DNA from: a virus
Length of the DNA: 64,000 nt
IMG/VR virus record: IMGVR_UViG_3300045988_115474
Direction: 5' to 3' (one strand)
Shown here: positions 1 to 64,000 of the stretch, one piece after another
Layout of the letters: the number at the start of each line of letters is the position of its first letter
Position numbering within the stretch: position 1 is the stretch's first letter
Program-made: the position numbers and the translations under genes
Notes under the pieces: generated by a model
Told to the model about the DNA's origin: nothing
What the model saw: only the letters and a program-made list of their open reading frames with translations
The model's database searches: none

Positions 1-139
1 GAAGTCATTATCCATATTGTTGTTTTGAGAAGCATGAAAAATATTCAACTTTGCTTCTTCAACCTTTGCGAAAACACTCGTCATAAATTGAATTTTTTCT
101 GATTCAAGATAGTGAATGGCTATACATTTGCTTCCCATA
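1..139 (-). CDS. 5' part of a leftward-transcribed gene running off the left window edge (start codon at 139); the only clearly minus-strand gene, a possible divergent regulator
   Basis: Reverse complement of 1-139 reads ATG GGA AGC AAA TGT ATA GCC ... (MGSKCIAIHYLESEKIQFMTSVFAKVEEAKLNIFHASQNNNMDNDF...) with no stop to the edge. A GAAAGGAAG RBS sits 7 nt upstream of the ATG on the minus strand. Confidence 0.4.
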
Positions 140-318
140 GCAAGGACTTCCTTTCAAATTATGATGTCTTTATTCTAGCAGAACCGAATACTCACGTCAA
201 CAAACACCTTATGACCTAAAACTCATAGGGTGTTATTTTTATGCCCTAAAATGAATATTTATGCAAATGATATGCAAAATATGCAAGTCAGAAACACAAT
301 AAAAGAGGAGTTTTAACT

Positions 319-486
319 ATGTATAACATCAACAATAGCTTTACTTACAGCGATCTTTTCCCGGCAAAGGCAGCAAAGAAGGTCTTTGACGCTGGCGATT
401 TCACCAACGATGAATTCAGCTTTGCCTTCTTTAGTGGTAAGTGGTATTACCGTCAGAATGGAATTAACCGTTGGTTTGAGCTGTAA
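319..486 (+). CDS. hypothetical protein (55 aa)
   Basis: ATG 319 preceded by AAAAGAGGAG RBS; 56 codons to TAA 484-486. Preferred over the overlapping minus ORF 313-501 because all neighbours are + strand. Confidence 0.45.
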   Translation: MYNINNSFTYSDLFPAKAAKKVFDAGDFTNDEFSFAFFSGKWYYRQNGINRWFEL

Positions 487-605
487 GCGATAGAACCTCA
501 CTTTTATGCCGTGCGATTAGCGGTCACGGGGAAGATAGTATACCGCTACCAGCCCAATAGGGTGCGCAATAGCGTTGTGAATCAATCGTAAGAAAGGATG
601 ATTCC

Positions 606-743
606 ATGGCAATTTTAGCAATCGAAAGCGCATTGGATGTTGCAATCATGTTTAATGATACGGATATGATTGCAATTTATCAGGAAGCCCTGGCAGAAGC
701 CGGTGTTGAATATGTCAGCACCGCAAAATGCTGGATGGAATAA
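606..743 (+). CDS. hypothetical small protein (45 aa)
   Basis: ATG 606 after AAGAAAGGATG RBS-like stretch; codon count verified to TAA 741-743. Confidence 0.35.
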   Translation: MAILAIESALDVAIMFNDTDMIAIYQEALAEAGVEYVSTAKCWME

Positions 744-759
744 GAGAGGAGAATGTAAA

Positions 760-864
760 ATGGCTTGGTATTTCTGGATGGTTAAGTGGGTTCCGCTCAT
801 TGTGATTGTGCTTTGTGCGCTTGGTACGGCATACATGATTTACTCTATGTTTTCGGAGGTATAA
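760..864 (+). CDS. hypothetical small hydrophobic peptide (34 aa, one predicted TM segment)
   Basis: ATG 760 after AGAGAGGAGAATG; hydrophobic sequence MAWYFWMVKWVPLIVIVLCALGTAYMIY; same stop as the ORF-track 670-864 frame. Confidence 0.35.
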   Translation: MAWYFWMVKWVPLIVIVLCALGTAYMIYSMFSEV

Positions 865-891
865 CCTGATAAGAATTTTGAGTAAAGGAGA

Positions 892-1086
892 ATGAAAAGC
901 ATGAAGAAGATCGTTGTTTTCAACCACTTTGGTAGATGGAAAATGACCACTTACGAGAATTACAGCGCATACATCATGGATGAGCGCAAGTGCTGCAACC
1001 TCATTGTGGCAGATGCAAAAGAAGCTGTGGAGTGTGTAAAAATGTACTATCCTGATGCTGAAATCATCGTAAAAGATATGTTTTAA
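892..1086 (+). CDS. hypothetical protein
   Basis: ORF-track ORF with GTAAAGGAGAATG RBS; co-oriented and tightly packed. Confidence 0.5.
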   Translation: MKSMKKIVVFNHFGRWKMTTYENYSAYIMDERKCCNLIVADAKEAVECVKMYYPDAEIIVKDMF

Positions 1087-1098
1087 TGAGGATTTGAT

Positions 1099-1356
1099 AT
1101 GACCGCAAGAGAATATTGCAAGAGCCATCCTGTAACTGCTTATGATAGCAGCTACGGCAGATGTGGTGGTTTCCAGATTCATGGCGATATCGAATACGGC
1201 ATTGACGATTATCTCTATGGTATGTCTGGTGTGTTGTGTGATGATGAGAAGTATTTTCACTATCATCACCTGAAAATCATCTATGCACCGTCTGGCAGAG
1301 CATACGTCAAGTGTTTCGGTAAACGAATCTATCTTGATGAGTGCATGAGAGTGTAA
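1099..1356 (+). CDS. hypothetical protein
   Basis: ORF-track ORF; AATGAGGATTTGATATG RBS. Confidence 0.5.
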   Translation: MTAREYCKSHPVTAYDSSYGRCGGFQIHGDIEYGIDDYLYGMSGVLCDDEKYFHYHHLKIIYAPSGRAYVKCFGKRIYLDECMRV

Positions 1357-1369
1357 AGGAGAACACAAG

Positions 1370-1510
1370 ATGAAAAAAGGTCAATGGTTCATGAATGAGG
1401 AAACCGGTGTTATCACTAACATTCACCGGGAAGCTGTCGAGTGGTATCGGCAGGGAATTGATGTTTCTATCTGGATCAATGGCGTGGTTGTTTGCCGTTG
1501 GGGTCACTAA
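1370..1510 (+). CDS. hypothetical small protein (46 aa)
   Basis: ATG 1370 after AAAGGAGAACACAAG; 47 codons verified to TAA 1508-1510. Confidence 0.4.
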   Translation: MKKGQWFMNEETGVITNIHREAVEWYRQGIDVSIWINGVVVCRWGH

Positions 1511-1521
1511 GAAAGGAGAAA

Positions 1522-1851
1522 ATGAAAATGAGAGCAAGTGTTGAAGTGTATGAGGATAATGCAGGCGGCATTTATGCGGCAGTCTTTGGTCAAGAAGGAC
1601 TGAAAAATGTTCTTTCTGGTTTTGAATATGGTGGGCTATCTACATCAGCATTTTATGATGCTGCTATGTATGACTTTTACGATGCTGACGAGTACAACCC
1701 CTCAGAGCATAACGGAACAACTCTTGACGAAGAATATGCTTCGCTTGAGAGTTGTAACATGATTGCAGAATTTTACAGCGATCGTATTGTGAATCTGTAT
1801 CCGGCAGACATGGGTTTTGCCGGAATGAAGCTGTTTGGTTTGAAAGATTGA
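1522..1851 (+). CDS. hypothetical protein
   Basis: In frame with ORF-track 1492-1851; start refined to ATG 1522 (MKMRAS...) directly after GAAAGGAGAAA. Confidence 0.5.
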   Translation: MKMRASVEVYEDNAGGIYAAVFGQEGLKNVLSGFEYGGLSTSAFYDAAMYDFYDADEYNPSEHNGTTLDEEYASLESCNMIAEFYSDRIVNLYPADMGFAGMKLFGLKD

Positions 1852-1867
1852 AAAGGAGATACATAAA

Positions 1868-2227
1868 ATGAAACTTACTCAGAACAAGCTGTCCGTCATC
1901 CTGGCCACCGTTGTGGCTGGTGTTTCCATTCTGGCAAACTGTACGACTGCTAATGCAGCAGAACCTGTAAAAACTCGCTTAGAGAACCGTTATATCCTCG
2001 CTGGTCGTGTGGATGAAATCGAAGTATTTCGCAACGGAATCAAGACGATCCATGTTGTTGATGAGAACGGCGAGGAATGGTTGTATTCTTACGCAAGTAT
2101 GGAAGAAACCCCGACCGATAATCAGAATGTCACAATGATTATGAACAACAACGGAACAGACACCATCTATGATGACACCATTGAAGATGTTCTGTGGGTA
2201 CGGCCTGATGAAGTGGATGTTGATTGA
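1868..2227 (+). CDS. predicted secreted protein (N-terminal signal peptide)
   Basis: MKLTQNKLSVILATVVAGVSILANCTTANA has an n-h-c signal architecture with an AxA cleavage motif; AAAGGAGATACATAAAATG RBS. Confidence 0.5.
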   Translation: MKLTQNKLSVILATVVAGVSILANCTTANAAEPVKTRLENRYILAGRVDEIEVFRNGIKTIHVVDENGEEWLYSYASMEETPTDNQNVTMIMNNNGTDTIYDDTIEDVLWVRPDEVDVD

Positions 2228-2304
2228 CATTCACAAAACAGTCACAAATAAACAACGCATCAACGTATTAAAATGTAACGTTAATAAAATCTACATTTTA
2301 GTGC

Positions 2305-2333
2305 TTGACAAAATTACAAGTATCCTGTATTAT
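2305..2333 (+). promoter_or_regulatory. sigma-70/SigA-type promoter (TTGACA-17-TATTAT) containing the conserved GTATCCTGTAT element
   Basis: TTGACA 2305-2310, 17-nt spacer, TATTAT 2328-2333; lies in the 190-bp gap upstream of the 2422 gene. Confidence 0.65.
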
Positions 2334-2377
2334 GTAGCTAAGAAGGACGGTCCGTTAGAGGACTTTTATTTTTACCA

Positions 2378-2400
2378 TTAAGCTATATAACACAGGATAC
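2378..2400 (+). promoter_or_regulatory. conserved phage element, B orientation (TAGCTATATAACACAGGATAC), just upstream of an RBS
   Basis: Reverse complement of the element inside the 2305-2333 promoter; the same 21-mer recurs at about 10 intergenic sites. Confidence 0.5.
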
Positions 2401-2421
2401 ACAAGAAAAGGAGAATCAAAC

Positions 2422-2751
2422 ATGAAACGCACAAAATCTATGGTTTATCGTGAGACTTACGAAAGTGAAGATCTCTATATCACTACCATCAATGACGGCG
2501 ATTTGTATCGTCAGATGATTTTCCCATTTATTGACAAGCTGAAAAAGAAGTACAAGGCGGGGAAGTACGACAAAGAAAAAGCAATTGATTATTATTTCCA
2601 GATTGCAACGGAAGAAGCAAAGAGGTATCACAAGAAGTTTGGCAGTGCCGGAATTGAATTCAATCGTGTGTTTGATGTTCAGTGTCGTTTCACTGTAGCT
2701 GCGGACATGGAATTATATTACTTTGAAAATGATGTTTCTCGTGAGGAGTGA
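2422..2751 (+). CDS. hypothetical protein
   Basis: ORF-track ORF; AAAAGGAGAATCAAACATG RBS. Confidence 0.55.
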   Translation: MKRTKSMVYRETYESEDLYITTINDGDLYRQMIFPFIDKLKKKYKAGKYDKEKAIDYYFQIATEEAKRYHKKFGSAGIEFNRVFDVQCRFTVAADMELYYFENDVSREE

Positions 2752-2756
2752 TTTGT

Positions 2757-3008
2757 ATGAGTAAGAGTTTGATGCAGCGTTTGATTGATGCTGGTTATCC
2801 AAAAGAGGATATGGATCACCATAATAGTGATTTGTATGTTTACGTTACACCTTTGACCACAAAAATTATTTCTGAATGGTGTAATGAAAACAAATACACA
2901 ATGGATTGGCACTGCCCTAAATTCGTGGATCAGGTTACAGGAAGCGTGATGTATGACTGCGCTTTTCAATACGAGCCATACTGGTGTGAGATAGCAGGAA
3001 GAGTTTAA
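2757..3008 (+). CDS. hypothetical protein
   Basis: In frame with ORF-track 2748-3008; start refined to ATG 2757 after GTGAGGAGTG. Confidence 0.5.
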   Translation: MSKSLMQRLIDAGYPKEDMDHHNSDLYVYVTPLTTKIISEWCNENKYTMDWHCPKFVDQVTGSVMYDCAFQYEPYWCEIAGRV

Positions 3009-3034
3009 GACACGCCGATACATCAAAATTTTTG

Positions 3035-3060
3035 CTACATAACTACATAATATAGGATAC
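3035..3060 (+). promoter_or_regulatory. degenerate copy of the conserved element (CTACATAACTACATAATATAGGATAC) upstream of the 3077 gene
   Basis: Shares CTACATAAT..AGGATAC with the B-orientation copies; followed by AAAAGGAGAGAGTGATATG. Confidence 0.35.
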
Positions 3061-3076
3061 AAAAGGAGAGAGTGAT

Positions 3077-3811
3077 ATGAAAAAGGTCGTTAGTCCGTGT
3101 TTCTGCAAGGTCTACACCAGAAGCGGCAATGAAGCGACTGCGCGGGCATTCTGCGAAATCTGCTTTGAGGAGGGCAAACTCAGTATCCATGGCGTGATCG
3201 GCCCTCTGCGCAGCGGTAACTGCCGTGGCGGTGCTGGTCAGTGTGTTGATGCAATCCGTGAAGGCCGCCCCTGCGATGAATGGACTCAGGAAATGCTCGA
3301 CAAGTTCTGCTCCATCTGGGACGAGTGGCATTTGAACGATATGCGTCCGTACTGCAAGCACCAAAAGGAGCTTGGCTGGGATAAGCTGGCCGTCACTCCT
3401 GTCACTCTGTACCACTATCGGCTGAACAGCAAAACCCTCCGGCGGAAGAAATCCATTAAGAAAAGCTCGTGGAAGATGCTCTGCGATGGCATGACCGCAA
3501 CTCTTAGCGATGACCAGATCGAAGTTGCCAAACTGCCGTACAGTATCACGCTTCCGCATGAAATCTCCGGCGATGCGGCTCTGTACTATGAGCCGCAGAA
3601 ATCGCTCTATCCCGGAATGACCGGCGCGACCGAAACGAAGACCCTCGGCTGGCTATACCCCGATGAGCACCCCGATGGCATCCTCGGTAAGCCTTGCCCG
3701 GTCTGCGGCTACCAGTATGGCCACGCATGGCAGACCGAAGAAGTTCCGCAGGAAGTGATCGACTGGCTGTTTGCACTGCCTGACACACCTGTCAAGCCTG
3801 CGTGGGTGTGA
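3077..3811 (+). CDS. hypothetical Cys-rich protein with GC content clearly above its neighbours
   Basis: ORF-track ORF; strong RBS; N-terminus CFCKVYTRSGNEATARAFCEICFEEGK...CRGGAGQCVDAIREGRPCDEW; by-eye GC about 55% versus about 40% locally. Confidence 0.6.
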   Translation: MKKVVSPCFCKVYTRSGNEATARAFCEICFEEGKLSIHGVIGPLRSGNCRGGAGQCVDAIREGRPCDEWTQEMLDKFCSIWDEWHLNDMRPYCKHQKELGWDKLAVTPVTLYHYRLNSKTLRRKKSIKKSSWKMLCDGMTATLSDDQIEVAKLPYSITLPHEISGDAALYYEPQKSLYPGMTGATETKTLGWLYPDEHPDGILGKPCPVCGYQYGHAWQTEEVPQEVIDWLFALPDTPVKPAWV

Positions 3812-3845
3812 TTATAAGTTGTTGTTGTTGTAATGAGGTGAAAAG

Positions 3846-4085
3846 ATGATTATTGATTCAATTCTTGATCGCCGGAATGGCTATCCTTACAACGCTCACG
3901 AATTTTACAACGATATCAGAGATTATGAGCGTCTAGGTGTTGGTACGCACGGCGAAGATATTTCTATCGCGATGGACTACGGTGATAACCGTGATGTGCA
4001 GCGTGCGCTGTGTCAGTACATCCAGCGCAATGGATACCCGGCAGATATTGAGGACTACATAAGAAGTCAAGTCTGGGTGGTATAA
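3846..4085 (+). CDS. hypothetical protein
   Basis: ORF-track ORF; GAGGTGAAAAGATG RBS. Confidence 0.5.
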   Translation: MIIDSILDRRNGYPYNAHEFYNDIRDYERLGVGTHGEDISIAMDYGDNRDVQRALCQYIQRNGYPADIEDYIRSQVWVV

Positions 4086-4175
4086 GCAGCAGATGCTAGG
4101 TGATTAGCGGTACTAGGGCAGACATAACCGCTACCAGAATGCGAAAGCATAAAAATATAAAAAGGAGCGATTGAT

Positions 4176-4391
4176 ATGGAAACAATGTACGACCGCATCA
4201 AGCGAATGGATAAGCATGAGCTTGCTGAGTTTATCTATGTTGTTTATCAAGTTGGTGTTAAAGATGGTAAACAGAATCTTTGTGATTCTCCTATGGGATT
4301 TTTTGGTTGCTGTTACTTCCTTAATGATAACGTAAAAGTATGGATGCCGAATGATAAGCCTAAAGATTTTTGTGATGCTTGGAATATCTAA
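4176..4391 (+). CDS. hypothetical protein
   Basis: ORF-track ORF; AAAAGGAGCGATTGATATG RBS. Confidence 0.5.
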   Translation: METMYDRIKRMDKHELAEFIYVVYQVGVKDGKQNLCDSPMGFFGCCYFLNDNVKVWMPNDKPKDFCDAWNI

Positions 4392-4403
4392 ATATTAAAA
4401 GGA

Positions 4404-4703
4404 GTGTTTGACATGAAGAAGTTTAATTCGATCTTAAATAAAGGGTTCAATATGACTTTTGCAAATGGTATTACTGCAAGCGTCCAGTGGGGAGCTGGGA
4501 ATTATTGCGATAATCATTTTAGCAAAGACTTCTCTTTCTCAAAAGAAGCAAGTTCTAATACAGCAGAAGTGGCCGCATGGAATGAAAGCGGCGAATGGGT
4601 TACAAATAAGCTCTACGACACCTGGGATGATGTTGCTGGGTATCTTTCACCAAATGAAGTGTTACAGTTTTTGAATAACTGTGCGAATTACAAAACGGCT
4701 TAA
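4404..4703 (+). CDS. hypothetical protein
   Basis: ORF-track ORF; AAAAGGAGTGTTTGACATG RBS. Confidence 0.5.
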   Translation: MFDMKKFNSILNKGFNMTFANGITASVQWGAGNYCDNHFSKDFSFSKEASSNTAEVAAWNESGEWVTNKLYDTWDDVAGYLSPNEVLQFLNNCANYKTA

Positions 4704-4730
4704 AATCATGCTTTTATAGGAGATGAAAAT

Positions 4731-5033
4731 ATGAAAACTGTATACGTTATTGCCGTAAAGAATTTATTCTACTACAAAGGAAACACTCTTAATCGTTGGG
4801 AGTATGTTCAATTTGATGAGTATGGGTACACATTTTTTACTGAATCCGTTGATGGTGCGCGGCACTTTTATTCTGTTGATGAGGCTCAAAAATGGTTTGA
4901 TAAAATCGGCCATGAACTTATCTTTTACGGAAAATGTAAAGGTAAGTATGATTTAGAGTCTCTTTGTATTAAGAGCGTTGTTTTCCGAGACCCTATTGTA
5001 AATTTTGTAAGAGATTTGGATTTCAAAAACTGA
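4731..5033 (+). CDS. hypothetical protein
   Basis: ORF-track ORF; TAGGAGATGAAAATATG RBS. Confidence 0.5.
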   Translation: MKTVYVIAVKNLFYYKGNTLNRWEYVQFDEYGYTFFTESVDGARHFYSVDEAQKWFDKIGHELIFYGKCKGKYDLESLCIKSVVFRDPIVNFVRDLDFKN

Positions 5034-5069
5034 TAAAACAGATATTTTACAATGATTGAGGTGACAAAT

Positions 5070-5303
5070 ATGACTGAAAAAGATAAGCGTGTTTTGAAGT
5101 GCGCGATTGATAATTTGATTGCAAGAGAAAACAACTTGTGCGAAGGATTTTGCAAAAACAATCCCGCACATAGGGCAGAACGTGAGCGTGATAGGGATTT
5201 TATTATCATTGGTATTCGTAATGTTTTGTGTGAAGTTGAACGTCTTGAAGAACAAGAGAAAGAGATGCTGGAGAAAGCCAAACATGAAGTGGTTCAGTTT
5301 TGA
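5070..5303 (+). CDS. hypothetical protein
   Basis: In frame with ORF-track 5052-5303; start refined to ATG 5070 after the conserved GATTGAGGTGACAAAT initiation cassette. Confidence 0.5.
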   Translation: MTEKDKRVLKCAIDNLIARENNLCEGFCKNNPAHRAERERDRDFIIIGIRNVLCEVERLEEQEKEMLEKAKHEVVQF

Positions 5304-5317
5304 TTGAGGTGATAAAA

Positions 5318-5626
5318 ATGTATACTAGCGAAACTGTAAAACAGGTTAACGATTGGATGATTAACAGTATTTCCGATTGGATGGTCAAAAGTGGAACAAG
5401 AAGCACCACAGAAGGTAATTGGATTATTCATGTTTATGAAATCACTAGAAAATTCAATGTAACAAAAAACTGGATCACAGCATACCGTGATGAAATTATT
5501 GATGCTCTTTATAAGCACAATGCAGTTGCAGATGTGACTTATGGGTGGTCCCCTGATGGTGATGTGGAATGTTTCGATATTGATTTTTATTTGAGTTTTT
5601 GTCAGAACCTGAGCGATGAAGATTGA
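5318..5626 (+). CDS. hypothetical protein
   Basis: In frame with ORF-track 5300-5626; ATG 5318 after GATTGAGGTGATAAAA. Confidence 0.5.
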   Translation: MYTSETVKQVNDWMINSISDWMVKSGTRSTTEGNWIIHVYEITRKFNVTKNWITAYRDEIIDALYKHNAVADVTYGWSPDGDVECFDIDFYLSFCQNLSDED

Positions 5627-5682
5627 GGTGATAAAAATGGAATCTATGGTTACTTATAGCGTTTGTGGATGGTTAGATAAAC

Positions 5683-5913
5683 ATGGTTGGCCCACGTTTA
5701 GGAAAACTGGATACAAAACAAAAAAACGGCGCATTTCGTATGATGAAGCGGTTGATTGAAGATGGTTTCTATGAACGGGTGATTCTCAGAGAGAGGATTA
5801 TTTCGGATGAGCACCCTGATGTTTATATAAGTGGCGTGATTTATTCTTGGGATGATAAAAAAGGTTGGATTGTCTATGACGGAAAGGACGTGACAGAACA
5901 TGACCAACACTGA
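5683..5913 (+). CDS. hypothetical protein; may be the downstream half of a frameshifted gene initiating at ATG 5637
   Basis: The ORF-track ORF lacks its own strong RBS, whereas ATG 5637 has a perfect GATTGAGGTGATAAAA cassette in another frame. The two frames meet at an A7 run (5720-5726). Confidence 0.4.
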   Translation: MVGPRLGKLDTKQKNGAFRMMKRLIEDGFYERVILRERIISDEHPDVYISGVIYSWDDKKGWIVYDGKDVTEHDQH

Positions 5914-6085
5914 AAAGAATATCGTTCTCGCAGCTCTTTCTTTCTATCGGCGTAAGCTGATGGATCAGAGTGTTTCGTTCCTTAGAGCTGGTAATCACGA
6001 GGATGCAAAGCAGTCAACGATGGAAGCGGCCAACGTGAATGCGTTGGTGATTAAGTTTACAAGAGAAAAGGAGTTTGCAATATGA
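5900..6085 (+). CDS. hypothetical protein
   Basis: ORF-track ORF; its ATGA overlaps the upstream stop (translational coupling). Confidence 0.45.
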   Translation: MTNTEKNIVLAALSFYRRKLMDQSVSFLRAGNHEDAKQSTMEAANVNALVIKFTREKEFAI

Positions 6086-6315
6086 CCGATCCTTGCCGTT
6101 ACTGTGTGGCACCGGAGCGTTATCCTGGTTGTCATGACCATTGTGAAAAGCTGAAGGCTCATCGTGAAAGTGACGAGTATAAGAAGCTGTGTGAATACAA
6201 AGAAAAGTATTTCAGAAACAATATGCCGAAAAATACGGTAGCAATCTATTATGATATGCGTCGTAAGAAGCATAAAGGTTTACATATGATGGGCTATAAA
6301 GGAATGGGTGTTTAA
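6082..6315 (+). CDS. hypothetical Cys/His-rich small protein
   Basis: ORF-track ORF; AAAAGGAGTTTGCAATATG RBS; CRYCVAPERYPGCHDHCEK motif. Confidence 0.5.
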   Translation: MTDPCRYCVAPERYPGCHDHCEKLKAHRESDEYKKLCEYKEKYFRNNMPKNTVAIYYDMRRKKHKGLHMMGYKGMGV

Positions 6316-6586
6316 TGTGAAATATTGTATTTCTTGTGCAAATACTGGATGCCATTTTAATGGCGATAGAGGAATGGATATAAATCGTTGTCCTCAGTAC
6401 ATTGAAAACGACAAAGAATATAAGTGGGACGCTGGTTTATGCGCTGAAGATACGTGTGAAAGCACTGTCTTGCTTACTATGGCAGAAAAACGTGCTGTCG
6501 ATAAATTCATTTCCCAACTGCATCAGGAGGGATATTGCGGTTTCGTTTGGATTGATGACAAACCGATTGAATTTTATGGAGTGTGA
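6308..6586 (+). CDS. hypothetical Cys-rich protein
   Basis: ORF-track ORF overlapping the upstream stop; contains CISCANTGCHFNGD. Confidence 0.45.
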   Translation: MFNVKYCISCANTGCHFNGDRGMDINRCPQYIENDKEYKWDAGLCAEDTCESTVLLTMAEKRAVDKFISQLHQEGYCGFVWIDDKPIEFYGV

Positions 6587-6590
6587 TAAA

Positions 6591-6812
6591 ATGTGGGATT
6601 TAGTTGAAAATGAATATTCTAAAAAATATAGAATTGGGTGCGCAACCTTTTTTCGTGACAAACAATTAAAAACAGCAATGGTTATGTATAAATATAATGG
6701 CCGTAGCATTATGTTTTGCTATTCCGAGTACGATAATAAGATTCTATCTGACGGTGATAAAGACGAAATTGAGATGACAATCAAAAAGAAACTCAACTTT
6801 TGGAAGGATTAA
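6591..6812 (+). CDS. hypothetical protein, MWDL-family paralog 1
   Basis: In frame with ORF-track 6402-6812; ATG 6591 after GGAGTGTGATAAA; starts MWDLVENEYSKKYRIG. Confidence 0.5.
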   Translation: MWDLVENEYSKKYRIGCATFFRDKQLKTAMVMYKYNGRSIMFCYSEYDNKILSDGDKDEIEMTIKKKLNFWKD

Positions 6813-6814
6813 CT

Positions 6815-7051
6815 ATGTGGGATTTAATGGGTAACAATTATTCAGAAGTATACGGTATTGGATATGCTTTACTGAATGGAATTTCAGCTGGGTTTTATGT
6901 GAGTGTCATGTACAAGGATCTTGGAGATGAAATTTACTTCTATTATCTTGACAATGCTCCTTACGGAAAACTTGATGATAGTACCAAAAATAAAATTGAG
7001 GATATTATCCGTGATGACCTTAACAAGCGTCATATCTTTGGGGAGGACTGA
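6815..7051 (+). CDS. hypothetical protein, MWDL-family paralog 2
   Basis: In frame with ORF-track 6800-7051; ATG 6815 after TGGAAGGATTAACT; starts MWDLMGNNYSEVYGIG. Confidence 0.5.
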   Translation: MWDLMGNNYSEVYGIGYALLNGISAGFYVSVMYKDLGDEIYFYYLDNAPYGKLDDSTKNKIEDIIRDDLNKRHIFGED

Positions 7052-7053
7052 TT

Positions 7054-7302
7054 ATGTGGGATTTAAGAGAAGTTCATGCACTGCACGATGGTGATGGCTG
7101 GGTTTGGAATGAATCTTTCCATCACAAGAATGTGTTCGTAGAAGAGAATGAAGATCCAAAAGAAATCTTTTGGCAGGAATGTCAGCTGTTCTTCCTTCAG
7201 GATTATTTGAACAAGTGTGAGATTGTGGATGACAGTAATATTCTGGAACTTCAGCTGAAAGATTCCGGTGAATCAGTTCTCGCTATGATGATTGCAGAGT
7301 AA
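7054..7302 (+). CDS. hypothetical protein, MWDL-family paralog 3
   Basis: ORF-track ORF; GGGGAGGACTGATTATG; starts MWDLREVH. Confidence 0.5.
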   Translation: MWDLREVHALHDGDGWVWNESFHHKNVFVEENEDPKEIFWQECQLFFLQDYLNKCEIVDDSNILELQLKDSGESVLAMMIAE

Positions 7303-7320
7303 GAGTAAAGGAGAATGAAT

Positions 7321-7581
7321 ATGTTGCTTTTTAATGACGTTCTGGACGACTGTGCAGTAATTGTTAAGGATGATAATGGCAACAGTAGAGTTATTTCTGG
7401 CAGTGTTGATTCCATGCTTTATGACTGGTGGCACGAATGTAATTATGTGGCAAGTAATGACTCTTTGGTTGTTTATGCAGCTTGTTTTGGAGTGGAAGTG
7501 AAATGCAAAACATTCGGAGAGTATATGGAAATGATTGATAGAATTGCTGGAAGTTGCGACGGAATGGAAAGAGGAGAATGA
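7321..7581 (+). CDS. hypothetical protein; paralog of the 10647-10892 gene
   Basis: In frame with ORF-track 7315-7581; ATG 7321 after AAAGGAGAATGAAT. The C-terminus VKCKTFGEYMEMIDRIAGSCDG matches KMKCKTFKELMDMLEKIVADCC of the 10647 gene. Confidence 0.5.
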   Translation: MLLFNDVLDDCAVIVKDDNGNSRVISGSVDSMLYDWWHECNYVASNDSLVVYAACFGVEVKCKTFGEYMEMIDRIAGSCDGMERGE

Positions 7582-7584
7582 ATC

Positions 7585-7857
7585 ATGACACGGTTTTATC
7601 TTAATGCGGGTGCTCTTGGCCGTTGGATGCACCAGAATAAAGCACAATATACTGGTGCTTATGTTGAAGGTGTTTTGGTCGATAGCTTTGTTGTTGAAAC
7701 AAAGCGTGGTGTTGCAGCCATTTACGAACACGCTCTGAATGAGTGGACAAGCAACTATTATGTTGAGTTTACCGATTATAAGAAAGGCTTTAAGAATGGC
7801 GAGGTCGATAAGATTTGGTCTGATTGGTACGCTTTCGAAGAAAAGGAAAGTGCATAA
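7585..7857 (+). CDS. hypothetical protein
   Basis: ORF-track ORF; AGAGGAGAATGAATCATG RBS. Confidence 0.5.
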   Translation: MTRFYLNAGALGRWMHQNKAQYTGAYVEGVLVDSFVVETKRGVAAIYEHALNEWTSNYYVEFTDYKKGFKNGEVDKIWSDWYAFEEKESA

Positions 7858-7870
7858 GAGGTGAGTAAAT

Positions 7871-8128
7871 ATGGATAAAGATAAAAAGATTTTTGAAATT
7901 GATACGGCAATCGGAAAGCTAGTTATTCGTGAAAATTGGGACCCTGACTATCCTGGTGTGAGCGTTTATTTTAAGCGACCAGATGGGGCAGAGATTAACA
8001 TATCTGATACGGAAGTTGATAACGAAACAGGCGATGTAAATGTTTTTGTATGGGATGACCCTAACAACGAGGATTATTCAGAAATGACAACGATTAGCAG
8101 AGAAGAACTTCTTAATGAAGAAGATTGA
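7871..8128 (+). CDS. hypothetical acidic protein; paralog of the 11603-11848 gene
   Basis: ORF-track ORF. FEIDTAIGKLVIRENWDPDYPGVSVYFKRPDGAEINIS aligns with FEIDTPIGKIVAEGFAEPYPEIVIYLKRNDGETINLS of the 11603 gene. Confidence 0.5.
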   Translation: MDKDKKIFEIDTAIGKLVIRENWDPDYPGVSVYFKRPDGAEINISDTEVDNETGDVNVFVWDDPNNEDYSEMTTISREELLNEED

Positions 8129-8147
8129 TAAAAGGGAGATTTTAGAT

Positions 8148-9047
8148 ATGTTATATTGCTACGACAATGAAACTATAAAGTGGGAGAATGATGGTGTAAA
8201 TTACTGCTTGCATATTTGGGCAGATAATGATGGAGAGTGCAATCCTCGTGATTATGGGCATGATTCTATTATGGCTTGTTTTCATAAAAGATACTCTCTT
8301 GGTGATGATATTGGTTTTAGTGACCCTAAATATTTTTGGAATGATCTTGTTTGGAAGTATTGCAGTGACGAAGAGGTTCTTGATGCACTAGTGAATAAAA
8401 AACTTTTCGATACATGTGCAATCCAATATCATGACAGCGATGATGATAATGATTATTGGGCGATTTGTACTAACGATTCTGAGTCAAATGATTGGATTCC
8501 TAACAAAGATGAATACCGATGGATAAATCTGTTTTATGATGATCTTGTTCAGTACTCCAGAGAAGAGTTTTCTATTCGTGACTGTATGATGTTGCTTGAA
8601 AAAAGAGCAGTTTGGCTTCCTCTTTGGACTTACGAACATAGCGGAATCACAATGAGTTGCGGGGTACGCAAATATCCTTATAACGATATGTTTGATTCGA
8701 GTTATGTAGGATGGATTGTTACTATTCTTTCTGACTTTAACGAAAAGAATAAAGCAATTGCTGAAAAAAATATGGAACTTGAAGTTGAGGCGTATAACAA
8801 CTATCTGACTGGTGAAGTGTATGGGTATACGCTTTATGAACAGGATGGTTTTGTAGAAGATGATGTCGAAGAAAGCGCCGAACCTAATTGGACTGAAATC
8901 GATTCTTGTGGTGGTTTTCTTGGAGATGACCCTGTTCAAAATGGTATAGCCTACAATGCGGGCAATGGTTTAGAAGAAGCTATTAAAAACAACAAATACG
9001 AACAAGGCGAAGCAAAAAAGGTTGTTACAACTAGCTGGCGCTTTTGA
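8148..9047 (+). CDS. hypothetical acidic protein (about 300 aa)
   Basis: In frame with ORF-track 8115-9047; start refined to ATG 8148 after AAAGGGAGATTTTAGAT. Confidence 0.55.
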   Translation: MLYCYDNETIKWENDGVNYCLHIWADNDGECNPRDYGHDSIMACFHKRYSLGDDIGFSDPKYFWNDLVWKYCSDEEVLDALVNKKLFDTCAIQYHDSDDDNDYWAICTNDSESNDWIPNKDEYRWINLFYDDLVQYSREEFSIRDCMMLLEKRAVWLPLWTYEHSGITMSCGVRKYPYNDMFDSSYVGWIVTILSDFNEKNKAIAEKNMELEVEAYNNYLTGEVYGYTLYEQDGFVEDDVEESAEPNWTEIDSCGGFLGDDPVQNGIAYNAGNGLEEAIKNNKYEQGEAKKVVTTSWRF

Positions 9048-9075
9048 TAAATGTTGAATTTTAGGAGGAAGTATT

Positions 9076-9306
9076 ATGAAACGTTCTGTTTATCTCGAAG
9101 GGGAATACCTCGAATTTAATCCTCAGAGTGATTTAATCAAGTCTATGCGACAGCGGAAGATTATTCCTGATAATGTTCCAGACAATGAGATTTATATGAC
9201 CATCTGGGGCGCTGGCAGTTGGCAGATTCATTGGTATAAAGGTGAGGTATTATACACTTATAATCCCTGGACTGCGCTTATTACAGAAAAGGAGAACAAA
9301 AAATGA
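9076..9306 (+). CDS. hypothetical protein
   Basis: ORF-track ORF; TTTTAGGAGGAAGTATTATG RBS. Confidence 0.5.
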   Translation: MKRSVYLEGEYLEFNPQSDLIKSMRQRKIIPDNVPDNEIYMTIWGAGSWQIHWYKGEVLYTYNPWTALITEKENKK

Positions 9307-9533
9307 AAAATATGTGGGCAGTCTGCGATGTTGAAATAGACGGAAAATATTATGCTTATCCAATAAGGATTTCCGTAATGGATAATCTATTAAGCAAATT
9401 AGCCATTAAGGGTATTAAGGCTGCAAATCTCTGTGAGAGCAAAAAGAGGGCAAAAGAGGTTGCGGATATGTGGAATGAGTGCCATAAGACAAATAAACAA
9501 TATATGTTCACGACAGATGATCCAACGTTTTGA
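9303..9533 (+). CDS. hypothetical protein
   Basis: ORF-track ORF; ATGA overlap with upstream stop; GAAAAGGAGAACAAAAAATG. Confidence 0.5.
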   Translation: MKNMWAVCDVEIDGKYYAYPIRISVMDNLLSKLAIKGIKAANLCESKKRAKEVADMWNECHKTNKQYMFTTDDPTF

Positions 9534-9546
9534 AAGGGAAAATGAT

Positions 9547-9783
9547 ATGTGGTGTGTTATTGAATGTGGTTCCGAAGGTGAGATTTTTGAGCCTGAATTT
9601 TTCAAAACCAAAACGGAAGCAATAAAATACATTATGGACGATTCGGAAGAATGTTATGCAATGTATTCTGATTTTCCTGACGTCCAAACTGATTATGATG
9701 ACAATGAATTTGAGGCACAAGTTTGGACAGATAAATTCAGTTTCAAATGGAAAGCATTTGATGTTTCTGGTAAGTTAATGTAA
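9547..9783 (+). CDS. hypothetical acidic protein
   Basis: In frame with ORF-track 9433-9783; ATG 9547 after GAAAGGGAAAATGAT. Confidence 0.45.
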   Translation: MWCVIECGSEGEIFEPEFFKTKTEAIKYIMDDSEECYAMYSDFPDVQTDYDDNEFEAQVWTDKFSFKWKAFDVSGKLM

Positions 9784-9797
9784 AAGGAGAGTTCTAT

Positions 9798-9992
9798 TTG
9801 TATTACCATCTTGAATATTCTGTCAGACACTTTATGTACGGCGATACATACAGAGGGCATGAAATCTATCCCACAAAAGAGTTGCGTGATGCAGAGCTTG
9901 ACTGGATGAAAACGTATTACAGTAAGCCGACAGAGCTTATCTATGCAACGTATGAAACCGAAACGCTTAGTGAAGATAAGATAATAATATGA
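9798..9992 (+). CDS. hypothetical protein (TTG start)
   Basis: ORF-track ORF; TTG 9798 sits 5 nt after AAAGGAGAG. Confidence 0.4.
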   Translation: MYYHLEYSVRHFMYGDTYRGHEIYPTKELRDAELDWMKTYYSKPTELIYATYETETLSEDKIII

Positions 9993-10004
9993 AGGGAAAT
10001 AGAT

Positions 10005-10109
10005 ATGAGTGATTTGAAATATAGCTGGAAATACGGGGAAAACGAACATCAAAAATATTACGATGTTTATATTGGAAAAGATTATCTTTGTGTCTGGCAA
10101 AACAAATGA
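10005..10109 (+). CDS. hypothetical small protein (34 aa)
   Basis: ATG 10005 after GAAGGGAAATAGAT; 35 codons verified to TGA 10107-10109. Confidence 0.35.
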   Translation: MSDLKYSWKYGENEHQKYYDVYIGKDYLCVWQNK

Positions 10110-10124
10110 GAACCTGATATTTGG

Positions 10125-10319
10125 ATGGGAATGTCCCGTGATAAAATGATTCATAACAAAACAAAGAATAATAAATATCGTCGCAAAGAAAAACTTCCTT
10201 TGAATACACATTGGAGCGAACTGCGATGTGACACTATTCTTTGTAGTATTGATCCTGTTTATATGATGAAGAAAGTTGAGTATTGTTATCGTCATAATAT
10301 TGATGAGATTTCAGAATGA
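10125..10319 (+). CDS. hypothetical basic protein
   Basis: ORF-track ORF; weak RBS. Confidence 0.4.
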   Translation: MGMSRDKMIHNKTKNNKYRRKEKLPLNTHWSELRCDTILCSIDPVYMMKKVEYCYRHNIDEISE

Positions 10320-10330
10320 GGAGAATGAAT

Positions 10331-10627
10331 ATGACGGCACGAGAGATTGCAAAAGATTTTATCAAAACTATGAATCCATCTAGGTGGGCTGGTGTTGGTC
10401 AGAAACCTGATAACTTCGACACCAGAATTAAAACGTATATTGTTGATGGTTTTAATGAATATAAGCTTAATGTTTCATATGATAAAAAAGATAAGCTTGG
10501 TTACGTTGTTATGTTTGAAATAAGATGGATAGACAGTGGAGAGCGGATTTACCTTTATGATATTCGAAGAATCAATTCTGAAGATGCAATCGAACACTCA
10601 ATCGATTCTCTTTTTAGTTGTTTTTAA
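10331..10627 (+). CDS. hypothetical protein
   Basis: In frame with ORF-track 10316-10627; ATG 10331 after GAGGAGAATGAAT (same cassette as at 7321 and 7585). Confidence 0.5.
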   Translation: MTAREIAKDFIKTMNPSRWAGVGQKPDNFDTRIKTYIVDGFNEYKLNVSYDKKDKLGYVVMFEIRWIDSGERIYLYDIRRINSEDAIEHSIDSLFSCF

Positions 10628-10646
10628 TAGAATCGAGGTTTTAAAA

Positions 10647-10892
10647 ATGTGGACTTTTACTAGGTTTTATCTTCGGGAAAGTTGTATTTTGCTTGTTGAT
10701 GAGGACGGAGAAAAGAGTGCAATCACAACAAGTGCATATGACTTAATAAGAATGTACAATAACGGCGAGAGTGAATGTCCTAGTGATAACGCAAAGGTTA
10801 TTTATTGCTTGATTTTTAATGTAAAAATGAAATGTAAAACGTTCAAAGAACTTATGGATATGCTTGAGAAAATTGTAGCTGATTGTTGTTGA
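10647..10892 (+). CDS. hypothetical protein; paralog of the 7321-7581 gene
   Basis: In frame with ORF-track 10536-10892; ATG 10647; shared C-terminal CKTF...M..C motif. Confidence 0.45.
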   Translation: MWTFTRFYLRESCILLVDEDGEKSAITTSAYDLIRMYNNGESECPSDNAKVIYCLIFNVKMKCKTFKELMDMLEKIVADCC

Positions 10893-10903
10893 GGTTTTAG
10901 AAA

Positions 10904-11107
10904 ATGGAACGAACTATGAATGATAAACTTATGGAAGCGGCACAAGTTCTTATTGAAAATGGAATGAGTGCAGATGATGCGTATGTTGCTTTGCAGGCGC
11001 AGTGTTATATCCTTTTGGATATTGAAATCGACGATTATCTCACAGATGAAGATTATAAAGAACTCGAAGATTTTGAAAAGAAACTGAGTGAGACAGAGGA
11101 GAAATGA
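10904..11107 (+). CDS. hypothetical acidic protein
   Basis: ORF-track ORF; GAGGTTTTAGAAAATG. Confidence 0.45.
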   Translation: MERTMNDKLMEAAQVLIENGMSADDAYVALQAQCYILLDIEIDDYLTDEDYKELEDFEKKLSETEEK

Positions 11108-11109
11108 TT

Positions 11110-11316
11110 ATGAACATCAATGAGATTCGTTACTTTGAACGCAAAATGACCGACAGCGCATTTAACGATGCTGTGAAGTACGATCCAGCGATTGCAGTTC
11201 GTGCAAAGCGAGCATGGGTTATGAAGATACAAGGGCTGATTTCGTTCCGGGAGTACATTTCTTGCTTGCAAGATATTACCGGCAACGCACGAATCTTTTG
11301 GAAGTATCAGTTTTGA
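11110..11316 (+). CDS. hypothetical protein
   Basis: In frame with ORF-track 11104-11316; ATG 11110 sits 8 nt after GAGGAGAA. Confidence 0.45.
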   Translation: MNINEIRYFERKMTDSAFNDAVKYDPAIAVRAKRAWVMKIQGLISFREYISCLQDITGNARIFWKYQF

Positions 11317-11326
11317 GGTGACGATT

Positions 11327-11572
11327 ATGTATATGCTTTTGGATATTTTTATGCAGAAAAAAGATATTCCTAGTGTCATTAACAAGCAAACGTTTGATAC
11401 TTTTGAAGAAGCGAAAAATGATGCAATAAATCAAGCTGAAGCAGAGTTCCAGCATTATTATCAAGTAATGTATGGTGGACCTGGAAATGAACCGGAAATC
11501 ACAGAGCTTAGTGATAGCATATATATCTCTTCGCCTAAAGAAAGCGAATGGTGGACGATTATTGAAGTTTGA
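11327..11572 (+). CDS. hypothetical protein
   Basis: In frame with ORF-track 11318-11572; ATG 11327 after TTGAGGTGACGATT. Confidence 0.45.
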   Translation: MYMLLDIFMQKKDIPSVINKQTFDTFEEAKNDAINQAEAEFQHYYQVMYGGPGNEPEITELSDSIYISSPKESEWWTIIEV

Positions 11573-11602
11573 TAAAACAGTTCTTTTAGGAGGCAAATCA
11601 AT

Positions 11603-11848
11603 ATGAATGAAAAGCAATTTGAAATCGATACACCCATCGGGAAGATTGTTGCAGAGGGTTTTGCAGAGCCATATCCTGAGATTGTGATTTACCTTAAGAG
11701 AAATGATGGCGAAACAATCAACCTGTCTAGTATCAATTATGACAGTAGTGGTGATATTGAAAATTATCTTTGGATGGATGTACTCAGTGATGAGTATACA
11801 GACCATAAGAGCTGGCCGCTTGAAGAATTGACCGCAGATTTTTCTTAA
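11603..11848 (+). CDS. hypothetical acidic protein; paralog of the 7871-8128 gene
   Basis: ORF-track ORF; TTTTAGGAGGCAAATCAATATG RBS. Confidence 0.5.
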   Translation: MNEKQFEIDTPIGKIVAEGFAEPYPEIVIYLKRNDGETINLSSINYDSSGDIENYLWMDVLSDEYTDHKSWPLEELTADFS

Positions 11849-11871
11849 CAAACATAAAGGAGTAAAACAAA

Positions 11872-13176
11872 ATGACTACTAACAATTCTATGACCGTAAT
11901 AACATCTAAGCCTTTTGGTGCACTGAATGTGGATGTGTACGAGGATAATAAGCACCAGTATTACATGACCCGTGAACAGATTGGGCGAGCACTGGAATGT
12001 AAAGAACCTCGGAAGTACATTGCGAAGATTCATGAGCGTAATGCAGACCGTCTTGACCCGTTGAGCTCGGTCGTCAATTTGACGACTGAGGTCGGAAATT
12101 ATACGCAAGAACGTCAAACATATATGTACAGTTTGCGTGGCGTGATGGAAATCTGCCGCCTTTCTCGTCAGCCGAAAGCAGATGCGTTTATGGATTTCTG
12201 CTGGGACATCATGGAATCCTTGATGCGTGGTGACACCGTTCTAGCTACGCCTCAGATGGATGCTGCACTGAGTAAAGAGTTCATTGATGTTAGACTTCAC
12301 GCCTTGTTTGATAGTGTGAAGAACCTTCAGAGTGAACTTGATTCCACTCGCAAGGAGCTCGGTGACCAGATTGAGGAAGCGCGTGCTACCAGTAATGAGG
12401 CACTGAATGTGATTAGTAGCGTATCTCAGTGCGTCCATCAAATCAAGGACAAGCAGATGGATAACGCGATTCGTGCTAAGAGCTACACTCCTCGCAATGT
12501 GTTTAAGGATGAAATGAGTGACTGGCGTAAAGATTTGTATAGCAAGATTGGTGTGATTGCAAATACCAAAGGTTACACGAATAAAGAAACGCTTCACAAG
12601 ATTTATGAATATTTAAATCGTAATTATGGTTTCGTTTTGGAAGATGCTCGTGCAAAGTATATTAAGAGAACGAATCGTAGTGGGAAAATCTCTACGATTG
12701 ACATTATTGAAGATGATACTACTTGGAAATCAGTTATGGGTTCTGTCGTTGCAGATATGTATGCAGCATCTATTGAGCGTCTGCACCAGAATCAGAATGA
12801 GCTTCGTCCTGCTTTGAAGGCCATTGAAACAATTCCTGAAGTAAATGCGAATGATGCTCCCGTGGTTGAGGTGGAAGCCAAGGAAGTTGTTAATGAGAAG
12901 CCTAAGAAGCAGAGTGAGACAGCATTAAAACTGGTTCCAGTTGTTGAACCTCTGGCAAAGAAAATTGGAGACAATACAATTCATTATCATAAGACTTACC
13001 GTATGATTTATGACCAGATTGGTTATACAAAGATGGAAAGTATGTTGAAGGCATACAAACGTGCTCATGGCTGTATGCCTAAACCGAAAACTAAGGTTTT
13101 CCTGGAAAGTGATAATGCTATGCGAATGTTTAAAAAGGCTGTGAAGCAGCTGATGAAAGAGCAGGAGAAGAAGTAA
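11872..13176 (+). CDS. phage antirepressor-like protein (N-terminal Bro-N / ORF6N-type domain)
   Basis: The N-terminal 120 aa (FGALNVDVYEDNKHQYYMTREQIGRALECKEPRKYIAKIHERNADRLD...YSLRGVMEICRLSRQPKADAFMDFCWDIMESL) follow the Bro-N pattern; AAAGGAGTAAAACAAAATG RBS. Confidence 0.55.
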   Translation: MTTNNSMTVITSKPFGALNVDVYEDNKHQYYMTREQIGRALECKEPRKYIAKIHERNADRLDPLSSVVNLTTEVGNYTQERQTYMYSLRGVMEICRLSRQPKADAFMDFCWDIMESLMRGDTVLATPQMDAALSKEFIDVRLHALFDSVKNLQSELDSTRKELGDQIEEARATSNEALNVISSVSQCVHQIKDKQMDNAIRAKSYTPRNVFKDEMSDWRKDLYSKIGVIANTKGYTNKETLHKIYEYLNRNYGFVLEDARAKYIKRTNRSGKISTIDIIEDDTTWKSVMGSVVADMYAASIERLHQNQNELRPALKAIETIPEVNANDAPVVEVEAKEVVNEKPKKQSETALKLVPVVEPLAKKIGDNTIHYHKTYRMIYDQIGYTKMESMLKAYKRAHGCMPKPKTKVFLESDNAMRMFKKAVKQLMKEQEKK

Positions 13177-13797
13177 ATGTATGTGATATCAAATGGTCAT
13201 AACTACATTATGAAACGAAAGGGAGGTCGAATCTGTGCTACCTGTGATATCAATCTGGCATTGAAGTTTGAATCTAAGGGATTGGCAATTTGTGAAATCA
13301 ACAAACTTCCAGCCGGGTATAAGAACGGGCACTACGCACCGAAGTCTATGGACGAAGCCACCGTTGCAGGCAAGAGTCCGAATATAGCAGCTCCGGCTGA
13401 TAAGCCGAATACATACGCATTTCAGATGGAAGATTCCGAATGGCTTGCAAAACTTAAAAAGGATTTGGTTATTACGGATAGGACTATGTGCAATCTGAAT
13501 GAAATGTATTCAAAAGTGTATGGTGACCTGACTGCTGCAGGCGACGAGATTGATGATCTGGAACACGCTATTGAGTTCAAGACTGTAAACGCAGCGCAAG
13601 GTTATCAGCTTATGGCAGAACTTAAAAGGGCTCGCCGGAAGCGTAGGGAAGCTAAGGACGCAAAGTTTTTGCTTGAAATCATTATGAATGAAGAAGATAA
13701 GGGCTGGGTATATGGTAGGTTGGAAACTGCTATTGAACAACTTGGCAATCGTAAGTTTACTCCGAAGATTCGTAACGATTTGTTTGAAAAGAACTGA
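13177..13797 (+). CDS. hypothetical protein
   Basis: ORF-track ORF; its ATG overlaps the upstream stop (TAAATG). Confidence 0.5.
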   Translation: MYVISNGHNYIMKRKGGRICATCDINLALKFESKGLAICEINKLPAGYKNGHYAPKSMDEATVAGKSPNIAAPADKPNTYAFQMEDSEWLAKLKKDLVITDRTMCNLNEMYSKVYGDLTAAGDEIDDLEHAIEFKTVNAAQGYQLMAELKRARRKRREAKDAKFLLEIIMNEEDKGWVYGRLETAIEQLGNRKFTPKIRNDLFEKN

Positions 13798-13807
13798 GGT
13801 ACATATT

Positions 13808-14056
13808 ATGAGAATTTATGTTTTACATGACTGTTATGAAGAAACGGAATTCTATGCAGAGGCAAATGTAATTGAGGTTTCTTCTGACGAAAAGAAGCTA
13901 TATGAATTGATGAAGCTGGCTTATATGGAATGCAAAGAGAGCCATCCAGATGCAAGTGAAGAGTCCTATATTGATAGTTTTAGCGCTCTGGTAACAGAAG
14001 AGAGTGAAGGCTATTATTACAAGCATCAGTGGATGATTGATGAATTTGAGGTATAA
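13808..14056 (+). CDS. hypothetical acidic protein
   Basis: In frame with ORF-track 13688-14056; ATG 13808 after TGAGGTACATATT. Confidence 0.45.
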   Translation: MRIYVLHDCYEETEFYAEANVIEVSSDEKKLYELMKLAYMECKESHPDASEESYIDSFSALVTEESEGYYYKHQWMIDEFEV

Positions 14057-14059
14057 GGT

Positions 14060-14284
14060 ATGATGGTGTATGGAGATATAACGTGTAATCGCTGTGGTAT
14101 TACATGGTATGGACCAAAATGTGGCAGACTTTATTGTGATAAATGTCGTAAAATTATTAGAAACGAGGCATCTATTAGGTGTAAAAATAAAAAGAAGCAT
14201 AAGCCAACATTTGTTGAGATCACAAGATTAGCTGATGCAGAAGGATTGTCATATGGGAAATATTGTTTGAAATACGGAATCTAA
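14060..14284 (+). CDS. hypothetical zinc-ribbon protein
   Basis: CNRCG...CGRLYCDKC pairs of CxxC; ORF-track ORF. Confidence 0.45.
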   Translation: MMVYGDITCNRCGITWYGPKCGRLYCDKCRKIIRNEASIRCKNKKKHKPTFVEITRLADAEGLSYGKYCLKYGI

Positions 14285-14299
14285 AAGGAGATATAGTAT

Positions 14300-15178
14300 A
14301 TGGGAGCATTAGCACAGGAAGAGTATGAATCGAATTTTATAAGTATTGACGAATATTTAGATGAAGATGTTAATCAAGAAACAACTCAATATTCTAAAGG
14401 AAAAAATTACAACATCACTCGATATTCTGTGGCACGAAATGGTGAAGTTGAACCGATTCGTGACGTAAAAGATATTCAGGCTATTTCTGAATATTTCTAT
14501 AATAAAAAGAAGTATAGAGATTGGTGCTTGTTTAATCTTGGTATTGCCACAGGATTTCGTGCGAGTGACCTTCTTCGATTTAGAGTTGAAGATGTATCGC
14601 ACCTGGTTGATGGAAAACTTGTTGTTAATGAAACAGTCAAGGTTCGCTTTAAGGAGAAAAAGACAGGAAAATATCGCGATGTTGTAATTGGGCAGAACAC
14701 AATGCAGATTATAGCTGAATATATTCGGCTAACGAGGCCGTCGTATCATTCGTGGCTTTTCCCATCTCAGAAAGGAAGTAGCAAAAATTCATTAAGAACG
14801 AATGGGGGTATTTCTTCTTGGAAAGTTGGAGGGGGAAAATCAAATGCAGTGAAAGTTGTAAAATATGAAGCTGATCCAAAGAAGAAAGGTGACCCGATTG
14901 ATGTTGATACGTTTGGACAGATTATGAGAAAAGCTCAAAAAGACTTAGGGCTTTCTTATAAACTTGGGACGCATAGTTGTCGAAAGACTTTTGGTTATCA
15001 ATTCATGATGAATCATAAAGATGACCAGATGGCACTTGCGTGGTTGCAACATAGCCTGAATCACAGTAATCAGGCTATTACGCTTCACTACATTGGATTA
15101 AATGCAGACGTTGATAGAGAATATTATTCTAACATCGACTATGGCGTTGATTGTCATTGTTCAATTGTAGCAATGTGA
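14300..15178 (+). CDS. tyrosine site-specific recombinase (integrase / XerC-D family)
   Basis: Catalytic signature in canonical order and spacing: box I R (GIATGFRASDLLRFR), HxxR (GTHSCRKTFGYQ), a second H (WLQHSLNHSN), and Y (AITLHYIG) about 33 aa after HxxR. AAAAGGAGATATAGTATATG RBS. Confidence 0.7.
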   Translation: MGALAQEEYESNFISIDEYLDEDVNQETTQYSKGKNYNITRYSVARNGEVEPIRDVKDIQAISEYFYNKKKYRDWCLFNLGIATGFRASDLLRFRVEDVSHLVDGKLVVNETVKVRFKEKKTGKYRDVVIGQNTMQIIAEYIRLTRPSYHSWLFPSQKGSSKNSLRTNGGISSWKVGGGKSNAVKVVKYEADPKKKGDPIDVDTFGQIMRKAQKDLGLSYKLGTHSCRKTFGYQFMMNHKDDQMALAWLQHSLNHSNQAITLHYIGLNADVDREYYSNIDYGVDCHCSIVAM

Positions 15179-15183
15179 GGTGT

Positions 15184-15873
15184 ATGATGGCTGATACTTA
15201 TATTAAAATTTGGGATACTTATGAGAGCTACTTTGAACCCCTTAGTGCTGCTGAGGTGGGGCGTTTGGTACTGGCGATGATGAAATATAAATCGTCTGGA
15301 ACAGAGCCTGAACTCAACGGAAATGAGCGGTATGTGTGGCCTGCTATCAAGAGAGATTTAATTAAAGACGCCGAGTACATCGAAGGTAAGCGCATTTCTG
15401 GAAAGGCTGGCGGCGAAAGCAAGCGTAAGCAAAGCAAAGCAAACGCAAGCAAGAGCAAGCTAGAAAAAGAAAAAGAAAAAGAGAAAGAAAAAGAGAAGAT
15501 ATCGTCTTCGTCTAATGATGAGACGACAACGACGAAACCTGTCGAGGATGTTTTTCGAGAGAACATCGGGAAGCTTGGTACTACTGGGCAGAAAGCTTTG
15601 GCAGAATATGTTGAGCGCATGGGCGACGAACTTGTACTTGCTGTGATTGGTAAGTGTTCTGATCTCGGCGGTAGCACATGGGCTTATGTGCGAAAAGCTC
15701 TGGACGAAGCAGAGTCTCTTGGCTGTAAGACTGTTGATGATTACCGCCGAGTGCGTCCGATAGGGAGTGGTCGTAATCTTAGAGTGAGTAGGGACACTCA
15801 ATGTGGAACCGATTGGCTAAAAAACGCAGCTTTGGATAAAAGTCTTCGCAGAATGAAAATGATAAAAGAGTGA
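15184..15873 (+). CDS. DnaD-domain-like replication initiation / organiser protein with a (KE)n low-complexity linker
   Basis: In frame with ORF-track 15151-15873 (start at the MMADTY ATG). The C-terminal LAVIGKCSDLGGSTWAYVRKALDEAESLGCKTVDDYRRV resembles a DnaD/DnaB_2 C-terminal domain; linker KEKEKEKEKEKEK. Confidence 0.45.
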   Translation: MMADTYIKIWDTYESYFEPLSAAEVGRLVLAMMKYKSSGTEPELNGNERYVWPAIKRDLIKDAEYIEGKRISGKAGGESKRKQSKANASKSKLEKEKEKEKEKEKISSSSNDETTTTKPVEDVFRENIGKLGTTGQKALAEYVERMGDELVLAVIGKCSDLGGSTWAYVRKALDEAESLGCKTVDDYRRVRPIGSGRNLRVSRDTQCGTDWLKNAALDKSLRRMKMIKE

Positions 15874-15891
15874 TTTTAGGAGCGTGATTAT

Positions 15892-16077
15892 GTGAATGAA
15901 GATATCGTTTTGCGAGGCGATGAAGCAAAGCAGTTTGTGTATAATCTGCATCATCCCAATGTTGCTAAAATAGTGGAAGAGAATAGACGACGGGATAAGG
16001 CACTTGATGAAGTGAACTATCAGGAAACAGATGATGGTTTTACGTTTGACATTGATAAAAGTAAATTGGAGGTTTAA
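15892..16077 (+). CDS. hypothetical protein (GTG start)
   Basis: ORF-track ORF; TTTTAGGAGCGTGATTATGTG context. Confidence 0.4.
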   Translation: MNEDIVLRGDEAKQFVYNLHHPNVAKIVEENRRRDKALDEVNYQETDDGFTFDIDKSKLEV

Positions 16078-16080
16078 ACT

Positions 16081-16482
16081 ATGGGACTGTTACTTGGCTT
16101 GGGTTTGCTTGGAGCGGCATTTGGCATTGATGCAGCAAAGCAAGCACCGTTTGATAGAGCGTATCGTCATCTGGAAAATGAGTGGGGAACTTGTACATCG
16201 CAAGAGAGTAAGCGATGTGATGCTCTGAAATATGCCGTACAGAACGGTTTGTGCTTCGAGAATGAAAAAAAGCCTGTGATTGAGTGGCAGAAGCTGAGGG
16301 ATCTTCAGTGGAAATATCAGGTGGCTGGTATTTCTTGGCCGAGAGAATCCGCGATTCGAGATGTGTGTCGTCTAGCAGCTCGTGACCGTGGTTTTGAATA
16401 CAAAGGATATCTGCGAAACACATTGACGTTTGGTTATATCACTGATCCGAAAAATATTTGCAAACTTGGCATCGTAGATTGA
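16081..16482 (+). CDS. hypothetical protein
   Basis: ORF-track ORF; GGAGGTTTAAACTATG RBS. Confidence 0.5.
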   Translation: MGLLLGLGLLGAAFGIDAAKQAPFDRAYRHLENEWGTCTSQESKRCDALKYAVQNGLCFENEKKPVIEWQKLRDLQWKYQVAGISWPRESAIRDVCRLAARDRGFEYKGYLRNTLTFGYITDPKNICKLGIVD

Positions 16483-16496
16483 GAGGAGATTTGAAA

Positions 16497-16811
16497 ATGA
16501 ATAACGTTCGTAGAAAAGCTATTAAGCAGACCATTGACCGTTTTGATTCCATCCGTAAGAAGCTGGACGAGCTTGTGTCTGAGGTAGAAAGTGTAAAATC
16601 CGATGTTGAGGATATCCAGTGGGAAGAAGAAGATTATCGTGACAATATACCTGAGAACCTGCAGGGTAGTGAGCGATATGATAAAGCAGATAATGCTTGC
16701 ACGAATTTTTCTGATGCTGTAGATGCTCTGGATGATATGATTAGTGCTATGGGTGATGTGACTAGTGCTATGGGTGATGTGACTACCTCTCTGGAGGAAG
16801 CGATGGAATGA
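16497..16811 (+). CDS. hypothetical acidic protein with duplicated SAMGDVT motif
   Basis: In frame with ORF-track 16458-16811; ATG 16497 after GAGAGGAGATTTGAAA; internal repeat ISAMGDVTSAMGDVTTS. Confidence 0.5.
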   Translation: MNNVRRKAIKQTIDRFDSIRKKLDELVSEVESVKSDVEDIQWEEEDYRDNIPENLQGSERYDKADNACTNFSDAVDALDDMISAMGDVTSAMGDVTTSLEEAME

Positions 16812-16996
16812 TTGAGACTGCAAACCCATTGAGGAGAAACGCATGGGCTGTGTTCTTGTACAGAGGCAGACAAATTTATTCGTATCTTTTGCGTAATAGC
16901 AATCTTGGGGACAAGGAACGTATGGTAGAGTTGCTGGCACGAAGGTACATGACAGAGCCTGAGAATATTGTTGTAGATATTGAATTTAGAGATTGA
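16808..16996 (+). CDS. hypothetical protein
   Basis: ORF-track ORF; ATGA overlap with upstream stop. Confidence 0.45.
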   Translation: MIETANPLRRNAWAVFLYRGRQIYSYLLRNSNLGDKERMVELLARRYMTEPENIVVDIEFRD

Positions 16997-17007
16997 GGTG
17001 ATAGAGA

Positions 17008-17082
17008 ATGACCGCGTTTGTAATGTTTGCTTTTAATGTGGTACTTATAATAGCAGCGAATAGTAATCCATTTGCATTTTGA
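17008..17082 (+). CDS. hypothetical hydrophobic mini-ORF (24 aa)
   Basis: ATG 17008 after the conserved GATTGAGGTGATAGAGA cassette; MTAFVMFAFNVVLIIAANSNPFAF. Confidence 0.25.
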   Translation: MTAFVMFAFNVVLIIAANSNPFAF

Positions 17083-17097
17083 TTGAGAGGTGTGGAT

Positions 17098-17286
17098 ATG
17101 AGTATGTAGCAAGAAGAGTATAATTTGACTGATGAAGAACTTAAACAGTTGCTTTATGATATTCGACATCCGAGTATGGAAGCTGCTATACGTCTTGAAA
17201 AGATGTACAAAACATATTTATCGAATGTAGATGCTGAATATGATGGTGAATCAGAAGTGGTTGATTTTAAAGACTTGGATATTTGA
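17098..17286 (+). CDS. hypothetical protein whose best RBS-supported start (ATG 17098) is followed three codons later by an in-frame TAG (17107-17109); TTG 17125 is an alternative start
   Basis: GAGAGGTGTGGATATG AGT ATG TAG CAA GAA ...; the frame is then open to TGA 17284-17286. Confidence 0.3.
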
Positions 17287-17300
17287 CTGGAGTTGCAAAT

Positions 17301-17558
17301 ATGAATATTCTGAATTTTAATGGAAATGAAAATCAAAAAGGTAGAGATGGTAACGTTGTTATCAAATTAAATTATCAAGAACTGTTTAAGCTGAATAATA
17401 TTTTGTATCATGCTCAAAAAGGTGGTGAGATAAAGGACGCAGTAGACTTTGATATGCGAAGGAATTTCTACATGGCACTCAATTTGGTTCAATACGGAAG
17501 ACTTGATCTAATTTCTCTTGAAGCTATGTTAAAGCTTTATGAAAACAATAAAACCTAA
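17301..17558 (+). CDS. hypothetical protein
   Basis: In frame with ORF-track 17283-17558; ATG 17301 after CTGGAGTTGCAAAT. Confidence 0.45.
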   Translation: MNILNFNGNENQKGRDGNVVIKLNYQELFKLNNILYHAQKGGEIKDAVDFDMRRNFYMALNLVQYGRLDLISLEAMLKLYENNKT

Positions 17559-17579
17559 ATTCTTTGGAGGGAAAACTAA

Positions 17580-18065
17580 ATGATTGTTACTATGTATCGA
17601 AGAAAATGGAAATTTTCGGTGATGAGTGCAGAAGATGCAGAAGACTTTATCCGACAGCCACATTTTGAACGGATTCGATTTATCTCAATCACTGAAGCTA
17701 ATGGTCATCATATTGATTTCCATAAGTGTGAGGGTAATATTACTTTTCTGCCGTTAAAGTTTGATGATTGCACTACTGATTTAGAAGGTACATGTATTAC
17801 GGATGTTCAAGCTAGGAATATTGTGAAATTTGTCTTGGATAACCACGAAGCAGATAAGACCAATTGGTTCTGTGTGAATTGTGCTGCTGGCGTATCGAGA
17901 TCCGCAGCGGTGTGCGCTGCCATCATGAGAATTCTGTGTAATGACGATATGCCGGTGTTCACAAACAGCTACTTCTGCCCGAATATGACGGTGTACAGAG
18001 AGGTGTTGAATGCCTGGATTAACCGTCTGTCTGATGAAAATGGAAGTATTTCAACTGAGATATGA
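17580..18065 (+). CDS. Cys-based protein phosphatase-like protein (dual-specificity / PTP CX5R signature)
   Basis: VNCAAGVSRSAAVCAAI matches the C-x5-R-[ST] P-loop of PTP/DSP enzymes; GGAGGGAAAACTAAATG RBS. Confidence 0.5.
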   Translation: MIVTMYRRKWKFSVMSAEDAEDFIRQPHFERIRFISITEANGHHIDFHKCEGNITFLPLKFDDCTTDLEGTCITDVQARNIVKFVLDNHEADKTNWFCVNCAAGVSRSAAVCAAIMRILCNDDMPVFTNSYFCPNMTVYREVLNAWINRLSDENGSISTEI

Positions 18066-18203
18066 AATACTGTGGATGCAATGAACAAAGATTGATAGAA
18101 TCCGGGTTCTTATGAAAATGTTGGAAATTACTTGACTATGATTGGTTGTGCTGTTAAACTTTGCATAACCACAGAATGCGCAAGCATGGAATGAGGTGGA
18201 CTT

Positions 18204-18503
18204 ATGAATTTACAAGGACTTGAAAATAAAAAATGGGACTTTAATAAACAAGAGGAACTAGCTATCTCTTGGCTATTAAAACATGGCTTTGAGGTGAAAT
18301 TGAAAAAACAGTATACATCAAAGGATATTTATACGGTAACAAAAGATGGTATTTTAGATGAATTTATCTTTCCGAATAACCAGAAGAACATGAACGTTCG
18401 GGCTTTTATGGAAAGATATGAGAAAAATTTTGAAACAAAGAAAGAACTCATAAAATTAAGAGCAGAGGCATCGGCTAATGGTTTGATTAAAGAACGTAGT
18501 TGA
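18204..18503 (+). CDS. hypothetical protein
   Basis: ORF-track ORF; ATGAGGTGGACTTATG RBS. Confidence 0.5.
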   Translation: MNLQGLENKKWDFNKQEELAISWLLKHGFEVKLKKQYTSKDIYTVTKDGILDEFIFPNNQKNMNVRAFMERYEKNFETKKELIKLRAEASANGLIKERS

Positions 18504-18536
18504 TGTGATAAAAGTTAAGTTTTAGGAGAGTTTCAT

Positions 18537-18785
18537 ATGATTGCTACAGAGTTAATTAAGATTCTGGAAAAGCTACCAAGTGATGTTTTTATCGAAACGG
18601 ATAGCGGCTGGGAATGTGATGCAACAGAGGTGAATGCTGCTTATTATAGCAGTCAAAAAAATGTTTTGGTTTTAACATGGAAACCACAAGGAAACTATAA
18701 ATATTACGAGGAATCTCCAAAATGGGAGTGCGTGTTCTGTGATGTAGACAGTCATTCTCCGGTAGTGCTGCATTCTGATTTTTGA
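18537..18785 (+). CDS. hypothetical protein
   Basis: ORF-track ORF; TTTTAGGAGAGTTTCATATG. Confidence 0.5.
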   Translation: MIATELIKILEKLPSDVFIETDSGWECDATEVNAAYYSSQKNVLVLTWKPQGNYKYYEESPKWECVFCDVDSHSPVVLHSDF

Positions 18786-18813
18786 TAGAAGCTGAGTTCT
18801 AGGAGGGTTTTAT

Positions 18814-19062
18814 ATGCTGATATTTGAAAAGAATCTGTTTTATGACTGCACCAAAAAGGAGCTCGAAAAGATTTCAGAGGCCATCAAAGAAGACCAAAGC
18901 AATGGAGTGCTCACTTTTGGAATGGAGGCTATGAAAGTTCAGATTGAGCGAATCCGAGAACATTTCAGTGTTCCGGGGAAAGCATTTGATCGTGTATCTG
19001 CTTACAATCTTGCTAAAGAAGAATTATACGATGAAATTGCCGAACGATATTTTCAAATCTGA
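18814..19062 (+). CDS. hypothetical protein
   Basis: ORF-track ORF; TTCTAGGAGGGTTTTATATG. Confidence 0.5.
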   Translation: MLIFEKNLFYDCTKKELEKISEAIKEDQSNGVLTFGMEAMKVQIERIREHFSVPGKAFDRVSAYNLAKEELYDEIAERYFQI

Positions 19063-19088
19063 TAAAAACTAGGATTTGGGAGGACTAT

Positions 19089-19250
19089 ATGCAAGTTGGA
19101 GATAGAGTTTACGCTGAAGATTGGTGCGAAGGCATTATCGATGAAATCGACGGAGATACTGCCATTGTTGAGTTTACTACTTTTTGCGGAGGTGGCAGGC
19201 TCTCATTTTTATTGAAAGAACTTCAGTTAATCGAGTCTGATAAAAACTAA
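19089..19250 (+). CDS. hypothetical small protein (53 aa)
   Basis: ATG 19089 after TGATAAAAACTAGGATTTGGGAGGACTAT; 54 codons verified. Confidence 0.4.
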   Translation: MQVGDRVYAEDWCEGIIDEIDGDTAIVEFTTFCGGGRLSFLLKELQLIESDKN

Positions 19251-19269
19251 GATTTAGAAGGAGATAATA

Positions 19270-19422
19270 ATGGGCGTATTAGTAGACCGGGAAACGGCAA
19301 AGAAAGTCGAAAGAATCTTTGAACATCCAAACGAAATCTACTCTGTATATCTCAAATCGTCTGACGAAGCAGTCTGGCTCCAAGGAAAAGTTGAACTATA
19401 CAAATATTTAAGAAGCTTGTAA
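19270..19422 (+). CDS. hypothetical small protein (50 aa)
   Basis: ATG 19270 after TGATAAAAACTAAGATTTAGAAGGAGATAATA; 51 codons verified. Confidence 0.4.
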   Translation: MGVLVDRETAKKVERIFEHPNEIYSVYLKSSDEAVWLQGKVELYKYLRSL

Positions 19423-19449
19423 AACCAAGTTCTACGGAGGAGATACATT

Positions 19450-19647
19450 ATGAAAAAGTTCGTTGCTCTTTTTGAAGGTTGGAATGATAAACACGATCAT
19501 GAATGTATGTGCTATGTTATTGATGTGGATGATGACTTTGAAAGCATTTTGAGTGTTGAAGAACAGGCAGAGAGGATGGCTCGAAATGAATATCCTCATC
19601 TGAAAAGTTTTGAGACGCTTTACATCAAAGAACTGCTTAACAGATAA
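19450..19647 (+). CDS. hypothetical protein
   Basis: ORF-track ORF; CTACGGAGGAGATACATTATG. Confidence 0.5.
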   Translation: MKKFVALFEGWNDKHDHECMCYVIDVDDDFESILSVEEQAERMARNEYPHLKSFETLYIKELLNR

Positions 19648-19673
19648 AACTAATCTTTTAGGGAGACGATAAT

Positions 19674-19985
19674 ATGAAGAGAAGAGTTATAAAGGAAGTT
19701 AAATTTAGAGAGGTAAAGCGGTATATCGACAATAATCTTGGGCCAACTGAGTTCTTAGCTCTGTGTTATGACTTGTATGATTTTGAGCATGGAGTGAATA
19801 ATAAGCCGAATGGTCCATTCAATAAGACTCTGGATGTTCTTGGAATGTGGGATGAAACAGATTCTGTGGCCGCAGCAATCATGGACTCTGCGCACAAGAT
19901 GTTTGGAAAAATGGTGTTTATGCTGCTGGAAGACAATGTGACGGAATATCTGGATTATGATGCGGATTGTCTGCACCGTGATTGA
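19674..19985 (+). CDS. hypothetical protein
   Basis: ORF-track ORF; TTTTAGGGAGACGATAATATG. Confidence 0.5.
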   Translation: MKRRVIKEVKFREVKRYIDNNLGPTEFLALCYDLYDFEHGVNNKPNGPFNKTLDVLGMWDETDSVAAAIMDSAHKMFGKMVFMLLEDNVTEYLDYDADCLHRD

Positions 19986-20012
19986 TAAAACCAATATTTT
20001 AGGAGTGATATT

Positions 20013-20192
20013 ATGAAAACTTTTGATGTTTTAAAAGCTGGACAGACTATTGTGGCCGAAGACGGGGACGCAATGAAAGTTATTGATTATGATTTTTATG
20101 GGACAGGGCAGAAAATCATGTGCTTCATGTCGGATCATTGTGTGTATCCATCAACTGAGTTTAATGCAGGCGATTGGGAAATTGAAAGCTGA
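20013..20192 (+). CDS. hypothetical small protein (59 aa)
   Basis: ATG 20013 after TGATAAAACCAATATTTTAGGAGTGATATT; 60 codons verified. Confidence 0.4.
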   Translation: MKTFDVLKAGQTIVAEDGDAMKVIDYDFYGTGQKIMCFMSDHCVYPSTEFNAGDWEIES

Positions 20193-20219
20193 GAGGAGGT
20201 TTTATTTATTACTAATAAG

Positions 20220-20834
20220 TTGTTAATAAATCGTGAGCAAAGTGTTGCTATTGTATGTATAATGTGCTTGCTGGCAGGAAACCTAGTAGCGAAAACGTTA
20301 CCAAATGTTGGAACTGAAAGCGCGTATAGATATTATAAAGGTCAATTTACTTCAAATGTTGCACAAGCAACAAAAGAGGATGAGAATGACGAGCCTGTGA
20401 TCTTCGTAAAGGAAATCGTTGAGACGCGAGTTGTGAATTTCAGCCAGGGTAAACATGAACTCACAGATGACGAGCGTGCTCTTGCTGAACAGATTGTTGC
20501 TTGTGAAGCAGGTGCTGACAGCCTGGAAGGCCAGATGGCCGTAGCTCAATGCCTTTATAATTCTGCTGTGCTTGATGGCTTAACCATCCAACAGGTCTTC
20601 AAGAAGTATGGGTACAGTACCTTATATAATAGGAAGGTGACGGCAGAGAACGAACTGGCCGTGTCTATGGTGTTTGATTATGGCGCTAAAATTTCAGACA
20701 AGCCAATCCAATGGTTTGTGACCCCGGCAGCTGCTCCTAGCAGTTGGCACGAGCAAGGGGCAACGTTCGCGGGTAAATTTGGCGCACATAGGTTCTATTA
20801 TAATGCGAAGTTGGTTGTGGATGATGCCGAGTGA
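20220..20834 (+). CDS. SleB-type cell-wall hydrolase (Hydrolase_2 family) with an N-terminal hydrophobic segment; putative lysin
   Basis: ERALAEQIVACEAGADSLEGQMAVAQCLYNSAV matches the conserved core of SleB/CwlJ-type lytic enzymes. N-terminal VAIVCIMCLLAGNLVA is a TM or signal segment. Start ambiguous between TTG 20220 and ATG 20262. Confidence 0.5.
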   Translation: MLINREQSVAIVCIMCLLAGNLVAKTLPNVGTESAYRYYKGQFTSNVAQATKEDENDEPVIFVKEIVETRVVNFSQGKHELTDDERALAEQIVACEAGADSLEGQMAVAQCLYNSAVLDGLTIQQVFKKYGYSTLYNRKVTAENELAVSMVFDYGAKISDKPIQWFVTPAAAPSSWHEQGATFAGKFGAHRFYYNAKLVVDDAE

Positions 20835-20888
20835 ATGGTATCATCTAAAATTTTAAGCTCTTACAACAACAAAAAGATGTATAATATA

Positions 20889-20916
20889 TTGACTAAAACA
20901 AAATGGTGTGTATAAT
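20889..20916 (+). promoter_or_regulatory. sigma-70-type promoter (TTGACT-16-TATAAT)
   Basis: TTGACT 20889-20894 and TATAAT 20911-20916 in the gap upstream of ATG 20959. Confidence 0.5.
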
Positions 20917-20958
20917 ATATCTTGAAAGTTGTTTGTGCGAGCGGAAGGCGGTATTTCG

Positions 20959-21285
20959 ATGAGTGAAAAAAAGGTTTTAGGAGTTATACAGGCCGAGAGT
21001 TTTCTGAAATACATAAGAAAAAAGCGAGTGTGGGTCTGCTTTGCTTACAATGGTGTGGATGTTCACATGGTCTGCAAAAAGATGAACGACATTGGTGTAG
21101 AGACGCATGGGATTGTCAAAGGTATTGGTTTTTTTGGAAACGAAAGTCATGTTGAGTTGCGGAAAGAATGCCATGAAGTAAGGATGGTGGAGCTTAGGCC
21201 GGGCACTAAGGAAAAAGCCTACGAGATGATCTTCGATGATGCCAGTGTTTTTGTGTCAGAGAATCCTGAGTTGTACGGGCACTAA
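20959..21285 (+). CDS. hypothetical protein (109 aa), moron-like, with its own promoter
   Basis: In frame with ORF-track 20929-21285; ATG 20959 after GCGGAAGGCGGTATTTCG. Confidence 0.5.
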   Translation: MSEKKVLGVIQAESFLKYIRKKRVWVCFAYNGVDVHMVCKKMNDIGVETHGIVKGIGFFGNESHVELRKECHEVRMVELRPGTKEKAYEMIFDDASVFVSENPELYGH

Positions 21286-21304
21286 AAATATTTTCAAAAA
21301 CCTC

Positions 21305-21333
21305 TTGACTTCTGTGATGGTATCCTGTATAAT
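21305..21333 (+). promoter_or_regulatory. consensus promoter TTGACT-17-TATAAT containing the conserved GTATCCTGTATAATGTAGCTA element
   Basis: TTGACT 21305-21310, TATAAT 21328-21333; directly upstream of the MazF-like gene. Confidence 0.65.
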
Positions 21334-21376
21334 GTAGCTATGGAACGGAGCTACACCATCATAGAGGAGAAAGACT

Positions 21377-21796
21377 ATGGATAACAATATTGACCCGAAG
21401 GTCGGAGAGGTTTGGTTGGTTGATCTATCCAATGCGACAGGTCATCAGCAGCGCGGTATTCGACCGTTTGTTGTGACAAGCAACAATAAGCGTAACCTCT
21501 TCAGCCCAACAATCAAGGGGAATCCGTTATCTTCAAGAATATACAAGCGTTCTCCGGTTCATGTTCTACTCTCAAAGGAAGACTGTGATTTCCTAGAGGT
21601 TGACAGTATTGTTCTTTGTGAAGAGACTGATACCCTTAATAAAGGACAGTTCATCAAGAGACTTGGTGTCTTGTCGGAGCGTCAAATGAATATGATCGCA
21701 ATGGCAAGATGCAAGGATGAACCGTTTTTGCTCGCAGCATTCCTGAGCGGCGTACAACATACTATGGATTTTCAGAATTTTGCCGCATTTGCTTGA
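21377..21796 (+). CDS. MazF/PemK/Kid-family endoribonuclease-like toxin with a ~25-aa C-terminal extension
   Basis: KVGEVWLVDLSNATGHQQRGIRPFVVTSNNKRN...SIVLCEETDTLNKGQFIKRLGVLSERQMNMIAMA follows the MazF/PemK pattern (GxxxxVDxxPxxGxExxGxRPxVV...TxDKxRL). Strong RBS AGAGGAGAAAGACTATG. Confidence 0.65.
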   Translation: MDNNIDPKVGEVWLVDLSNATGHQQRGIRPFVVTSNNKRNLFSPTIKGNPLSSRIYKRSPVHVLLSKEDCDFLEVDSIVLCEETDTLNKGQFIKRLGVLSERQMNMIAMARCKDEPFLLAAFLSGVQHTMDFQNFAAFA

Positions 21797-21849
21797 TTTT
21801 TTATAAGGTTTAATGGTACACTACATATAATAAGAAGGAGTGTGCCACT

Positions 21850-22776
21850 ATGCTTACTGAAGAAAAAATCAAAGCTTTTGCCGAAAAGTATTCTGATAGA
21901 AGCGGTGAGTTTGTTATATCGACACTTAACCATGTCATGGATTACGAGTCCGAGTGTGGGTATAAGTTGTTTGACTTTACAAAAGATGATTTTGTAAAGA
22001 TGTTTGCCAAATACAATTGGGTGAACTCAAGTCGGTCGTTCAGAAATGTAAAGTCAATAATCACTGGCTACATCAAGAGTGAAAACTGTACAAGCATGTA
22101 CGACTTGGCTGAATTCTCAGAGGATGATGTGAGCTCAGACGACATGTACGAGGACAAGTATTTTGCGTCAGTTGATGAGTTTGTTGACTTCTTAGATAAA
22201 TACGAAAAGGCATATCAGATTCGTATGAACGTGATTGCTGCACTGTACTGGATTGGCCTTACTTCTGAAGAGGTTTCTAATCTGACGATTAACGATGTCG
22301 ATTTTGAATCTCGTACCGTTCTGGACAAAACTGATGTTGACGCAAGATTGATGGAGATCATCAAGCAGTGCTATGAAATGGAACAGTATGATGCCCCAAA
22401 CAAGAAGGGTTATAGAACATTTTGTGTCATGAATGGTGATTACATCCTTCGCAAAACAGAGGATAGAACTGATGCAGACAGTGATTCAAGAATATCTATA
22501 AACACAATTCACAGCTATTTTGTGCGGTTGAATGACATCCTCGAAAAAAGATCCAATTCAAAGACTTTGGATCGAAGACATTTGGTCAGAAATGGTGAGT
22601 ACGTGAAGGTCTACGACTACTGTAAGAACAATCCAGAATTTAATCTTGCAGAACTTAGTTTCGGAAATGGTAAAGACCCCCTTGCGAACATTATCGGAAG
22701 AAAGTGTAGCAAAGTAGCCTATGTTAGTTTCCGGCAAGGATACAAAGGTTGGGTTGAATACTTCCACAAAAATTAA
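21850..22776 (+). CDS. hypothetical protein (308 aa)
   Basis: ORF-track ORF; TAAGAAGGAGTGTGCCACTATG RBS; followed by a strong terminator. Confidence 0.55.
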   Translation: MLTEEKIKAFAEKYSDRSGEFVISTLNHVMDYESECGYKLFDFTKDDFVKMFAKYNWVNSSRSFRNVKSIITGYIKSENCTSMYDLAEFSEDDVSSDDMYEDKYFASVDEFVDFLDKYEKAYQIRMNVIAALYWIGLTSEEVSNLTINDVDFESRTVLDKTDVDARLMEIIKQCYEMEQYDAPNKKGYRTFCVMNGDYILRKTEDRTDADSDSRISINTIHSYFVRLNDILEKRSNSKTLDRRHLVRNGEYVKVYDYCKNNPEFNLAELSFGNGKDPLANIIGRKCSKVAYVSFRQGYKGWVEYFHKN

Positions 22777-22781
22777 AGATA

Positions 22782-22803
22782 GGGGCTTCGGCCCCTTAAT
22801 TTT
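22782..22803 (+). terminator. rho-independent terminator
   Basis: GGGGC-TTCG-GCCCC hairpin followed by TTAATTTT. Confidence 0.75.
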
Positions 22804-22810
22804 AACACGT

Positions 22811-22831
22811 TAGCTATATAACACAGGATAC
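22811..22831 (+). promoter_or_regulatory. conserved element, B orientation (TAGCTATATAACACAGGATAC)
   Basis: Exact 21-mer shared with 2380-2400; 33 nt upstream of ATG 22864. Confidence 0.5.
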
Positions 22832-22863
22832 AGAAAATAGTATTTGAATGGAGAATGATAACA

Positions 22864-23445
22864 ATGTCTGATTTCAAGAAATTTCGTGCACTGCTGCAGG
22901 ACCACTTCAATGAGATGGTGAAGGGCGAAAACCCTCTGTTTATCACCGATGCAGACGAGGATGAACTGTACAATCTGTATCTCGACAGCTTCCCGGCTGG
23001 CACGAATGAGTTGTTCCGCAAGCGCCGTGAATATGATTGCTCCTGCTGCCGCCGTTTTGTAAAGAATATCGGTAAGCTGGTGGCGTTTGATGCAAATCAC
23101 AATCTAGTTTCTATTTGGGATTTTGATGCCAAGTCCGACAAGTATCAGCCAGTCGTTGATGCGCTGGCCGATTACGTGAAGAGCCGTACAATTGTGAATC
23201 CGTACTTCGTCAGCCGCAATATGATCGGTTCTGGCAATATGTTCGGCACTGAGATGAACTTCGAGTACGACGAAAACCATAAAGATGTACGCACTTGGGA
23301 TCATTTCGCAGTCAAGATTCCGCAGCGTTTCATTATCAGCGGAGATGACCAGCTGTCCGGCGTTGGGTTCTCTGAGACGAAACATGATTCCTTTGTTGTC
23401 AAGGTTCAGGGCGCTACTGAGCGGGTTATGAAAGTTGTTGTTTAA
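22864..23445 (+). CDS. hypothetical protein
   Basis: In frame with ORF-track 22855-23445; ATG 22864 sits 9 nt after TGGAGAA. Confidence 0.5.
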   Translation: MSDFKKFRALLQDHFNEMVKGENPLFITDADEDELYNLYLDSFPAGTNELFRKRREYDCSCCRRFVKNIGKLVAFDANHNLVSIWDFDAKSDKYQPVVDALADYVKSRTIVNPYFVSRNMIGSGNMFGTEMNFEYDENHKDVRTWDHFAVKIPQRFIISGDDQLSGVGFSETKHDSFVVKVQGATERVMKVVV

Positions 23446-23459
23446 GAGGAGAAATTATT

Positions 23460-23843
23460 ATGGAAAAGAATCTGTTTGAAATTGCAACCCGTAATCGCTA
23501 TCGCTTCAACTATAAGGGTATTATGACTGTTGAAGATCTGTGGGATCTGAGTGTCGAGGCACTAGATGCGATTTTTAAGACCCTGAATCGTCAGAAGAAG
23601 ACCGCAGACGAAGACTCCTTGCTGGCTGTTAAGAGTGCCGAAGATACCGAACTGGCAAACAAGATTGAGCTGGTCAAGTATATCGTGTCTGTCAAGCTGG
23701 CTGAATCTGAGGCTCGTGTGGATGCAGCCGAGAAGAAGGCGCAGCGCGATAAGATTATGAAGATTGTGGCAAAGAAGAAGGACAAGGAGCTGGAAGATAT
23801 GGACGTAGACCAGCTGATGAAGAAGCTGGAAGAGTTGAACTAA
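23460..23843 (+). CDS. hypothetical protein with Lys/Glu-rich helical C-terminus
   Basis: ORF-track ORF; AGAGGAGAAATTATTATG RBS. Confidence 0.5.
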   Translation: MEKNLFEIATRNRYRFNYKGIMTVEDLWDLSVEALDAIFKTLNRQKKTADEDSLLAVKSAEDTELANKIELVKYIVSVKLAESEARVDAAEKKAQRDKIMKIVAKKKDKELEDMDVDQLMKKLEELN

Positions 23844-23914
23844 AATAGACATTTTTATAAAGAATTGGAAATGAATAAATAACGATAATGCGTTAAGTAA
23901 AAGGGGAGAAAACA

Positions 23915-26125
23915 ATGAGAACTTTGCTTCTTTTCCGTGGAGCACCCGGATGCGGGAAATCCACCTATATTAAAGAGCATGATCTGGAAAAGTATACGCT
24001 TAGTGCCGATACGATTCGCCTTATGTGTCAGGGTGGTCAGGAAACCCCAGCTGGCACAATGGAAATCTCTCCTCAGAACGATGATGTTGTCTGGGATATG
24101 CTCTTTAAACTGTTGGAGGTTCGGATGTCTCACGGTGAATTTACCGTGATTGATGCAACGAATTCCAAGACGGTCGAAATGAATCGTTATAAGAATCTTG
24201 CAAAACAGTATCGTTATCGGATGTATGTTATTAACATGACGGACCTTCCGATCGAGGAATGCAAACGAAGAAACGCTCAGAGAGAATGGCTGAAGCGAGT
24301 TCCTGAAGCGGCTATTGATAAGATGTACGCTCGGTTTGCTACTCAAAAAGTTCCTTCTGGCGTGACAGTTCTTCCTTCTACTACGGATGTGATGTCCGAT
24401 TTGAACTACTGTCCGAATGACTTCAACCAGTGGAAGAAGATTCATGTCATCGGTGATGTTCATGGCTGTTATACTTGTTTAAGTGAATACCTTGGTGAGA
24501 TGAAGGACGACGAACTTTATATCTTCGTTGGTGATTATCTCGATCGTGGCATTGAAAACGTTGAGGTATTCAAGTTCTTGTGTGATGTTGTAAATAACAA
24601 CCGCAAGAATGTGATCCTTTTGGAAGGGAATCACGAGCGTTGGCTGAACAAGTGGGGGCATGATGAACCGGTTCAGAGTGAAGAGTTTGCAAACTACACT
24701 CGTCCGCAGCTCTTTAAAGCCGGTATTGACAAGAACACTGCTCGTAAGATCTATTCCAGAGTTGGCCAATGTGCCTACTTTGAGTATGATGGGAAGCAGT
24801 ATTTCGTGAGCCACGGTGGTTTGAGTTATCTGCCTTATTTTCTTCCTTTTGTATCTGCTGACCAGATGATTAAAGGTGTGGGTCGCTATCCTGATATGCT
24901 AACCGTGGCTGAGTCTTGGGAAAAATCGATGCCGGATAGCTACATTCAGATCTTCGGTCATCGAAATGTGCAGGATGTTCCTATTGATATGGGGCATCGG
25001 TGTTACAACCTCGAAGGAAAAATCGAGTTTGGTGGATATCTCCGTTGCGTGGAACTTGAACACGGTCAGTCAATCAAATGTGTAGAAACAAAGAACGATG
25101 TGTTCCGAAAAGAGGAGCCAAAGACTGAAACTGCCGTTGAAATGAAAACTGAGTTCGATAACGCAGAACTTGTCAGTAAGATGCGTCAAAGCAAATATGT
25201 GTTTGAGAAGCGATTCGGAGATATTTCTTCTTTCAACTTCTCTCGTGAAGCATTTTATAAGAAGCACTGGGATGAGGTTTCTACCAAAGCAAGGGGATTG
25301 TTCATTAACACAAAGACGAATAAGATTGTAGCTCGAAGCTATGATAAGTTCTTTGCGGTCGATGAGCGGAATGAAACGAGAATTGGAAACCTACAGAACA
25401 CTTTGAAGTTCCCGGTGACTGCATATCTGAAGGAAAACGGATTTCTTGGCATTGTCTCATATGATGCAGAACAGGATGGTCTGTTCATTGCAAGTAAATC
25501 CACTCCTGAAGGGCCTTTTGCAGATATGTTCCGAAAGATTCTCATGGATACGACTTCTGATGAAGACCGTAAGAATCTGAAGGAAGTTGCAAAAGAGAAT
25601 GGTTCCATCATTTTTGAGGTGATTGATCCTATAAATGATGCTCATATCATCGAATACAAGAAACCGCACATTGTTTTGCTGGATATTGTTGCGAATGATA
25701 TGAACTTCAGTGTGATGGATTACGATGATCTGAAGCGTGTTGCTGAAAAGTGTCATTTGCAGATTAAGGAGAAGGTTAAGATCTTTGAGTGCTGGAGTGA
25801 ATTCTATCCTTGGTATGAAGAAGTCATGAATGAGAATTATCTGTACCATGGCATCGAGCATATTGAAGGCTTTGTTTTGAGAGATAACAACAATTTTATG
25901 TTTAAGCTGAAGCTTCCTTATTATAAGCACTGGAAGTTCTTGCGTGGTGTTATGCAGAGCGTTCAGAAGCGTGGCTATTATGAAAATACCGCAAAGTTGT
26001 TTACTGCTGAGGATAACCTGTTCTATGGTTGGATGCGTGAGCAACGAGAGAAAGATCAGGAATCTTTCTGCAAGAAGGGTATTATTCAGTTACGGAATGA
26101 ATTCTATGAGAATCGGCACGAATAA
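23915..26125 (+). CDS. polynucleotide kinase / phosphatase / ligase (bacterial Pnkp-like RNA end-healing and sealing enzyme)
   Basis: N-terminus: P-loop kinase FRGAPGCGKST. Middle: calcineurin-like phosphoesterase motifs HVIGDVHGC, GDYLDRG and GNHER. C-terminus: nucleotidyltransferase/ligase-like motifs KENGFLG (motif I, K-x-N-G), EGFVLRD (IV) and FKLKLP (V). RBS AAAAGGGGAGAAAACAATG. Confidence 0.75.
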   Translation: MRTLLLFRGAPGCGKSTYIKEHDLEKYTLSADTIRLMCQGGQETPAGTMEISPQNDDVVWDMLFKLLEVRMSHGEFTVIDATNSKTVEMNRYKNLAKQYRYRMYVINMTDLPIEECKRRNAQREWLKRVPEAAIDKMYARFATQKVPSGVTVLPSTTDVMSDLNYCPNDFNQWKKIHVIGDVHGCYTCLSEYLGEMKDDELYIFVGDYLDRGIENVEVFKFLCDVVNNNRKNVILLEGNHERWLNKWGHDEPVQSEEFANYTRPQLFKAGIDKNTARKIYSRVGQCAYFEYDGKQYFVSHGGLSYLPYFLPFVSADQMIKGVGRYPDMLTVAESWEKSMPDSYIQIFGHRNVQDVPIDMGHRCYNLEGKIEFGGYLRCVELEHGQSIKCVETKNDVFRKEEPKTETAVEMKTEFDNAELVSKMRQSKYVFEKRFGDISSFNFSREAFYKKHWDEVSTKARGLFINTKTNKIVARSYDKFFAVDERNETRIGNLQNTLKFPVTAYLKENGFLGIVSYDAEQDGLFIASKSTPEGPFADMFRKILMDTTSDEDRKNLKEVAKENGSIIFEVIDPINDAHIIEYKKPHIVLLDIVANDMNFSVMDYDDLKRVAEKCHLQIKEKVKIFECWSEFYPWYEEVMNENYLYHGIEHIEGFVLRDNNNFMFKLKLPYYKHWKFLRGVMQSVQKRGYYENTAKLFTAEDNLFYGWMREQREKDQESFCKKGIIQLRNEFYENRHE

Positions 26126-26190
26126 CTAAGATATTTTCTTCCTCCGAAATGCCCTGCGCGGGGCTGACAGCCGGGAAAGACCGGCGATAT

Positions 26191-26266
26191 GGCCCTATGG
26201 CGGAATTAGGCATACGCAACAAGCTCAAACCTTGTAAAATTCTCAGTTCAAATCTGAGTAGGGCTA
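26191..26266 (+). tRNA. tRNA with anticodon CAA in a class I (short variable arm) fold; isotype unclear (Leu-like anticodon without a long arm)
   Basis: Manual fold: acceptor GGCCCTA/TAGGGCT (G1-U72), D arm GCGG..ACGC, anticodon stem ACAAG/CTTGT, loop CTCAAAC, T arm CTCAG-TTCAAAT-CTGAG, A73 and encoded CCA. Confidence 0.5.
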
Positions 26267-26348
26267 CCAACCCATTTGCAGATGGGTAAGTGCTAGAATA
26301 TTGGCAAATTGGAAAGACGGTTGACTGCTGGACAGACAGCTTTGATAT

Positions 26349-26431
26349 GCTACCGTGGTGGAATGGCAGACACCGGAGACTTAAAATCTCCTGTCGGCAA
26401 CGACGTGCCCGTTCAAGTCGGGTCGGTAGCA
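26349..26431 (+). tRNA. tRNA-Leu (anticodon TAA), class II
   Basis: Acceptor GCTACCG/CGGTAGC, anticodon stem GGAGA/TCTCC with loop CTTAAAA, 15-nt variable arm with GTCG/CGAC stem, T arm GCCCG-TTCAAGT-CGGGT, A73. Confidence 0.75.
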
Positions 26432-26438
26432 CTAATAT

Positions 26439-26511
26439 CCGGGTGTAGCTCAGTTGGAAGAGCGCCTGCTTTGGGAGCAGGAGGCCGCAGGATCATGACC
26501 TGTCACTCGGA
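26439..26511 (+). tRNA. tRNA-Pro (anticodon TGG)
   Basis: C1-G72 acceptor (CCGGGTG/CACTCGG), D arm GCTC-AGTTGGAA-GAGC, anticodon stem CCTGC/GCAGG with loop TTTGGGA, T arm GCAGG-ATCATGA-CCTGT (A54/U58 variant), A73 and CCA. Confidence 0.65.
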
Positions 26512-26602
26512 CCAGCCCGAAAGGGTATGTAGAATTTTTCATTCACATTATTCCCAGCCCTCTGGAAACAGAGCAGTGTGGCATAGCAAGCTGGGTAGAT
26601 TA

Positions 26603-26674
26603 CGAGGATTAGCCAAGCGGATAAGGCAGTGGAATTTGACTCCACGACCGCAGGTTCGATTCCTGCACACTCGA
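26603..26674 (+). tRNA. tRNA-Gln-like (anticodon TTG) with two acceptor-stem mismatches
   Basis: D arm GCCAAGCGGATAAGGC, anticodon stem GTGGA/TCCAC with loop ATTTGAC, T arm GCAGG-TTCGATT-CCTGC. Acceptor CGAGGAT/ACACTCG pairs at only 5 of 7 positions. Confidence 0.5.
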
Positions 26675-26681
26675 TTTATAT

Positions 26682-26763
26682 GCGGGTATGGTGTAACTGG
26701 CAGCCACGCGGATTTTAGGTGTCCGTGCCGAAAGGCGTGAGGGATCGTGCCCCTCTACCCGTA
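26682..26763 (+). tRNA. tRNA-Leu (anticodon TAG), class II
   Basis: Acceptor GCGGGTA/TACCCGT, anticodon stem CGGAT/GTCCG with loop TTTAGGT, 13-nt variable arm (GCC-GAAA-GGC), T arm GAGGG-ATCGTGC-CCCTC, A73 and CCA. Confidence 0.7.
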
Positions 26764-26869
26764 CCACGGTCATAGAATGGTTGCGTACCGTTTGTTGATC
26801 TCCTTTGGCCACTATTATTCCCAGCTCGCTCGTAAGAGTGCAGTAGTGCTTTGTAAACTGGGTGATTGT

Positions 26870-26941
26870 GCAGTTATTGTGTAGTTGGTAAGCACGCTTG
26901 CTGATGAAGTAAGAGGACGAGTTCAAAACTCATTGACTGCA
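26870..26941 (+). tRNA. tRNA-like element (possible degenerate tRNA or pseudogene)
   Basis: Acceptor GCAGTTA/TGACTGC pairs fully and the D arm is good (GTGT..GCAC), but the anticodon loop TGATGAA lacks U33, the T stem has a mismatch and the variable region is 3 nt. Confidence 0.3.
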
Positions 26942-27144
26942 AAATATGAAATCAGTTGTTCTAGCTCGTTCGTGGATTGGCCGTACATTGGCGACCGGAA
27001 AGACGTCATACCGGTAAAGGACGTCAAGCCAGACAAGAAGAGAAATAAGGTGTAAGCCGACTAGCTATCGGATAAATACTCTTCGGTTCGCCAGAAAACT
27101 AGAATGTAAAACGAATGGTTGGCTGTTTCTGATTTCATTTATAT

Positions 27145-27217
27145 GCGACTGTAGTTCAATTGGCAGAGCGTCAGATTTCCAATCTGAATGTTGCGGGATC
27201 GTGCCCCGTCAGTCGCT
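27145..27217 (+). tRNA. tRNA-Gly (anticodon TCC)
   Basis: Perfect acceptor GCGACTG/CAGTCGC, D arm GTTC..GAGC, anticodon stem TCAGA/TCTGA with loop TTTCCAA, T arm GCGGG-ATCGTGC-CCCGT, U73 and CCA. Confidence 0.75.
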
Positions 27218-27351
27218 CCACACGCAGCCCCTTACGCTGCACCGGTTGCTCAGAGCCGAAAGAAACCTATATGTTACGACATGGTTGCCAAGAGTGATCA
27301 TATTGGAACGCGACGTAGCTTGGATAGTGAGAATTAAATTCTGAGGTATAC

Positions 27352-27420
27352 TGCTGGATAGCTTAATGGTAAAAGCGCTCGGAAACGCCGAGAGATAAGG
27401 TTCAATTCCTTCACTGGCAT
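27352..27420 (+). tRNA. degenerate tRNA-like element (anticodon loop of only 5 nt)
   Basis: Acceptor TGCTGGA/ACTGGCA (6 of 7 pairs including G-U), D arm GCTT-AATGGTAA-AAGC, T arm TAAGG-TTCAATT-CCTTC; the anticodon arm CTCGG-AAACG-CCGAG is too short to be functional. Confidence 0.25.
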
Positions 27421-27447
27421 CACGCCGATGAAAGTCGGCGTTTGCAT

Positions 27448-27521
27448 GGGATAGTAGCTCAGTTGGTCAGAGCTGGCGGCTCATAACCGCTTGGTCGCGA
27501 GTTCAAATCTTGCCTGTCCCA
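27448..27521 (+). tRNA. tRNA-Met (anticodon CAT), elongator or Ile2-like (G1-C72 paired, so not an initiator)
   Basis: Acceptor GGGATAG/CTGTCCC, D arm GCTC-AGTTGGTCA-GAGC, anticodon stem GGCGG/CCGCT with loop CTCATAA, T arm GCGAG-TTCAAAT-CTTGC, A73 and CCA. Confidence 0.8.
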
Positions 27522-27627
27522 CCAGCCCGATAGGGCATACATAAAATCTGCTAGAACTTTTGTTTTATAAGCGAATTTATAATATGACGTTAATACGTCT
27601 ATTATTTTTCGCTCATTTTTAAAGTTT

Positions 27628-27648
27628 TAGCTATATAATACAGGATAC
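27628..27648 (+). promoter_or_regulatory. conserved element, B orientation (TAGCTATATAATACAGGATAC), immediately upstream of the RBS of the methyltransferase operon
   Basis: 20 of 21 identity with the other copies; followed by AAAAGGAGG. Confidence 0.5.
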
Positions 27649-27723
27649 TAAAAGGAGGAATGTGTAATCTTACGAGTTTTAATTGCCTGTGAAGAATCAC
27701 AGGAAGTTTGTAAAGCATTTCGA

Positions 27724-28368
27724 TTGCTTGGTCATGAAGCGTATTCTTGCGATATTCAACCTCCGTCCGGTGGTCACCCAGAGTGGCATATTTTGGGTAA
27801 CGCACTGGCAGCTCTACAGGGTGGGCAGATAGTCACAATGGACGGCACACAACACTATGTTAAGCAGTGGGATCTATTGATTGCACATCCTCCGTGTACA
27901 TATTTATCAAACGCTGGCGCACGATGGTTATGGGCTGGACACAAATTGAATCAAGAACGGTATCAACGAGGATTGGAAGCTAAGGAATTTTTTATGGCGT
28001 TTTATAACGCACCGATCAAACACATTTGTGTTGAAAATCCAATTCCGAGTGCTGTTTATGAAATGCCAAAACCATCGCAGATGATTCAGCCATATGAATT
28101 TTATGGTAAGGACCACCCATGGACAAAGAAGACCTGTTTATGGCTGAAAGGTCTTCCTAATCTGGTTCCGGTTGAAGCGGTTGAACCGAAGGGTCCGTAT
28201 TGTCCTTGTGGAACTTCGGCCAATAAAGGCAATGTAAGAAATCGTGGCGCAGCCAAACGTGGTGAGGATGCGAAAAATAGAGCCAAGACTTTTCATGGCG
28301 TTGCTCGTGCCTTTGCAGAACAGTTCTCGGCTTACATCGAAAGTGAGGGCGAAAATGCCAGAAAATAA
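27724..28368 (+). CDS. C5-cytosine-methyltransferase-like protein (PC and ENV motifs); N-terminal boundary unresolved, with the reading frame open upstream to 27652 but no canonical start
   Basis: Motif IV-like LIAHPPCTYLSNAG and motif VI-like ICVENPIP. The upstream in-frame RVLIACEESQEVCKAF resembles a motif I strand but lacks FxGxGG. The nearest ATG (27660) is in another frame with 1-nt SD spacing. Confidence 0.45.
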   Translation: MLGHEAYSCDIQPPSGGHPEWHILGNALAALQGGQIVTMDGTQHYVKQWDLLIAHPPCTYLSNAGARWLWAGHKLNQERYQRGLEAKEFFMAFYNAPIKHICVENPIPSAVYEMPKPSQMIQPYEFYGKDHPWTKKTCLWLKGLPNLVPVEAVEPKGPYCPCGTSANKGNVRNRGAAKRGEDAKNRAKTFHGVARAFAEQFSAYIESEGENARK

Positions 28369-28891
28369 GGGTTATCTTACGGCAGACCGTTCATCTAATG
28401 GAGATGAGCGATACACGCCACGGTACGCAGTAACTCCGTTGCTTGAGTTCATCCCCCCATCGAGCCAAGTAGTGATTTGGTGTCCATTTGATAAGGATTG
28501 GTCTGAATTCGCAAAAGTATTTCGAGAAGCGGGATATCAAGTAGAGTGCAGCCACATTGATAATGGGCAAGATTTCTTTACATATGAACCTGAGTGCTGG
28601 GACATTATGATTTCAAATCCGCCGTTTAGTAAGAAAGATAGGGTGCTCCGCAGAGCGTATGAGCTTGGAAAACCATTTGCTTTATTACTTCCGGCAAACA
28701 GTATCCAAGGCAAGACGAGATTTGAAATCTTCAATAACGATGTTCAAATGCTCTGCTTTGACTCAAGAATCGGATTTATGGATGACAAGCATAAGGACAA
28801 GCCCGTCGAGGGAGTGTCATTTGGCAGTGCGTATTTCTGCCGAGACTTCTTACCAAGCAAGTTGGAGTTACGAAAACTTATAAAAGGCTAA
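28355..28891 (+). CDS. DNA N6-adenine methyltransferase-like (phage Dam, PF05869-like)
   Basis: In frame with ORF-track 28244-28891; ATG 28355 after GAGGGCGAAA. Contains ERYTPRYAV (W/Y-TP N-terminal motif) and catalytic NPPFS. Confidence 0.55.
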   Translation: MPENKGYLTADRSSNGDERYTPRYAVTPLLEFIPPSSQVVIWCPFDKDWSEFAKVFREAGYQVECSHIDNGQDFFTYEPECWDIMISNPPFSKKDRVLRRAYELGKPFALLLPANSIQGKTRFEIFNNDVQMLCFDSRIGFMDDKHKDKPVEGVSFGSAYFCRDFLPSKLELRKLIKG

Positions 28892-28911
28892 TTCAAATAA
28901 GAGGTGACCTG

Positions 28912-29118
28912 ATGAACAGCAAAATCTCAATCAATGCAACCATTGACCACGGTTCTTTGAGCCTTCCGGCTGGCCCTATTTTCCAGAAGGAAAAGAATAC
29001 ATATCTTTGTCCGTTTTGTGTGACGAAGTTGGAAAAGTTCGAGTGTGAGTGTTCTGATTGCCATCGTAAGATGGATTGGAGCAGGTTTACTGAAAAGAAG
29101 GAGGAGATGTTTAGTTGA
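28912..29118 (+). CDS. hypothetical zinc-ribbon protein
   Basis: CPFCVTK...CECSDCHRK; ATGA overlap with the upstream gene. Confidence 0.45.
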   Translation: MNSKISINATIDHGSLSLPAGPIFQKEKNTYLCPFCVTKLEKFECECSDCHRKMDWSRFTEKKEEMFS

Positions 29119-29393
29119 ATATAGATTTCTTCCAACGGCGCAAGACACAGCTTGAGGATACGCTTCTTTTGAAAAATCAAGCGGTCGATATGCTTGATTA
29201 TCTAAAGACGCATCGCATCAACAACGACCAGTATTGTGCCATTCGAGATTACATTGAAGAAGCTGCGAAGATTCTGGAGAGTGACCTCGAATACGCAAAC
29301 AACAAGTTGCAGTCCGCATTCAGACCTAAGTATGGTCGGAACAGTAGACTGACTCGTGCTCAATCTAAGATGTTCTGTGATAGAGAATATTAA
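29115..29393 (+). CDS. hypothetical protein
   Basis: ORF-track ORF; GAAGGAGGAGATGTTTAGTTGAATATAG context with overlap coupling. Confidence 0.4.
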   Translation: MNIDFFQRRKTQLEDTLLLKNQAVDMLDYLKTHRINNDQYCAIRDYIEEAAKILESDLEYANNKLQSAFRPKYGRNSRLTRAQSKMFCDREY

Positions 29394-29411
29394 AAATGGG
29401 GTGATGCCGAT

Positions 29412-29630
29412 ATGGTGATAAGTAAACATGTTTGTAACTGGTGTGGTAAGGAATATTCCAAGAATCCTTGTGGAGATACAATCTCTATGTATCACGAATT
29501 TGGTTATGAAAGCCCGACATGGGATGGTGCGAAGCTACAGTTCTCTTTGTGTCAGGAGTGCTCAGATAAGTTTGCAGGAGTGCTCCGAGCGATGTTTACA
29601 TACGATCCTATTGAAGATTCTCAGTGTTAA
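29412..29630 (+). CDS. hypothetical zinc-ribbon protein
   Basis: CNWCGKEYSKNPCGD...CQECSDKF. Confidence 0.45.
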   Translation: MVISKHVCNWCGKEYSKNPCGDTISMYHEFGYESPTWDGAKLQFSLCQECSDKFAGVLRAMFTYDPIEDSQC

Positions 29631-29776
29631 CGACCCGGAGGGTTGTTAAATATAAGCCATCAATAAGCCAGACGGAGGACAATACATAGAATGAATAGTG
29701 CATGAATTGATTTAAGACAGCAGAAAGAAACATAAGTGATTATCAATGAAACAAAATTACATAAAGGAGACTTGAT

Positions 29777-30877
29777 ATGGCAGATATAATTTTTAATCTT
29801 CCTCAGACCCGTGGCTCTTTTGAGATGGCTGGTAAGGTCACCGGCACTCAGCGTAGCAACTTCTATAATGAGAAGGAGACAAAGAGTGGTGCTATGCGTC
29901 GTGTCCTGAGCTTTGGCGTTCAGACTTCTAACGAAAACACTTTTTATATTGATCTGGCTGGTATGCCTCGCGACAAGGTTTACTTCTTCCGCCGTGCCGA
30001 TAAGGACAAGGGCATTGAGAAGGACAAGAAGGAAGTCGCTTGGAAGGATCGTCTGACTTATGTTGCACCGGAAGGCTATGACATGATTGGCGTTAAGGTT
30101 GGTGTTACCAAAAAGACGAATGAGTCCGGTAAGCTTGTCAACGATAACAAGACTCTGACCAACTTCGATGCAACCAAGGAGATTTCTGAGAACCTGCATG
30201 ACGGCGATAACGTGTATGTTCGTGGTAACATCGAGTACAGCACTTACAATGGTAAGCACCAGATTCGCTTTGTTCCTACTCAGGTGTCGCTGAGTTCTAA
30301 GGAAATCGACTTCGACGCAGAGGGTTTTGAGGAACTGGCTCTGTTCACTCAGACCATTGTGTACACTGGTTGCCGCAAGAGCGATGAGGATGATGAAGTA
30401 GTTGTTGATGCCAAGATTGTGAACTACAACACCATCGAAGATGCCGAGTTCTTTATTGACTATAAGGCAAACGCTCAGAATAAGGTTCTGGCAGACTCTA
30501 TTCGTAAGCGTCTGAAGCCTTATACCAGTTTTGAGTGCTTTGGCCCTATCGTTAATCAGCAGAAGGTTGAGGAAGTTGAGACCGAGAATATCTGGGGTGG
30601 TCCCAACAAGATGAAGCGCCAGAGCACTCCGGCGGTTCGCAAGCTGTATATTGAAGGTGTTAACCCTGATTCCTTTGATCCGAACCCAGGCGAGAAGGAT
30701 GCGGAGCCCACTTACACTGAGGACAATATCTCCGAGGCACGGGCAAAGATTGCTGCCAATGCTCAGGCAAAGAAGGACTTCGATGGCAAGGCTGCTGAGA
30801 ATGATACCTCTTGGTGGGGTGGTTCTAATAAGTCTACTGTAACTTCTGAAGATGAGGAAGATATCAACTGGGGCTAA
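29777..30877 (+). CDS. putative single-stranded DNA-binding protein (phage SSB-like, acidic C-terminal tail)
   Basis: Sits immediately upstream of a RecA-like (Sak4-type) ATPase, the typical ssb-sak4 arrangement; acidic C-terminus TSEDEEDINWG; strong RBS AAAGGAGACTTGATATG. No direct motif proof. Confidence 0.4.
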   Translation: MADIIFNLPQTRGSFEMAGKVTGTQRSNFYNEKETKSGAMRRVLSFGVQTSNENTFYIDLAGMPRDKVYFFRRADKDKGIEKDKKEVAWKDRLTYVAPEGYDMIGVKVGVTKKTNESGKLVNDNKTLTNFDATKEISENLHDGDNVYVRGNIEYSTYNGKHQIRFVPTQVSLSSKEIDFDAEGFEELALFTQTIVYTGCRKSDEDDEVVVDAKIVNYNTIEDAEFFIDYKANAQNKVLADSIRKRLKPYTSFECFGPIVNQQKVEEVETENIWGGPNKMKRQSTPAVRKLYIEGVNPDSFDPNPGEKDAEPTYTEDNISEARAKIAANAQAKKDFDGKAAENDTSWWGGSNKSTVTSEDEEDINWG

Positions 30878-30892
30878 AATTTTTTAGTCTTA

Positions 30893-30911
30893 GATGTGTA
30901 ATACAGGATAC
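30893..30911 (+). promoter_or_regulatory. partial copy of the conserved element (GTGTAATACAGGATAC)
   Basis: Shares TAATACAGGATAC with the B-orientation copies; 37 nt upstream of ATG 30948. Confidence 0.35.
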
Positions 30912-30947
30912 CAATAAAAGAAAAGATTTAGAGAGGAATTTACATAT

Positions 30948-32108
30948 ATGGCTATTGTTTGTGATGCATCTGCTATTCGTAAGAAGCTTCGTATGCTTGT
31001 GTATGGCGAGCAGGGAACTGGTAAGTCTCGATTTGCTATGCAGTTCTGCTACATGAAGACTCCTGAAGGTCGTCCGTTCCGTGTTCTGTATCTGGATACT
31101 GAGTCTGGTTCTATCGACGATTATCGTGAGGAACTGATGGATAATGGGCTCGACCCGATGAATCTCCGTATTGTTTACACTCAGTCTCTCGCAGAGGTAC
31201 AGGATTTCATCCATACCGTTGCTGACAATGAGGACTTCGAGGATGAGGATGGTAATGTTTGGCTGGATGCTGACGGTAAGCCTTTCCGTGCTGACGCTAT
31301 TGTTGTTGATTCCGCAACCATCCTTAATCTGACTACGAAACAGGGTTTGACTAATTTCTCGCAGAAGCGTGCAAAAGTTAAGGCTGCAGCACAGGGTCTG
31401 ACCGGTGATGAGAAGTCGGTGAAGATCGAGGGTGCTGGTATGGAGTTGAAGGATTATCAGCAGCTGAACTTTAAGGGTCAGTCCCTGATCCTGGATTTGA
31501 ATGCAACTGGCGTGAGCTACATCGTCATTTGCCGTGAGAAGGATGAGACTGAAACCAAGCTGGTGAATGGTTCTTCTGTGAGCGTTTCTACTGGCCGCAA
31601 GATTCCTGATGGCTTCAAGGGTCAGGAGTACAATGTCGGTACTGAGTTCCGTATGTATCATCCCAGCGACGATAAGTCTATCAACTTTGCTTACTTTGAT
31701 AAGGATCGTACCGGTGTTCATAATGGCGGTGAGGTTGTAGAAGATTTGACTCTGCTTGAGTATCAGGAATATCTCGACCGTTCCGCAAAGAATCGTGAGG
31801 TCATTATCAAGAATGGTCTGAACGATGCAGTTAAGACCGAGATGAAGCTTCGTGCTCGTGAACTTGGTCTTGATGACAATGATATCAGTGATGATACTCC
31901 TGCAGAGAACACCTCCGAATCCAAGGAGCCTTCTCTGGATGACATTAAGGCAAAGCTGAATGATCTGATTGCTTCCGCTTCTCCTGTGAAGAAGAGTGCA
32001 GCGCAGAAGGCAGTTAAGGCGGCTGGCCTGTCTACCGCATTCCGTTCCATGACTGACATCGAGGAACTGAAGAAGGTTGCCGCAATCATGGAGAAGGAAC
32101 TGGCTTAA
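30948..32108 (+). CDS. RecA-superfamily ATPase (Sak4-type recombinase candidate)
   Basis: Walker A VYGEQGTGKSRFAMQ near the N-terminus, followed by a hydrophobic strand plus Asp (Walker B-like) AIVVDSATIL. Size and position next to an SSB-like gene fit a Sak4-type recombinase. Confidence 0.5.
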   Translation: MAIVCDASAIRKKLRMLVYGEQGTGKSRFAMQFCYMKTPEGRPFRVLYLDTESGSIDDYREELMDNGLDPMNLRIVYTQSLAEVQDFIHTVADNEDFEDEDGNVWLDADGKPFRADAIVVDSATILNLTTKQGLTNFSQKRAKVKAAAQGLTGDEKSVKIEGAGMELKDYQQLNFKGQSLILDLNATGVSYIVICREKDETETKLVNGSSVSVSTGRKIPDGFKGQEYNVGTEFRMYHPSDDKSINFAYFDKDRTGVHNGGEVVEDLTLLEYQEYLDRSAKNREVIIKNGLNDAVKTEMKLRARELGLDDNDISDDTPAENTSESKEPSLDDIKAKLNDLIASASPVKKSAAQKAVKAAGLSTAFRSMTDIEELKKVAAIMEKELA

Positions 32109-32800
32109 TGGAACTAACCCGTAAATGCAAGATTTGCGGGAAGAACATTTTCATCGAGCGAGACCGTAGCACGTTTTTCTACGACAAGACTGGTTTTTAC
32201 CATAAGGATTGTTTTGTAGAAAAAAAGAAAAATCAAAAACGCCCTTGGACAGATGACCTGCTAAGGGCATTTTTTGACAAAGTGAAAGACACTACGGACA
32301 AAAAGGTCGATGATCTTCTTTCCAAAAAGAGAGAGCAAGACCACAATCGTGAGCTTGCACGTATCAAACAGGAAGAGAAAAAGATTCTTTTCGACCATAT
32401 TCGAGATATATACGCCCCGGCGGTTGTTCCGGGTAGCTTCTACTCGAAACTTACGCAGTTGATCTCCGGCAATTATTACAAATATAGAGGTTCTATTCCT
32501 CCGCTAGAACTTTACGATATGTGGGTTCTAGCGAAGCCCCGACTAGATAAGATAATTGCCGAGAAAGAAGCAAAGGGTTGTGATATGAGTCAGAGATGGA
32601 ATTACGACTTGGCTGTTTTGTTATCTCAATATCCTAGTTATCTCGAACGGAAAGAAAGACTAGCTTCGATTCGCAGTGAAAGCGAAGACAAAACGAAGGA
32701 AAATCTGACTGAAACGGTACTGAAACGGATGAGAACAGCACCGAAACAGAGTAAAAACGAGAATGAAATTGATATAAATGCAATTCTCGATGAGATATAA
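32108..32800 (+). CDS. hypothetical protein with N-terminal zinc-finger-like CxxC...HxxC
   Basis: CKICGKN...YHKDCF; ATG overlaps the upstream stop (TAATG). Confidence 0.5.
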   Translation: MELTRKCKICGKNIFIERDRSTFFYDKTGFYHKDCFVEKKKNQKRPWTDDLLRAFFDKVKDTTDKKVDDLLSKKREQDHNRELARIKQEEKKILFDHIRDIYAPAVVPGSFYSKLTQLISGNYYKYRGSIPPLELYDMWVLAKPRLDKIIAEKEAKGCDMSQRWNYDLAVLLSQYPSYLERKERLASIRSESEDKTKENLTETVLKRMRTAPKQSKNENEIDINAILDEI

Positions 32801-32817
32801 AAGAGGGAGGTGGATGA

Positions 32818-34341
32818 GTGGAACTCATTTCAAATATCCCGAACGAAATTCTATTTGTCGGCGCAATTTACAAGCATCCTGATTATTTGGTCGAGTATGG
32901 GCATTATGTCAAGAGCAAGTACGATTTTGCCGATGAAGCAACAAAATTTTTCTACGATGCAGCGTTGATTATTTATGAAACTCGAACTCAAGAATTTAAT
33001 AAAACGTCTGTTTTAACGTTTATGGCTGAAGACGAGTCCAGATTATCCCAATACAAGCGGCTGAAGGGCTGGTCAACCATCGAATACTACATGAGTCTTG
33101 CGAATGACGATGATATCAAGGGATATTTCAATATCCTGAAGAAATATTCGCTACTTCGTGAGTATCAGAGAAACGGATTTAACATTGAAGGAATCTTGAA
33201 GCATCGACAGTTTGAAATATTTGGTGCTCAGGACATTTACAAATTGATTCGCGGCAAGGCCGACAAGATCAATACGGTTATCATTACAAACGATGATGCT
33301 GAGATCTTAAATAATGGTCTGCTGCCAATGGTCAATGAACGTCTGAGCGTTCCTGATATGGGCTTGCCGTTCCAGTATCCTATCATGAATGATTTGTTCC
33401 GAGGATTGAAGTTGGGTACTGTGATGTTTAATGGTATGCCATCTAACGCTGGAAAGACTAGATATATGATGGCGATTGTTGCCTACGTCACATTGGTTCA
33501 AAAGCAAAAAGCTCTTCTGCTTCTGAACGAGATGGATCTTGAGTCCGTCCGGTATTGCTTACTGGTCACCGCCATCAATAATCCTGAGTTTCAAGAGCTG
33601 CATGGTCATCGTTTCCATAAGGATGAGCGAGAGATCACTCTTGGAATGTACCGGGATGCAAATGGAAACTTCATATTCCGAAAGCAAAACGAAGACGGAG
33701 AATACATAGAAAGCATTGATGAGTTTACCGCCCGTGTCTACGAGGAAAGCGAAGAGTACCGCAATGTGCTTGATGTTTGCCAGTGGATTGAGAGCGAATC
33801 ACAAGGATTGATTGTCGCAAAAGATGTTTCTGCTGATTATAGTGATAAGTCTCTGCGATTTGAAATCCAGAAGGCAGCTCTCACTCAGGGAGTTAAGTAT
33901 GTGTTCTATGATACTTTAAAGAACGATATTGCATCTATTGGCGAATGGGCAGCGTTCAAGGTCACGGCCACCGAGCTTGAAGAGATTGCGAAAAATCTAA
34001 AGATCTTTATCTACGGTAGTATCCAGTTGGCTGAAAATGCCCATGAGTATCTTCCTGATGAGCTGAATTCAAACAACATTGCTGAGTCAAAAATGATTAA
34101 GCATGTTGCTTGGACGATGGTGTTATTCAAGGAGATTCCAAAAGATAAGTTCGCGAAGTATCAGTATATCTCTCATGACCCTGAGTGGGGCGGTGACTGT
34201 GCCCATCGGTTGAATCCAGATAAACGGTATTACGTCGGAAACATCGATAAGAATCGTTTTGGCGAAAAGAAGAAAATAATGTTTGAAGTGAATTTGAACC
34301 AGAATGTCTGGAAAGAGGTCGGTATCTGCACCAGAAAGTAA
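32818..34341 (+). CDS. replicative DNA helicase (SF4, DnaB-like)
   Basis: Walker A FNGMPSNAGKTRYMMAIVAYV and a downstream Walker-B-like VKYVFYDTLK in a ~500-aa protein located immediately upstream of the primase; GAGGGAGGTGGATGAGTG context. Confidence 0.55.
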   Translation: MELISNIPNEILFVGAIYKHPDYLVEYGHYVKSKYDFADEATKFFYDAALIIYETRTQEFNKTSVLTFMAEDESRLSQYKRLKGWSTIEYYMSLANDDDIKGYFNILKKYSLLREYQRNGFNIEGILKHRQFEIFGAQDIYKLIRGKADKINTVIITNDDAEILNNGLLPMVNERLSVPDMGLPFQYPIMNDLFRGLKLGTVMFNGMPSNAGKTRYMMAIVAYVTLVQKQKALLLLNEMDLESVRYCLLVTAINNPEFQELHGHRFHKDEREITLGMYRDANGNFIFRKQNEDGEYIESIDEFTARVYEESEEYRNVLDVCQWIESESQGLIVAKDVSADYSDKSLRFEIQKAALTQGVKYVFYDTLKNDIASIGEWAAFKVTATELEEIAKNLKIFIYGSIQLAENAHEYLPDELNSNNIAESKMIKHVAWTMVLFKEIPKDKFAKYQYISHDPEWGGDCAHRLNPDKRYYVGNIDKNRFGEKKKIMFEVNLNQNVWKEVGICTRK

Positions 34342-34350
34342 GGAGGTGTC

Positions 34351-34665
34351 TTGATGGATTGCCACTACATAAAAGTTACAGAAGGCACTTTTAAACAAGA
34401 TAAAGAAACTATTCTCAGAAATTTAAAACGACAAGCAACAGATGAGAAGTGTAACAATACTGTTGTGACTGACATTTGCTGCGATGATGGTTCGTGTTGG
34501 GAAGGTAAGGTTGCATGGCTGACTGGTGAGTATGTTTCGCTCAAGAGTTTTTATCCTGATGACCCAGAGGGGCATGTGATTATCCCACTGAATAGAATTC
34601 AGTATGTCTGTTTAATGAGATCCATTGAGACGTGTATTGACGAGTGGGAATCTAAAGTATGGTAA
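34351..34665 (+). CDS. hypothetical protein
   Basis: ORF-track ORF; AAGGAGGTGTCTTGATG RBS. Confidence 0.5.
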   Translation: MMDCHYIKVTEGTFKQDKETILRNLKRQATDEKCNNTVVTDICCDDGSCWEGKVAWLTGEYVSLKSFYPDDPEGHVIIPLNRIQYVCLMRSIETCIDEWESKVW

Positions 34666-35681
34666 ATATCGCAGATCTGAAAAATTACATTCTTGAAGAA
34701 CAGCAGATTGAACCGATTCTGGAGGAGCTTGGTTGTCATCATATCAGTCACAAGACTGGTTATTACCAGTGTGCAAATCCAGATGGTGACAATAGAACGG
34801 CACTCTGTATCTACGAGAATGAAAATCTTACTGCGGTAGATTACACACGAGACATTGCCAATGGAAAGACCAGTTATGATTTGATTTCTGTCGTCCAGTT
34901 TTTTCTGGAACTGTCTTTCCCAAAAGCTATTAAGCAAATCTGTGAATGGGTTGGCCTTGACTACTATCACAATTTCGAGGAAGACCTTCCTAAAAGTATG
35001 TTGATTCTAAAAGAGCTCATCGCAATGCAAAACGAAGGTGAAGAACACGAGGATGACCGTCCGATAGTCCCCATCTCTGAAGCTATCCTCGGTTATTATA
35101 AACCTCATGTGAACCAGATTTTTGCTGACGATGGGATATCTTATGAGACACAGCAGGAGTTTGAGATTGGCTTTGATGAACTGACAAATAGAATCACGAT
35201 TCCAATCAGAGATGAAATTGGTACTCTGGTTGGTGTAAAGGGAAGATACTTTGGCAAGCCGCCTGAAGGCGAGATAAAGTACAAGTATATTGAACCGTGT
35301 GCCAGAAACCGCATTCTATATGGTCTGTTTAAGACAGAGCCGTACATTAAGAATGAAGGTCTGGTATATGTTGGTGAAGCTGAAAAGTCTGTCATGCAGA
35401 TGTGGAACATGGATGTCTGCAACTGTGTGGCGACTGGAGGTAAGAAGGTTTCACAGAATCAAATTGAAATTTTGACACGTCTTTGCGTTAATATTTGTTT
35501 CGTCTTTGATAAAGACGTTCAGCTTAGTGAGCTTATGGTTCTCGCCAATCGATTTGTCGATGGCGTAAGTGTGTATGCTGTAGTAGATGATAAAGGGATT
35601 CTGGATGAAAAGGAAGCCCCGACTGATAATCCTGAAAAATTTAAGGCATTGATTGAGAACTGTGTTAGGAGAATCAAATGA
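34659..35681 (+). CDS. DNA primase (DnaG-like: zinc-binding domain plus TOPRIM)
   Basis: Zn-finger-like CHHISHKTGYYQCANPDG...ALC, and TOPRIM motifs VYVGEAEKSV (catalytic E) and CFVFDKDVQ (DxD). Confidence 0.7.
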   Translation: MVNIADLKNYILEEQQIEPILEELGCHHISHKTGYYQCANPDGDNRTALCIYENENLTAVDYTRDIANGKTSYDLISVVQFFLELSFPKAIKQICEWVGLDYYHNFEEDLPKSMLILKELIAMQNEGEEHEDDRPIVPISEAILGYYKPHVNQIFADDGISYETQQEFEIGFDELTNRITIPIRDEIGTLVGVKGRYFGKPPEGEIKYKYIEPCARNRILYGLFKTEPYIKNEGLVYVGEAEKSVMQMWNMDVCNCVATGGKKVSQNQIEILTRLCVNICFVFDKDVQLSELMVLANRFVDGVSVYAVVDDKGILDEKEAPTDNPEKFKALIENCVRRIK

Positions 35682-37423
35682 ATGTAAAACTCTGGAAGGG
35701 GAGTAGGAACGACCTATCAGACCCGATTGGAACGATTATGGAGAACAGAGGGGTTGAGGATTATAAGACATACATGAATCTGGATGATTCTTGCTTAAAT
35801 TCTCCGTGGATGCTGGACAATATCGAGTATGCCGTCATGATGTTGAATAAACACCTTTGGAAAAAGTCTACAATCTCTATCCTTGTAGACTGTGATGTGG
35901 ATGGTTTCACAAGTGCTTCAATGATGTTTCAGTATTTGAAGGCGATTGGTTATTTTGGAAAAATCAATGTTCTGCATCATAGTGGTAAAGAACATGGACT
36001 CTCTAAAGAAATCGAAGTTCCACCTGAAACCACTCTGCTGATTATTCCTGATGCTGGTAGTAACGATGTTGAGCAATGTAAGGAACTTCGTGATAAGGGT
36101 ATCGATATTCTGATTCTTGACCATCACATCTGCGACAGAGAGAATCCTTACGCAGTAATCGTCAACAATCAGAATGGTACATATCCTAACAAGGAACTTT
36201 CTGGCGCTGGCGTGGTGTATAAATTCCTTCAGGCTGTTGATGAGGATAATTGGACTAATGTTGCAGACCGATATCTTGATTTGGTGGCTGTGGGAAACAT
36301 CGGTGATGTCATGGATATGCACTCGCATGAGACAAAGCGCCTTTGCACGAAAGGTCTGGCACGAATTGTAAATCCGATGATTTGTGCGTTGATTGAGGCA
36401 AACAGTTTCAATATCAAGGGTGACCCGACCATCAATGATGTTCAGTTCTACATCGTTCCGATGATGAACGCACTGATTCGTGTTGGTTCATCTGAGCAAA
36501 AGAAGCGGATGTTCCGTGCAATGGTCGGTGAGGAACAAACGTTCCAGTACACTCCGACTCGTGGCAAGAATGCTGGCGTTACGATTGATGAGACTCTGGC
36601 GCAGCATGTGGCTCGCGAGTGCTCCTCTTGTAAGTATCAGCAGAATAAAATCAAAGACAAGGCTGTTGGAGAGCTCCAGAACTGGATTTCTAAATATGGA
36701 GCTGATAGAAGTAAGATTCTATTCTGTAATTCCACTGGCATTCTGGACAGTAATCTAACTGGTGTTGTGGCAATTAAGTTGGCTGAAATGTATGCGAAAC
36801 CGTGCGTGCTACTCCGAGAGATGGCTTGTTCTGAAGAAGAACCGGACGAGAATCACGAGTATTTTGGTGGTTCGATGAGAAATCCTGATGGCTCTCCGAT
36901 TGAAAGCCTAAAGGAATTCTTGATGAGCACAGGAGATTTTGAATCGGTTCTTGGTCACGACAATGCTGCTGGTGTGAAAATCAAGAAAGAAAACGTGCCA
37001 AAGGCTATTGCAGACTGTGATGAGCTGCTTAAAGATGTCACGATGAGCAAGGCAATCGTGGTTGACTTTGATTTTGATTACAATAAATTGAACGTTGCAT
37101 TGCCGAAAACGATGTACGAGATGCACAAGGTCTGGGCGCAGGGTATTTCTGAGCCGTATTTCTACATTAGAAACATTCCGCTTGTTCATAGTGGATGTGC
37201 TCCGATGGGCAAGAACGGCAATATGTGGAAGTATTCTGATGAAGAAAAAGGCATTGATTTTGTGTGCTTTGCGGATAATGACCGGATGCTTGGTTGGATC
37301 AATAATGATTTCTATGGTGGTCAGGAAGAGAAATACGTCAATGCGGTATGCCGGTTGTCTTTGAATCAGTATGGAAATAAGGTGACTCCGCAAGCACAGA
37401 TTATTGATTTTGAGGTGATTTGA
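35678..37423 (+). CDS. DHH-family phosphoesterase (RecJ-like ssDNA exonuclease candidate)
   Basis: DHH motifs ILVDCDVDGFTS (motif I), IIPDAG and ILILDHHI (motif III), plus a Gly-rich DHHA1-like region. Confidence 0.6.
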   Translation: MNVKLWKGSRNDLSDPIGTIMENRGVEDYKTYMNLDDSCLNSPWMLDNIEYAVMMLNKHLWKKSTISILVDCDVDGFTSASMMFQYLKAIGYFGKINVLHHSGKEHGLSKEIEVPPETTLLIIPDAGSNDVEQCKELRDKGIDILILDHHICDRENPYAVIVNNQNGTYPNKELSGAGVVYKFLQAVDEDNWTNVADRYLDLVAVGNIGDVMDMHSHETKRLCTKGLARIVNPMICALIEANSFNIKGDPTINDVQFYIVPMMNALIRVGSSEQKKRMFRAMVGEEQTFQYTPTRGKNAGVTIDETLAQHVARECSSCKYQQNKIKDKAVGELQNWISKYGADRSKILFCNSTGILDSNLTGVVAIKLAEMYAKPCVLLREMACSEEEPDENHEYFGGSMRNPDGSPIESLKEFLMSTGDFESVLGHDNAAGVKIKKENVPKAIADCDELLKDVTMSKAIVVDFDFDYNKLNVALPKTMYEMHKVWAQGISEPYFYIRNIPLVHSGCAPMGKNGNMWKYSDEEKGIDFVCFADNDRMLGWINNDFYGGQEEKYVNAVCRLSLNQYGNKVTPQAQIIDFEVI

Positions 37424-37424
37424 T

Positions 37425-37766
37425 ATGGGAAATTGGAAACGTGCTATCGCCATCGACTTTGATGGAACTCTCTGTGAGAATAATTATCCTGATATTGGTG
37501 AGCCAAACTGGAATGTCATTTATCAAGCAATTCAGGAACAGAAGCACGGTGCTGGTCTGATTCTCTGGACTTGCCGTGAAGGAAAGCTTTTGTATGATGC
37601 AATGGAGGCTTGCTTTGATTGGGGTATTCAGTTTGATGCAATCAATGAGAGTCTTCCTGAGTGGAAAGAGCATTTTGGTACTGCTCCTAGAAAGGTTGGA
37701 GCTAATGAATATTGGGATGATAAGGCCAGAACTGTAAAGAATGGAGAGTTGGTTGACAATGACTAA
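37425..37766 (+). CDS. small HAD-like phosphatase (putative nucleotidase)
   Basis: HAD motif I AIAIDFDGTL at the N-terminus; ATG overlaps the upstream stop. Confidence 0.4.
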   Translation: MGNWKRAIAIDFDGTLCENNYPDIGEPNWNVIYQAIQEQKHGAGLILWTCREGKLLYDAMEACFDWGIQFDAINESLPEWKEHFGTAPRKVGANEYWDDKARTVKNGELVDND

Positions 37767-38064
37767 TGCGAATAATCACGATTTATCATTAAATCTATTG
37801 GATGGTGCATATCAATCACTCGCGAATGCTCTTAAAAACTTGGAATTGCTTCGAGAAGGAACTGTGTTTAATCAGGTTTTGAATGATGGTGCTCATATTA
37901 TTGAACCGGATGAATTGACTCATATTCTTGATAAATTTGCAGAGCAGCATCCAGATTGGGAGATTTGTATCGAAACTGACCACGGATCGGTTAGTGAGAA
38001 ATTTAAGATGGATCATGTTTTCTATGAAGGTATGGGAGATATGATTGTTCTTGATTTTGAATGA
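37759..38064 (+). CDS. hypothetical protein
   Basis: In frame with ORF-track 37741-38064; ATG 37759 sits 10 nt after GGAGAG. Confidence 0.45.
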   Translation: MTNANNHDLSLNLLDGAYQSLANALKNLELLREGTVFNQVLNDGAHIIEPDELTHILDKFAEQHPDWEICIETDHGSVSEKFKMDHVFYEGMGDMIVLDFE

Positions 38065-38067
38065 AAA

Positions 38068-38316
38068 ATGGAAAAACGACGATATAGATATTACAAAATT
38101 GATTACCGTACATATAATTATACGCTCAAGAAATATCACAACTTACACAGAGAAATCTACGCTGAAAATGCAAGAGATGCAGTTAAAATGCTAAAAAGCA
38201 AAGAGTGTAATCGTGAGTTTGAGATTGTTAAAGTCTGGTTTGTTGATATTTTTGGTGATAGAAACGATAGATTTTATCCACGAACTTATGTGATTGACAA
38301 AGAAGATTATGAGTGA
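38068..38316 (+). CDS. hypothetical basic protein
   Basis: ORF-track ORF. Confidence 0.45.
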   Translation: MEKRRYRYYKIDYRTYNYTLKKYHNLHREIYAENARDAVKMLKSKECNREFEIVKVWFVDIFGDRNDRFYPRTYVIDKEDYE

Positions 38317-38328
38317 GGTGAGGACGCA

Positions 38329-39093
38329 ATGGCGGTATACATCACGGGTGATATTCATGGTGATTTTAATCGGTTTTTAGAATTAGAGAAATTCTGTCGT
38401 GAACACAATCTTGGGGAGAACGACTGGATCATATGTCTTGGCGATGTCGGGTTAAACTACTACGGCAAGGATGACCCTCGTGAATGGAGTATCAAGACTA
38501 TCGCCGCAGATATTCCTGCGAATCTGTTTTGTATTCATGGCAACCACGAGCGCCGCCTGTCTCGTAAGGATGGTTATAGGACAAAGGAAATCAGTGAAGA
38601 TATTTGTGGTAAGGTGTGGTATGACTCACATTATCCCAATCAGTATTTCGCTATTGATGGTGAGGTTTATCAGATTCTTTCCGGTACAGAAATGTTAGAT
38701 TGTCTTGTTTGCGGCGGAGCCTATTCTGTGGATAAGTATTATCGGTTGGAGTGGGGATATAATTGGTGGCCGGATGAGCAGCCGAGTGAGAAGACTAAGA
38801 AAAAGATATGGAATATTACACATGACCCTCAAATCGATGATATTGATGTTATGCTCACGCATACCTGTCCATTCCGGTTCATTCCAACTGAATTGTTCAT
38901 CGGTGGTATTGATCAAAACACAATAGACCAGTCAACTGAAATATTCTTTGATAATATATACGAATGCTATCCTAACGATCGTAAACCATTCTGGTACTTC
39001 GGCCATTTTCATGGCAACAAGTATACCGATGACTATGTGATGCTTTTCGACGATATTATTAAGTTTGGAGATAAGGTGAAGAGTGATGAGTGA
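38329..39093 (+). CDS. calcineurin-like metallophosphoesterase
   Basis: ITGDIHGD, LGDVG and IHGNHE motifs; GAGGTGAGGACGCAATG RBS. Confidence 0.7.
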   Translation: MAVYITGDIHGDFNRFLELEKFCREHNLGENDWIICLGDVGLNYYGKDDPREWSIKTIAADIPANLFCIHGNHERRLSRKDGYRTKEISEDICGKVWYDSHYPNQYFAIDGEVYQILSGTEMLDCLVCGGAYSVDKYYRLEWGYNWWPDEQPSEKTKKKIWNITHDPQIDDIDVMLTHTCPFRFIPTELFIGGIDQNTIDQSTEIFFDNIYECYPNDRKPFWYFGHFHGNKYTDDYVMLFDDIIKFGDKVKSDE

Positions 39094-39328
39094 GTATCAT
39101 GTGAGCTGTGGTATGTTTGGTATTTACGCAGGAACTGTTAAAAAGAATGGAACCGAGTGGAAAGATAAAACTCGTGTCACAGATGAAGCTATCGAGGCAG
39201 TTCGTGATTGGCTTCTTTCTGAAGCTCAGTTCAACAATAGAACTTTTGGTGGATACACATGGACAACAAAGGACGGTAAGACTGTAACTTTGAGAGTGTC
39301 CATCGAAGATAAGGAGCAGACAGAATGA
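39083..39328 (+). CDS. hypothetical protein
   Basis: ORF-track ORF overlapping the upstream stop. Confidence 0.45.
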   Translation: MMSEYHVSCGMFGIYAGTVKKNGTEWKDKTRVTDEAIEAVRDWLLSEAQFNNRTFGGYTWTTKDGKTVTLRVSIEDKEQTE

Positions 39329-39648
39329 TTAAAGATAAAAATTTACGAGTGCTTGATTATATTGACGGCAAGGAAATCCTCATTCAGATGGGTGAGGAAG
39401 GTTCTGAGCTGTCGAAAGCTGCGATAAAGTTTTATCGCGCAATCGATATGAAGAACCCAACGCCTGTAAGCATTAACGAGGCTTATGAAAACCTCGTAGA
39501 AGAATTCGGTGATGTACTGAATTGTATCTACGCATATTTTGATGATGACGCGGAAAAAATTTGGAGTTTTACTGTAGAGGCAGACAAGATTGCTGATGAA
39601 AAGCGCAAGCGCTGGATTAAGCGCCTGAAGGAACGAGATCAGGTTTAA
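39325..39648 (+). CDS. MazG-like nucleotide pyrophosphohydrolase (all-alpha NTP-PPase fold)
   Basis: EEGSELSKAA...EAYENLVEEFGDVLNCI matches the MazG/HisE-type metal-binding E-x2-E ... E-x2-D helix pair. Confidence 0.45.
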   Translation: MIKDKNLRVLDYIDGKEILIQMGEEGSELSKAAIKFYRAIDMKNPTPVSINEAYENLVEEFGDVLNCIYAYFDDDAEKIWSFTVEADKIADEKRKRWIKRLKERDQV

Positions 39649-39665
39649 TAGCGGAAGGAGAATAG

Positions 39666-42600
39666 ATGTCAGATAATTTTGTAAATCTTCATGTACATAC
39701 AGCGCAGGGTTCGTTACTTGACTCTATTCTTACCGTCAAGGAACTTGTAGACTTTGCCAAAGAGAATGGTCAGAAGGCTATTGCTGTTACGGATCATGGC
39801 AAGATGCACTCTTTCGTTGACCAAGTTAAGGCTTGCAAAGCAGAAGGTATTAAGCCTATCATCGGCTGTGAAGTCTATGAAGTAGATAATCAGGCAGAGA
39901 AAGCCGATACAAAAGACTATAAGCAACCTCGTTACCATCTTGTTTTACTAGCAAAAAACGAGACCGGTTTAAAAAATCTATTTAAGATCGTTTCAAATGC
40001 TTGCGTTGATGGTATGTATAAAAAGCCTCGAACTTCTTTGAATATTATTGAACAGAATGAGTGGGGTAAAGGTATCATCTGTCTTACAGCCTGTCAAGTT
40101 GGTCGAATGAGTAGATTACTTGTTGATGGCAACGAGACTGAAGCATGGCAGCTATGGAATAGACTAAAATGGCTTTTTGACGATGTATTCATGGAAGTAC
40201 AGTCACATGATACGCCAGATCAAGCTGAGGCCAATGCAAAAATTGCGGCGTTTATTAGGAAATACGACTTGCCGTATACCATTACGACCGATGCTCACAT
40301 GCTTTCTAAAGAAGATATTGATGCACACTCTGTCTTTGTTGAGATTGGAGAAGGCCGAGAAGTTGGTGAAAACTACGTTGACTGCTATCTTCAGACTGAA
40401 AACGATGTTTTGAGAACGCTATCAAAGCAGTTTGATGAGGACTTTATCAAAAAAGGCTGTGAGATGTCTGTGAAAATCGCAGACGTGATTGATGATATCG
40501 ATATCGGTCTTGGACAGCCGAACCAGATGCCAGAAGTAAAAATTGAGGGAAAATTTGATTCTCATTTTGATTATCTTCGGCACCTTGTATATGCCACTTT
40601 TAATAAAAAATTCGGGTGGATGAGTGAAGTGGAACAGCAAACCCGGCGGAATCGTATTGAGATGGAACTGGATGTTTTGAAGTATGTTGATTATATTGAC
40701 TATTTCATTATGCTGTATATGCTTTGCGAAAAGGCTGATGAACGCAAAATTCCTCGTGGGTACTCTCGTGGTTCTGGCGCAAATTGTCTTTGCCTTTTTA
40801 TGGAGAATGTTACTCAGATTGACTCTGTTCGTTGGGATCTTGACTTCTCTCGCTTTGCAAACAAAGGTAGAAGGAGCCTGGCCGACTTCGACTTCGATGT
40901 CTCTAAACGTCGTCGAAAGGAACTTATTGCTATTGCAGAAGAACTTTTCGGCAAAGAAAATGTTGCTCCTATCGCTACGTTTAACTCTTTGTCTACAAAA
41001 GTTGCCATCAAAGATATTGGCAAAGTTCTGAACGAAGATCCAGAAAGCCCGTATTATATGCAGATTCCGTATGAATTACGTAATGAGGTCGCCAAGTTAA
41101 TTCCGACTGTAAAAACGCTGGATGACCTTGGCGAAGAAGTTGAAAAGGAAGTTCTACTAAAGGATATCCTCGGAAAGAGCGAACAGCTTTCTAATGTATA
41201 TGACAAGTTTCCTCTATGGTTCAAATACGTTATGCGTCTTGAGGGTCTGCCTAAGAGTATGGGTCGCCATGCTGCCGGTACATTGATTACGCCCAAGCCT
41301 GTCATTGAATATTGTCCTCTTTGTATGGACAGAGAAGGCAATCAGATGTGCCAACTTGAGATGCACAATGCCATGGATGATTTGTCGCTGGTCAAGATGG
41401 ACTTCCTTGGTCTTGAGAATCTGGACATTATTGACGATACGTTAAAGATGGCTGGATTAACATGGGAAGATGTCGATATCAACCATCTTGATCTAAGTGA
41501 TAAGGCTGTCTATGATACCGTCTACAAGTCGGGTAACACAATTGGCATTTTCCAGATGGAATCTGCAGAAGCACGAAAGATGTGTGTTGAAGCAAAGTGC
41601 GATAATGCTGAGGATATCATTGTTGTGAACGCAGCGAATCGTCCTGGTACTAAGGACAGCTTCCCGACGTATTGCTCCAATAAACTTCATCCAGAGACTA
41701 TCAAACTACTCCATCCTGACATCAAACAGCTTTTTGCTAAGACGCAATACATTCTTCTTTATCAGGAACAGGCACTAGCGGTATTCCGCTATGCAGGATT
41801 CCCTGAAACTGAGGTTGACAATGCTCGTCGTGCTATCGGCAAAAAAAAGAAAGATGTTATGGCATCCTTGGAAGTTCAGTTCCGAGATGGTCTTCACAAG
41901 AAAGGATGGAATGATTACCAGATTTCTGAGATGTGGGCACTAATCTTGAAGCAGGCTTCTTATTCCTTCAACCGGGGCCACGCAGTTGCTTATGGGCTTC
42001 TTTCTTACCTGACAGCATACCTGAAGACTCATTATACTGAGTATTTCATGGCTGCGTGTATGATTACTAAAGAAGATGATTCTGGCAAAATGGGTGTGTT
42101 CATCAATGAATGTGACCGTCTACATATTCGGGTCCTTCCTCCAAGTGTTAACAGGTCTGATATGGAATTTAAGGCCGATGCGGAAAAGCACACAATCCTG
42201 TTTGGTTTGAAAGCCATTAAGGGAATGGGCGAGAGTGTCGCATCAGGAGTGATTGCAGACCGTCCATATTCTGGATTGGCAGACTTTGTTCAGAGAGCAA
42301 ACGGTGGCAAGATTGGAACTTCAAACGTTGTCAAGTTGATTAAGGCTGGTGCTATCCCGACAAAAGACAAGAGAAAAATCTTAATCACTTTTGCAAATAT
42401 GGTTTTTGAGAACGAGTATAAAGAGAAGGATTTTCATGAGATGGCATCCCTTCCAAAAATCTCTGTTCTTAAAGACGAATATGGTATTGACACAAATTAT
42501 ATTAAAGATAAGCCTACTAGACTTGCTTTATATAATAAGGCAAGAAGGGTGCGCTGGGAGGCAGATGCAGAGAACCGCAAGAAGGAAAAAGACAAAAAGC

Positions 42601-43010
42601 GGAATGCCTTTATGCAGGCGTTTGCTGAAAAGTATATGCAAGACGAGCACATGTGGGAATTTGAAACTCTTTCAATGTTCTTGACTAGTAATCCCATTAA
42701 GGATGCTTGCACCTATATTGATGCTGGCCTTGATACTGTAGAGGATGGCGGTAAGGCAACTGCTATTTGTGTCATCGTAGATATCCAAAAAAAGAAGGAT
42801 AAACGTGGCAACCAGTTTGCGTACTTACATGTTTACACGACAGGTGGTATTGTCGAAATGATTTGTTGGGCATCTCAGTATGCACGATATTCAAGTCTGA
42901 TTTCAAAGGGTAGCGATCTTGCAATCCTTTGCAAGAGAAAAGAAAATTCGTACATTGTTGAGAAGATGAAGCCCTACAAGCAGTGGCTGCGTGATAGAGA
43001 GATAAAGTAA
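39666..43010 (+). CDS. dnaE: DNA polymerase III alpha subunit (DnaE-type, with PHP domain)
   Basis: 1114 aa; N-terminal PHP motif FVNLHVHTAQGSLLDS...AVTDHG; length and layout typical of DnaE; AGCGGAAGGAGAATAGATG RBS. Confidence 0.8.
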   Translation: MSDNFVNLHVHTAQGSLLDSILTVKELVDFAKENGQKAIAVTDHGKMHSFVDQVKACKAEGIKPIIGCEVYEVDNQAEKADTKDYKQPRYHLVLLAKNETGLKNLFKIVSNACVDGMYKKPRTSLNIIEQNEWGKGIICLTACQVGRMSRLLVDGNETEAWQLWNRLKWLFDDVFMEVQSHDTPDQAEANAKIAAFIRKYDLPYTITTDAHMLSKEDIDAHSVFVEIGEGREVGENYVDCYLQTENDVLRTLSKQFDEDFIKKGCEMSVKIADVIDDIDIGLGQPNQMPEVKIEGKFDSHFDYLRHLVYATFNKKFGWMSEVEQQTRRNRIEMELDVLKYVDYIDYFIMLYMLCEKADERKIPRGYSRGSGANCLCLFMENVTQIDSVRWDLDFSRFANKGRRSLADFDFDVSKRRRKELIAIAEELFGKENVAPIATFNSLSTKVAIKDIGKVLNEDPESPYYMQIPYELRNEVAKLIPTVKTLDDLGEEVEKEVLLKDILGKSEQLSNVYDKFPLWFKYVMRLEGLPKSMGRHAAGTLITPKPVIEYCPLCMDREGNQMCQLEMHNAMDDLSLVKMDFLGLENLDIIDDTLKMAGLTWEDVDINHLDLSDKAVYDTVYKSGNTIGIFQMESAEARKMCVEAKCDNAEDIIVVNAANRPGTKDSFPTYCSNKLHPETIKLLHPDIKQLFAKTQYILLYQEQALAVFRYAGFPETEVDNARRAIGKKKKDVMASLEVQFRDGLHKKGWNDYQISEMWALILKQASYSFNRGHAVAYGLLSYLTAYLKTHYTEYFMAACMITKEDDSGKMGVFINECDRLHIRVLPPSVNRSDMEFKADAEKHTILFGLKAIKGMGESVASGVIADRPYSGLADFVQRANGGKIGTSNVVKLIKAGAIPTKDKRKILITFANMVFENEYKEKDFHEMASLPKISVLKDEYGIDTNYIKDKPTRLALYNKARRVRWEADAENRKKEKDKKRNAFMQAFAEKYMQDEHMWEFETLSMFLTSNPIKDACTYIDAGLDTVEDGGKATAICVIVDIQKKKDKRGNQFAYLHVYTTGGIVEMICWASQYARYSSLISKGSDLAILCKRKENSYIVEKMKPYKQWLRDREIK

Positions 43011-43240
43011 TGAATGGTGTTTTATATACTATTGACGGAGAGGTTATTTGTGAGCTTCCTATGTTTAAAATTGATTGGTACAAAGATAAAACTGTAATTA
43101 AGATACATTGTACAAATTGTTGCGTCGTTAGAAAAGTTCAGAAGTGGAAGTTTGACCGCGCAGAACAATGCGAGCGTACCACAAAATGGTTTTATTGCAG
43201 AGTGTGCGGAGGACTGACAGAATTTAGATTAGGTGCATAA
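43010..43240 (+). CDS. hypothetical zinc-ribbon protein
   Basis: CTNCC...CRVCGG; TAATG overlap with dnaE. Confidence 0.45.
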   Translation: MNGVLYTIDGEVICELPMFKIDWYKDKTVIKIHCTNCCVVRKVQKWKFDRAEQCERTTKWFYCRVCGGLTEFRLGA

Positions 43241-43255
43241 TAAGAGGGTTATAAA

Positions 43256-45586
43256 GTGGCAGATAAGAAATTTAATGAAAATATGATCCGTTGTTACATC
43301 AGGATAAAACGAGTCTTTTATCCGAAAGATGGGAAGGAGGTGGAGCCCGGCGGCTTCGCCACTTTCTCTGCCGAGGTGGTAAAAGTCAAGCAGGGGAATC
43401 CTGTTATGAGTCGATACAGTGACCTCCGGCTAAAAGGCAACGTTCCTAGCCTTGATATGAATAAAACTTATTCGTTCTGTGGTGAATATGTTCACCATGA
43501 AAAGTTTGGTGATCAGTATAAAATCGTCTATATGAACGAGTTCCAAGAGATTACTGACCCAGAAGAACAGAAAAGCTTTCTCCATTTTATCTTGACAGAA
43601 CATCAGTTCGAGATGCTTTACGAAGCATTTGATAATCCGTATGAGATCATCAAGAACGGTGATATCAAGTCTCTTTGCACTGTTAGTGGAATTACGGAAG
43701 GTCGAGCCCAGAAAATTATCGATGCCTTTGAAAATAACATTGATAATAGCGAAGCATACACGAAGCTGATTGAGTATGGCTTAACTCCTAGTGCTATCGG
43801 AAAACTTGTTCATCAATATCACGGCGCAGACACTCTGGTGAGAAAGATTGAAGAGAACCCTTATGTTTTGATTGACGATGTATATGGTATCGGTTGGAAG
43901 AAGGCTGACGCTCTTGCTTTGAATATGGGATTGAAGCCAAACTCTCAGTTCCGAATTGAAGCTTACGTCATGCATTTTCTTGCTGACCGTGCCGAAGAAG
44001 GCAATTCTATCATCCCGGCAAACCAGACAATCAATAGCTGTATCAAGGAACTTGAATTGGATGAGGGAGACCAAGAGGTCATCAAGAGAGCACTTTTTCA
44101 TCTGCATGATGTACGTGAAACACTTTGGTGGAGCGATGACCGTCAGGAATTTGCTTTAACTAGAGTGTGGAATCTGGAAGATAGTATTGCGAAGGAAATC
44201 AAGCGTCTGGCGGATGCTCCTGTTGAGCCGATTGGTCGAAATATAGATGCAGCAATCAATGAGGCCGAAAATGCGCTTGGCATCGAGTATACCGAAGAGC
44301 AGAGAGATGCCATTAAAAAGGTATGCTCTAGTAACGTCTGTATCCTAACAGGCTACGGAGGAACCGGTAAAAGTACCGTTGTCGCTGGTGTCCTAAAGGT
44401 TCTTCGTGGTAAGTCGTTTGCCCAGACTGCACTCTCTGGTCGTGCTGCTGCTCGTATGCAGGAGATTACTGGTCAGGACGGCAAGACAATTCACCGCCTT
44501 CTTGGTTACGACATTGAGAATGGTGATTTTGCCCATAACAAAAACAATCCTTTAGAAGAGGATATCATCATTCTGGATGAAACCTCTATGGTTGGTGCTA
44601 AATTATTTTACGATTTGATTCAAGCAATCGAAACTGGTAAGCGATTTATCATGATTGGTGATGACGGCCAGCTTGAGAGTATTGGTATGTGCAACATCTT
44701 CAAGGATATGCTCGCCTCCAAAGTTGTTCCGGTTGCTCGCTTGACGAAGATTCACCGTCAGGCTGCTAAGTCAGCGATTGTCACAGAGAGCATCAAGGTT
44801 CGTAATGCCACGCAATTGGTTCCTTACGGTTGGGCTGGTAATGAGATTCGTGGTGAGCTGCGTGATTTGGAGCTAGATATCTACAAGGATGCAGGCGAGT
44901 CGTTTAACCACATCATCAATCAATACCGTACCTTATATAATAAGGTAGGGAATGACAGCGCAAAGATTCAGATTGTACTTCCGCAGAAGCTCCGTGGTAG
45001 TATTTGCACCTACGAGGTGAATAACGCTATTCAGGAAATTGTGAATCCGAGTCGTGGTCAGACCGAAGCGAAGATCTCCATCTATGGTGATGGCAAGGAT
45101 AGAGTGTACACTCTGCGCGAGGGCGATCAGGTCATTATCAACAAGAATAACTATGAACTTCATACATACAATCTCAAGACAAAGAAAAAAGAAGAGAAGT
45201 GTCCGGTGTTTAACGGCAACCGTGGCATCATTCGAAAGATCGAAAATAGTTTTATTCTGGTTGACTTTGACCAATGGGGCACAATCTTCATTCCTCATTA
45301 TTTTGGTGGGAACAACATCTGGGCAACACTTGAACTCGCTTATGCTTTGAGTTGTCATAAACTGCAAGGTAGCGAAGCTCCGTATGTGATTGTCGGCATG
45401 GATAACTCTGCATACTTGATGTTGACGAGAGAATGGCTCTATACGGCCATTACTCGTGCCAAGAAGTATTGTGTGATTTGCGCTGAAACTCATGCACTTG
45501 ACCGAGCGGTAAAGACTTCGAGAGTTCCATACAAGCGGACGTTCCTGAAGGAATTTTTACGGAAAGAATTTTCAGAAAAGCATTGA
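43256..45586 (+). CDS. RecD-like (RecD2/SF1B) ATP-dependent DNA helicase
   Basis: Walker A ILTGYGGTGKST, motif Ia KTIHRLLGY, Walker B IIILDETSMV, motif III IMIGDDGQLESIG, C-terminal SH3-like region; GTG start after TAAGAGGGTTATAAA. Confidence 0.8.
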   Translation: MADKKFNENMIRCYIRIKRVFYPKDGKEVEPGGFATFSAEVVKVKQGNPVMSRYSDLRLKGNVPSLDMNKTYSFCGEYVHHEKFGDQYKIVYMNEFQEITDPEEQKSFLHFILTEHQFEMLYEAFDNPYEIIKNGDIKSLCTVSGITEGRAQKIIDAFENNIDNSEAYTKLIEYGLTPSAIGKLVHQYHGADTLVRKIEENPYVLIDDVYGIGWKKADALALNMGLKPNSQFRIEAYVMHFLADRAEEGNSIIPANQTINSCIKELELDEGDQEVIKRALFHLHDVRETLWWSDDRQEFALTRVWNLEDSIAKEIKRLADAPVEPIGRNIDAAINEAENALGIEYTEEQRDAIKKVCSSNVCILTGYGGTGKSTVVAGVLKVLRGKSFAQTALSGRAAARMQEITGQDGKTIHRLLGYDIENGDFAHNKNNPLEEDIIILDETSMVGAKLFYDLIQAIETGKRFIMIGDDGQLESIGMCNIFKDMLASKVVPVARLTKIHRQAAKSAIVTESIKVRNATQLVPYGWAGNEIRGELRDLELDIYKDAGESFNHIINQYRTLYNKVGNDSAKIQIVLPQKLRGSICTYEVNNAIQEIVNPSRGQTEAKISIYGDGKDRVYTLREGDQVIINKNNYELHTYNLKTKKKEEKCPVFNGNRGIIRKIENSFILVDFDQWGTIFIPHYFGGNNIWATLELAYALSCHKLQGSEAPYVIVGMDNSAYLMLTREWLYTAITRAKKYCVICAETHALDRAVKTSRVPYKRTFLKEFLRKEFSEKH

Positions 45587-45611
45587 CAATTATATTGGTA
45601 TCCTGTATAAT
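45583..45611 (+). promoter_or_regulatory. consensus promoter TTGACA-17-TATAAT with embedded GTATCCTGTATAATATAGCTA element
   Basis: TTGACA 45583-45588 and TATAAT 45606-45611; overlaps the last codons of the RecD-like gene. Confidence 0.65.
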
Positions 45612-45657
45612 ATAGCTATAAAAAGTCTCCATCTCGGAGGCTTAAAATTCTCTCTTT

Positions 45658-45677
45658 AACTACATAATACAGGATAC
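45658..45677 (+). promoter_or_regulatory. conserved element, B orientation (AACTACATAATACAGGATAC)
   Basis: Second of three element copies within 180 bp. Confidence 0.45.
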
Positions 45678-45680
45678 GAG

Positions 45681-45717
45681 AAAGAAATGGCTTGCTCGTA
45701 ATGGCAAGCCTTTCTTT
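45681..45717 (+). terminator. rho-independent (possibly bidirectional) terminator
   Basis: AAAGAAA-T-GGCTTGC [TCGTAATG] GCAAGCC-TTTCTTT: a ~14-bp stem flanked by an A-tract and a T-tract. Confidence 0.7.
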
Positions 45718-45726
45718 ATTCATTAT

Positions 45727-45746
45727 AACTATATAACACAGGATGC
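45727..45746 (+). promoter_or_regulatory. conserved element, B orientation variant (AACTATATAACACAGGATGC), directly upstream of the ligase RBS
   Basis: Followed by GCAAGGAGGCTTTATG. Confidence 0.45.
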
Positions 45747-45759
45747 GCAAGGAGGCTTT

Positions 45760-47091
45760 ATGACAGATAAAGAGCTTATAGGTAAGCTCGATGCGATGGT
45801 AAAGGCATTGCAGAGCACGAAGAAAAAGACAGATAAGACCCGCATTTTGCTGGATGAACGAAAGGATTTTGGGGCTGAAGCTGACGAGTTGATGGCTTTC
45901 TTCCGATTCTTGCTTGATCCGGCAATCGTAACTGGACTGTCGGATGCAAAAATCAATAAACAGGTGAGTGCCAAACCTGAAATTGATATCCAGTATCTCA
46001 GTTGTGGATACCTTTATATTATGGGCGCTGGTCACAACACTGGTTCCGACACATCCATCGCAACAATCCAGAATTATTTACATAAAAATCCTGAGCACGA
46101 AGAGTTTCTAAAGCGGCTGTTTACCAAGAATTTGCCGATTGGTGTGGAAGCTGCTACCATCAATAAGGTGTATGGCGAGGAAATTATTCCTGTCTGGGAG
46201 GTTCAGCAGGGATATCCGATTGATAAGGTGAAGTTGAAACCCGGCATCTGGTTCAGTCTGAGCCAGAAGATGAACGGCAATAGGGGCACAATGTATCGTG
46301 GAGATTTAATTTCTCGTCAAGCGCAGAAGTTTGAAGGACTCGATCATATTAAGAATGATCTGCTCGCTCTATATGATGGAGGTGTGGAGAGGCGAGATTC
46401 TTTGGTGTTTGATGGCGAACTCATTTATAAGAACCCTGAAGGAATGTCGGACGGAGAGGCGTTTCGTTTCGGCACTGGCCTACTTAATTCTGACAGCAAG
46501 AACAAGACTGGAATTAAATTTGTGATTTTTGATGTAATTCCTGTTGTAGAGTTCGACTGTGGAAAGTGTGCTGTCCAGTATCAAACCCGCCGGAAATGGC
46601 TAAATTGTCTTCGTGCGGAGATTGCTCGTAAGAATCTTGAAAACATCGAAATTGTTCCAATGGTATACGAAGGTACTGACCAGAGTGTGATTCCGAAGTG
46701 GCTTGATTATGCTGTGGCACATGATTGGGAGGGTTTGATGTTGAACACCAATGTTCCTTATCAGCGTAAGCGTCATATCGGCTGTCTCAAAATTAAGCGT
46801 TTTTACACTGTTGACCTGCGAATCACCGCGATTGAAGAGGGTCAGAATCGTCTGGCTGGTACGATGGGCGCTCTGGTTGTGGACTACAAGGGCAACGAGC
46901 TTCGTGTCGGCTCTGGTTTTGATGATGCTACGAGAGCTGCTGTGTGGGCAAATCCTGATAATTACATCGGCAAGATCGTTGAATGTAAGTACAAAGAGGT
47001 CAGCTGTGATAAGAAAACTGGTGCGGAGTCCCTGCAGTTCCCGACCTTTGTGCGGTTCCGAAACGACAAGAACGAAGTGAGCTACGGCTAA
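45760..47091 (+). CDS. ATP-dependent DNA ligase
   Basis: Nucleotidyltransferase motifs I KMNGNRG (K-x-N-G variant), III LVFDGELIY, IV DWEGLMLN, V LKIKR, followed by an OB-like C-terminus. Confidence 0.8.
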   Translation: MTDKELIGKLDAMVKALQSTKKKTDKTRILLDERKDFGAEADELMAFFRFLLDPAIVTGLSDAKINKQVSAKPEIDIQYLSCGYLYIMGAGHNTGSDTSIATIQNYLHKNPEHEEFLKRLFTKNLPIGVEAATINKVYGEEIIPVWEVQQGYPIDKVKLKPGIWFSLSQKMNGNRGTMYRGDLISRQAQKFEGLDHIKNDLLALYDGGVERRDSLVFDGELIYKNPEGMSDGEAFRFGTGLLNSDSKNKTGIKFVIFDVIPVVEFDCGKCAVQYQTRRKWLNCLRAEIARKNLENIEIVPMVYEGTDQSVIPKWLDYAVAHDWEGLMLNTNVPYQRKRHIGCLKIKRFYTVDLRITAIEEGQNRLAGTMGALVVDYKGNELRVGSGFDDATRAAVWANPDNYIGKIVECKYKEVSCDKKTGAESLQFPTFVRFRNDKNEVSYG

Positions 47092-47101
47092 GGAGAAGAT
47101 T

Positions 47102-47485
47102 ATGAAAACTTATTATGCAGTAACCGAAGGCGAATACTCAGACTATCGGATTATTACTATTACTGAAGATAAAGAAAAAGCGGAAAGAATCGCTGCAGCC
47201 TACGACGGTGATGTCGAAGAGTACGAGGATTGTATTATAAATCCGATTGGGATCTGGAAGGTTTATCACTACGAAAAAAATGGAAACTGGCTCGTAATCC
47301 ATTCCAATAGAGATGTTGAAGATATTAAAGACAAAGAGTGGAAACCTGATTATTTTGATTCGGCTCCTTACGATAAGGGAATGGTGTGGACTATTTATGT
47401 GACCGCTGAGAATAGAGAACTTGCTCAGAAGATTGCTTATGATAAGTATGCTCAGTGGAAAGCTGAACGAGAGGGGCTGGCATGA
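47102..47485 (+). CDS. hypothetical protein
   Basis: ORF-track ORF; TAAGGAGAAGATTATG RBS. Confidence 0.5.
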   Translation: MKTYYAVTEGEYSDYRIITITEDKEKAERIAAAYDGDVEEYEDCIINPIGIWKVYHYEKNGNWLVIHSNRDVEDIKDKEWKPDYFDSAPYDKGMVWTIYVTAENRELAQKIAYDKYAQWKAEREGLA

Positions 47486-47754
47486 ATCTTTCTAAGAAGT
47501 CTATTAAACACATTCTTCGGATTCTGGATAACAAATGTGTCGAAGTTCCTACAAAGGCATCTGCTTATAGCAGTGGTGGACGTAGAATTTTAACTCGTGA
47601 TTTTGAGCCAAAGGTGTCACATGGCATGAATGGCTGGCAACGAATTGTCTATGTACCGTCCGAAGGATATTTTTACGGAATTTATAATGGGAAATCGGAA
47701 GAAGATTGGGATATTCCAGATATCTGGTCTCCTGCACAGTTTGCTGATTTGTGA
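47482..47754 (+). CDS. hypothetical protein
   Basis: ORF-track ORF; ATGA overlap. Confidence 0.45.
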   Translation: MNLSKKSIKHILRILDNKCVEVPTKASAYSSGGRRILTRDFEPKVSHGMNGWQRIVYVPSEGYFYGIYNGKSEEDWDIPDIWSPAQFADL

Positions 47755-47764
47755 GGTATTTAAA

Positions 47765-47986
47765 ATGCTACTTTTAACGCAAGGCGGGAATATTGTAAAC
47801 CTAGAACGTATGGCAACCATTGATACAATGGCACTTCAAATCTATGCAAGGCAGTGTATCAATGAACGTGGAATTATTCTTGGTAGTTATGATGACGAAG
47901 GAAGATGCTACGATATCATTTCTGAGATTTATGAGGAGTATTCAAAGGGAATGACTACGTACACGATGCCGAGGGATGGAGAATGA
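47765..47986 (+). CDS. hypothetical protein
   Basis: In frame with ORF-track 47630-47986; ATG 47765 after TGAGGTATTTAAA. Confidence 0.45.
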   Translation: MLLLTQGGNIVNLERMATIDTMALQIYARQCINERGIILGSYDDEGRCYDIISEIYEEYSKGMTTYTMPRDGE

Positions 47987-48222
47987 ACGACTTCCGCAAA
48001 CTAGCCATCCCAAAGAAAGAACGACTTGAAGTTCAACTTACGGATGACACAGAAGAACACAATATATTGTACATAATTACATCTCTAGCCACTATAAAAG
48101 GTGCTGAGATTTTTAAAAATTTTCGTTTGTATTCTGTAGGCTCCGCCGGGGAGCTCAACTTATTAGAGAAGCGAGACGGCGATCCCTACTTTGATAAGCT
48201 GAAAGGAACAGAATATGAGTAA
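47983..48222 (+). CDS. hypothetical protein
   Basis: ORF-track ORF; ATGA overlap. Confidence 0.45.
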   Translation: MNDFRKLAIPKKERLEVQLTDDTEEHNILYIITSLATIKGAEIFKNFRLYSVGSAGELNLLEKRDGDPYFDKLKGTEYE

Positions 48223-48562
48223 TTCGATGAATCGAGAAGACCGGCGCAGAGAGCAGCGTAAGGCACGAATCCTTGCCCGACGAATCAAGAAGGCCGGTGG
48301 CCCAGACTTTTTGGCTGGAATGCCAGTTGAAGAGTGGGAACCAAAGATTGGTGATGAGGTCACTATTAAGGTAAAGAGGATTCAGGGTAAGAAGGATTTC
48401 TTTAAGATGAGTCCGCAGTATCAGGACTTTATCAATAGCCTTGAGGATGGAAAACCTTATAAGATCACTAGCACCGGCATGAAGGGTCAGGTATACGGCA
48501 TCGACGCACATCCTTATTTCCAGATTTGGAAGGGTGATATGGAGCCCTATAAGGAGTCCTAA
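48215..48562 (+). CDS. hypothetical basic protein
   Basis: ORF-track ORF. Confidence 0.45.
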   Translation: MSNSMNREDRRREQRKARILARRIKKAGGPDFLAGMPVEEWEPKIGDEVTIKVKRIQGKKDFFKMSPQYQDFINSLEDGKPYKITSTGMKGQVYGIDAHPYFQIWKGDMEPYKES

Positions 48563-48813
48563 TGAGGATGTACTTCAGGACGGACTATTACAGTTATGTT
48601 GCTACAATAGATAGTTTTGTTCAACTTAAAAAGGGTAACGCATACGAAGTGCTCGCAGATTTGGATGAATATTACATTATTATGATGGATGGTATACCAC
48701 TTGAAAAAGAACTAGGCATTGTAGTTGTAATTCCAAAAGAAGACCTTGAAGATGATGTATATGTCGTGACTGGAAAGAGTGAAGAATTTGATGAAGGAGG
48801 TGGGGCGATATGA
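48562..48813 (+). CDS. hypothetical protein
   Basis: ORF-track ORF; TAATG overlap. Confidence 0.45.
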   Translation: MRMYFRTDYYSYVATIDSFVQLKKGNAYEVLADLDEYYIIMMDGIPLEKELGIVVVIPKEDLEDDVYVVTGKSEEFDEGGGAI

Positions 48814-49013
48814 TTGGTATTGACCATCGTGAGCAAGGTCGTAAGGAACGAGCCCTTGCAGAGTATTATAGAACCTTAGCTCGATATCCTGTCGAGTGTG
48901 GAGAGCCGATTACATATCAGTTGTCAGAAGAGCAACTTAAACAGGTTCTCTGTGGAGAGGTTACTGTTGATGAGTTGATTAAAAGAGGTGAGGTAAATGA
49001 GAGACAGGATTAA
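48810..49013 (+). CDS. hypothetical protein
   Basis: ORF-track ORF; ATGA overlap. Confidence 0.45.
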   Translation: MIGIDHREQGRKERALAEYYRTLARYPVECGEPITYQLSEEQLKQVLCGEVTVDELIKRGEVNERQD

Positions 49014-49015
49014 GA

Positions 49016-49162
49016 TGTGGATCGCTTTCGTTAAGATTTTTAAGGATTATCTTATTGCGGTCGGAATCATGATTGTGTTGTGGCTGCTGTCTTGCCTTAT
49101 CAAATATGGTATTTCAGTATCCAGTTTTCCAGATTGGTTTAAGTTTGCACTTCTAAAGTAAA
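49016..49162 (+). CDS. hypothetical small membrane protein (48 aa)
   Basis: ATG 49016; 49 codons verified; hydrophobic core IAVGIMIVLWLLSCLI. Confidence 0.3.
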
Positions 49163-49172
49163 GGAGGATTAA

Positions 49173-49397
49173 ATGGTAACCGATATTCTTAACAGAGAAA
49201 TTCATGTTGGCGACACAGTTCTTAGAGCTAGAACTCGAAAAGGTCGAGGAGTTCTTTGGAGTATTCATAAAGTTGTTGCCATTATGAACGTAATGATTAA
49301 AGTTCAAGATGGTCAGTACACTTTAAATGTCGCACCTAGAAATTGCATCGTAATTGGTGAGAACGACATTCCTGAAAACTGGCAGGACGAATATTAA
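49173..49397 (+). CDS. hypothetical protein
   Basis: ORF-track ORF; AAAGGAGGATTAAATG RBS. Confidence 0.5.
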   Translation: MVTDILNREIHVGDTVLRARTRKGRGVLWSIHKVVAIMNVMIKVQDGQYTLNVAPRNCIVIGENDIPENWQDEY

Positions 49398-49407
49398 GGA
49401 GAGTTGA

Positions 49408-50199
49408 ATGGTAGTTAAACTGATTACACATACTCCTGATCCTGAAAAGGTGGTAGCTGCCGCCGCAAAGTTGTGCTACTCCAATTCGAGTATTCAGGAT
49501 TTGATGAATGGACTGACCGATGAAAAGGTCGATGAGTTTCTGAATCGGCTTTCTAGCCTTGGCCACGCCAGTCCTACGGAGCATGTGACTTTTACTTTTG
49601 GGATTGAAGGTGTAAGCCGGGCTTTGCTTGCCCAGATTACCAGGCATCGCATTGCATCATTTAGTGTACAAAGTCAGCGCTATGTGCGAATGAATAATGC
49701 GGAAATCATCATTCCTGATGTTATCGACGATGATAGCGAAGCAAGAGAGGTATTTGAACAGGCAATTCAGACTGCTGAATACTCCTATAAGCACCTGTGC
49801 CAGATTCTTGAGGACAAGATTACTGAGGAGCTGATGATTGCTGATTCTCGTTTGACTGAGAAAAAGGCACGCGCAAAAGCATCCAAGATTGCAAACGAGA
49901 ATGCACGTTCTGTTCTTCCAAATGCTTGCTCTACAAAGATGATTGTTACAATGAACGCTCGTTCGTTGAATAATTTCTTTAACCTGCGTTGTTGTGAGCG
50001 AGCGCAGCCGGAAATCAGGGAACTTGCAACTGAGATGCTGAAGCTTGTCTATCCGATTGCTCCTCATCTGTTTAAGTGTGCTGGCCCCAACTGCTGTGGT
50101 AACGGTTGTACTGAGGGTATGATGTCTTGTGGTAAGTTCCACGAGATCCGTGATAAATACGACAAACTGAAACAGGAGGCATTAAATGCAAACACTTGA
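49408..50199 (+). CDS. thyX: flavin-dependent thymidylate synthase ThyX
   Basis: ThyX signature RHRxxSxxxxSQRY (ITRHRIASFSVQSQRY); 263 aa; TAAGGAGAGTTGAATG RBS. Confidence 0.8.
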   Translation: MVVKLITHTPDPEKVVAAAAKLCYSNSSIQDLMNGLTDEKVDEFLNRLSSLGHASPTEHVTFTFGIEGVSRALLAQITRHRIASFSVQSQRYVRMNNAEIIIPDVIDDDSEAREVFEQAIQTAEYSYKHLCQILEDKITEELMIADSRLTEKKARAKASKIANENARSVLPNACSTKMIVTMNARSLNNFFNLRCCERAQPEIRELATEMLKLVYPIAPHLFKCAGPNCCGNGCTEGMMSCGKFHEIRDKYDKLKQEALNANT

Positions 50200-50680
50200 C
50201 GAAATTAAGAAGAATGTCGAACACCCGTCCCATTACGGCGGTGCAGACAATCCCTACGAGGCCATCAAAGTACTGCGAGAGTGGCAACTGGACAAGGATG
50301 CTTATCTTTGGAATGTTGGTAAGTATCTGAGCCGGGCAGGGCACAAAGATGGTAATTCTCAGCTTCAAGATTTGACGAAGGCACGTTGGTATTTGGACTA
50401 TAAAATCCGACTTTTAGAGGAACAGCAGAAGATTACTGAAAGTGTCGTAGATACGCTAAAGAAGATTCATGATGAGGCCAATGATAAGCTGACTACGATG
50501 TCGGATTACGGAGATGTCTACATTCCTACTATTGGAAAGACAGTAAAAGAATGCGTTCAGTATGTTCTTCGTCATGCAAAGCCCGACTATACGGATGATT
50601 TGGTTTTCCGTCCAGAAATCCATACTCCAAACATCGAGACTGCCGTGGTTCCTGATTGTGCCGATGAGGTCAAGTTTTAA
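50186..50680 (+). CDS. DUF3310-like phage protein
   Basis: HPSHYGGADNPYEAIKV...NVGKYLSRAG...LTKARWYLDY follows the DUF3310 pattern (HY...IE..., KY..R.G.K, KA.wYL) seen in many phages. Confidence 0.5.
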   Translation: MQTLDEIKKNVEHPSHYGGADNPYEAIKVLREWQLDKDAYLWNVGKYLSRAGHKDGNSQLQDLTKARWYLDYKIRLLEEQQKITESVVDTLKKIHDEANDKLTTMSDYGDVYIPTIGKTVKECVQYVLRHAKPDYTDDLVFRPEIHTPNIETAVVPDCADEVKF

Positions 50681-50805
50681 GAGGTTTACATAAATGAGAA
50701 TGAGATACAACTGGGAAGAACCATTTGTGGCATTTGCCCTGTTTGTTGCAATGTTGATTTTTGGCTTTACTAAATTTGTTTTAAGATAATCAAGGAGAAA
50801 AATAC

Positions 50806-52329
50806 ATGAATATGATGTTTATTGCAATTCCTGTCGTTATTGTCCTTCTGGTCGCCTTTGCATTTACTTGCTACAAGAAGGCTCCTCCTACTCAGGCAAT
50901 CGTCGTGACAGGTTTTGGACTGTCTAAGCCGAAAGTTATCTGTGGCCGTGGCGTGTTCGTCCTTCCGATTATTCAGCGAGCTGACCGTCTGAATATGCGA
51001 CTGCTCAAGATTGATGTCAAGACTCCTGAAACCGGTGTCAAGACTAAAGAGGGTGTTTCTCTGTGGCTGGACTCTGTTGTTACTGTTCAGGTCTACTCTG
51101 AAAACTCTACTGTAACTGATGATGAGATTAAGAGCGCTGGTTGTGAGGATGCAAAGACTTATATTAGTGCTCGTCAGCAGGCTGCTATTTCCAACTTCCT
51201 TGGCATGAGTGAAGATGGCATTAACGAGAAGATTAACGATGTCCTTCAGGGCAATCTGCGAGAGATTGTTTCTGAGATGACTGTCAACGATATCCTGACC
51301 AATCGTAAACAGATGGCAATTTCTGTTGTTGAGAATGCTCGTCCTGATTTAGCAAAGATGGGTCTGGAAGTTGTTACTTTCAATGTTCAGGATATCAAGG
51401 ATGCTATTGATGCCCAGGGTCATAATCATGGTGTTATTGAGGCAATTGGTGTTCAGCAGGAAGAGCTGGTGAAGAAGCAGGCAGAGATTGCTAAGGCCGA
51501 AGCCGCTCGTGATATTGCTCGTGCTAAGGCAGATACTGCTCGTGAATCAAATGAAAAGGAAATCGAGTCCAAGACTGCTATTGCACAGCGCAACAATGAG
51601 TATCTTTTGACACAGGCTGCTCTGAAGGCAGAGGCTGATAAGGCAAATGCTGATGCAGAAGCTGCTGGTGAGATTCAAACGAATCTGCGTGATAAGGAAA
51701 TCAAGGAAGCTGAGGCTGACGCAGCTATTGCAAAGCAGAAGAAGATGGTTGAGTTGGCCGCTCAGGAAGCAGAAGTTCGTCAGCAGAAGCTGGATGCGGA
51801 GATTCGCAAGCAGGCAGATGCTGATCTGTATAAGCGTCAGAAAGAAGCTGAAGCAAAAAAGTACGAGGCAGAGCGTTTTGCAGAATCTGCGAAGTTTGCC
51901 AAGGAGCAAGAAGCCGAAGGTATTCGTATGGTTGGTATGGCCGAGGCAGATGCTATCAAGCAGAAAGGTCTTGCTGAGGCAGAAGCTATGCTGAAGAAAG
52001 CTGAGGCTTACAAGCAGTATAACGGTGCAGCCATGGGTGAGATGATTATCAAGATCCTGCCTAACATCGCAGAACAGATTGCAAAACCTCTGGCGTCTAT
52101 TGATAAGGTTTCTATCATTGGTAGCAATGCAAATGGTGTTTCTGAAATTTCCGCAAATGTCCCAGCAGTTATGGCACAGACCTTTGAAGCAGTCCATGAA
52201 GCAACTGGTATTGATATGAAGGAGATTGTCCGTGCCAATAGTTACGACGCAAAGGTCACAAAGAATGTGAATCTGGTGAGTGATTCTACTATTACATCCG
52301 ACAAGGGAGAGGCACAGGACGCAGAGTAA
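50806..52329 (+). CDS. flotillin / SPFH (band-7) domain membrane protein
   Basis: N-terminal TM helix (MNMMFIAIPVVIVLLVAFAFTCY) followed by an SPFH core (IVVTGFGLSKPKV...RLNMRLLKIDVK...) and a long Ala/Glu-rich coiled coil with EAEA/AEAEA repeats typical of flotillins; AAGGAGAAAAATACATG RBS. Confidence 0.75.
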   Translation: MNMMFIAIPVVIVLLVAFAFTCYKKAPPTQAIVVTGFGLSKPKVICGRGVFVLPIIQRADRLNMRLLKIDVKTPETGVKTKEGVSLWLDSVVTVQVYSENSTVTDDEIKSAGCEDAKTYISARQQAAISNFLGMSEDGINEKINDVLQGNLREIVSEMTVNDILTNRKQMAISVVENARPDLAKMGLEVVTFNVQDIKDAIDAQGHNHGVIEAIGVQQEELVKKQAEIAKAEAARDIARAKADTARESNEKEIESKTAIAQRNNEYLLTQAALKAEADKANADAEAAGEIQTNLRDKEIKEAEADAAIAKQKKMVELAAQEAEVRQQKLDAEIRKQADADLYKRQKEAEAKKYEAERFAESAKFAKEQEAEGIRMVGMAEADAIKQKGLAEAEAMLKKAEAYKQYNGAAMGEMIIKILPNIAEQIAKPLASIDKVSIIGSNANGVSEISANVPAVMAQTFEAVHEATGIDMKEIVRANSYDAKVTKNVNLVSDSTITSDKGEAQDAE

Positions 52330-52341
52330 AGGAGTGATTGC

Positions 52342-54537
52342 ATGGAATATGTGATTAAACGAGATGGAACGAAAGTTCCTTTTGACAAAAGTAAGATTGT
52401 AAATGCAATTGAGAAGGCGATGACGAATACGACTGGAGGAGTTGATTCTCGCGTGTCTAACGCTATTGCAGACTACATTGCCGACATCCCTGATACGATG
52501 TCTGTAGAGCAGATTCAGGATGTAGTTATTGACCAGTTGAAAAATAGCCCTCTTTCGGATGTGGCTGACGCTTATAGTCACTGGCGTATTCTTCGGCAGG
52601 AGATTCGTAAGAAGCAGCGAGCATATGGCGAAATTCTTTCCATCTGTGATGTAGATAATGAGAAGGTCAAGCAGGAGAACAGCAACAAAAATCCTGTTGT
52701 GAATAGTGTACAGCGTGACTATATGGCTGGCGAAGTCTCCAAAGATCTGAGCTTTAATCTGCTTCTTCCGAAAGATATTGTGGACACTCACTATGATGGT
52801 CGAATTCACTTCCACGATTCCGACTACTTTGCCCAGCACATGTTTAACTGCTCGTTAGTCAATCTGGAAGATATGCTGCAAAACGGCACTGTGATTTCTG
52901 GTACAGGAATCGACAAACCACATAGTTTCTCTACAGCGTGCAATATTGCAACCCAGATTATTGCACAGGTTGCTTCAAATCAGTATGGTGGTCAGAGTAT
53001 TACTCTATCTCATCTAGCTCCCTTCGTTGATGTCTCTCGAAAGAAGATTGCGAGTGAAGTCCATGAGGAGTTTTACGACATGATTCAAAACAATGAGATT
53101 GACAAGATGCCAAATCAGGAGACTATCAATCGAATTGTGGAGAAGCGTTTACATAAAGAAATCGTTGCAGGTGTTCAGACTATTCAGTATCAGGTTATTA
53201 CTTTGATGACCACCAACGGGCAGGCTCCTTTTATTACCATTTTTATGTACCTGGATGAAGTTCCTGAAGGCCAGACCCGTGATGACCTTGCAATTATCAT
53301 TGAAGAAGTCCTTCGTCAGCGCATTAAAGGCGTGAAGAATGAGACTGGTGCATGGATTACTCCGGCTTTCCCAAAGCTGATTTATGTGCTGGAAGAAGAC
53401 AACATTCGAGATAATTCTAAGTATTACTATCTGACTGAACTAGCAGCTAAATGTACGGCCAAGAGGTTTGTACCTGACTACATTTCTGAGAAGAAGATGT
53501 TGGAATACAAAGGTGCTTGCTACCCCTGTATGGGCTGCCGCAGCTTCCTGACTCCTGATCGAACCACCGAGAATATCTCTGGTGCAATGAATTGGGAGAA
53601 GGGCCACAAGTATTATGGTCGCTTTAATGCTGGTGTTGTCACCATAAATCTGGTAGATGTTGCTTGTAGCTCTAAGAAGGATATCTCTGAGTTTTGGAAA
53701 ATTTTTGATGAGCGTCTTGAACTGTGCCATCGAGCACTTCAGATTCGGTATAAGCGATTGATGGGTACGCCTTCTGATGTGAGTCCAATTCATTTTCAGC
53801 ATGGTGCAATCGCACGTTTGAAGAAGGGCGAGAAGATTGATAAATTGCTGTTTGACGGATATGCAACCATCAGTTTAGGTTACGCAGGGCTGTATGAATG
53901 TGTAAAGTACATGACTGGTAAGAGCCATACTGATGATGAAGCAAAACCTTTTGCTCTTGAGATTATGCAGCACATGAACGACAAGTGCAACGAGTGGAAA
54001 AAGGCCGAGAACATGGACTACTCCCTCTACGGCACCCCGCTGGAATCCACCACCTACAAGTTTGCCAAGTGCCTGCAAAAGCGGTTTGGCATCATTCCAG
54101 ATGTAACCGACCATGATTACATCACAAATAGCTATCATGTCGTGGTTCGTGAGCATATTGATGCATTCAAGAAGCTGAAGTTTGAGTCTGAGTTTCAGCA
54201 GTTGTCTCCCGGAGGAGCGATTTCTTATATTGAATGCCCGAACATGACCAACAACATCCCCGCTGTAATGAGTGTCATCAAATACATTTATGACACCATT
54301 ATTTATGCAGAGCTGAATATCAAGTCTGATTATTGTCAGGTTTGTGGCTATGATGGGGAAATCAAGATCGTTGAAGACAATGGCAAGCTTGTCTGGGAAT
54401 GCCCGAATTGTGGAAACCGTGACCAGAACAAGCTGAACGTTGCCCGCCGTACTTGCGGTTTTATTGGCACTCAGTTCTGGAATCAGGGACGCACCCAGGA
54501 GATTCGTGACCGAGTGGTTCATCTGAGCGACAACTAA
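52342..54537 (+). CDS. nrdD: anaerobic ribonucleoside-triphosphate reductase (class III RNR) NrdD
   Basis: 731 aa; N-terminal ATP-cone-like region; Zn ribbon CQVCGYDGE...CPNCG; C-terminal glycyl-radical motif RRTCGFIGTQ. Confidence 0.85.
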   Translation: MEYVIKRDGTKVPFDKSKIVNAIEKAMTNTTGGVDSRVSNAIADYIADIPDTMSVEQIQDVVIDQLKNSPLSDVADAYSHWRILRQEIRKKQRAYGEILSICDVDNEKVKQENSNKNPVVNSVQRDYMAGEVSKDLSFNLLLPKDIVDTHYDGRIHFHDSDYFAQHMFNCSLVNLEDMLQNGTVISGTGIDKPHSFSTACNIATQIIAQVASNQYGGQSITLSHLAPFVDVSRKKIASEVHEEFYDMIQNNEIDKMPNQETINRIVEKRLHKEIVAGVQTIQYQVITLMTTNGQAPFITIFMYLDEVPEGQTRDDLAIIIEEVLRQRIKGVKNETGAWITPAFPKLIYVLEEDNIRDNSKYYYLTELAAKCTAKRFVPDYISEKKMLEYKGACYPCMGCRSFLTPDRTTENISGAMNWEKGHKYYGRFNAGVVTINLVDVACSSKKDISEFWKIFDERLELCHRALQIRYKRLMGTPSDVSPIHFQHGAIARLKKGEKIDKLLFDGYATISLGYAGLYECVKYMTGKSHTDDEAKPFALEIMQHMNDKCNEWKKAENMDYSLYGTPLESTTYKFAKCLQKRFGIIPDVTDHDYITNSYHVVVREHIDAFKKLKFESEFQQLSPGGAISYIECPNMTNNIPAVMSVIKYIYDTIIYAELNIKSDYCQVCGYDGEIKIVEDNGKLVWECPNCGNRDQNKLNVARRTCGFIGTQFWNQGRTQEIRDRVVHLSDN

Positions 54538-54571
54538 ATAAAGTATAAGTGGTGGGTTGGTGGGATTACAT

Positions 54572-55045
54572 ATGGATAGACTTAGTAAGAAGTTGCAAGA
54601 AGAAAAGAAGAAAGAAACCAAGGTCACAAAATACTATCATTACAAGGATATACAAACACCTTATTGGTTTCTGTATCCGATTCTTATCATTATCTACTGG
54701 CTTGAGAGACTCTTTGTTGTCGCAGAGAGGCTCCGTCGCAAAAAGTTGAATAAATGGAGCGATAAGAGGACTGACCGTATCCTAAGATATGCGTTTCCAA
54801 AAGTGTGCAGCGTGTGTACTTTAGACAATAGTTTTTATCTTACTTGCCGTGATAATGCATATCTTCTTCACTGGTCGAAATGGAGTAGACCATGGGACTG
54901 GTATTATTGCGATTTACACAACCTTGAAATTCTAAATTATCTTGCGTGGAATTTTGAAATGCCCGGATATGTGAAAACAACAAAGGAAGAGGAGGATTAT
55001 CCAGATAGCTGGATTACGGTTATATTCAAAAAAGAGGAACTATAA
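54572..55045 (+). CDS. hypothetical membrane protein
   Basis: In frame with ORF-track 54557-55045; start at ATG 54572; TM segment YWFLYPILIIIYWL. Confidence 0.45.
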   Translation: MDRLSKKLQEEKKKETKVTKYYHYKDIQTPYWFLYPILIIIYWLERLFVVAERLRRKKLNKWSDKRTDRILRYAFPKVCSVCTLDNSFYLTCRDNAYLLHWSKWSRPWDWYYCDLHNLEILNYLAWNFEMPGYVKTTKEEEDYPDSWITVIFKKEEL

Positions 55046-55066
55046 AATGAAAATTTTTGAAAGAAG

Positions 55067-55294
55067 GTGATTGGAATAGAAGCGTGGAAGAATTTCTTTA
55101 AGGCGCTTGGTTCTTTTCTGGGAATCGTTCTGATTCTGGCAGCTACATATTTTACCTCGTGGATTATCACGATTGGTATTATTTGGCTGATTTTTAAGCT
55201 GCTGAATATCACTTTTACCGTTAAAGTGGCGACAGGCATCTGGCTGGCTCTAGTTTTTCTGGAACGATTCATTAAGGGTAGCCGAGGTAAGTAA
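55067..55294 (+). CDS. hypothetical membrane protein (two predicted TM segments)
   Basis: ORF-track ORF; hydrophobic segments LGSFLGIVLILAATYF and IITIGIIWLIF. Confidence 0.45.
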   Translation: MIGIEAWKNFFKALGSFLGIVLILAATYFTSWIITIGIIWLIFKLLNITFTVKVATGIWLALVFLERFIKGSRGK

Positions 55295-55474
55295 ATAAAC
55301 AAGCAGGGTGGGTGTGGTGGCATGAAAACATGGATGTGGAACGTATACGTCAGTTGATTCTCGAAATTATTCGAGTCATACAACAAGCGAACAATATTAG
55401 TCAAAATGAAATGGAAGATATTATTTCTGATGTTGAGTTTGATTTTTATAACGGTCGATAAAGAAAGGAGTCTT

Positions 55475-55651
55475 ATGGATTATTGGTCTGTTGAAGTAAT
55501 GTACTACGATGATGGGAATCAGGCATTCAATACATATATGGTAAAGGCACAGGATCAAAATGATGCTATGAACAAGGCGCATCATCGCTTTGAAAAGGCT
55601 CATCCTAACATGAGCTGTATGATTCAGAGCATTGAAAAGGCAGGTGGCTGA
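55475..55651 (+). CDS. hypothetical protein
   Basis: In frame with ORF-track 55406-55651; ATG 55475 after AAAGAAAGGAGTCTT. Confidence 0.45.
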   Translation: MDYWSVEVMYYDDGNQAFNTYMVKAQDQNDAMNKAHHRFEKAHPNMSCMIQSIEKAGG

Positions 55652-55652
55652 G

Positions 55653-55994
55653 ATGGACTTCAAATGTAAGTGTGGCAGTGAATCCTTCTTTATCCAGAGT
55701 AAAGGTAGCCAGATTGGTCTGTATTGCTCTGCTTGTGGTAAGTGGCAGAAATGGCTCACCAAGAATGAAGTGAAACAGTTTGAGTACGAGACGAATATGT
55801 TGGATTCGAAAGAAAACAATCCTGATGATGATTTTTATGAAAAATTCGCCTTAACTCCATGGGGCTGCCTACACTGTGCTTTTAGAGATTTTGGACTAGG
55901 TCTTCCTGAAATACATGGTAAGATGGCTGATGCCATTATGGAAGATTTCTTCGAGACTATGGAAAGGGCTGATATTATTGAGAAGAAGGAGTAA
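55653..55994 (+). CDS. hypothetical zinc-ribbon protein
   Basis: In frame with ORF-track 55632-55994; ATG 55653 after AGGTGGCTGAG; CKCGSE...CSACGKW. Confidence 0.45.
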   Translation: MDFKCKCGSESFFIQSKGSQIGLYCSACGKWQKWLTKNEVKQFEYETNMLDSKENNPDDDFYEKFALTPWGCLHCAFRDFGLGLPEIHGKMADAIMEDFFETMERADIIEKKE

Positions 55995-55996
55995 AG

Positions 55997-56149
55997 ATGA
56001 TTAAGTTCTTGAAACGTCTACTCCGTTGGTTCCTTCCAGAATGCAGTAGATGTGGCGGTGTTATGCTTTACGATAACACTCATAGCTGGCATGATAAATG
56101 GCACTTTGTATGTGATACATGTGGTAGAGAAAAGTGGGGTACATTATGA
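55997..56149 (+). CDS. hypothetical zinc-ribbon mini-protein (50 aa)
   Basis: ATG 55997 after AGAAGGAGTAAAG; CSRCGG...CDTCGRE; 51 codons verified. Confidence 0.35.
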   Translation: MIKFLKRLLRWFLPECSRCGGVMLYDNTHSWHDKWHFVCDTCGREKWGTL

Positions 56150-56415
56150 ATGTTGAATCAAAATGTTACTTCGATATTGACCCCATATTTAACCCATCAT
56201 ATAAGGAAGTGCTTATTATTGAAACCGATAACTGGGCGTCTTGTGAGATTGTAAACGAAAATACTCATTATGAAGTGGAGAGCACAATAAGATACGAATG
56301 CTGCAATAATGAGCGGCTTGAAATAAAACATCTTGAGGCAAAGAAGATAAATGGAATTCCGTTGAAGAATCTTTGGATGGAAATGTATTCCAGAGAAGAA
56401 TGGAGACTGTTATGA
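56146..56415 (+). CDS. hypothetical protein
   Basis: In frame with ORF-track 56134-56415; ATGA overlap with the upstream gene. Confidence 0.45.
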   Translation: MNVESKCYFDIDPIFNPSYKEVLIIETDNWASCEIVNENTHYEVESTIRYECCNNERLEIKHLEAKKINGIPLKNLWMEMYSREEWRLL

Positions 56416-56633
56416 ATTATGGCCAAACCTGTGTATACGGTGTAAGTCTATCATACATTATGGCTAACGGAGAACGCAATTTCTCATATTATGAGATCCC
56501 TGCTGACAGTGAGTATGAAGCAATCCAATATGTGCGCGGCCAATGGCACAGGGAGCATCTATTTGCTCCTTATGAGCCAGATGTAAGCGCTCGACTTTTG
56601 TACATTAACTATTGGAGCTATTTAAAGGCTTGA
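56412..56633 (+). CDS. hypothetical protein
   Basis: In frame with ORF-track 56373-56633; ATGA overlap. Confidence 0.45.
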   Translation: MNYGQTCVYGVSLSYIMANGERNFSYYEIPADSEYEAIQYVRGQWHREHLFAPYEPDVSARLLYINYWSYLKA

Positions 56634-56661
56634 TAAAAGTGCCGTTTTAGGAGGTGCCAAT

Positions 56662-57099
56662 ATGAAAAAGTGGACTAAAGACTTTCTTGAAGCTAATGGA
56701 TATGAGCTGAGAAACGCATACATTAAAAATGTATCTTTTGGAATAAAAGATTACGGATTTCTTTCTCTTGCACTCACTTTAGAAGGTGATGGATGGGGAG
56801 TAAATTACATAGGCCCTTCTATCGGTAGAAGATTCTACATCAATGGAGAGCTTATTAAAGATGGGAATGCCGCAAATTTTGAAGGTTACGAAGGCGGAGC
56901 TGAAGCTATCGTAAGAATTTTAGATGTTGTTGATTGTTCTGAACTTGAATCACTAAAAGGAAAATATATCCGTGCAGCTATCAAAAGAGGAGAGTCTGTG
57001 AAAATCATCGGTAACATCATCAAAGATCAGTGGTTTGATTATGGTTCGTTCTTCGATGACTATAAGACAAAACAGGAGTGTGATAGGGATGACTCTTGA
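56662..57099 (+). CDS. hypothetical protein
   Basis: ORF-track ORF; TTTTAGGAGGTGCCAATATG RBS. Confidence 0.5.
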   Translation: MKKWTKDFLEANGYELRNAYIKNVSFGIKDYGFLSLALTLEGDGWGVNYIGPSIGRRFYINGELIKDGNAANFEGYEGGAEAIVRILDVVDCSELESLKGKYIRAAIKRGESVKIIGNIIKDQWFDYGSFFDDYKTKQECDRDDS

Positions 57100-57427
57100 G
57101 CAAGCAATCGAGATTCTTGACCCAAAAAATCCCTATTACGAAGATTCATATACAGTCCACCGTGCTCGTTACATGGGAATGGAAGCACTTAAAATTCGAA
57201 TGCCTAAAAAGGTTAAAAATGCACCATTATGTGAAATGGTCTTATGTCCAAGTTGTGGATATAGTTATCTATACAAGAAACTTGAAAAACTAAAACCTCC
57301 GTTTGATAATTTTTGTCCAGAATGCGGGCAAGCGTTGGATTGGAGTAGTCTTAACTGGCCGGACGATAAGTACGAATACGAAAAACTGCTCAACAAGATT
57401 AAGAAAAACAAGGATTGTAGCAAATAA
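57089..57427 (+). CDS. hypothetical zinc-ribbon protein
   Basis: In frame with ORF-track 57035-57427; ATG 57089; CPSCGY...CPECGQ. Confidence 0.45.
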   Translation: MTLEQAIEILDPKNPYYEDSYTVHRARYMGMEALKIRMPKKVKNAPLCEMVLCPSCGYSYLYKKLEKLKPPFDNFCPECGQALDWSSLNWPDDKYEYEKLLNKIKKNKDCSK

Positions 57428-57457
57428 AATTCCGCTTTTATTAGAAAGGAAAAGACT

Positions 57458-57682
57458 ATGATTGATATTTCCAACTGGCGTACTGTTGCCGATAATCCAC
57501 CCGATAGAGTCCCACTGCTTTGCTATTGTGACGCAGATGATAGCGTGTTCCTTGGATTTGCTATTCATCCGTATTTGTCTCTTGATAGAACAGTGAGCCT
57601 TGTAAACTGGTACAAGCAGACTGGTTTACATGAGTGGCAGCGTGCAGAGCACATCGTAACGAGATGGAAGGAAGTGGCGTAA
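57458..57682 (+). CDS. hypothetical protein
   Basis: ORF-track ORF; AGAAAGGAAAAGACTATG RBS. Confidence 0.45.
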   Translation: MIDISNWRTVADNPPDRVPLLCYCDADDSVFLGFAIHPYLSLDRTVSLVNWYKQTGLHEWQRAEHIVTRWKEVA

Positions 57683-57683
57683 A

Positions 57684-57890
57684 ATGCTTGTTAATATTTC
57701 TTGGCTGCTTGTTAAATCGTATATAATTTTGATTCTTGCAGCGACAATCATCCGTTCTGAGGAAATTCTATATGATTTTTTACGTAATACTGTAATGTAC
57801 GACATCAAGCTTAAATATGTAAAGTGGACTATCGTCGCGTTGAATATTTTTATCATCGTATGTGTGAGTCTATTGACGAAGGTGTTTTGA
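57684..57890 (+). CDS. hypothetical membrane protein
   Basis: ORF-track ORF; two hydrophobic segments. Confidence 0.4.
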   Translation: MLVNISWLLVKSYIILILAATIIRSEEILYDFLRNTVMYDIKLKYVKWTIVALNIFIIVCVSLLTKVF

Positions 57891-57891
57891 T

Positions 57892-58194
57892 ATGAGATTG
57901 ATTGACGCGGATAAATTCAAGAAAAATGCCATAAAGCGATTCCATTGCGATCCGTTAGTCACAGGTTGGAGTGATAACGATAGTGATAATCTAAGTTTTG
58001 TAATTGATGAAGAACCAACAGTAGATTCTAAAGACTTACGAGAGACTACCACTTTTGATTTTGCTGATTGCTGCGAAAACTCTGCATGGGTATGCGACAG
58101 ATGTGGTGGTGGCATTAAAGGATTTACGAGTCCTGAAGTTATGGGCTATAATTTTTGCCCGTACTGCGGAGCAGAGATTGAGGTGGGCAAGTGA
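57892..58194 (+). CDS. hypothetical zinc-ribbon protein
   Basis: CDRCGGG...CPYCGAE. Confidence 0.45.
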   Translation: MRLIDADKFKKNAIKRFHCDPLVTGWSDNDSDNLSFVIDEEPTVDSKDLRETTTFDFADCCENSAWVCDRCGGGIKGFTSPEVMGYNFCPYCGAEIEVGK

Positions 58195-58352
58195 GAACAC
58201 TAGAACAAGTAGATCGCGACATCGAGATTGCAAGATACGATATGCACGAACTCATGAGGATGCGTCAGCCAATTTCTATCGTCGGAGATGACTTAGTAGA
58301 TCTTTATGAAGAACGAAATGAAATCTTGAAATCGATGGGTAATACAAAATGA
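58191..58352 (+). CDS. hypothetical small protein (53 aa, GTG start)
   Basis: GTG 58191 after GAGGTGGGCAA; its stop overlaps the nrdG start. Confidence 0.3.
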   Translation: MRTLEQVDRDIEIARYDMHELMRMRQPISIVGDDLVDLYEERNEILKSMGNTK

Positions 58353-58879
58353 ACTACGCTAAAATCGTTCCATGTGATATAGCGAATGGCGAAGGGGTGC
58401 GCGTTACATTGTTCGTACAGGGTTGTGACCATCACTGTCCCAGCTGTCAAAATCCTACTACATGGGAACCGAATGGTGGTCAACCATTCACAAATGAAAC
58501 GCTTGATAAAATTGTAGATTTACTTCGACCTGATTATATTCAGGGGCTTACGCTTACTGGTGGAGATCCGTTGTTTCCGGAGAATAGAGAAGTTATTGAG
58601 AAAATCGTTCATCGTGTGTGGACTGAATTTCTAAACAAAAAAGACGTCTGGCTCTGGACTGGATATAAGTGGGAAGAGTTATGGAACCAAGATGGCCTTG
58701 TGGCTGACATTCTTGCGGATATAAATGTTCTTGTAGATGGCCCTTTTATCGAAGCAGAAAAAGATATTTCGCTTCCATATATGGGAAGTAAGAACCAACG
58801 AGTAATAGACATTAAATGGAGTCTTGGATATAAAAAACCAACCCTTTGGTGGACTCCAGAAGATAAGAAAGGAAAATAA
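58349..58879 (+). CDS. nrdG: anaerobic RNR activating enzyme NrdG (radical-SAM)
   Basis: CX3CX2C cluster in LFVQGCDHHCPSCQN near the N-terminus; size (176 aa) and context with nrdD. Confidence 0.75.
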   Translation: MNYAKIVPCDIANGEGVRVTLFVQGCDHHCPSCQNPTTWEPNGGQPFTNETLDKIVDLLRPDYIQGLTLTGGDPLFPENREVIEKIVHRVWTEFLNKKDVWLWTGYKWEELWNQDGLVADILADINVLVDGPFIEAEKDISLPYMGSKNQRVIDIKWSLGYKKPTLWWTPEDKKGK

Positions 58880-58880
58880 T

Positions 58881-59429
58881 ATGGATTTAGGAAACGTAGC
58901 TAAGTATTTTTATGGGCGTCACGGGGCCGTAGAGTCTGTCACTCCAGTTTATCGTCCAAACATCAAAATCAATAAGATGCACGATGACGCCCATTTGCCG
59001 ACTTATGGCTCAAAAAACGCTGCTTGTGCAGACTTGTACGCCTATATCGGTTTTGATGACGCAACGATGGTAAACAAGAACGGTGATCGCTGCATTATGA
59101 TTCAGCCGCATGAAACCGTCAAGGTACATACTGGTTTACGGATGGCTCCGCCGGAAGGTTGGTATGTCGCTATTTATGCTCGCAGCGGTTTAGCAACAAA
59201 GCAAGGTTTGGCTCCTGCAAACAAAACTGGCATTTGTGATCAGGATTACCGTGGAGAATATATTGTGGCACTACACAATCATTCCTATCTTCCTCAAATG
59301 ATTACTCATGGCGACCGCATTGCTCAAATGGCAGTTGTTCCGTTCTGGCAGGCTGATTTTGAAGAAGTTTCCGAATTGGAGGAAACTGAACGCGGCGCTG
59401 GCGGCTTTGGATCTACGGGTGTGAAGTAA
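58881..59429 (+). CDS. dut: dUTP diphosphatase (dUTPase)
   Basis: In frame with ORF-track 58824-59429; start refined to ATG 58881 after AAAGGAAAATAAT. Motifs AACADL, ARSG, GICDQDYRGE and C-terminal RGAGGFGSTG. Confidence 0.8.
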   Translation: MDLGNVAKYFYGRHGAVESVTPVYRPNIKINKMHDDAHLPTYGSKNAACADLYAYIGFDDATMVNKNGDRCIMIQPHETVKVHTGLRMAPPEGWYVAIYARSGLATKQGLAPANKTGICDQDYRGEYIVALHNHSYLPQMITHGDRIAQMAVVPFWQADFEEVSELEETERGAGGFGSTGVK

Positions 59430-59440
59430 TGGAGGAAATT

Positions 59441-59902
59441 ATGGGAAAAACAATTGATACATCAGAGCTTCTGTATCGAATGGGCAAGTATTCTGAAATC
59501 AATGTTGGAGAAGAAGGACACGATGCGTTTATGCACTTCATGCTTCTTCTGACTCGCACGATTGAGAAGATGCCAAATGCTGCGTTGACTCATAAAAGTC
59601 CGATTGATGACGAGATTATGGAAAATCAGTACAAGCTGGCGAACGCAATCTCGTTGGCAACTGGTCGCACCAGAAATGACGGCTGGTATCCCACTTGGAT
59701 TGGCATGACCATGAAGATTGTACGTCTGAGGGGCGGAGAATCCGCTGGCTTTCGGTACATCAAAGATAATGAAGGGCATGATTATTCGGGTGCAATGCAC
59801 ACGTCTTGTGTCACAGACTACTATATCTCTGATGACAAAAAGAACGTTATCATTCAGACCGAGAACACGATTTATAAGTTTGAAAAAGTAGAGGAGGACT
59901 AA
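59441..59902 (+). CDS. hypothetical protein
   Basis: In frame with ORF-track 59429-59902; ATG 59441 after GGAGGAAATT. Confidence 0.45.
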   Translation: MGKTIDTSELLYRMGKYSEINVGEEGHDAFMHFMLLLTRTIEKMPNAALTHKSPIDDEIMENQYKLANAISLATGRTRNDGWYPTWIGMTMKIVRLRGGESAGFRYIKDNEGHDYSGAMHTSCVTDYYISDDKKNVIIQTENTIYKFEKVEED

Positions 59903-59905
59903 ATT

Positions 59906-60211
59906 ATGGCTAAGTATTTTTATGTGTACGATAATGGCGAAGAGACTACCGAGTGCATCGTGAAGATGTTCAATGGTGATAACGGCGCTGTAGTAGAAAA
60001 AGTTCTGCCAAAGGATAAGGCAGAGGGTTTCTGTGAAGGTCTGATCCTTAATGACTTTAACCGCAGTGACGAACTCGCAAATGCCGACATGAAGGAGGTT
60101 ATCGCAAAAGCGGAGCTGGTCGAAAAGATGAATGCTTATCATCTGGCAAAAGATGCCTACAACGAGGCAAATCATGCGCTAAAGAGAATTAAAGAGAACC
60201 TTGGCCTGTAA
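59906..60211 (+). CDS. hypothetical protein
   Basis: ORF-track ORF; GAGGAGGACTAAATTATG RBS. Confidence 0.5.
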   Translation: MAKYFYVYDNGEETTECIVKMFNGDNGAVVEKVLPKDKAEGFCEGLILNDFNRSDELANADMKEVIAKAELVEKMNAYHLAKDAYNEANHALKRIKENLGL

Positions 60212-60234
60212 AAGGTAAATTTTACGGAGGATTT

Positions 60235-60438
60235 ATGGAAGGAAATAAAATCGGTTTCCTGCAAGCGACAGACGGAATTTACAACGTAGATATTGGCGTA
60301 ATAGTCTCAAACGGTTCTGTTGAACTTGCATATTATAGTGATGCTCCAGATATGGGATTGAGTTCTGCAACGCTTACAAAAGAGAAGACAAAAACTTTAA
60401 TTTTGTATTTGATATATGCACTTGAACAATTAGAGTAA
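60235..60438 (+). CDS. hypothetical protein
   Basis: ORF-track ORF; TTTTACGGAGGATTTATG. Confidence 0.45.
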   Translation: MEGNKIGFLQATDGIYNVDIGVIVSNGSVELAYYSDAPDMGLSSATLTKEKTKTLILYLIYALEQLE

Positions 60439-60472
60439 ATATGTTTTATGGGTGGGTGGGAGGAATAAATAT

Positions 60473-60718
60473 ATGAAACGGAATATCACAATAAATCAGA
60501 CTCAAATTTGTAATAGCGATAACTGTACTCAAATTGGAATCATTCACAACGATGAAGTATATACCATGCAAACGAGTTACCCGAAAAGAGAAGGCCCCAC
60601 AGAATTTACATGCAGTATGCCCGAACAGAAACATTATTTAAAAGATATTCTTTATAAGATTGTAGAATTATTAAATGGTCTTATTGGATGGATTTTAGAT
60701 GAGATTAGTGATGATTGA
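60473..60718 (+). CDS. hypothetical protein
   Basis: In frame with ORF-track 60452-60718; ATG 60473 after GGGAGGAATAAATAT. Confidence 0.45.
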   Translation: MKRNITINQTQICNSDNCTQIGIIHNDEVYTMQTSYPKREGPTEFTCSMPEQKHYLKDILYKIVELLNGLIGWILDEISDD

Positions 60719-60727
60719 GGTGTAAAG

Positions 60728-60958
60728 ATGCACAAGACTGATAGTTTGAAGAATCCAGTAATCGTATTCCATTGTAAGAACTGCGGTTGCACAACCAAAA
60801 TTCGAGTAGCTTCTTTTAAAAATCCTGATTTGAATATTCCTGAGAACAGTGTGATTGCGTGCTATAGATGCAGAGCGGAAGTTGCTGGGGCTGAGTTTAT
60901 TTCTTGGAAAGAAGCAACCAAAAATATCTTTACCGTGGAGGTGCCAGATGGCGATTAA
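60728..60958 (+). CDS. hypothetical zinc-ribbon protein
   Basis: CKNCGC...CYRC. Confidence 0.45.
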   Translation: MHKTDSLKNPVIVFHCKNCGCTTKIRVASFKNPDLNIPENSVIACYRCRAEVAGAEFISWKEATKNIFTVEVPDGD

Positions 60959-61166
60959 AATTATTCAACATAAGCAGACTCCAAAAGAACTTGCATATCA
61001 TTTTAAATGTGGGTGTGGTTGTGAATTTTGGTCTGATTCGGAAGGTGTTTTGGCTGCGAGGTCATTGAATGTGATTTTATTTTATCAAACACAATGTCCA
61101 GAATGCAGCAGTCGTGTAGAGAGCCATGATAAACCGGTTCTGCGAGAAGAAATTTTTGACGATTAA
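60948..61166 (+). CDS. hypothetical zinc-ribbon protein
   Basis: In frame with ORF-track 60855-61166; ATG 60948 after GGAGGTGCCAG; CGCGCE...CPECSS. Confidence 0.4.
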   Translation: MAIKIIQHKQTPKELAYHFKCGCGCEFWSDSEGVLAARSLNVILFYQTQCPECSSRVESHDKPVLREEIFDD

Positions 61167-61184
61167 AATGTATGTTTTAGAGAG

Positions 61185-61592
61185 GTGAGAAAAACGGAAC
61201 TCTGGGAACTAAATCTTCTGCATGATGGAGACACAGAACGAATATGTATGTCTTCTGACGAGCAAGCATTGTTTGAAATGGCAGTTGATAAGGCATTTAA
61301 TTTATTCGCAAAAATAAATGAGTGGCCTCTTAAACAAGAAAATTGTCATGCTTCCGTAAGTGTAAACGACAAGCTTCATTCTATTTTAGTGAAGATTAGC
61401 ACACAAGACGATAATACAGTTGAACTCTGGGAGTATAAATGGGAATGTATTTATAAAGAACCTCATGAAGACAAGTCTAGTGACACCTTACTTCAGAAAG
61501 TTGTTTCTCGTGTACGAGACATTCCAAAACTATTTTATGATTGGGCAGAGAATTTCTGCTGGAAAGCGAGAAAAAATGGCTATTTGCAGTAA
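61185..61592 (+). CDS. hypothetical protein (GTG start)
   Basis: ORF-track ORF; AGAGAGGTGAGAAAA context. Confidence 0.4.
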   Translation: MRKTELWELNLLHDGDTERICMSSDEQALFEMAVDKAFNLFAKINEWPLKQENCHASVSVNDKLHSILVKISTQDDNTVELWEYKWECIYKEPHEDKSSDTLLQKVVSRVRDIPKLFYDWAENFCWKARKNGYLQ

Positions 61593-61959
61593 ATGTCTAC
61601 ATAAAGAAGTATGCGCTTTTAGGAAGCAGCCGGGAGATTGTTGCACCGAATCTTGCGAAAACTTCCTTGGTTGGGTAAAGGTCGGTGATGAACGACCGAT
61701 TCCTTTAAAAGACAACGTTGTAATAAGTGATTACGGTTTGTCGTTTATTGGATATTACGATTACAATAAGAGAGATCGAGAATACTTTTGCGATGCAAAC
61801 ACGCTTGAAAAAATTTACGAATGCCCATCTTACTGGTTGAAAGGACTTGAATTGCATGAGCAAGAACGAATCGCAAACAAAGAATATGAACAACGATTGG
61901 TGGCTCGCAAAGAAGCGGAGAGCGTACTTCAAATTGTTTCTAATGCAGACGAGAGTTGA
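61576..61959 (+). CDS. hypothetical Cys-rich protein
   Basis: In frame with ORF-track 61420-61959; start at ATG 61576 (MAICSKCLHKEVCAF...). Confidence 0.4.
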   Translation: MAICSKCLHKEVCAFRKQPGDCCTESCENFLGWVKVGDERPIPLKDNVVISDYGLSFIGYYDYNKRDREYFCDANTLEKIYECPSYWLKGLELHEQERIANKEYEQRLVARKEAESVLQIVSNADES

Positions 61960-62001
61960 CTTTTTTGACGCAATTTGTAGAGTATGTGAGAAAATCGAAG
62001 G

Positions 62002-62412
62002 ATGGTGCAAGAGATGAAAGCTCATATTAGTGATTGTCAATACGGAAAGCCGACCGACGCAAAAGAGAATAAAAGAATGAGTATGAGTCATGGTATGTTT
62101 GGATATATTCCTGATCTCATTGGATTCAATCCATATGAGTGCAGCCCTCTGGATATTCTTATCAAAATGATTCCGTGGCATAATGCAGAGTATGATATGC
62201 CAGACTTATTTGGAGTATACGGTTACACAACATGTGGTATTGTTGAGGTTTGGAGATGGCTTCATAAGGATTCTATTTCAGACAAAGCAAGAAAAGATGG
62301 ATGTAAGCCCATTGAGGAAGCGTCCGAGCTCGAATTATGGAAAATGATCGCGCTTATGTCTATTTTCGATGACAGAATGCGAATCAAAGAACTTATGGAA
62401 CATAAAAAGTAA
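62002..62412 (+). CDS. hypothetical protein
   Basis: ORF-track ORF. Confidence 0.45.
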   Translation: MVQEMKAHISDCQYGKPTDAKENKRMSMSHGMFGYIPDLIGFNPYECSPLDILIKMIPWHNAEYDMPDLFGVYGYTTCGIVEVWRWLHKDSISDKARKDGCKPIEEASELELWKMIALMSIFDDRMRIKELMEHKK

Positions 62413-62485
62413 AATAAATAACGTATTATCGTTACAAAAACAAGTAAAAAATACGGTAAAACTAGACTTTTATGAGGTAGATTGA

Positions 62486-62947
62486 ATGGACGATAGATTT
62501 TCAATCGAAAAGAATCACTGGGAAATACAAAATCCAGAATGGGAAAGCTATTCTCATTTCATCTGCACTAAAGACCATTATTGGACTGGTGTACACGGTA
62601 TCAGCAACTATTTTCTTCAATATAAGAATTTTAGCAGAAGTAAACCAGTCGAACGATTTTCTGTAGAATGGCCGAACTTCGTAGAGCACATGTGGTTTAT
62701 CCATTGGCGTGGCCCATGGGATTATATTTTTGCTTCATATAAATTATCCGAGATCAAACGATTTTTAGAACTTGATATTGAAACCATTAAAAAGAACCAT
62801 TGGCCGGATGGCCGTTGCACTTGCTACAGTATTTATGACTACGTGACGAAAAAATGGTACTATTTTAAAATCGAAAATTTGGGAACATTTTATGGATGCA
62901 CGTGGCCGTTGGGTGATGATACGTGGGAGGTAATTAGTTGTGACTAA
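62486..62947 (+). CDS. hypothetical Trp-rich protein
   Basis: ORF-track ORF; TATGAGGTAGATTGAATG RBS. Confidence 0.5.
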   Translation: MDDRFSIEKNHWEIQNPEWESYSHFICTKDHYWTGVHGISNYFLQYKNFSRSKPVERFSVEWPNFVEHMWFIHWRGPWDYIFASYKLSEIKRFLELDIETIKKNHWPDGRCTCYSIYDYVTKKWYYFKIENLGTFYGCTWPLGDDTWEVISCD

Positions 62948-63428
62948 ACAAATAGGCTATTATAAATCCGACTGGTACATTATGGGCATTGATGGAAAAT
63001 ATAACAATGCCTGTATCTCGCATACAGAATCGCAGCTTCGATATACAGTTCCAAGGTCGCCAGAATGGACTATCAATGGATTGAGTTTTACTTACCTTAG
63101 AGAACATGGATTTGAAGATTATCCTGAACTCTATGGTATTGTATTCTATGATATGGAGTGGTGGCGACGAAAACGCTATCCGGGTGACTTTTATGTAGAG
63201 ATACCAATTTGCGATTTGTGTGAAGATGCCTTTCATTTAAAATGGCGTTGTAAGGAATTTCGTGTACATCGGTGGTCTAACTTGAGGAAAGAAACAAAGT
63301 GGGTGAAAGGTAGAAGTAACTACACTATTTGTGAGCTCGCCCATAAGTTGCCACACGAAGAATTTATAGAATATCTTAAAGACAACGGCATCTATATTGT
63401 AAACGAAGGTGGTGTTGAACTTGGATGA
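62940..63428 (+). CDS. hypothetical protein
   Basis: ORF-track ORF overlapping the upstream stop. Confidence 0.45.
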   Translation: MTKQIGYYKSDWYIMGIDGKYNNACISHTESQLRYTVPRSPEWTINGLSFTYLREHGFEDYPELYGIVFYDMEWWRRKRYPGDFYVEIPICDLCEDAFHLKWRCKEFRVHRWSNLRKETKWVKGRSNYTICELAHKLPHEEFIEYLKDNGIYIVNEGGVELG

Positions 63429-63867
63429 TAAAATTTGTTTTGTGAACTACCGACCATACCTTACAATAGTAGATTATGGAGATTGGACTCCAAGATGGAA
63501 AATCGCATATTGGATTGATATAGATGGATTTAAGCCTGGATTTAGAATCTCAAGGAACTTCATTCATCCATATCTAAATAACGTCACGCGCCCATGTTTA
63601 AACGTAGTAGCCTATGTCGATATGTGTGATCCATTCGTTAAAACACTTTTGTTGAGTTGTATGACAACAGATAAGTCAAATCTAATTCCGGGTGATTTAT
63701 ATCTTGTGTGGAGATGCCCCGGTAATTTTTCATGGCCGGACTGCGAGCCACATTTTACATTAAGAAAGTTCAATCAGAAATATTTATTCAAAGATGGCGA
63801 CGTGAAATGTTGGGTGAACATGAAAAATATCGATTGGAGCAAACAATGGCTCCTTCATCGTATTTGA
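63409..63867 (+). CDS. hypothetical protein (non-ATG start)
   Basis: ORF-track ORF overlapping the upstream stop; start uncertain (GTG/TTG). Confidence 0.4.
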   Translation: MVLNLDDKICFVNYRPYLTIVDYGDWTPRWKIAYWIDIDGFKPGFRISRNFIHPYLNNVTRPCLNVVAYVDMCDPFVKTLLLSCMTTDKSNLIPGDLYLVWRCPGNFSWPDCEPHFTLRKFNQKYLFKDGDVKCWVNMKNIDWSKQWLLHRI

Positions 63868-63958
63868 GGTAATAAATGAGTAAAAATAATAGCGATAATG
63901 CGTTAAATATAAGCGACAAATTTACAGTAGAATTAGGGTTTTATGAAGGAGGTTCACA

Positions 63959-64000
63959 ATGATTATTGATTGCAAATCTATTGCACAAGATATCAAAAAC
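63959..64000 (+). CDS. 5' end of a gene running off the right window edge
   Basis: ATG 63959 after GAAGGAGGTTCACA; preceded by the conserved CGATAATGCGTTAA element. Confidence 0.4.
   Translation, partial: MIIDCKSIAQDIKN

Follow-up and report, generated by a model that had tools for sequence, protein, structure and literature searches.

The 64,000-nt stretch analyzed here (the window) belongs to an SPbeta-like prophage of Faecalibacterium of about 135 kb, which shows the gene order YorG-YorL, encodes an RNA polymerase of the YonO type and has Xis and Int genes adjoining host genes. The window holds approximately 125 genes, most of them without annotation. A second sequence, L126, comes from the same genome: the overlap is identical at 12,227 of 12,227 positions, and a window position equals the L126 position minus 8,133.

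An asymmetric element, WTAGCTAYATAAYACAGGATAC, was found in 10 copies in the window and in three further copies within 8 kb to its left, so that the interval comprising both contains 13. The plus-strand copies, with the core ACAGGATAC, are located at 2380-2400, 3040-3060, 22811-22831, 27628-27648, 30891-30911, 45657-45677 and 45726-45746, and the minus-strand copies, with the core written in the same way, at 2320-2340, 21320-21340 and 45598-45618. The left-flank copies occupy positions 913-933 (-), 3856-3876 (-) and 3915-3935 (+) of L126. All copies listed in an earlier note on this DNA exist, with coordinates off by 1 to 2 nt at most. In the window, the 21-mer with up to three mismatches matched seven times, as opposed to 0.00 expected, and the 9-mer core matched eight times, as opposed to 0.44 expected. 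A position weight matrix built from the sites scored the 13 copies at 27 to 37 bits and everything else at 8 bits or less, with a shuffle maximum of about 15 bits. All 13 copies are intergenic, in DNA that is about 85% coding; this count and placement check, proposed in the earlier note, bore the element out. Since the base just 5' of TAGCTA is A or T in every copy, the element is 22 bp long. Its ends are invariant over the 13 sites, which have unrelated flanks, and over >200 sites found in relatives, in contrast to the variable hexamer in the middle.

At the left end of the window, a sigma-A-type promoter, TTGACA-17-TATTAT (2305..2333, +), agrees with the consensus at 11 of 12 positions. A reverse copy (2320..2340, -; 36.7 bits) covers it from about -20 to +1, as the other two reverse copies of the window do on their promoters. 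A co-oriented copy (2379..2400, +; 31.9 bits) stops 6 nt short of the ribosome-binding site of gene 2422. The spacer between these two inverted copies measures 39 nt, not 45 nt as first reported, and contains a short, weak hairpin followed by a T-run (2349..2364, +; dG -7.4, z -1.1). The next copy (3039..3060, +; 30.8 bits) carries the ATAGGATAC core variant, lies between two genes and abuts the ribosome-binding site of gene 3077.

A promoter that lacks the element, TTGACT-16-TATAAT (20889..20916, +), precedes gene 20959 and the toxin/repressor operon; it may perhaps be the one still active in the lysogen. The promoter of the operon itself, TTGACT-17-TATAAT (21305..21333, +; 11 of 12), bears a reverse copy (21320..21340, -; 34.6 bits), a putative site of autoregulation. 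The first gene of the operon encodes a MazF/PemK-like toxin (21377..21796, +; PF02452, E = 1.4e-19). It is directly followed by the gene of a 308-aa protein (21850..22776, +), the candidate binder of the element and a predicted integrase-fold repressor of the MrpR/YopR/SroF family. An intrinsic terminator-like hairpin, GGGGCTTCGGCCCC then TTAATTTT (22781..22796, +), ends the operon, and a co-oriented copy (22810..22831, +; 35.3 bits) is found just past it, before gene 22864.

Past the tRNA array, a hairpin followed by a T-run (27586..27599, +) precedes a co-oriented copy with the full consensus (27627..27648, +; 36.3 bits), with 2 nt between this copy and the ribosome-binding site of the methyltransferase genes. 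A copy with a degenerate 5' half, TAGATG (30890..30911, +; 27.3 bits), stands before the Sak4-like/YorG-like gene that opens the replication block. The third promoter, TTGACA-17-TATAAT (45583..45611, +), is the sole perfect one (12 of 12), although three had been claimed. A TG immediately next to the -10 hexamer does not make a canonical extended -10. It bears a reverse copy (45598..45618, -; 34.2 bits) that forms an inverted pair with a co-oriented copy (45656..45677, +; 34.7 bits). The 38-nt spacer of this pair contains a conserved hairpin (45623..45643, +; dG -11.1, z -4.9), the stem of which is kept in relatives while the loop varies. A strong bidirectional terminator-like hairpin (45678..45721, +; dG -20.5, z -5.7) separates the latter copy from a tandem, co-oriented GGATGC variant (45725..45746, +; 30.4 bits), which leaves 3 nt to the ribosome-binding site of the DNA ligase gene, 45760.

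The leftward gene at 1-139, previously suggested as the binder, has no DNA-binding signature in its full 137 aa; gene 21850-22776, which sits behind an element-bearing promoter, is the better candidate. Judging by profiles and a structural model, its product is a catalytically degenerate integrase-fold protein, a remote homolog within the MrpR/YopR/SroF family. The Pfam domain MrpR_N_CB matches 26 of the 37 members of its family. The family profile aligned over its full length with the YopR/MrpR structures 8bj6, 8bjv and 8a0a (E = 6e-15), as opposed to 1e-3 for a true recombinase. In a Foldseek search, the AlphaFold2 model of the 308-aa protein (pLDDT 90.4) best matched phi3T SroF bound to DNA (9rd5; E = 2.7e-8, TM 0.63), followed by YopR and MrpR, whereas lambda Int reached only 5e-4. 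The identity to MrpR and SroF is 13 to 18% in the Foldseek alignments, and pairwise BLAST gave an E value of 0.74. As in MrpR, the first catalytic Arg is replaced, by Thr in the alignment with Tn1549 Int, and the profile alignment places G136-L137-T138 opposite G136-V137-S138 of MrpR. The catalytic Tyr is retained. As regards co-variation of repressor and box, a relative whose repressor is only 72% identical has the same box; more distant lineages had too little DNA for this comparison.

In SPbeta, ChAP-seq of MrpR yielded peaks at 10 SPBRE-bearing promoter regions (PMC10516654). When extracted here, SPBRE was found to overlap sigma-A-type promoters or to abut ribosome-binding sites, and both placements recur in our prophage. 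The peaks at yopM (sro operon), yonP-yonO, yorE and yorM correspond to the elements at 21320, L126 913, 30891 and 45598-45746; that is, both phages have sites at the repressor operon, upstream of yonO, before the genes for replication and past the one for DNA polymerase III. Both also combine an integrase-fold repressor (here a predicted one) that has lost catalytic residues with a long asymmetric box, repeated some 10 times or more in intergenic regions far apart on a prophage of about 135 kb. The box sequences are unrelated (tAGACAAAtACAAAwAATATGTATA for SPBRE). In SPbeta, all boxes follow transcription, and the box, flanked by TAGACA and TATAAT, mostly forms the promoter; here, in contrast, the promoter-embedded boxes are reversed, with a separate TTGACA -35, and there are inverted pairs with a fixed spacer. 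The repressor gene also ends a six-gene sro operon in SPbeta instead of directly following a MazF-like gene, and the host is Bacillus instead of Faecalibacterium.

In phi3T, a SroF monomer occupies an asymmetric box of 26 bp and contacts 24 bp of it, and SroF has many genomic sites (bioRxiv 10.1101/2025.11.27.690993). That box, CAGTAATTTTATTTTTATTCTTAATG, has no sequence in common with the element, but its length and A/T-rich center fit a box of 22 bp whose ends are fixed and whose A/T center varies. The prophage also differs from phi3T in that neither a Sar antirepressor nor a LexA box nor arbitrium genes were identified in it; GAAC-N4-GTTC has four matches, all inside genes.

We consider it probable, largely by analogy with these phages, that the element is the operator of the 308-aa integrase-fold protein acting as the master repressor of the prophage. 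Such an integrase-shaped repressor is a mechanism already known from Bacillus phage SPbeta, and the prophage here is a further example. One monomer would clamp one asymmetric box of about 22 bp, as SroF does, recognizing the sequence of the two ends that contain GC (TAGCTA and ACAGGATAC) and, in the A/T-rich center, largely the shape. On the three reversed boxes, bound repressor would deny RNA polymerase access to the promoter; since the MazF-repressor operon is driven by one of the three, the repressor would control its own gene. The co-oriented boxes, which follow a terminator, lie shortly past a promoter or immediately precede a ribosome-binding site, most likely would provide a second lock. 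Acting as roadblocks or by occluding weak -35-less starts, they would stop read-through into lytic genes, namely, those for the YonO RNA polymerase, the methyltransferases, replication and the ligase. The earlier proposal of an operator through which one phage regulator controls many units is favored by the MrpR/YopR/SroF homolog in the window, but strong promoters coincide with only 3 of the 13 copies. Since the phage is temperate, the "early promoters" of that proposal are rather promoters that need silencing in the lysogen, and consensus promoters in a prophage need a repressor.

The stoperators bound by gp71 of mycobacteriophage L5 resemble the element in being asymmetric, dispersed between genes and tied in orientation to transcription. 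Work by Brown and colleagues in 1997 is said to have found many copies in short intergenic spaces, oriented by the direction of transcription, with one class on the early promoter and others that reportedly block elongation. The L5 repressor is a small helix-turn-helix protein with a 13-bp site, and no homology to the protein here is to be expected. Polar blocking is not known for the MrpR family.

The orientation of the copies bears on an alternative that we regard as unlikely, in which the co-oriented copies are promoters specific to the phage, where host RNA polymerase would start independently of a -35 box with the help of a phage activator or sigma-like factor, and the reverse copies are an early-off switch. 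The factor would bind the reverse copies and fire antisense from them or block the promoter; the MrpR-like protein, working both ways, might even play this part. Each of the three reverse copies falls exactly on a promoter (TTGACA/TTGACT-17-TATAAT/TATTAT), and all 10 others point with the genes, which is expected about once in 1,000 by chance, although the copies are only partly independent of one another. A simple operator does not need such strict co-orientation, which would also be in keeping with a directional element, for instance a promoter. The co-oriented copies hold a -10-like hexamer (TATAAT, TATAAC or CATAAT) and, owing to a single base difference, TATAAT reads in the gene direction in both element orientations. 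In the gaps that follow terminators 22781, 27586 and 45689, nothing but the element resembles a promoter before the next genes.

However, the co-oriented copies have neither a -35 box nor a TG extension. In one third of copies, the hexamer has C at its last, key position, and in relatives some co-oriented copies with intact ends have a center unlike a -10: TGAAAC upstream of yonO and CGTGAC after a terminator (L207). Because of the missing -35 and these centers, the co-oriented copies are better read as operators or roadblocks than as promoter parts. Moreover, plus-strand copies end 0 to 25 nt (not 15 to 40 nt, as stated before) before a ribosome-binding site, several directly against it, and the copy at 45657 faces only a terminator. 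The L126 3856 copy covers roughly +3 to +23 of TTGAAT-17-TGgTATAAT, itself a good promoter, and is not needed as another one. No sigma or activator gene was recognized in the window, and a related motif in one distant lineage obeys the opposite orientation rule.

It is improbable that the operator serves another phage regulator, such as an unrecognized small DNA-binding protein. The many unannotated genes leave room for one, and it is by analogy that the protein is linked to the sites; yet no helix-turn-helix or other DNA-binding family was found in the window or the left flank, the MrpR-like gene lies behind an element-bearing promoter, and the length, asymmetry and dispersion of the sites agree with MrpR-family targets.

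We give very little credence to the copies being promoters of the phage's own YonO-type polymerase, although a 927-aa homolog (PF05183) is encoded and the YonO promoter sequence is still unknown (PMC5467207). SPbeta YonO has a single start, upstream of yonK, and transcribes the late operon only (PMC5467207), whereas the copies here lie in the early/replication region and before yonO itself, three of them on consensus host promoters. Action in RNA, be it as a translational operator or as a site of processing, for which the phage MazF might be responsible, is similarly far-fetched. Co-oriented copies do abut ribosome-binding sites and a MazF-like nuclease is encoded nearby, but the promoter DNA that holds the three reverse copies is not transcribed, and RNA from them would be the complement; moreover, the element has no Rfam match and takes part in no conserved RNA structure. 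Least plausible are recombination sites of an active tyrosine recombinase (gene 14300-15178 or the integrase at the prophage end) that make the three inverted pairs invertible promoter cassettes. The fixed spacer of 38 to 40 bp in these pairs and the presence of recombinase genes speak for this, but such spacers would be very short for an inversion, seven of the copies have no partner, and in related genomes the spacer has the same orientation relative to its flanks in 86 of 86 inverted pairs.

An earlier note had described a recurrent element of about 21 bp at some ten intergenic sites, and counting bears this out. Within the window, GTATCCTGTATAATGTAGCTA with up to 3 mismatches was matched 7 times against 0.00 expected, and the 9-mer core 8 times against 0.44 expected. 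With one mismatch allowed in the core and the contexts read, the full set comes to 10 copies. Written so that the core is ACAGGATAC, these lie on the plus strand at 2380, 3040, 22811, 27628, 30891, 45657 and 45726 and on the minus strand at 2320, 21320 and 45598. TAGCTA is preceded by A or T in every copy, which makes the box 22 bp long, WTAGCTAYATAAYACAGGATAC; its two invariant ends are unlike, and it has no dyad symmetry. Three more copies were found in L126, a locus that extends the same genome leftward by 8133 bp and is identical to the window over the overlap (12227/12227). A matrix built from the sites scored 13 sites at 27-37 bits and all else at no more than 8 bits, with shuffled sequence reaching about 15 bits. 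Over the 72 kb scanned (window and left flank), every one of the 13 copies is intergenic; the window is about 85% coding, and its plus strand carries every gene that has a ribosome-binding site. Judged by sequence, such a non-palindromic 22-bp box would have the length (15-26 bp) and asymmetry expected of a monomer operator. A literature search with the sequence of the element found no paper on it.

Exact-protein look-ups placed the window within bacterial contigs of 300-430 kb. Beyond its right end follow FolD, a Tn916-type Xis, a tyrosine integrase and then host genes, one of which matches a Faecalibacterium genome at 100% identity and F. prausnitzii at 96%. The window is thus part of a Faecalibacterium prophage. 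Faecalibacterium chromosomes have a G+C content of about 56%, so the composition of the prophage is very unlike that of its host: the window has about 41% G+C, with positive GC skew throughout. IMG/VR contains many relatives on contigs of 120-140 kb. No close relatives were found among isolated phages, the nearest DNA polymerase III alpha being that of Clostridium phage Amboise (47%). The genes of the window include DNA polymerase III alpha, RecJ-like, RecD2-like and Sak4-like proteins, a helicase, a primase, DNA ligase, an anaerobic ribonucleotide reductase, thymidylate synthase, dUTPase, an RNA repair kinase/ligase, a MazF-like toxin, two methyltransferases and eight tRNAs.

In the left extension the genes turn leftward and encode a 927-aa protein with the Pfam domain RdRP (PF05183), the family of YonO, the single-chain RNA polymerase of SPbeta. 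One copy of the element (L126 913-933) lies upstream of this gene. The order Sak4-like gene, small gene, helicase, primase, RecJ-like gene, polymerase is that of SPbeta yorG-yorL. Because it combines a YonO homologue with the YorG-YorL replication block, the phage is SPbeta-like in plan. Behind the YonO homologue (L126 1-882; also at 5577-8360 in another locus, L021) come a prohead protease, PhoH and a second tRNA array.

All three minus-strand copies fall on promoters that rank among the four best of sigma-A type on the plus strand, namely TTGACA-17-TATAAT at 45583, TTGACT-17-TATAAT at 21305 and TTGACA-17-TATTAT at 2305, where the reversed box occupies about -20 to +1. The fourth strong promoter, a near-consensus TTGACT-16-TATAAT on the plus strand at 20889-20916, has no box, lies shortly before the toxin/repressor operon and is a candidate promoter for continued repressor expression in lysogens. 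Reversed copies carry an A to T change at position 10, which gives TATAAT on the gene strand, and position 12 is then always T. By sequence, the reversed copies seem to reconcile the box with a host -10. In relatives, the 8-9 nt between these promoter-embedded copies and the -35 vary freely, and the box and the -35 are constant.

The copies that are not embedded in promoters all point with the local genes (10/10), the leftward genes of L126 included. They have no -35 box, candidates for one being no better than shifted controls, and no TG extension. One third have C at the last hexamer position, one sits downstream of a good promoter, and the copy at 45657 faces only a terminator. Across 238 distinct contexts both ends are fixed, with TATAAT, TATAAC, CATAAT, TACAAT, TACATT, TGAAAC or CGTGAC as the central hexamer, so that in some relatives the hexamer is not -10-like and the ends are intact. 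On these grounds, the ends of the box are probably conserved for something other than sigma-A recognition.

The pattern CTAYATAAYACAGGATAC matched more than 117 stretches in IMG/VR, nearly all in relatives 82-92% identical. Loci L001-L117 were retrieved by exact motif match, which biases their conservation. This bias does not touch the groups of the reversed copies 21320 and 45598, nor the copies in L125/L126 and in another relative, L207. At orthologous sites the relatives are very close (flanks 85-94% identical), so conservation there is little informative except in the variable 8-9 nt between box and -35.

Three pairs of copies are inverted, with a fixed spacer of 38-40 bp (window 2320-2400 and 45598-45677; L126 3856-3935). 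In two of the three spacers a hairpin directly follows the start site of the consensus promoter. The one at 45623-45643 has a dG of -11.1 and a z of -4.9, and relatives keep its stem and vary its loop. Promoters before such hairpins may yield only very short, or 5'-hairpin-stabilised, transcripts. In the L126 pair the two copies are divergent and 38 bp apart, and a TTGAAT-17-TGgTATAAT promoter between them fires into one box, at about +3 to +23. An invertible cassette was rejected, as orientation was the same in 86/86 spacers.

The gene at 21850-22776 encodes a 308-aa protein and comes after the MazF-like gene, behind the 21305 promoter. Alone, it gave a weak match to Pfam MrpR_N_CB and a weak match to the Tn1549 integrase, with Thr in place of the first catalytic Arg (GLT versus GLR). 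Precomputed annotation assigns MrpR_C_cat to most of its close homologues. An exhaustive search recovered relatives at 20-37% identity, and 26 of 37 family members match MrpR_N_CB in Pfam. A profile of the 37 sequences found the YopR/MrpR PDB structures over the full length at an E value of 6e-15, as against 1e-3 for XerA, and aligned G136-L137-T138 with MrpR G136-V137-S138. The AlphaFold2 model has a pLDDT of 90.4. With it, Foldseek returned phi3T SroF bound to DNA first (E 2.7e-8, TM 0.63), followed by YopR, SroF-Sar and MrpR, with true recombinases at 5e-4 and worse. Profile and model together place the protein in the MrpR/YopR/SroF family, with a predicted tyrosine-recombinase fold (core-binding and catalytic domains). 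The recombinase catalytic residues appear largely lost and the Tyr retained: the His positions are R243 and K285, Y298 is invariant, and the Lys position is uncertain in the alignment. The family keeps without exception the Gly that is changed in the heat-sensitive c2 repressor of SPbeta. In the public SPBc2 record (L123 31280-32257, yopR), Glu at repressor position 136 disturbs the alignment around this Gly; Glu at position 136 is the heat-sensitive c2 allele (PMC10516654). The repressor was not found in GTDB genomes.

A MazF/PemK-like gene lies immediately upstream of the MrpR-like gene in the window (21377-22776) and at L207 8679-10084, L209 9506-11008 and L211 2131-3597. The pair thus recurs in four lineages, the other repressors being only 27-72% identical to that of the window. 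No MazE-like gene was seen. As SPbeta YopM acts on host MazE, the two genes may be paired for addiction or abortive infection. A related possibility, that the repressor is also the partner of the MazF toxin and so ties prophage maintenance to addiction, seems improbable to us.

MrpR is a monomer (PMC10516654). SroF of phi3T binds as a monomer around an asymmetric 26-bp box, of which 24 bp are read, the A/T-rich centre partly by shape; it occupies many sites across the genome and is removed by a DNA-mimicking antirepressor (bioRxiv 10.1101/2025.11.27.690993). We extracted SPBRE, the box bound by MrpR, from the SPbeta genome as tAGACAAAtACAAAwAATATGTATA. It is always co-oriented with genes, TAGACA and TATAAT form a host-type promoter around most copies, and at yopM, yopV and yonX it comes right before the ribosome-binding site. 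Copies of the element likewise lie in distant intergenic and promoter regions, that of the MazF-repressor operon included. The SPbeta MrpR peak at yopM (repressor operon) corresponds to the element at 21320, that at yonP-yonO to the box upstream of the YonO homologue, that at yorE (ahead of the replication genes) to 30891, and that at yorM (after the polymerase gene) to 45598-45746. In sequence, the element shows no similarity to SPBRE or the phi3T SroF box. This rules out identity but not membership, because the boxes of known members differ too. A search for LexA boxes by the pattern GAAC-N4-GTTC gave 4 matches, all within genes. The layout here is unusual: promoter-embedded boxes are reversed, inverted pairs keep a spacer of 38-40 bp, and the MazF-repressor gene pair is conserved.

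By analogy with these systems, a repressor of MrpR/SroF type most likely uses the element as its box in this SPbeta-like prophage of Faecalibacterium. The earlier note had read the element as an operator for a phage-encoded repressor or activator superimposed on strong early promoters; family homology and site layout bear the operator reading out in part and narrow the probable binder to a repressor of this type. One repressor monomer would bind each box. Bound to a reversed box, it would occlude a consensus promoter, in one of the three cases that of its own operon. At co-oriented boxes it would sit after terminators (22781, 27586, 45689), after a promoter or against ribosome-binding sites, and there block read-through or weak starts into lytic genes. 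The 22811 box, just past the terminator of the repressor operon, suits a read-through block because that operon must stay on in the lysogen.

Stoperators of L5 are likewise asymmetric intergenic sites with one orientation relative to transcription, and they act as polar roadblocks. Their repressor, gp71, is a helix-turn-helix protein; no gp71-like protein was recognised here. The co-orientation of the 10/10 non-promoter copies suggests either a roadblock of this kind or some promoter role. On the latter side, the copies might be a phage-specific promoter or a two-way switch, which together we regard as a doubtful account. A phage-specific promoter would be a fixed motif in one orientation at the start of each unit, independent of host boxes; instead, three copies are reversed on host-type promoters, one faces a terminator, and the central hexamer is degenerate in relatives. 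By-eye comparison with consensus sequences for host sigma-H, B, E/K and 54 and for known phage polymerase promoters gave nothing convincing, and neither Pfam nor PHROGs found a sigma factor or polymerase gene in the window. In a two-way switch, the repressor would shut sigma-A promoters in one polarity and, in the other, enable -35-less starts or block elongation one way; box orientation would then encode the sign of regulation. We regard such a switch as improbable. It is less probable still that a different protein binds the box. Use of the copies as YonO promoters is unlikely and was rejected from SPbeta data, as SPbeta YonO has a single late start site. A role in RNA is at odds with the reversed copies, as these lie in untranscribed promoter DNA.

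We compared the box with the repressor across lineages. L207, whose repressor is 72% identical, has the same box, and a 37%-identical homologue is on a contig of only 1.3 kb. L209, with a 30%-identical repressor on 21 kb, lacks the box and any clearly recurrent motif; two CTAACAATCAT repeats past the repressor gene were all that it showed. In the 4.5 kb of L211 (27%-identical repressor) a related motif, TAGCTGGTAYAATACAG, has two copies at syntenic places, one co-oriented inside the TTGACT-17-TATAAT promoter of the MazF-repressor operon and one reversed after the downstream terminator. No longer contigs were found for this lineage, and the 12 matches to TAGCTGGTAYAATACAG in IMG/VR are each single, on contigs without a repressor homologue. 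With few copies and little DNA, the sequences of these distant lineages are compatible with box and protein changing together and do not constitute a test of it.

The repressor-box reading offers an operator sequence that can be tested, and a candidate master repressor, for a widespread family of prophages of about 135 kb in Faecalibacterium, a key commensal of the human gut. With it, the integrase-fold MrpR/SroF repressor system and YonO-bearing SPbeta-like phages reach beyond Bacillus. Uses of the box could include prediction of the silenced regulon, induction reporters and the curation of such prophages in metagenomes. The reversed boxes, fixed-spacing pairs and strict co-orientation offer a handle on whether a monomeric, clamp-like repressor acts directionally.

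Several further features were observed. In L126, about 2 kb beside the divergent pair are without called genes (3600-3855 and 3935-5923), and a 389-aa gene is preceded by a 260-nt leader that contains a long hairpin. Rfam gave no match above chance for this gene-poor DNA, and only tRNAs and chance matches for the flanking non-coding DNA. The divergent gap between a leftward 137-aa gene (1-139) and the gene at 319, the first that runs rightward, contains three direct ATGCAAA(A/T) repeats at 255-290, perhaps another regulatory site of local reach. At 27652-27724, the methyltransferase frame runs upstream (…ILRVLIACEESQ…) to a strong ribosome-binding site with no ATG, GTG or TTG before 27724, and an out-of-frame ATG at 27660 starts a 10-codon ORF; the sequence points to a non-canonical start (possibly ATC at 27667) or a frameshift. 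The segment 23915-27524, which comes directly after the MazF-repressor operon, encodes a Pnkp-like protein of 736 aa with three domains (kinase, phosphatase and RNA ligase) and then eight tRNA genes; it looks like an RNA-repair and tRNA-replacement module. At the place of this tRNA array, L207 has a TnpB/Cas12f1-like gene (12936-14225).

Follow-up and report, generated by a model that had tools for sequence, protein, structure and literature searches.

The locus described here lies in a 64-kb stretch of viral DNA (the window, by which we mean the whole stretch that was analysed) and holds three genes on the same strand, namely a small gene, a mazF-like gene and a gene for a protein resembling the MrpR, SroF and YopR repressors, together with their promoters, a terminator and two bracketing copies of a repeated element (Table 1). 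The locus was compared across eight diverged lineages of a widespread group of ~125- to 140-kb SPbeta-like phages from human-gut metagenomes, whose gene content is of the SPbeta type (YorF, AAA_24, a DnaE-type polymerase, NrdD, and ThyX). A nucleotide search of deposited phages returned a partial human-faecal contig as its sole match, and scans of representative genomes for a host found nothing.

Table 1. Genes and regulatory features of the mazF locus (positions in the window)
Feature	Position	Strand	Remarks
TTGACT-16-TATAAT promoter driving the small upstream gene	20889-20916	+	11/12 consensus positions
Gene for the upstream 108-aa protein, opening the trio	20959-21285	+	Beta-rich; predicted PH-like/YojF-like fold
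mazF promoter, TTGACT-17-TATAAT	21305-21333	+	Promoter scan; 11/12 consensus positions
Repeated 18-21-bp element GTATCCTGTATAATGTAGCTA, "+" copy	21320-21340	+	Candidate operator; lies across the -10 and spacer of the promoter that precedes mazF
Inverted repeat GTAGCT-N9-AGCTAC, mazF 5'-UTR, at transcript start	21334-21354	+	Read from sequence
mazF-like gene	21377-21796	+	139 aa; core residues ~8-109, subfamily-specific conserved tail ~114-139
Predicted internal promoter of the repressor-like gene	21793-21822	+	TTGATT -35, 18 nt, TGg-TACACT extended -10, then invariant TACATA
308-aa MrpR/SroF/YopR-like integrase-fold gene	21850-22776	+	Probable DNA-binding repressor, no recombinase
GC-rich hairpin terminator closing the unit	22781-22796	+	Terminator scan
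Repeated element, inverted "-" copy	22814-22831	-	Just 5' of the next gene's RBS

The 139-aa ORF matches the Pfam family PF02452 (PemK_toxin; E value of 1.4e-19; bit score 70.7, gathering score 23.1) from residue 8 to residue 109, corresponding to profile positions 1-103 of 109, and PHROG 1936, "MazF-like growth inhibitor" (E value of 1.5e-20). Solved MazFs align over ~100 residues (S. aureus, E value of 1e-13; B. cereus and B. subtilis, E value of 1e-10), with ~35 to 38% identity to the Bacillus and S. aureus proteins, and the alignment predicts an SH3-like barrel fold. Arg25 and Thr48 of Bacillus MazF have a catalytic role, and M. tuberculosis MazF7 is still functional with Ser at the catalytic Thr position (PMC7354611). 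The alignment equates R29 of the phage protein with Arg25, and this residue is invariant in 22 subfamily members; position 52, the equivalent of Thr48, is Ser in the window protein and either Ser or Thr in all 22. The equivalents of G6, G18, P26, N36, and K/R85 are also kept, so that the likeness to the Bacillus and S. aureus MazFs covers the catalytic Arg and Thr/Ser as well as the conserved G, P, N, and K positions. Other positions depart from the family: the P15 equivalent is Asn, the usually hydrophobic strand preceding the catalytic Thr reads IKGNP, and the beta1-beta2 loop carries Gln24, nearly invariant across the subfamily, where the family has a conserved Glu. This Glu (E20 in the Bacillus and D. 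audaxviator MazFs, E24 in E. coli MazF) is required for activity or substrate recognition, the need for activity applying to two MazFs other than that of Bacillus (PMC8634880), and its replacement makes the activity and specificity of the phage product uncertain. [quoted passage not shown]

A C-terminal tail of 20 to 25 residues is conserved within the subfamily, and its motif is present in only 3 representative clusters among 1.84 billion proteins. The ORF belongs to a phage-specific MazF subfamily that bears this unique tail. We considered the tail as a fused antitoxin peptide and rejected this idea, as it has no similarity in the PDB and was seen neither on its own nor attached to a different domain; in the search for a separate tail among the 1.84 billion representative proteins, the remaining matches were fragments only. 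The gene differs from those of Bacillus and S. aureus in its loop Gln, in its tail, in having no adjoining antitoxin, in being carried by a phage, and in its linkage to a repressor gene. PHROG 1936 relatives are found in 76 deposited phage records; none reaches 40% identity, as a rule their annotation shows no antitoxin, and these genes of other phages have neither the tail nor an MrpR-like partner; no functional study of them was found in the literature searched. The mazF-like gene of phage TR-TP1 precedes an integrase-fold gene, as does that of the window, but TR-TP1 was rejected as an example of the same module because the partner there is a true catalytic integrase unrelated to the 308-aa family. 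Perkons was likewise rejected, its mazF neighbour being CoiA-like.

An earlier note, made from the letters of this DNA, had placed the ORF in the MazF/Kid/PemK family with a profile search proposed as the check, and the PF02452 match with the conserved catalytic Arg and Ser/Thr bears this out, as does the subfamily alignment for the ~25-aa C-terminal extension that it had described. It had also called the gene stand-alone, which no longer holds: mazF is the middle of three genes in 8/8 lineages. The order is fixed, with a beta-rich protein of ~100 to 125 aa followed by MazF and an MrpR/SroF-type repressor homologue of 308 to 348 aa, and the trio is retained in all lineages despite differing flanking genes. 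With such rigid linkage, mazF is not an isolated orphan. The three proteins diverge at very different rates, the mean pairwise identity over the eight lineages being 66% for MazF, 18% for the upstream protein, and 24% for the repressor-like protein; by dN/dS, purifying selection is far stronger on mazF than on its two neighbours, which have values of 0.13 (upstream gene) and 0.11 (repressor-like gene). A gene for a 736- to 754-aa AAA_33-Metallophos-RNA_lig_T4_1 (Pnkp-Rnl1) protein directly follows the mazF-repressor pair in L082, L084, L096, and L088-L093; it lies 1.1 kb downstream of the pair in the window, where 8 tRNA genes come next, and its synteny with the pair is absent in L081, L094, and L095.

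No MazE-like ORF adjoins mazF, and none of the 65 small ORFs in the 64-kb window matched an antitoxin family, in agreement with the earlier reading that no recognisable canonical antitoxin is present. The arrangement also departs from that of a type II MazEF operon, in which the toxin gene is joined, usually with overlap, to a co-transcribed antitoxin gene whose product has a DNA-binding domain of the AbrB/MazE, RHH, Phd, or HTH type; here, the upstream protein has no family match and its gene lies 91 nt off, with a promoter between. This distance, earlier put at about 70 nt, ranges from 71 to 124 nt over the lineages, and the gap contains an independent strong promoter. The 108-aa protein had no match in Pfam, PHROG, PADLOC, or NCBIfam, and its predicted PH-like/YojF-like fold is neither an antitoxin-like fold nor a DNA-binding domain; it is a candidate non-canonical antitoxin or regulator. 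PADLOC defence models matched none of the three trio proteins. We found no synonymous-site constraint in mazF that would hint at an antisense RNA, and an antisense RNA or overlapping gene was rejected, as variation at third codon positions runs through the whole gene apart from its final 9 codons.

The 308-aa protein scores 20.7 bits against Pfam MrpR_N_CB, below the cutoff of 27, but its orthologues in L081 and L084 reach 35.9 and 32.2 bits, and weak precomputed MrpR_C_cat matches exist on close relatives. The top Foldseek matches in the PDB, obtained with a model of moderate quality (pLDDT 67, TM ~0.3), were 9rd5 (SroF-DNA, probability 1.00), 9rgl, 8a0a (MrpR), and 8bpz/8bj6, entries that comprise phi3T SroF, the SroF-Sar complex, MrpR, and YopR; the similarity to MrpR is remote, being one of profile and fold only. 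Loss of catalytic residues was assessed at the box-I Arg position, where the catalytic Arg of XerA aligns with a Thr (T138) that is invariant in 17 sequences. The product is thus probably a DNA-binding repressor and not a recombinase, and no other repressor-type protein is recognisable in the 64-kb window. The earlier note had rightly suggested that this protein, the upstream 108-aa protein, or the C-terminal tail might neutralise the toxin, although it had not recognised the 308-aa protein as an MrpR/SroF-type repressor homologue.

The transcription signals point to a nested arrangement. The promoter of mazF had been described as perfect; it is indeed the gene's own strong promoter, of the sigma-70 type, but with one mismatch to consensus it is near-perfect, and the same position also holds a promoter in the diverged lineages. 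The strong RBS reported with it (AGAGGAG, 7 nt 5' of the ATG) is as described. The inverted repeat of the mazF 5'-UTR is unchanged in 63 distinct related sequences. A homologue of the upstream-gene promoter is likewise conserved in the diverged lineages, and the scan also flagged a promoter there in L084. The predicted internal promoter, a weak one whose -35 overlaps the mazF stop codon, has the same architecture in 8/8 lineages (TTGnnn, 17 to 18 nt, TGn-TAT(T/C)CT, TACATA), and its -10 and start region are invariant in close relatives. It was flagged by the promoter scan in L082 and L084; the window copy agrees with the consensus at 8/12 positions, a score that explains why the window scan passed it over. 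In the spacer between mazF and the repressor-like gene, the motif tGGTAtyCtTACATAt was considered as a possible MazF self-cleavage site, but the alignment showed that it is mainly the extended -10 promoter; an RNA structure was also rejected, as RNAalifold gave no consensus structure. A cleavage role for the invariant TACATA within it is speculative. No conserved terminator separates mazF from the repressor-like gene in the diverged lineages. L084 has a weak hairpin within this spacer, suggesting that co-transcription of the two genes may be partial. A hairpin occupies the position of the closing terminator in all other lineages inspected.

The recurrent element noticed earlier at the mazF promoter is real: GTATCCTGTATAAT has 9 copies at up to two mismatches in the window against 0.43 expected, and 10 copies of its extended 18-mer were counted where 0.03 would be expected. 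Three of these 10 copies sit on sigma-70-type promoters. The copy at 21320 and the "-" copy at 22814 bracket mazF and the repressor gene, and the latter is a mosaic junction, as shown by the two different downstream genes found there in different relatives. Across 77 related loci, the element core is invariant and the adjoining spacer bases vary. SroF binds as a monomer to a 26-bp box (bioRxiv 10.1101/2025.11.27.690993), and MrpR binds promoters that carry the repeated SPBRE element, among them the one driving the MrpR operon itself (PMC10516654). The element of the window is asymmetric and present in both orientations, which fits these two modes of binding. Its sequence is unrelated to the phi3T 26-bp box. 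No co-variation between the element and variants of the repressor-like protein was seen within the lineage, a test that is uninformative given that the core is invariant across repressor variants. The "-" copies could constitute a special promoter class instead of operators.

The MazFs of B. subtilis, B. cereus, and S. aureus are specific for UACAU. This pentamer is enriched on the sense strand of the window (Markov z of +6.1; -0.6 for the reverse complement), and with codon shuffling as the null its z is 4.1, although it then ranks only 16th among the 1024 pentamers. Among 5-mers and 6-mers, we observed no sense-strand-specific depletion, and on this ground we rejected a host shut-off that spares the phage's own messages; strong depletion was confined to palindromes of the restriction-site type. 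An avoidance of UACAU in the mazF operon was dismissed as well, the counts being too small for meaning.

The closest parallel is offered by SPbeta and phi3T. Host MazF favours lysogeny in phi3T, the repressor operon of which encodes phi3T_93, a protein that frees MazF from MazE by binding host MazE, and phages of the SPbeta/phi3T type encode MazE-like inhibitors far from toxin genes (PMC10769878; bioRxiv 10.1101/2023.04.27.537455). UACAU is also enriched in SPbeta and phi3T transcripts (bioRxiv 10.1101/2023.04.27.537455). As in their sro (yopM-R) operon, the last gene of the window unit encodes an MrpR/SroF/YopR-type integrase-fold protein without the catalytic Arg, and as with SPBRE at yopM, the first promoter of a same-strand unit bears a genome-wide repeated element. 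The unit is likewise tied to MazF biology, and genome size and replication genes are SPbeta-like. In contrast to SPbeta and phi3T, which rely on host MazF and on the modulators phi3T_93, AimX, and YosL, the window unit encodes the nuclease itself, and its operon has two or three genes instead of six. No arbitrium genes (AimR, AimP, or the AimX/YosL MazE-like inhibitor) were found when the ORFs of the window, 64 kb out of a genome of ~135 kb, were surveyed with Pfam and PHROG, and small peptide genes are hard to detect.

Since SPbeta and phi3T wire host MazF into their lysis-lysogeny switch, we tentatively propose, as a real possibility still short of even confidence, that mazF and the repressor gene are a phage-borne MazF arm of such a circuit, in which the toxin is restrained transcriptionally. 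The two genes would form a nested-promoter operon in a lysis-lysogeny control region, with the 18-21-bp element at the mazF promoter as the operator of the repressor-like protein. In the lysogen, mazF would be silenced transcriptionally and the repressor gene kept on from the internal promoter. Early after infection or on induction, MazF would cut RNA and damp lytic and host gene expression, thus biasing or buffering the choice between lysis and lysogeny in the way that host MazF does in phi3T, the nuclease being supplied here by the phage. The toxin would be held back chiefly at the level of transcription, to which the upstream protein or the tail may add a post-translational layer that stands in for MazE. 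A role of the trio in lysogeny is putative, and the temperate lifestyle of these phages is presumed. An extension of this model, which we regard as unlikely, is that the tail-bearing, antitoxin-less MazF, produced from a unit shared with the integrase-fold master repressor and silenced via the repeated operator, drives or stabilises lysogeny by cutting UACAU-rich lytic transcripts, and that MazF, by way of the conserved UACAU just upstream of the repressor start site, parts the repressor message from the mazF message. If so, the toxin would be governed by transcription and mRNA architecture, not by an antitoxin, and would serve the virus as one component of a developmental switch.

Other readings have to be weighed against this proposal. 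The strict synteny of the upstream gene in 8/8 lineages, in the position of an antitoxin, and its far faster evolution than that of the toxin, as is often the case for antitoxins and immunity proteins, would suit a non-canonical three-component toxin-antitoxin or abortive-infection module, made up of a PH-like antitoxin, the MazF effector, and an MrpR-like regulator and serving prophage stabilisation or phage exclusion. MazF-like genes also recur beside lysogeny genes in other gut Firmicute phages (e.g., TR-TP1, beside its true integrase), and this vicinity is the usual place of prophage accessory and defence genes. Three-component systems such as omega-epsilon-zeta and paaR-paaA-parE are established, as is the repressor-silenced prophage toxin of RacR-YdaS. 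As in these systems, the toxin gene of the window is accompanied by a separate dedicated transcriptional regulator, and its control may be by repression as in the silenced prophage toxins, not by a labile antitoxin. Gene order and protein families differ from those of three-component systems, however, and the upstream protein is only a candidate antitoxin: it lacks an antitoxin-like fold or DNA-binding domain, no conserved binding interface is evident at its low identity between lineages against that of MazF, and the promoter in the gap uncouples its dosage from that of the toxin, unlike in type II systems. With no PADLOC model matching any trio protein either, we consider such a module rather improbable, a little less so than the extension above. 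The earlier note had instead suggested host shut-off or anti-defence by an orphan toxin, with a theme of RNA attack and repair; on this reading, an antitoxin-less MazF would act during lytic growth, its collateral RNA damage being healed by the nearby Pnkp-Rnl1 and buffered by the phage tRNAs. A strong promoter without an accompanying antitoxin would fit, as would the 2',3'-cyclic phosphate and 5'-OH ends left by MazF, which are substrates of kinase-phosphatase-ligase repair enzymes, and the repair gene next to the pair in several relatives. Yet this synteny is not general, Pnkp-Rnl and tRNAs have the more ordinary reading of a classical counter-measure against host anticodon nucleases, and it is a repressor homologue rather than the repair enzyme that invariably accompanies mazF. 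If phage mRNAs protected themselves by avoiding the cleavage motif, some pentamer or hexamer should be strongly depleted on the sense strand specifically; none is, and UACAU is even enriched on that strand. The motif-avoidance test for self-protection was thus negative. The trio context, with its repressor homologue, favours lysis-lysogeny or immunity control over a free-standing weapon, and we hold the shut-off reading to be quite unlikely.

It is very unlikely, in our estimate, that the protein is a domesticated, catalytically weak MazF fold acting by binding, either as a decoy for host MazE or as an RNA- or protein-binding regulator using its tail. The Gln in place of the loop Glu, the Asn at the P15 equivalent, the IKGNP strand, and the unique conserved tail would all be in line with it, and phi3T_93 does work by binding host MazE. 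On the other side, there is no variation at the catalytic Arg, none beyond Ser/Thr at the second catalytic position, and none at most of the conserved positions that contact RNA; MazF7 works with Ser in place of Thr, and the low dN/dS of the core is that expected of an active enzyme, though a binding module could show the same.

A phage-borne MazF arm of the lysis-lysogeny circuit would matter beyond this locus. Recent work has shown that Bacillus phages of the SPbeta family settle lysis-lysogeny partly via the host MazF nuclease. If a large and very common group of gut phages carries its own MazF beside a repressor of this type, the MazF link would be a more general design and not a Bacillus oddity, and the compact three-gene cassette would make it testable. 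It would also provide an instance of a toxin that is restrained although no antitoxin accompanies it. In gut viromes, genes annotated as "PemK-like" and "integrase" by the thousands would then have to be reinterpreted as a lysogeny-control module.

The mazF gene, taken in the earlier note for a stand-alone gene, belongs to a conserved trio. In 8/8 lineages inspected (the window and the diverged lineages of related gut phages L081, L082, L084, and L094 to L097), it lies between a gene for 101 to 125 aa and one for 308 to 348 aa, with gene order and strand unchanged and the outer genes varying; in the window, the gap to the upstream gene measures 91 nt rather than the ~70 nt first given. MazF is the slowly evolving core and both partners are fast evolving: across lineages, mean pairwise identity is 66% in MazF but falls to 24% in the downstream and 18% in the upstream protein (97.6%, 85.6%, and 82.2%, respectively, inside the window's own lineage). 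Against the window copy, dN/dS in 60 to 78 close relatives was 0.034 for mazF (0.026 for its core), compared with 0.13 and 0.11 for the upstream and downstream genes, and this low mazF value argues that the protein is strongly maintained. Exact or near-exact copies of the window MazF occur on ~147 IMG/VR contigs, mostly of 110 to 140 kb, and homologues at 57 to 77% identity on other metagenomic contigs of up to 130 kb. As the MrpR-like partner is moreover indexed in 753 blocks of the collection, the gut phage clade with the trio is very abundant.

The 139-aa mazF ORF is real, and by sequence comparison its family assignment, the one made in the earlier note, is secure: its product matches Pfam PemK_toxin over nearly the whole profile (E 1.4e-19; 70.7 bits against a gathering score of 23.1), PHROG 1936 "MazF-like growth inhibitor" (E 1.5e-20), and, over ~100 residues, the solved MazFs of S. 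aureus (E 1e-13) and of B. cereus and B. subtilis (E 1e-10). In public records, its cluster has already been annotated automatically as "PemK-like protein [Bacteriophage sp.]". The catalytic pair of Bacillus MazF is Arg25 and Thr48, and an M. tuberculosis MazF is active with Ser in place of Thr (PMC7354611). Alignment with the solved MazFs gives R29 and S52 as the equivalents in the window MazF, R29 being invariant and position 52 being Ser or Thr in 22/22 aligned subfamily members. Among the further sites conserved in UAC(A)-type MazFs (PMC8634880), the equivalents of G6, G18, P26, N36, and K/R85 are kept, and that of P15 is Asn. The C-terminal extension seen earlier also held up: its consensus, ARxxDEPFLxxAFLxGVQxTxxFxxFxxYA, is kept across the subfamily, has no similarity to any solved chain and, among the 1.84 billion representative proteins searched, was confined to this subfamily and fragments of it. 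In P0218, a predicted metagenomic protein of 63 aa, the exact tail (from MNMIAMARCKDEPF onwards) follows 27 unrelated N-terminal residues. This may reflect an artefact of assembly or of a frameshift, or else a variant with the MazF core deleted.

The downstream gene probably encodes, on profile matches and a predicted structure, an MrpR/SroF-type repressor homologue. In SPbeta-family phages, the master repressor MrpR (YopR, SroF) has an integrase fold without recombinase activity (PMC10516654). The window protein scores 20.7 bits against Pfam MrpR_N_CB, below the threshold of 27, which full-length orthologues exceed in L081 (35.9 bits) and L084 (32.2 bits); the L081 orthologue also touches MrpR_C_cat, for which close relatives have precomputed matches. 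The best PDB neighbours of its AlphaFold model (pLDDT 67; N-domain ~88) are phi3T SroF-DNA (probability 1.00), the SroF-Sar complex, SPbeta MrpR (8a0a), and YopR, with true recombinases interleaved among these matches. The box-I catalytic Arg of tyrosine recombinases is replaced by a Thr that is invariant in 17 family members. Elsewhere in the 64-kb window, we recognised no further protein of repressor type (HTH, AimR, sigma factor).

Both in the window and in the diverged lineages, one strong sigma-70-type promoter precedes the upstream gene and another precedes mazF; the latter, reported earlier as perfect, is present but departs from consensus at one position. Every lineage has a GC-rich hairpin terminator 3' of the repressor gene. 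Between this gene and mazF no terminator is conserved, though L084 shows a weak hairpin at this place. The spacer between these two genes, of 51 to 68 nt, contains a motif kept in 8/8 lineages. We at first took this motif, with its TACAT (UACAU), for an RNA element or MazF site; the alignment resolves it mainly as a conserved internal promoter for the repressor gene, a cleavage role for its TACATA being speculative, and no consensus RNA structure was found in the spacer. A promoter scan flagged the internal promoter in L082 and L084, and its -10/start region and the last nine mazF codons over its -35 are invariant among close relatives. The most economical reading of mazF and the repressor gene is a nested-promoter unit, in which a strong regulatable promoter would drive mazF with read-through into the repressor gene, and a weak constitutive or autoregulated promoter would serve the repressor gene alone. 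Two inverted repeats were also seen. One, where the mazF mRNA is predicted to start, is unchanged across 63 distinct related sequences and may stabilise the 5' end or form a hairpin bound by a regulator. The other, of ACAA-N4-7-TTGT type, lies just past the -10 of the upstream-gene promoter in three lineages, is not obvious in the window, and is a possible operator for a different regulator; this promoter is shared across lineages as TTGACTTTTAATCT...TATAATAyAAyCAAA (L081 ~4480-4560, L082 ~4470-4530, L084 4489-4560).

Features of the mazF locus and its surroundings in the window
Feature	Position	Description
Integrase gene	14300-15175	292 aa; Phage_integrase family (E 1e-20), weak XerC/D-like matches
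Upstream small gene	20959-21285
mazF promoter	21305-21333	TTGACT-17-TATAAT; 11/12 consensus positions
Inverted repeat	21334-21354	GTAGCT-N9-AGCTAC
mazF RBS		AGAGGAG, 7 nt 5' of ATG
mazF	21377-21796	+ strand
Internal promoter of repressor gene		TTGnnn over mazF stop codon; 17-18 nt; TGn-TAT(T/C)CT extended -10 (TACACT in window); TACATA directly after
Repressor gene	21850-22776	308 aa
Element, "+" copies	2320-2337, 21320-21337, 45598-45615
Element, "-" copies	2383-2400, 3043-3060, 22814-22831, 27631-27648, 30894-30911, 45660-45677, 45729-45746
Two extra genes	22855-23843	196 aa (PHROG 1735) and 127 aa
Kinase-phosphatase-ligase fusion gene	23915-26125	736 aa; AAA_33 kinase, metallophosphatase, T4-Rnl1-type ligase
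Eight tRNA genes	26191-27524
tRNA-His (ARAGORN)	26869-26942	Anticodon ATG

The element in the mazF promoter is recurrent, as first noticed: a 14-mer occurs in 9 copies against 0.43 expected in the window, and the 18-mer GYATCCTGTRTWAYRTAG in 10 against 0.03, the extended form GYATCCTGTRTWAYRTAG(CTA) being asymmetric and 18 to 21 bp long. Each of the three "+" copies overlaps the spacer and -10 of a TTGACW-17-TATWAT promoter, and the seven "-" copies lie immediately 5' of the RBS of + strand genes, often past a hairpin. The 21320 "+" and 22814 "-" copies bracket mazF and the repressor gene, and the pairs 2320/2383 and 45598/45660 form close inverted repeats with the same two arms ~65 bp apart. 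The element core is invariant in 77 related loci with adjacent bases varying, and no co-variation was found between the element and repressor-like protein variants. MrpR binds the repeated SPBRE at early promoters, among them the promoter of the yopM-R operon to which it belongs (PMC10516654), and SroF binds as a monomer to an asymmetric 26-bp box (bioRxiv 10.1101/2025.11.27.690993). An asymmetric ~20-bp site, in both orientations and at the heads of transcription units, would fit the needs of a monomeric SroF/MrpR-type repressor. The element is a candidate operator for the MrpR-like protein, although it may also represent a special class of promoter; the "-" copies could alternatively be a -35-less promoter class. 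In many close relatives (comparison L088 to L093), the Pnkp-Rnl1 gene lies only ~135 nt past the repressor-like gene, and in the window two extra genes separate them; since their junction falls exactly at the "-" element, the latter marks a mosaic boundary.

In phi3T, lysogeny is promoted by the host MazF, which phi3T_93, from the repressor operon, frees from MazE, while AimX and YosL block MazF during lytic growth (PMC10769878). Most phage mRNAs are reportedly degraded by MazF, the repressor operon excepted. Because the repressor unit here holds MazF itself, we tentatively propose, as a quite possible reading, that this phage carries its own MazF arm of the SPbeta/phi3T lysis-lysogeny circuit. 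Early after infection or upon induction, a repressible promoter would drive mazF, which would be kept silent in the lysogen. UACAU, the B. subtilis MazF motif (PMC10769878; bioRxiv 10.1101/2023.04.27.537455), is enriched in SPbeta and phi3T transcripts (bioRxiv 10.1101/2023.04.27.537455). In the window, too, it is enriched, and with a stronger strand asymmetry than any other pentamer (111 observed, 73 expected; z +6.1, reverse complement z -0.6). As its rank under a synonymous-codon shuffle is only 16 of 1024 (z 4.1), we treat this weak parallel as suggestive. TACAT is denser outside genes (2.7 per kb, one example being 21822 in the mazF-repressor spacer) than inside (1.5 per kb).

The fixed trio could instead be a non-canonical three-component toxin-antitoxin or defence module, which we consider unlikely. 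PADLOC recognised none of the trio, the upstream small protein had no family or PDB sequence match (viral models gave uncharacterised orthologues only), and mazF synonymous sites showed no constraint suggestive of antisense RNA. In agreement with the earlier note, no antitoxin family was found among the window's 65 small ORFs. SPbeta-family phages encode the MazE-like inhibitors AimX and YosL far from any toxin gene (bioRxiv 10.1101/2023.04.27.537455), so a distal inhibitor is possible in the remaining ~70 kb, the portion examined being 64 kb of ~135 kb.

A non-catalytic binding role for MazF would accord with the β1-β2 loop, where Glu is replaced by a Gln (Q24) nearly invariant in the subfamily, a real caveat, at sequence level, on activity or specificity; with the catalytic pair retained, such a role seems highly improbable. 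Lytic host shut-off plus RNA repair, the theme of the earlier note, is in our view distinctly doubtful beside the constant pairing of mazF with a repressor homologue. The nearby Pnkp-Rnl1 fusion gene looks like it encodes an RNA healing-and-sealing enzyme and is followed by the tRNA genes; it lies directly 3' of the mazF-repressor pair in L082, L084, and L096, and not in L081, L094, and L095. The usual His tRNA anticodon is GTG, and the gene called with ATG may be miscalled or encode an unusual phage tRNA.

The own-MazF-arm reading is set in an SPbeta-like gene content (YorF, AAA_24, DnaE-type polymerase, NrdD, ThyX, RecD2 helicase, dUTPase, Band_7). A small HTH_3 gene lies just 5' of the trio in L094 to L096, as expected for a lysogeny-control region. 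The window also encodes a separate, genuine integrase and a Bro-N domain protein, both consistent with a predicted temperate lifestyle. Two genome scans for a host gave no match, and a nucleotide search of deposited phages found no close cultured relative. Palindromic restriction-type words are strongly avoided (ATTAAT, 0 against 19 expected; also CCWGG, GGWCC, TTCGAA, CTTAAG, GCCGGC, and CTCGAG), and GATC-containing pentamers are depleted under the codon-shuffle null, suggesting that the host has several restriction systems.

Phage MazF-like genes without annotated antitoxin are common, and 76 deposited phage records encode MazF relatives, all at <40% identity. The cultured gut Firmicute phage TR-TP1 of Thomasclavelia (L179 1034-2354, PQ571309.1) likewise has a MazF-like gene immediately 5' of an integrase-fold gene, the 91-nt spacer between them holding a promoter; unlike in the window, the second gene encodes a true catalytic tyrosine integrase (Pfam E 1e-35), unrelated to the MrpR-like family. 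MazF beside lysogeny genes may be a recurring arrangement. In the literature consulted, we found no description of the fixed MazF/MrpR-like pairing, the conserved architecture of the internal promoter, the C-terminal tail exclusive to this subfamily, or the PH-like upstream partner. With this locus, the connection between MazF and lysogeny becomes testable outside Bacillus, in a very abundant clade of gut phages.
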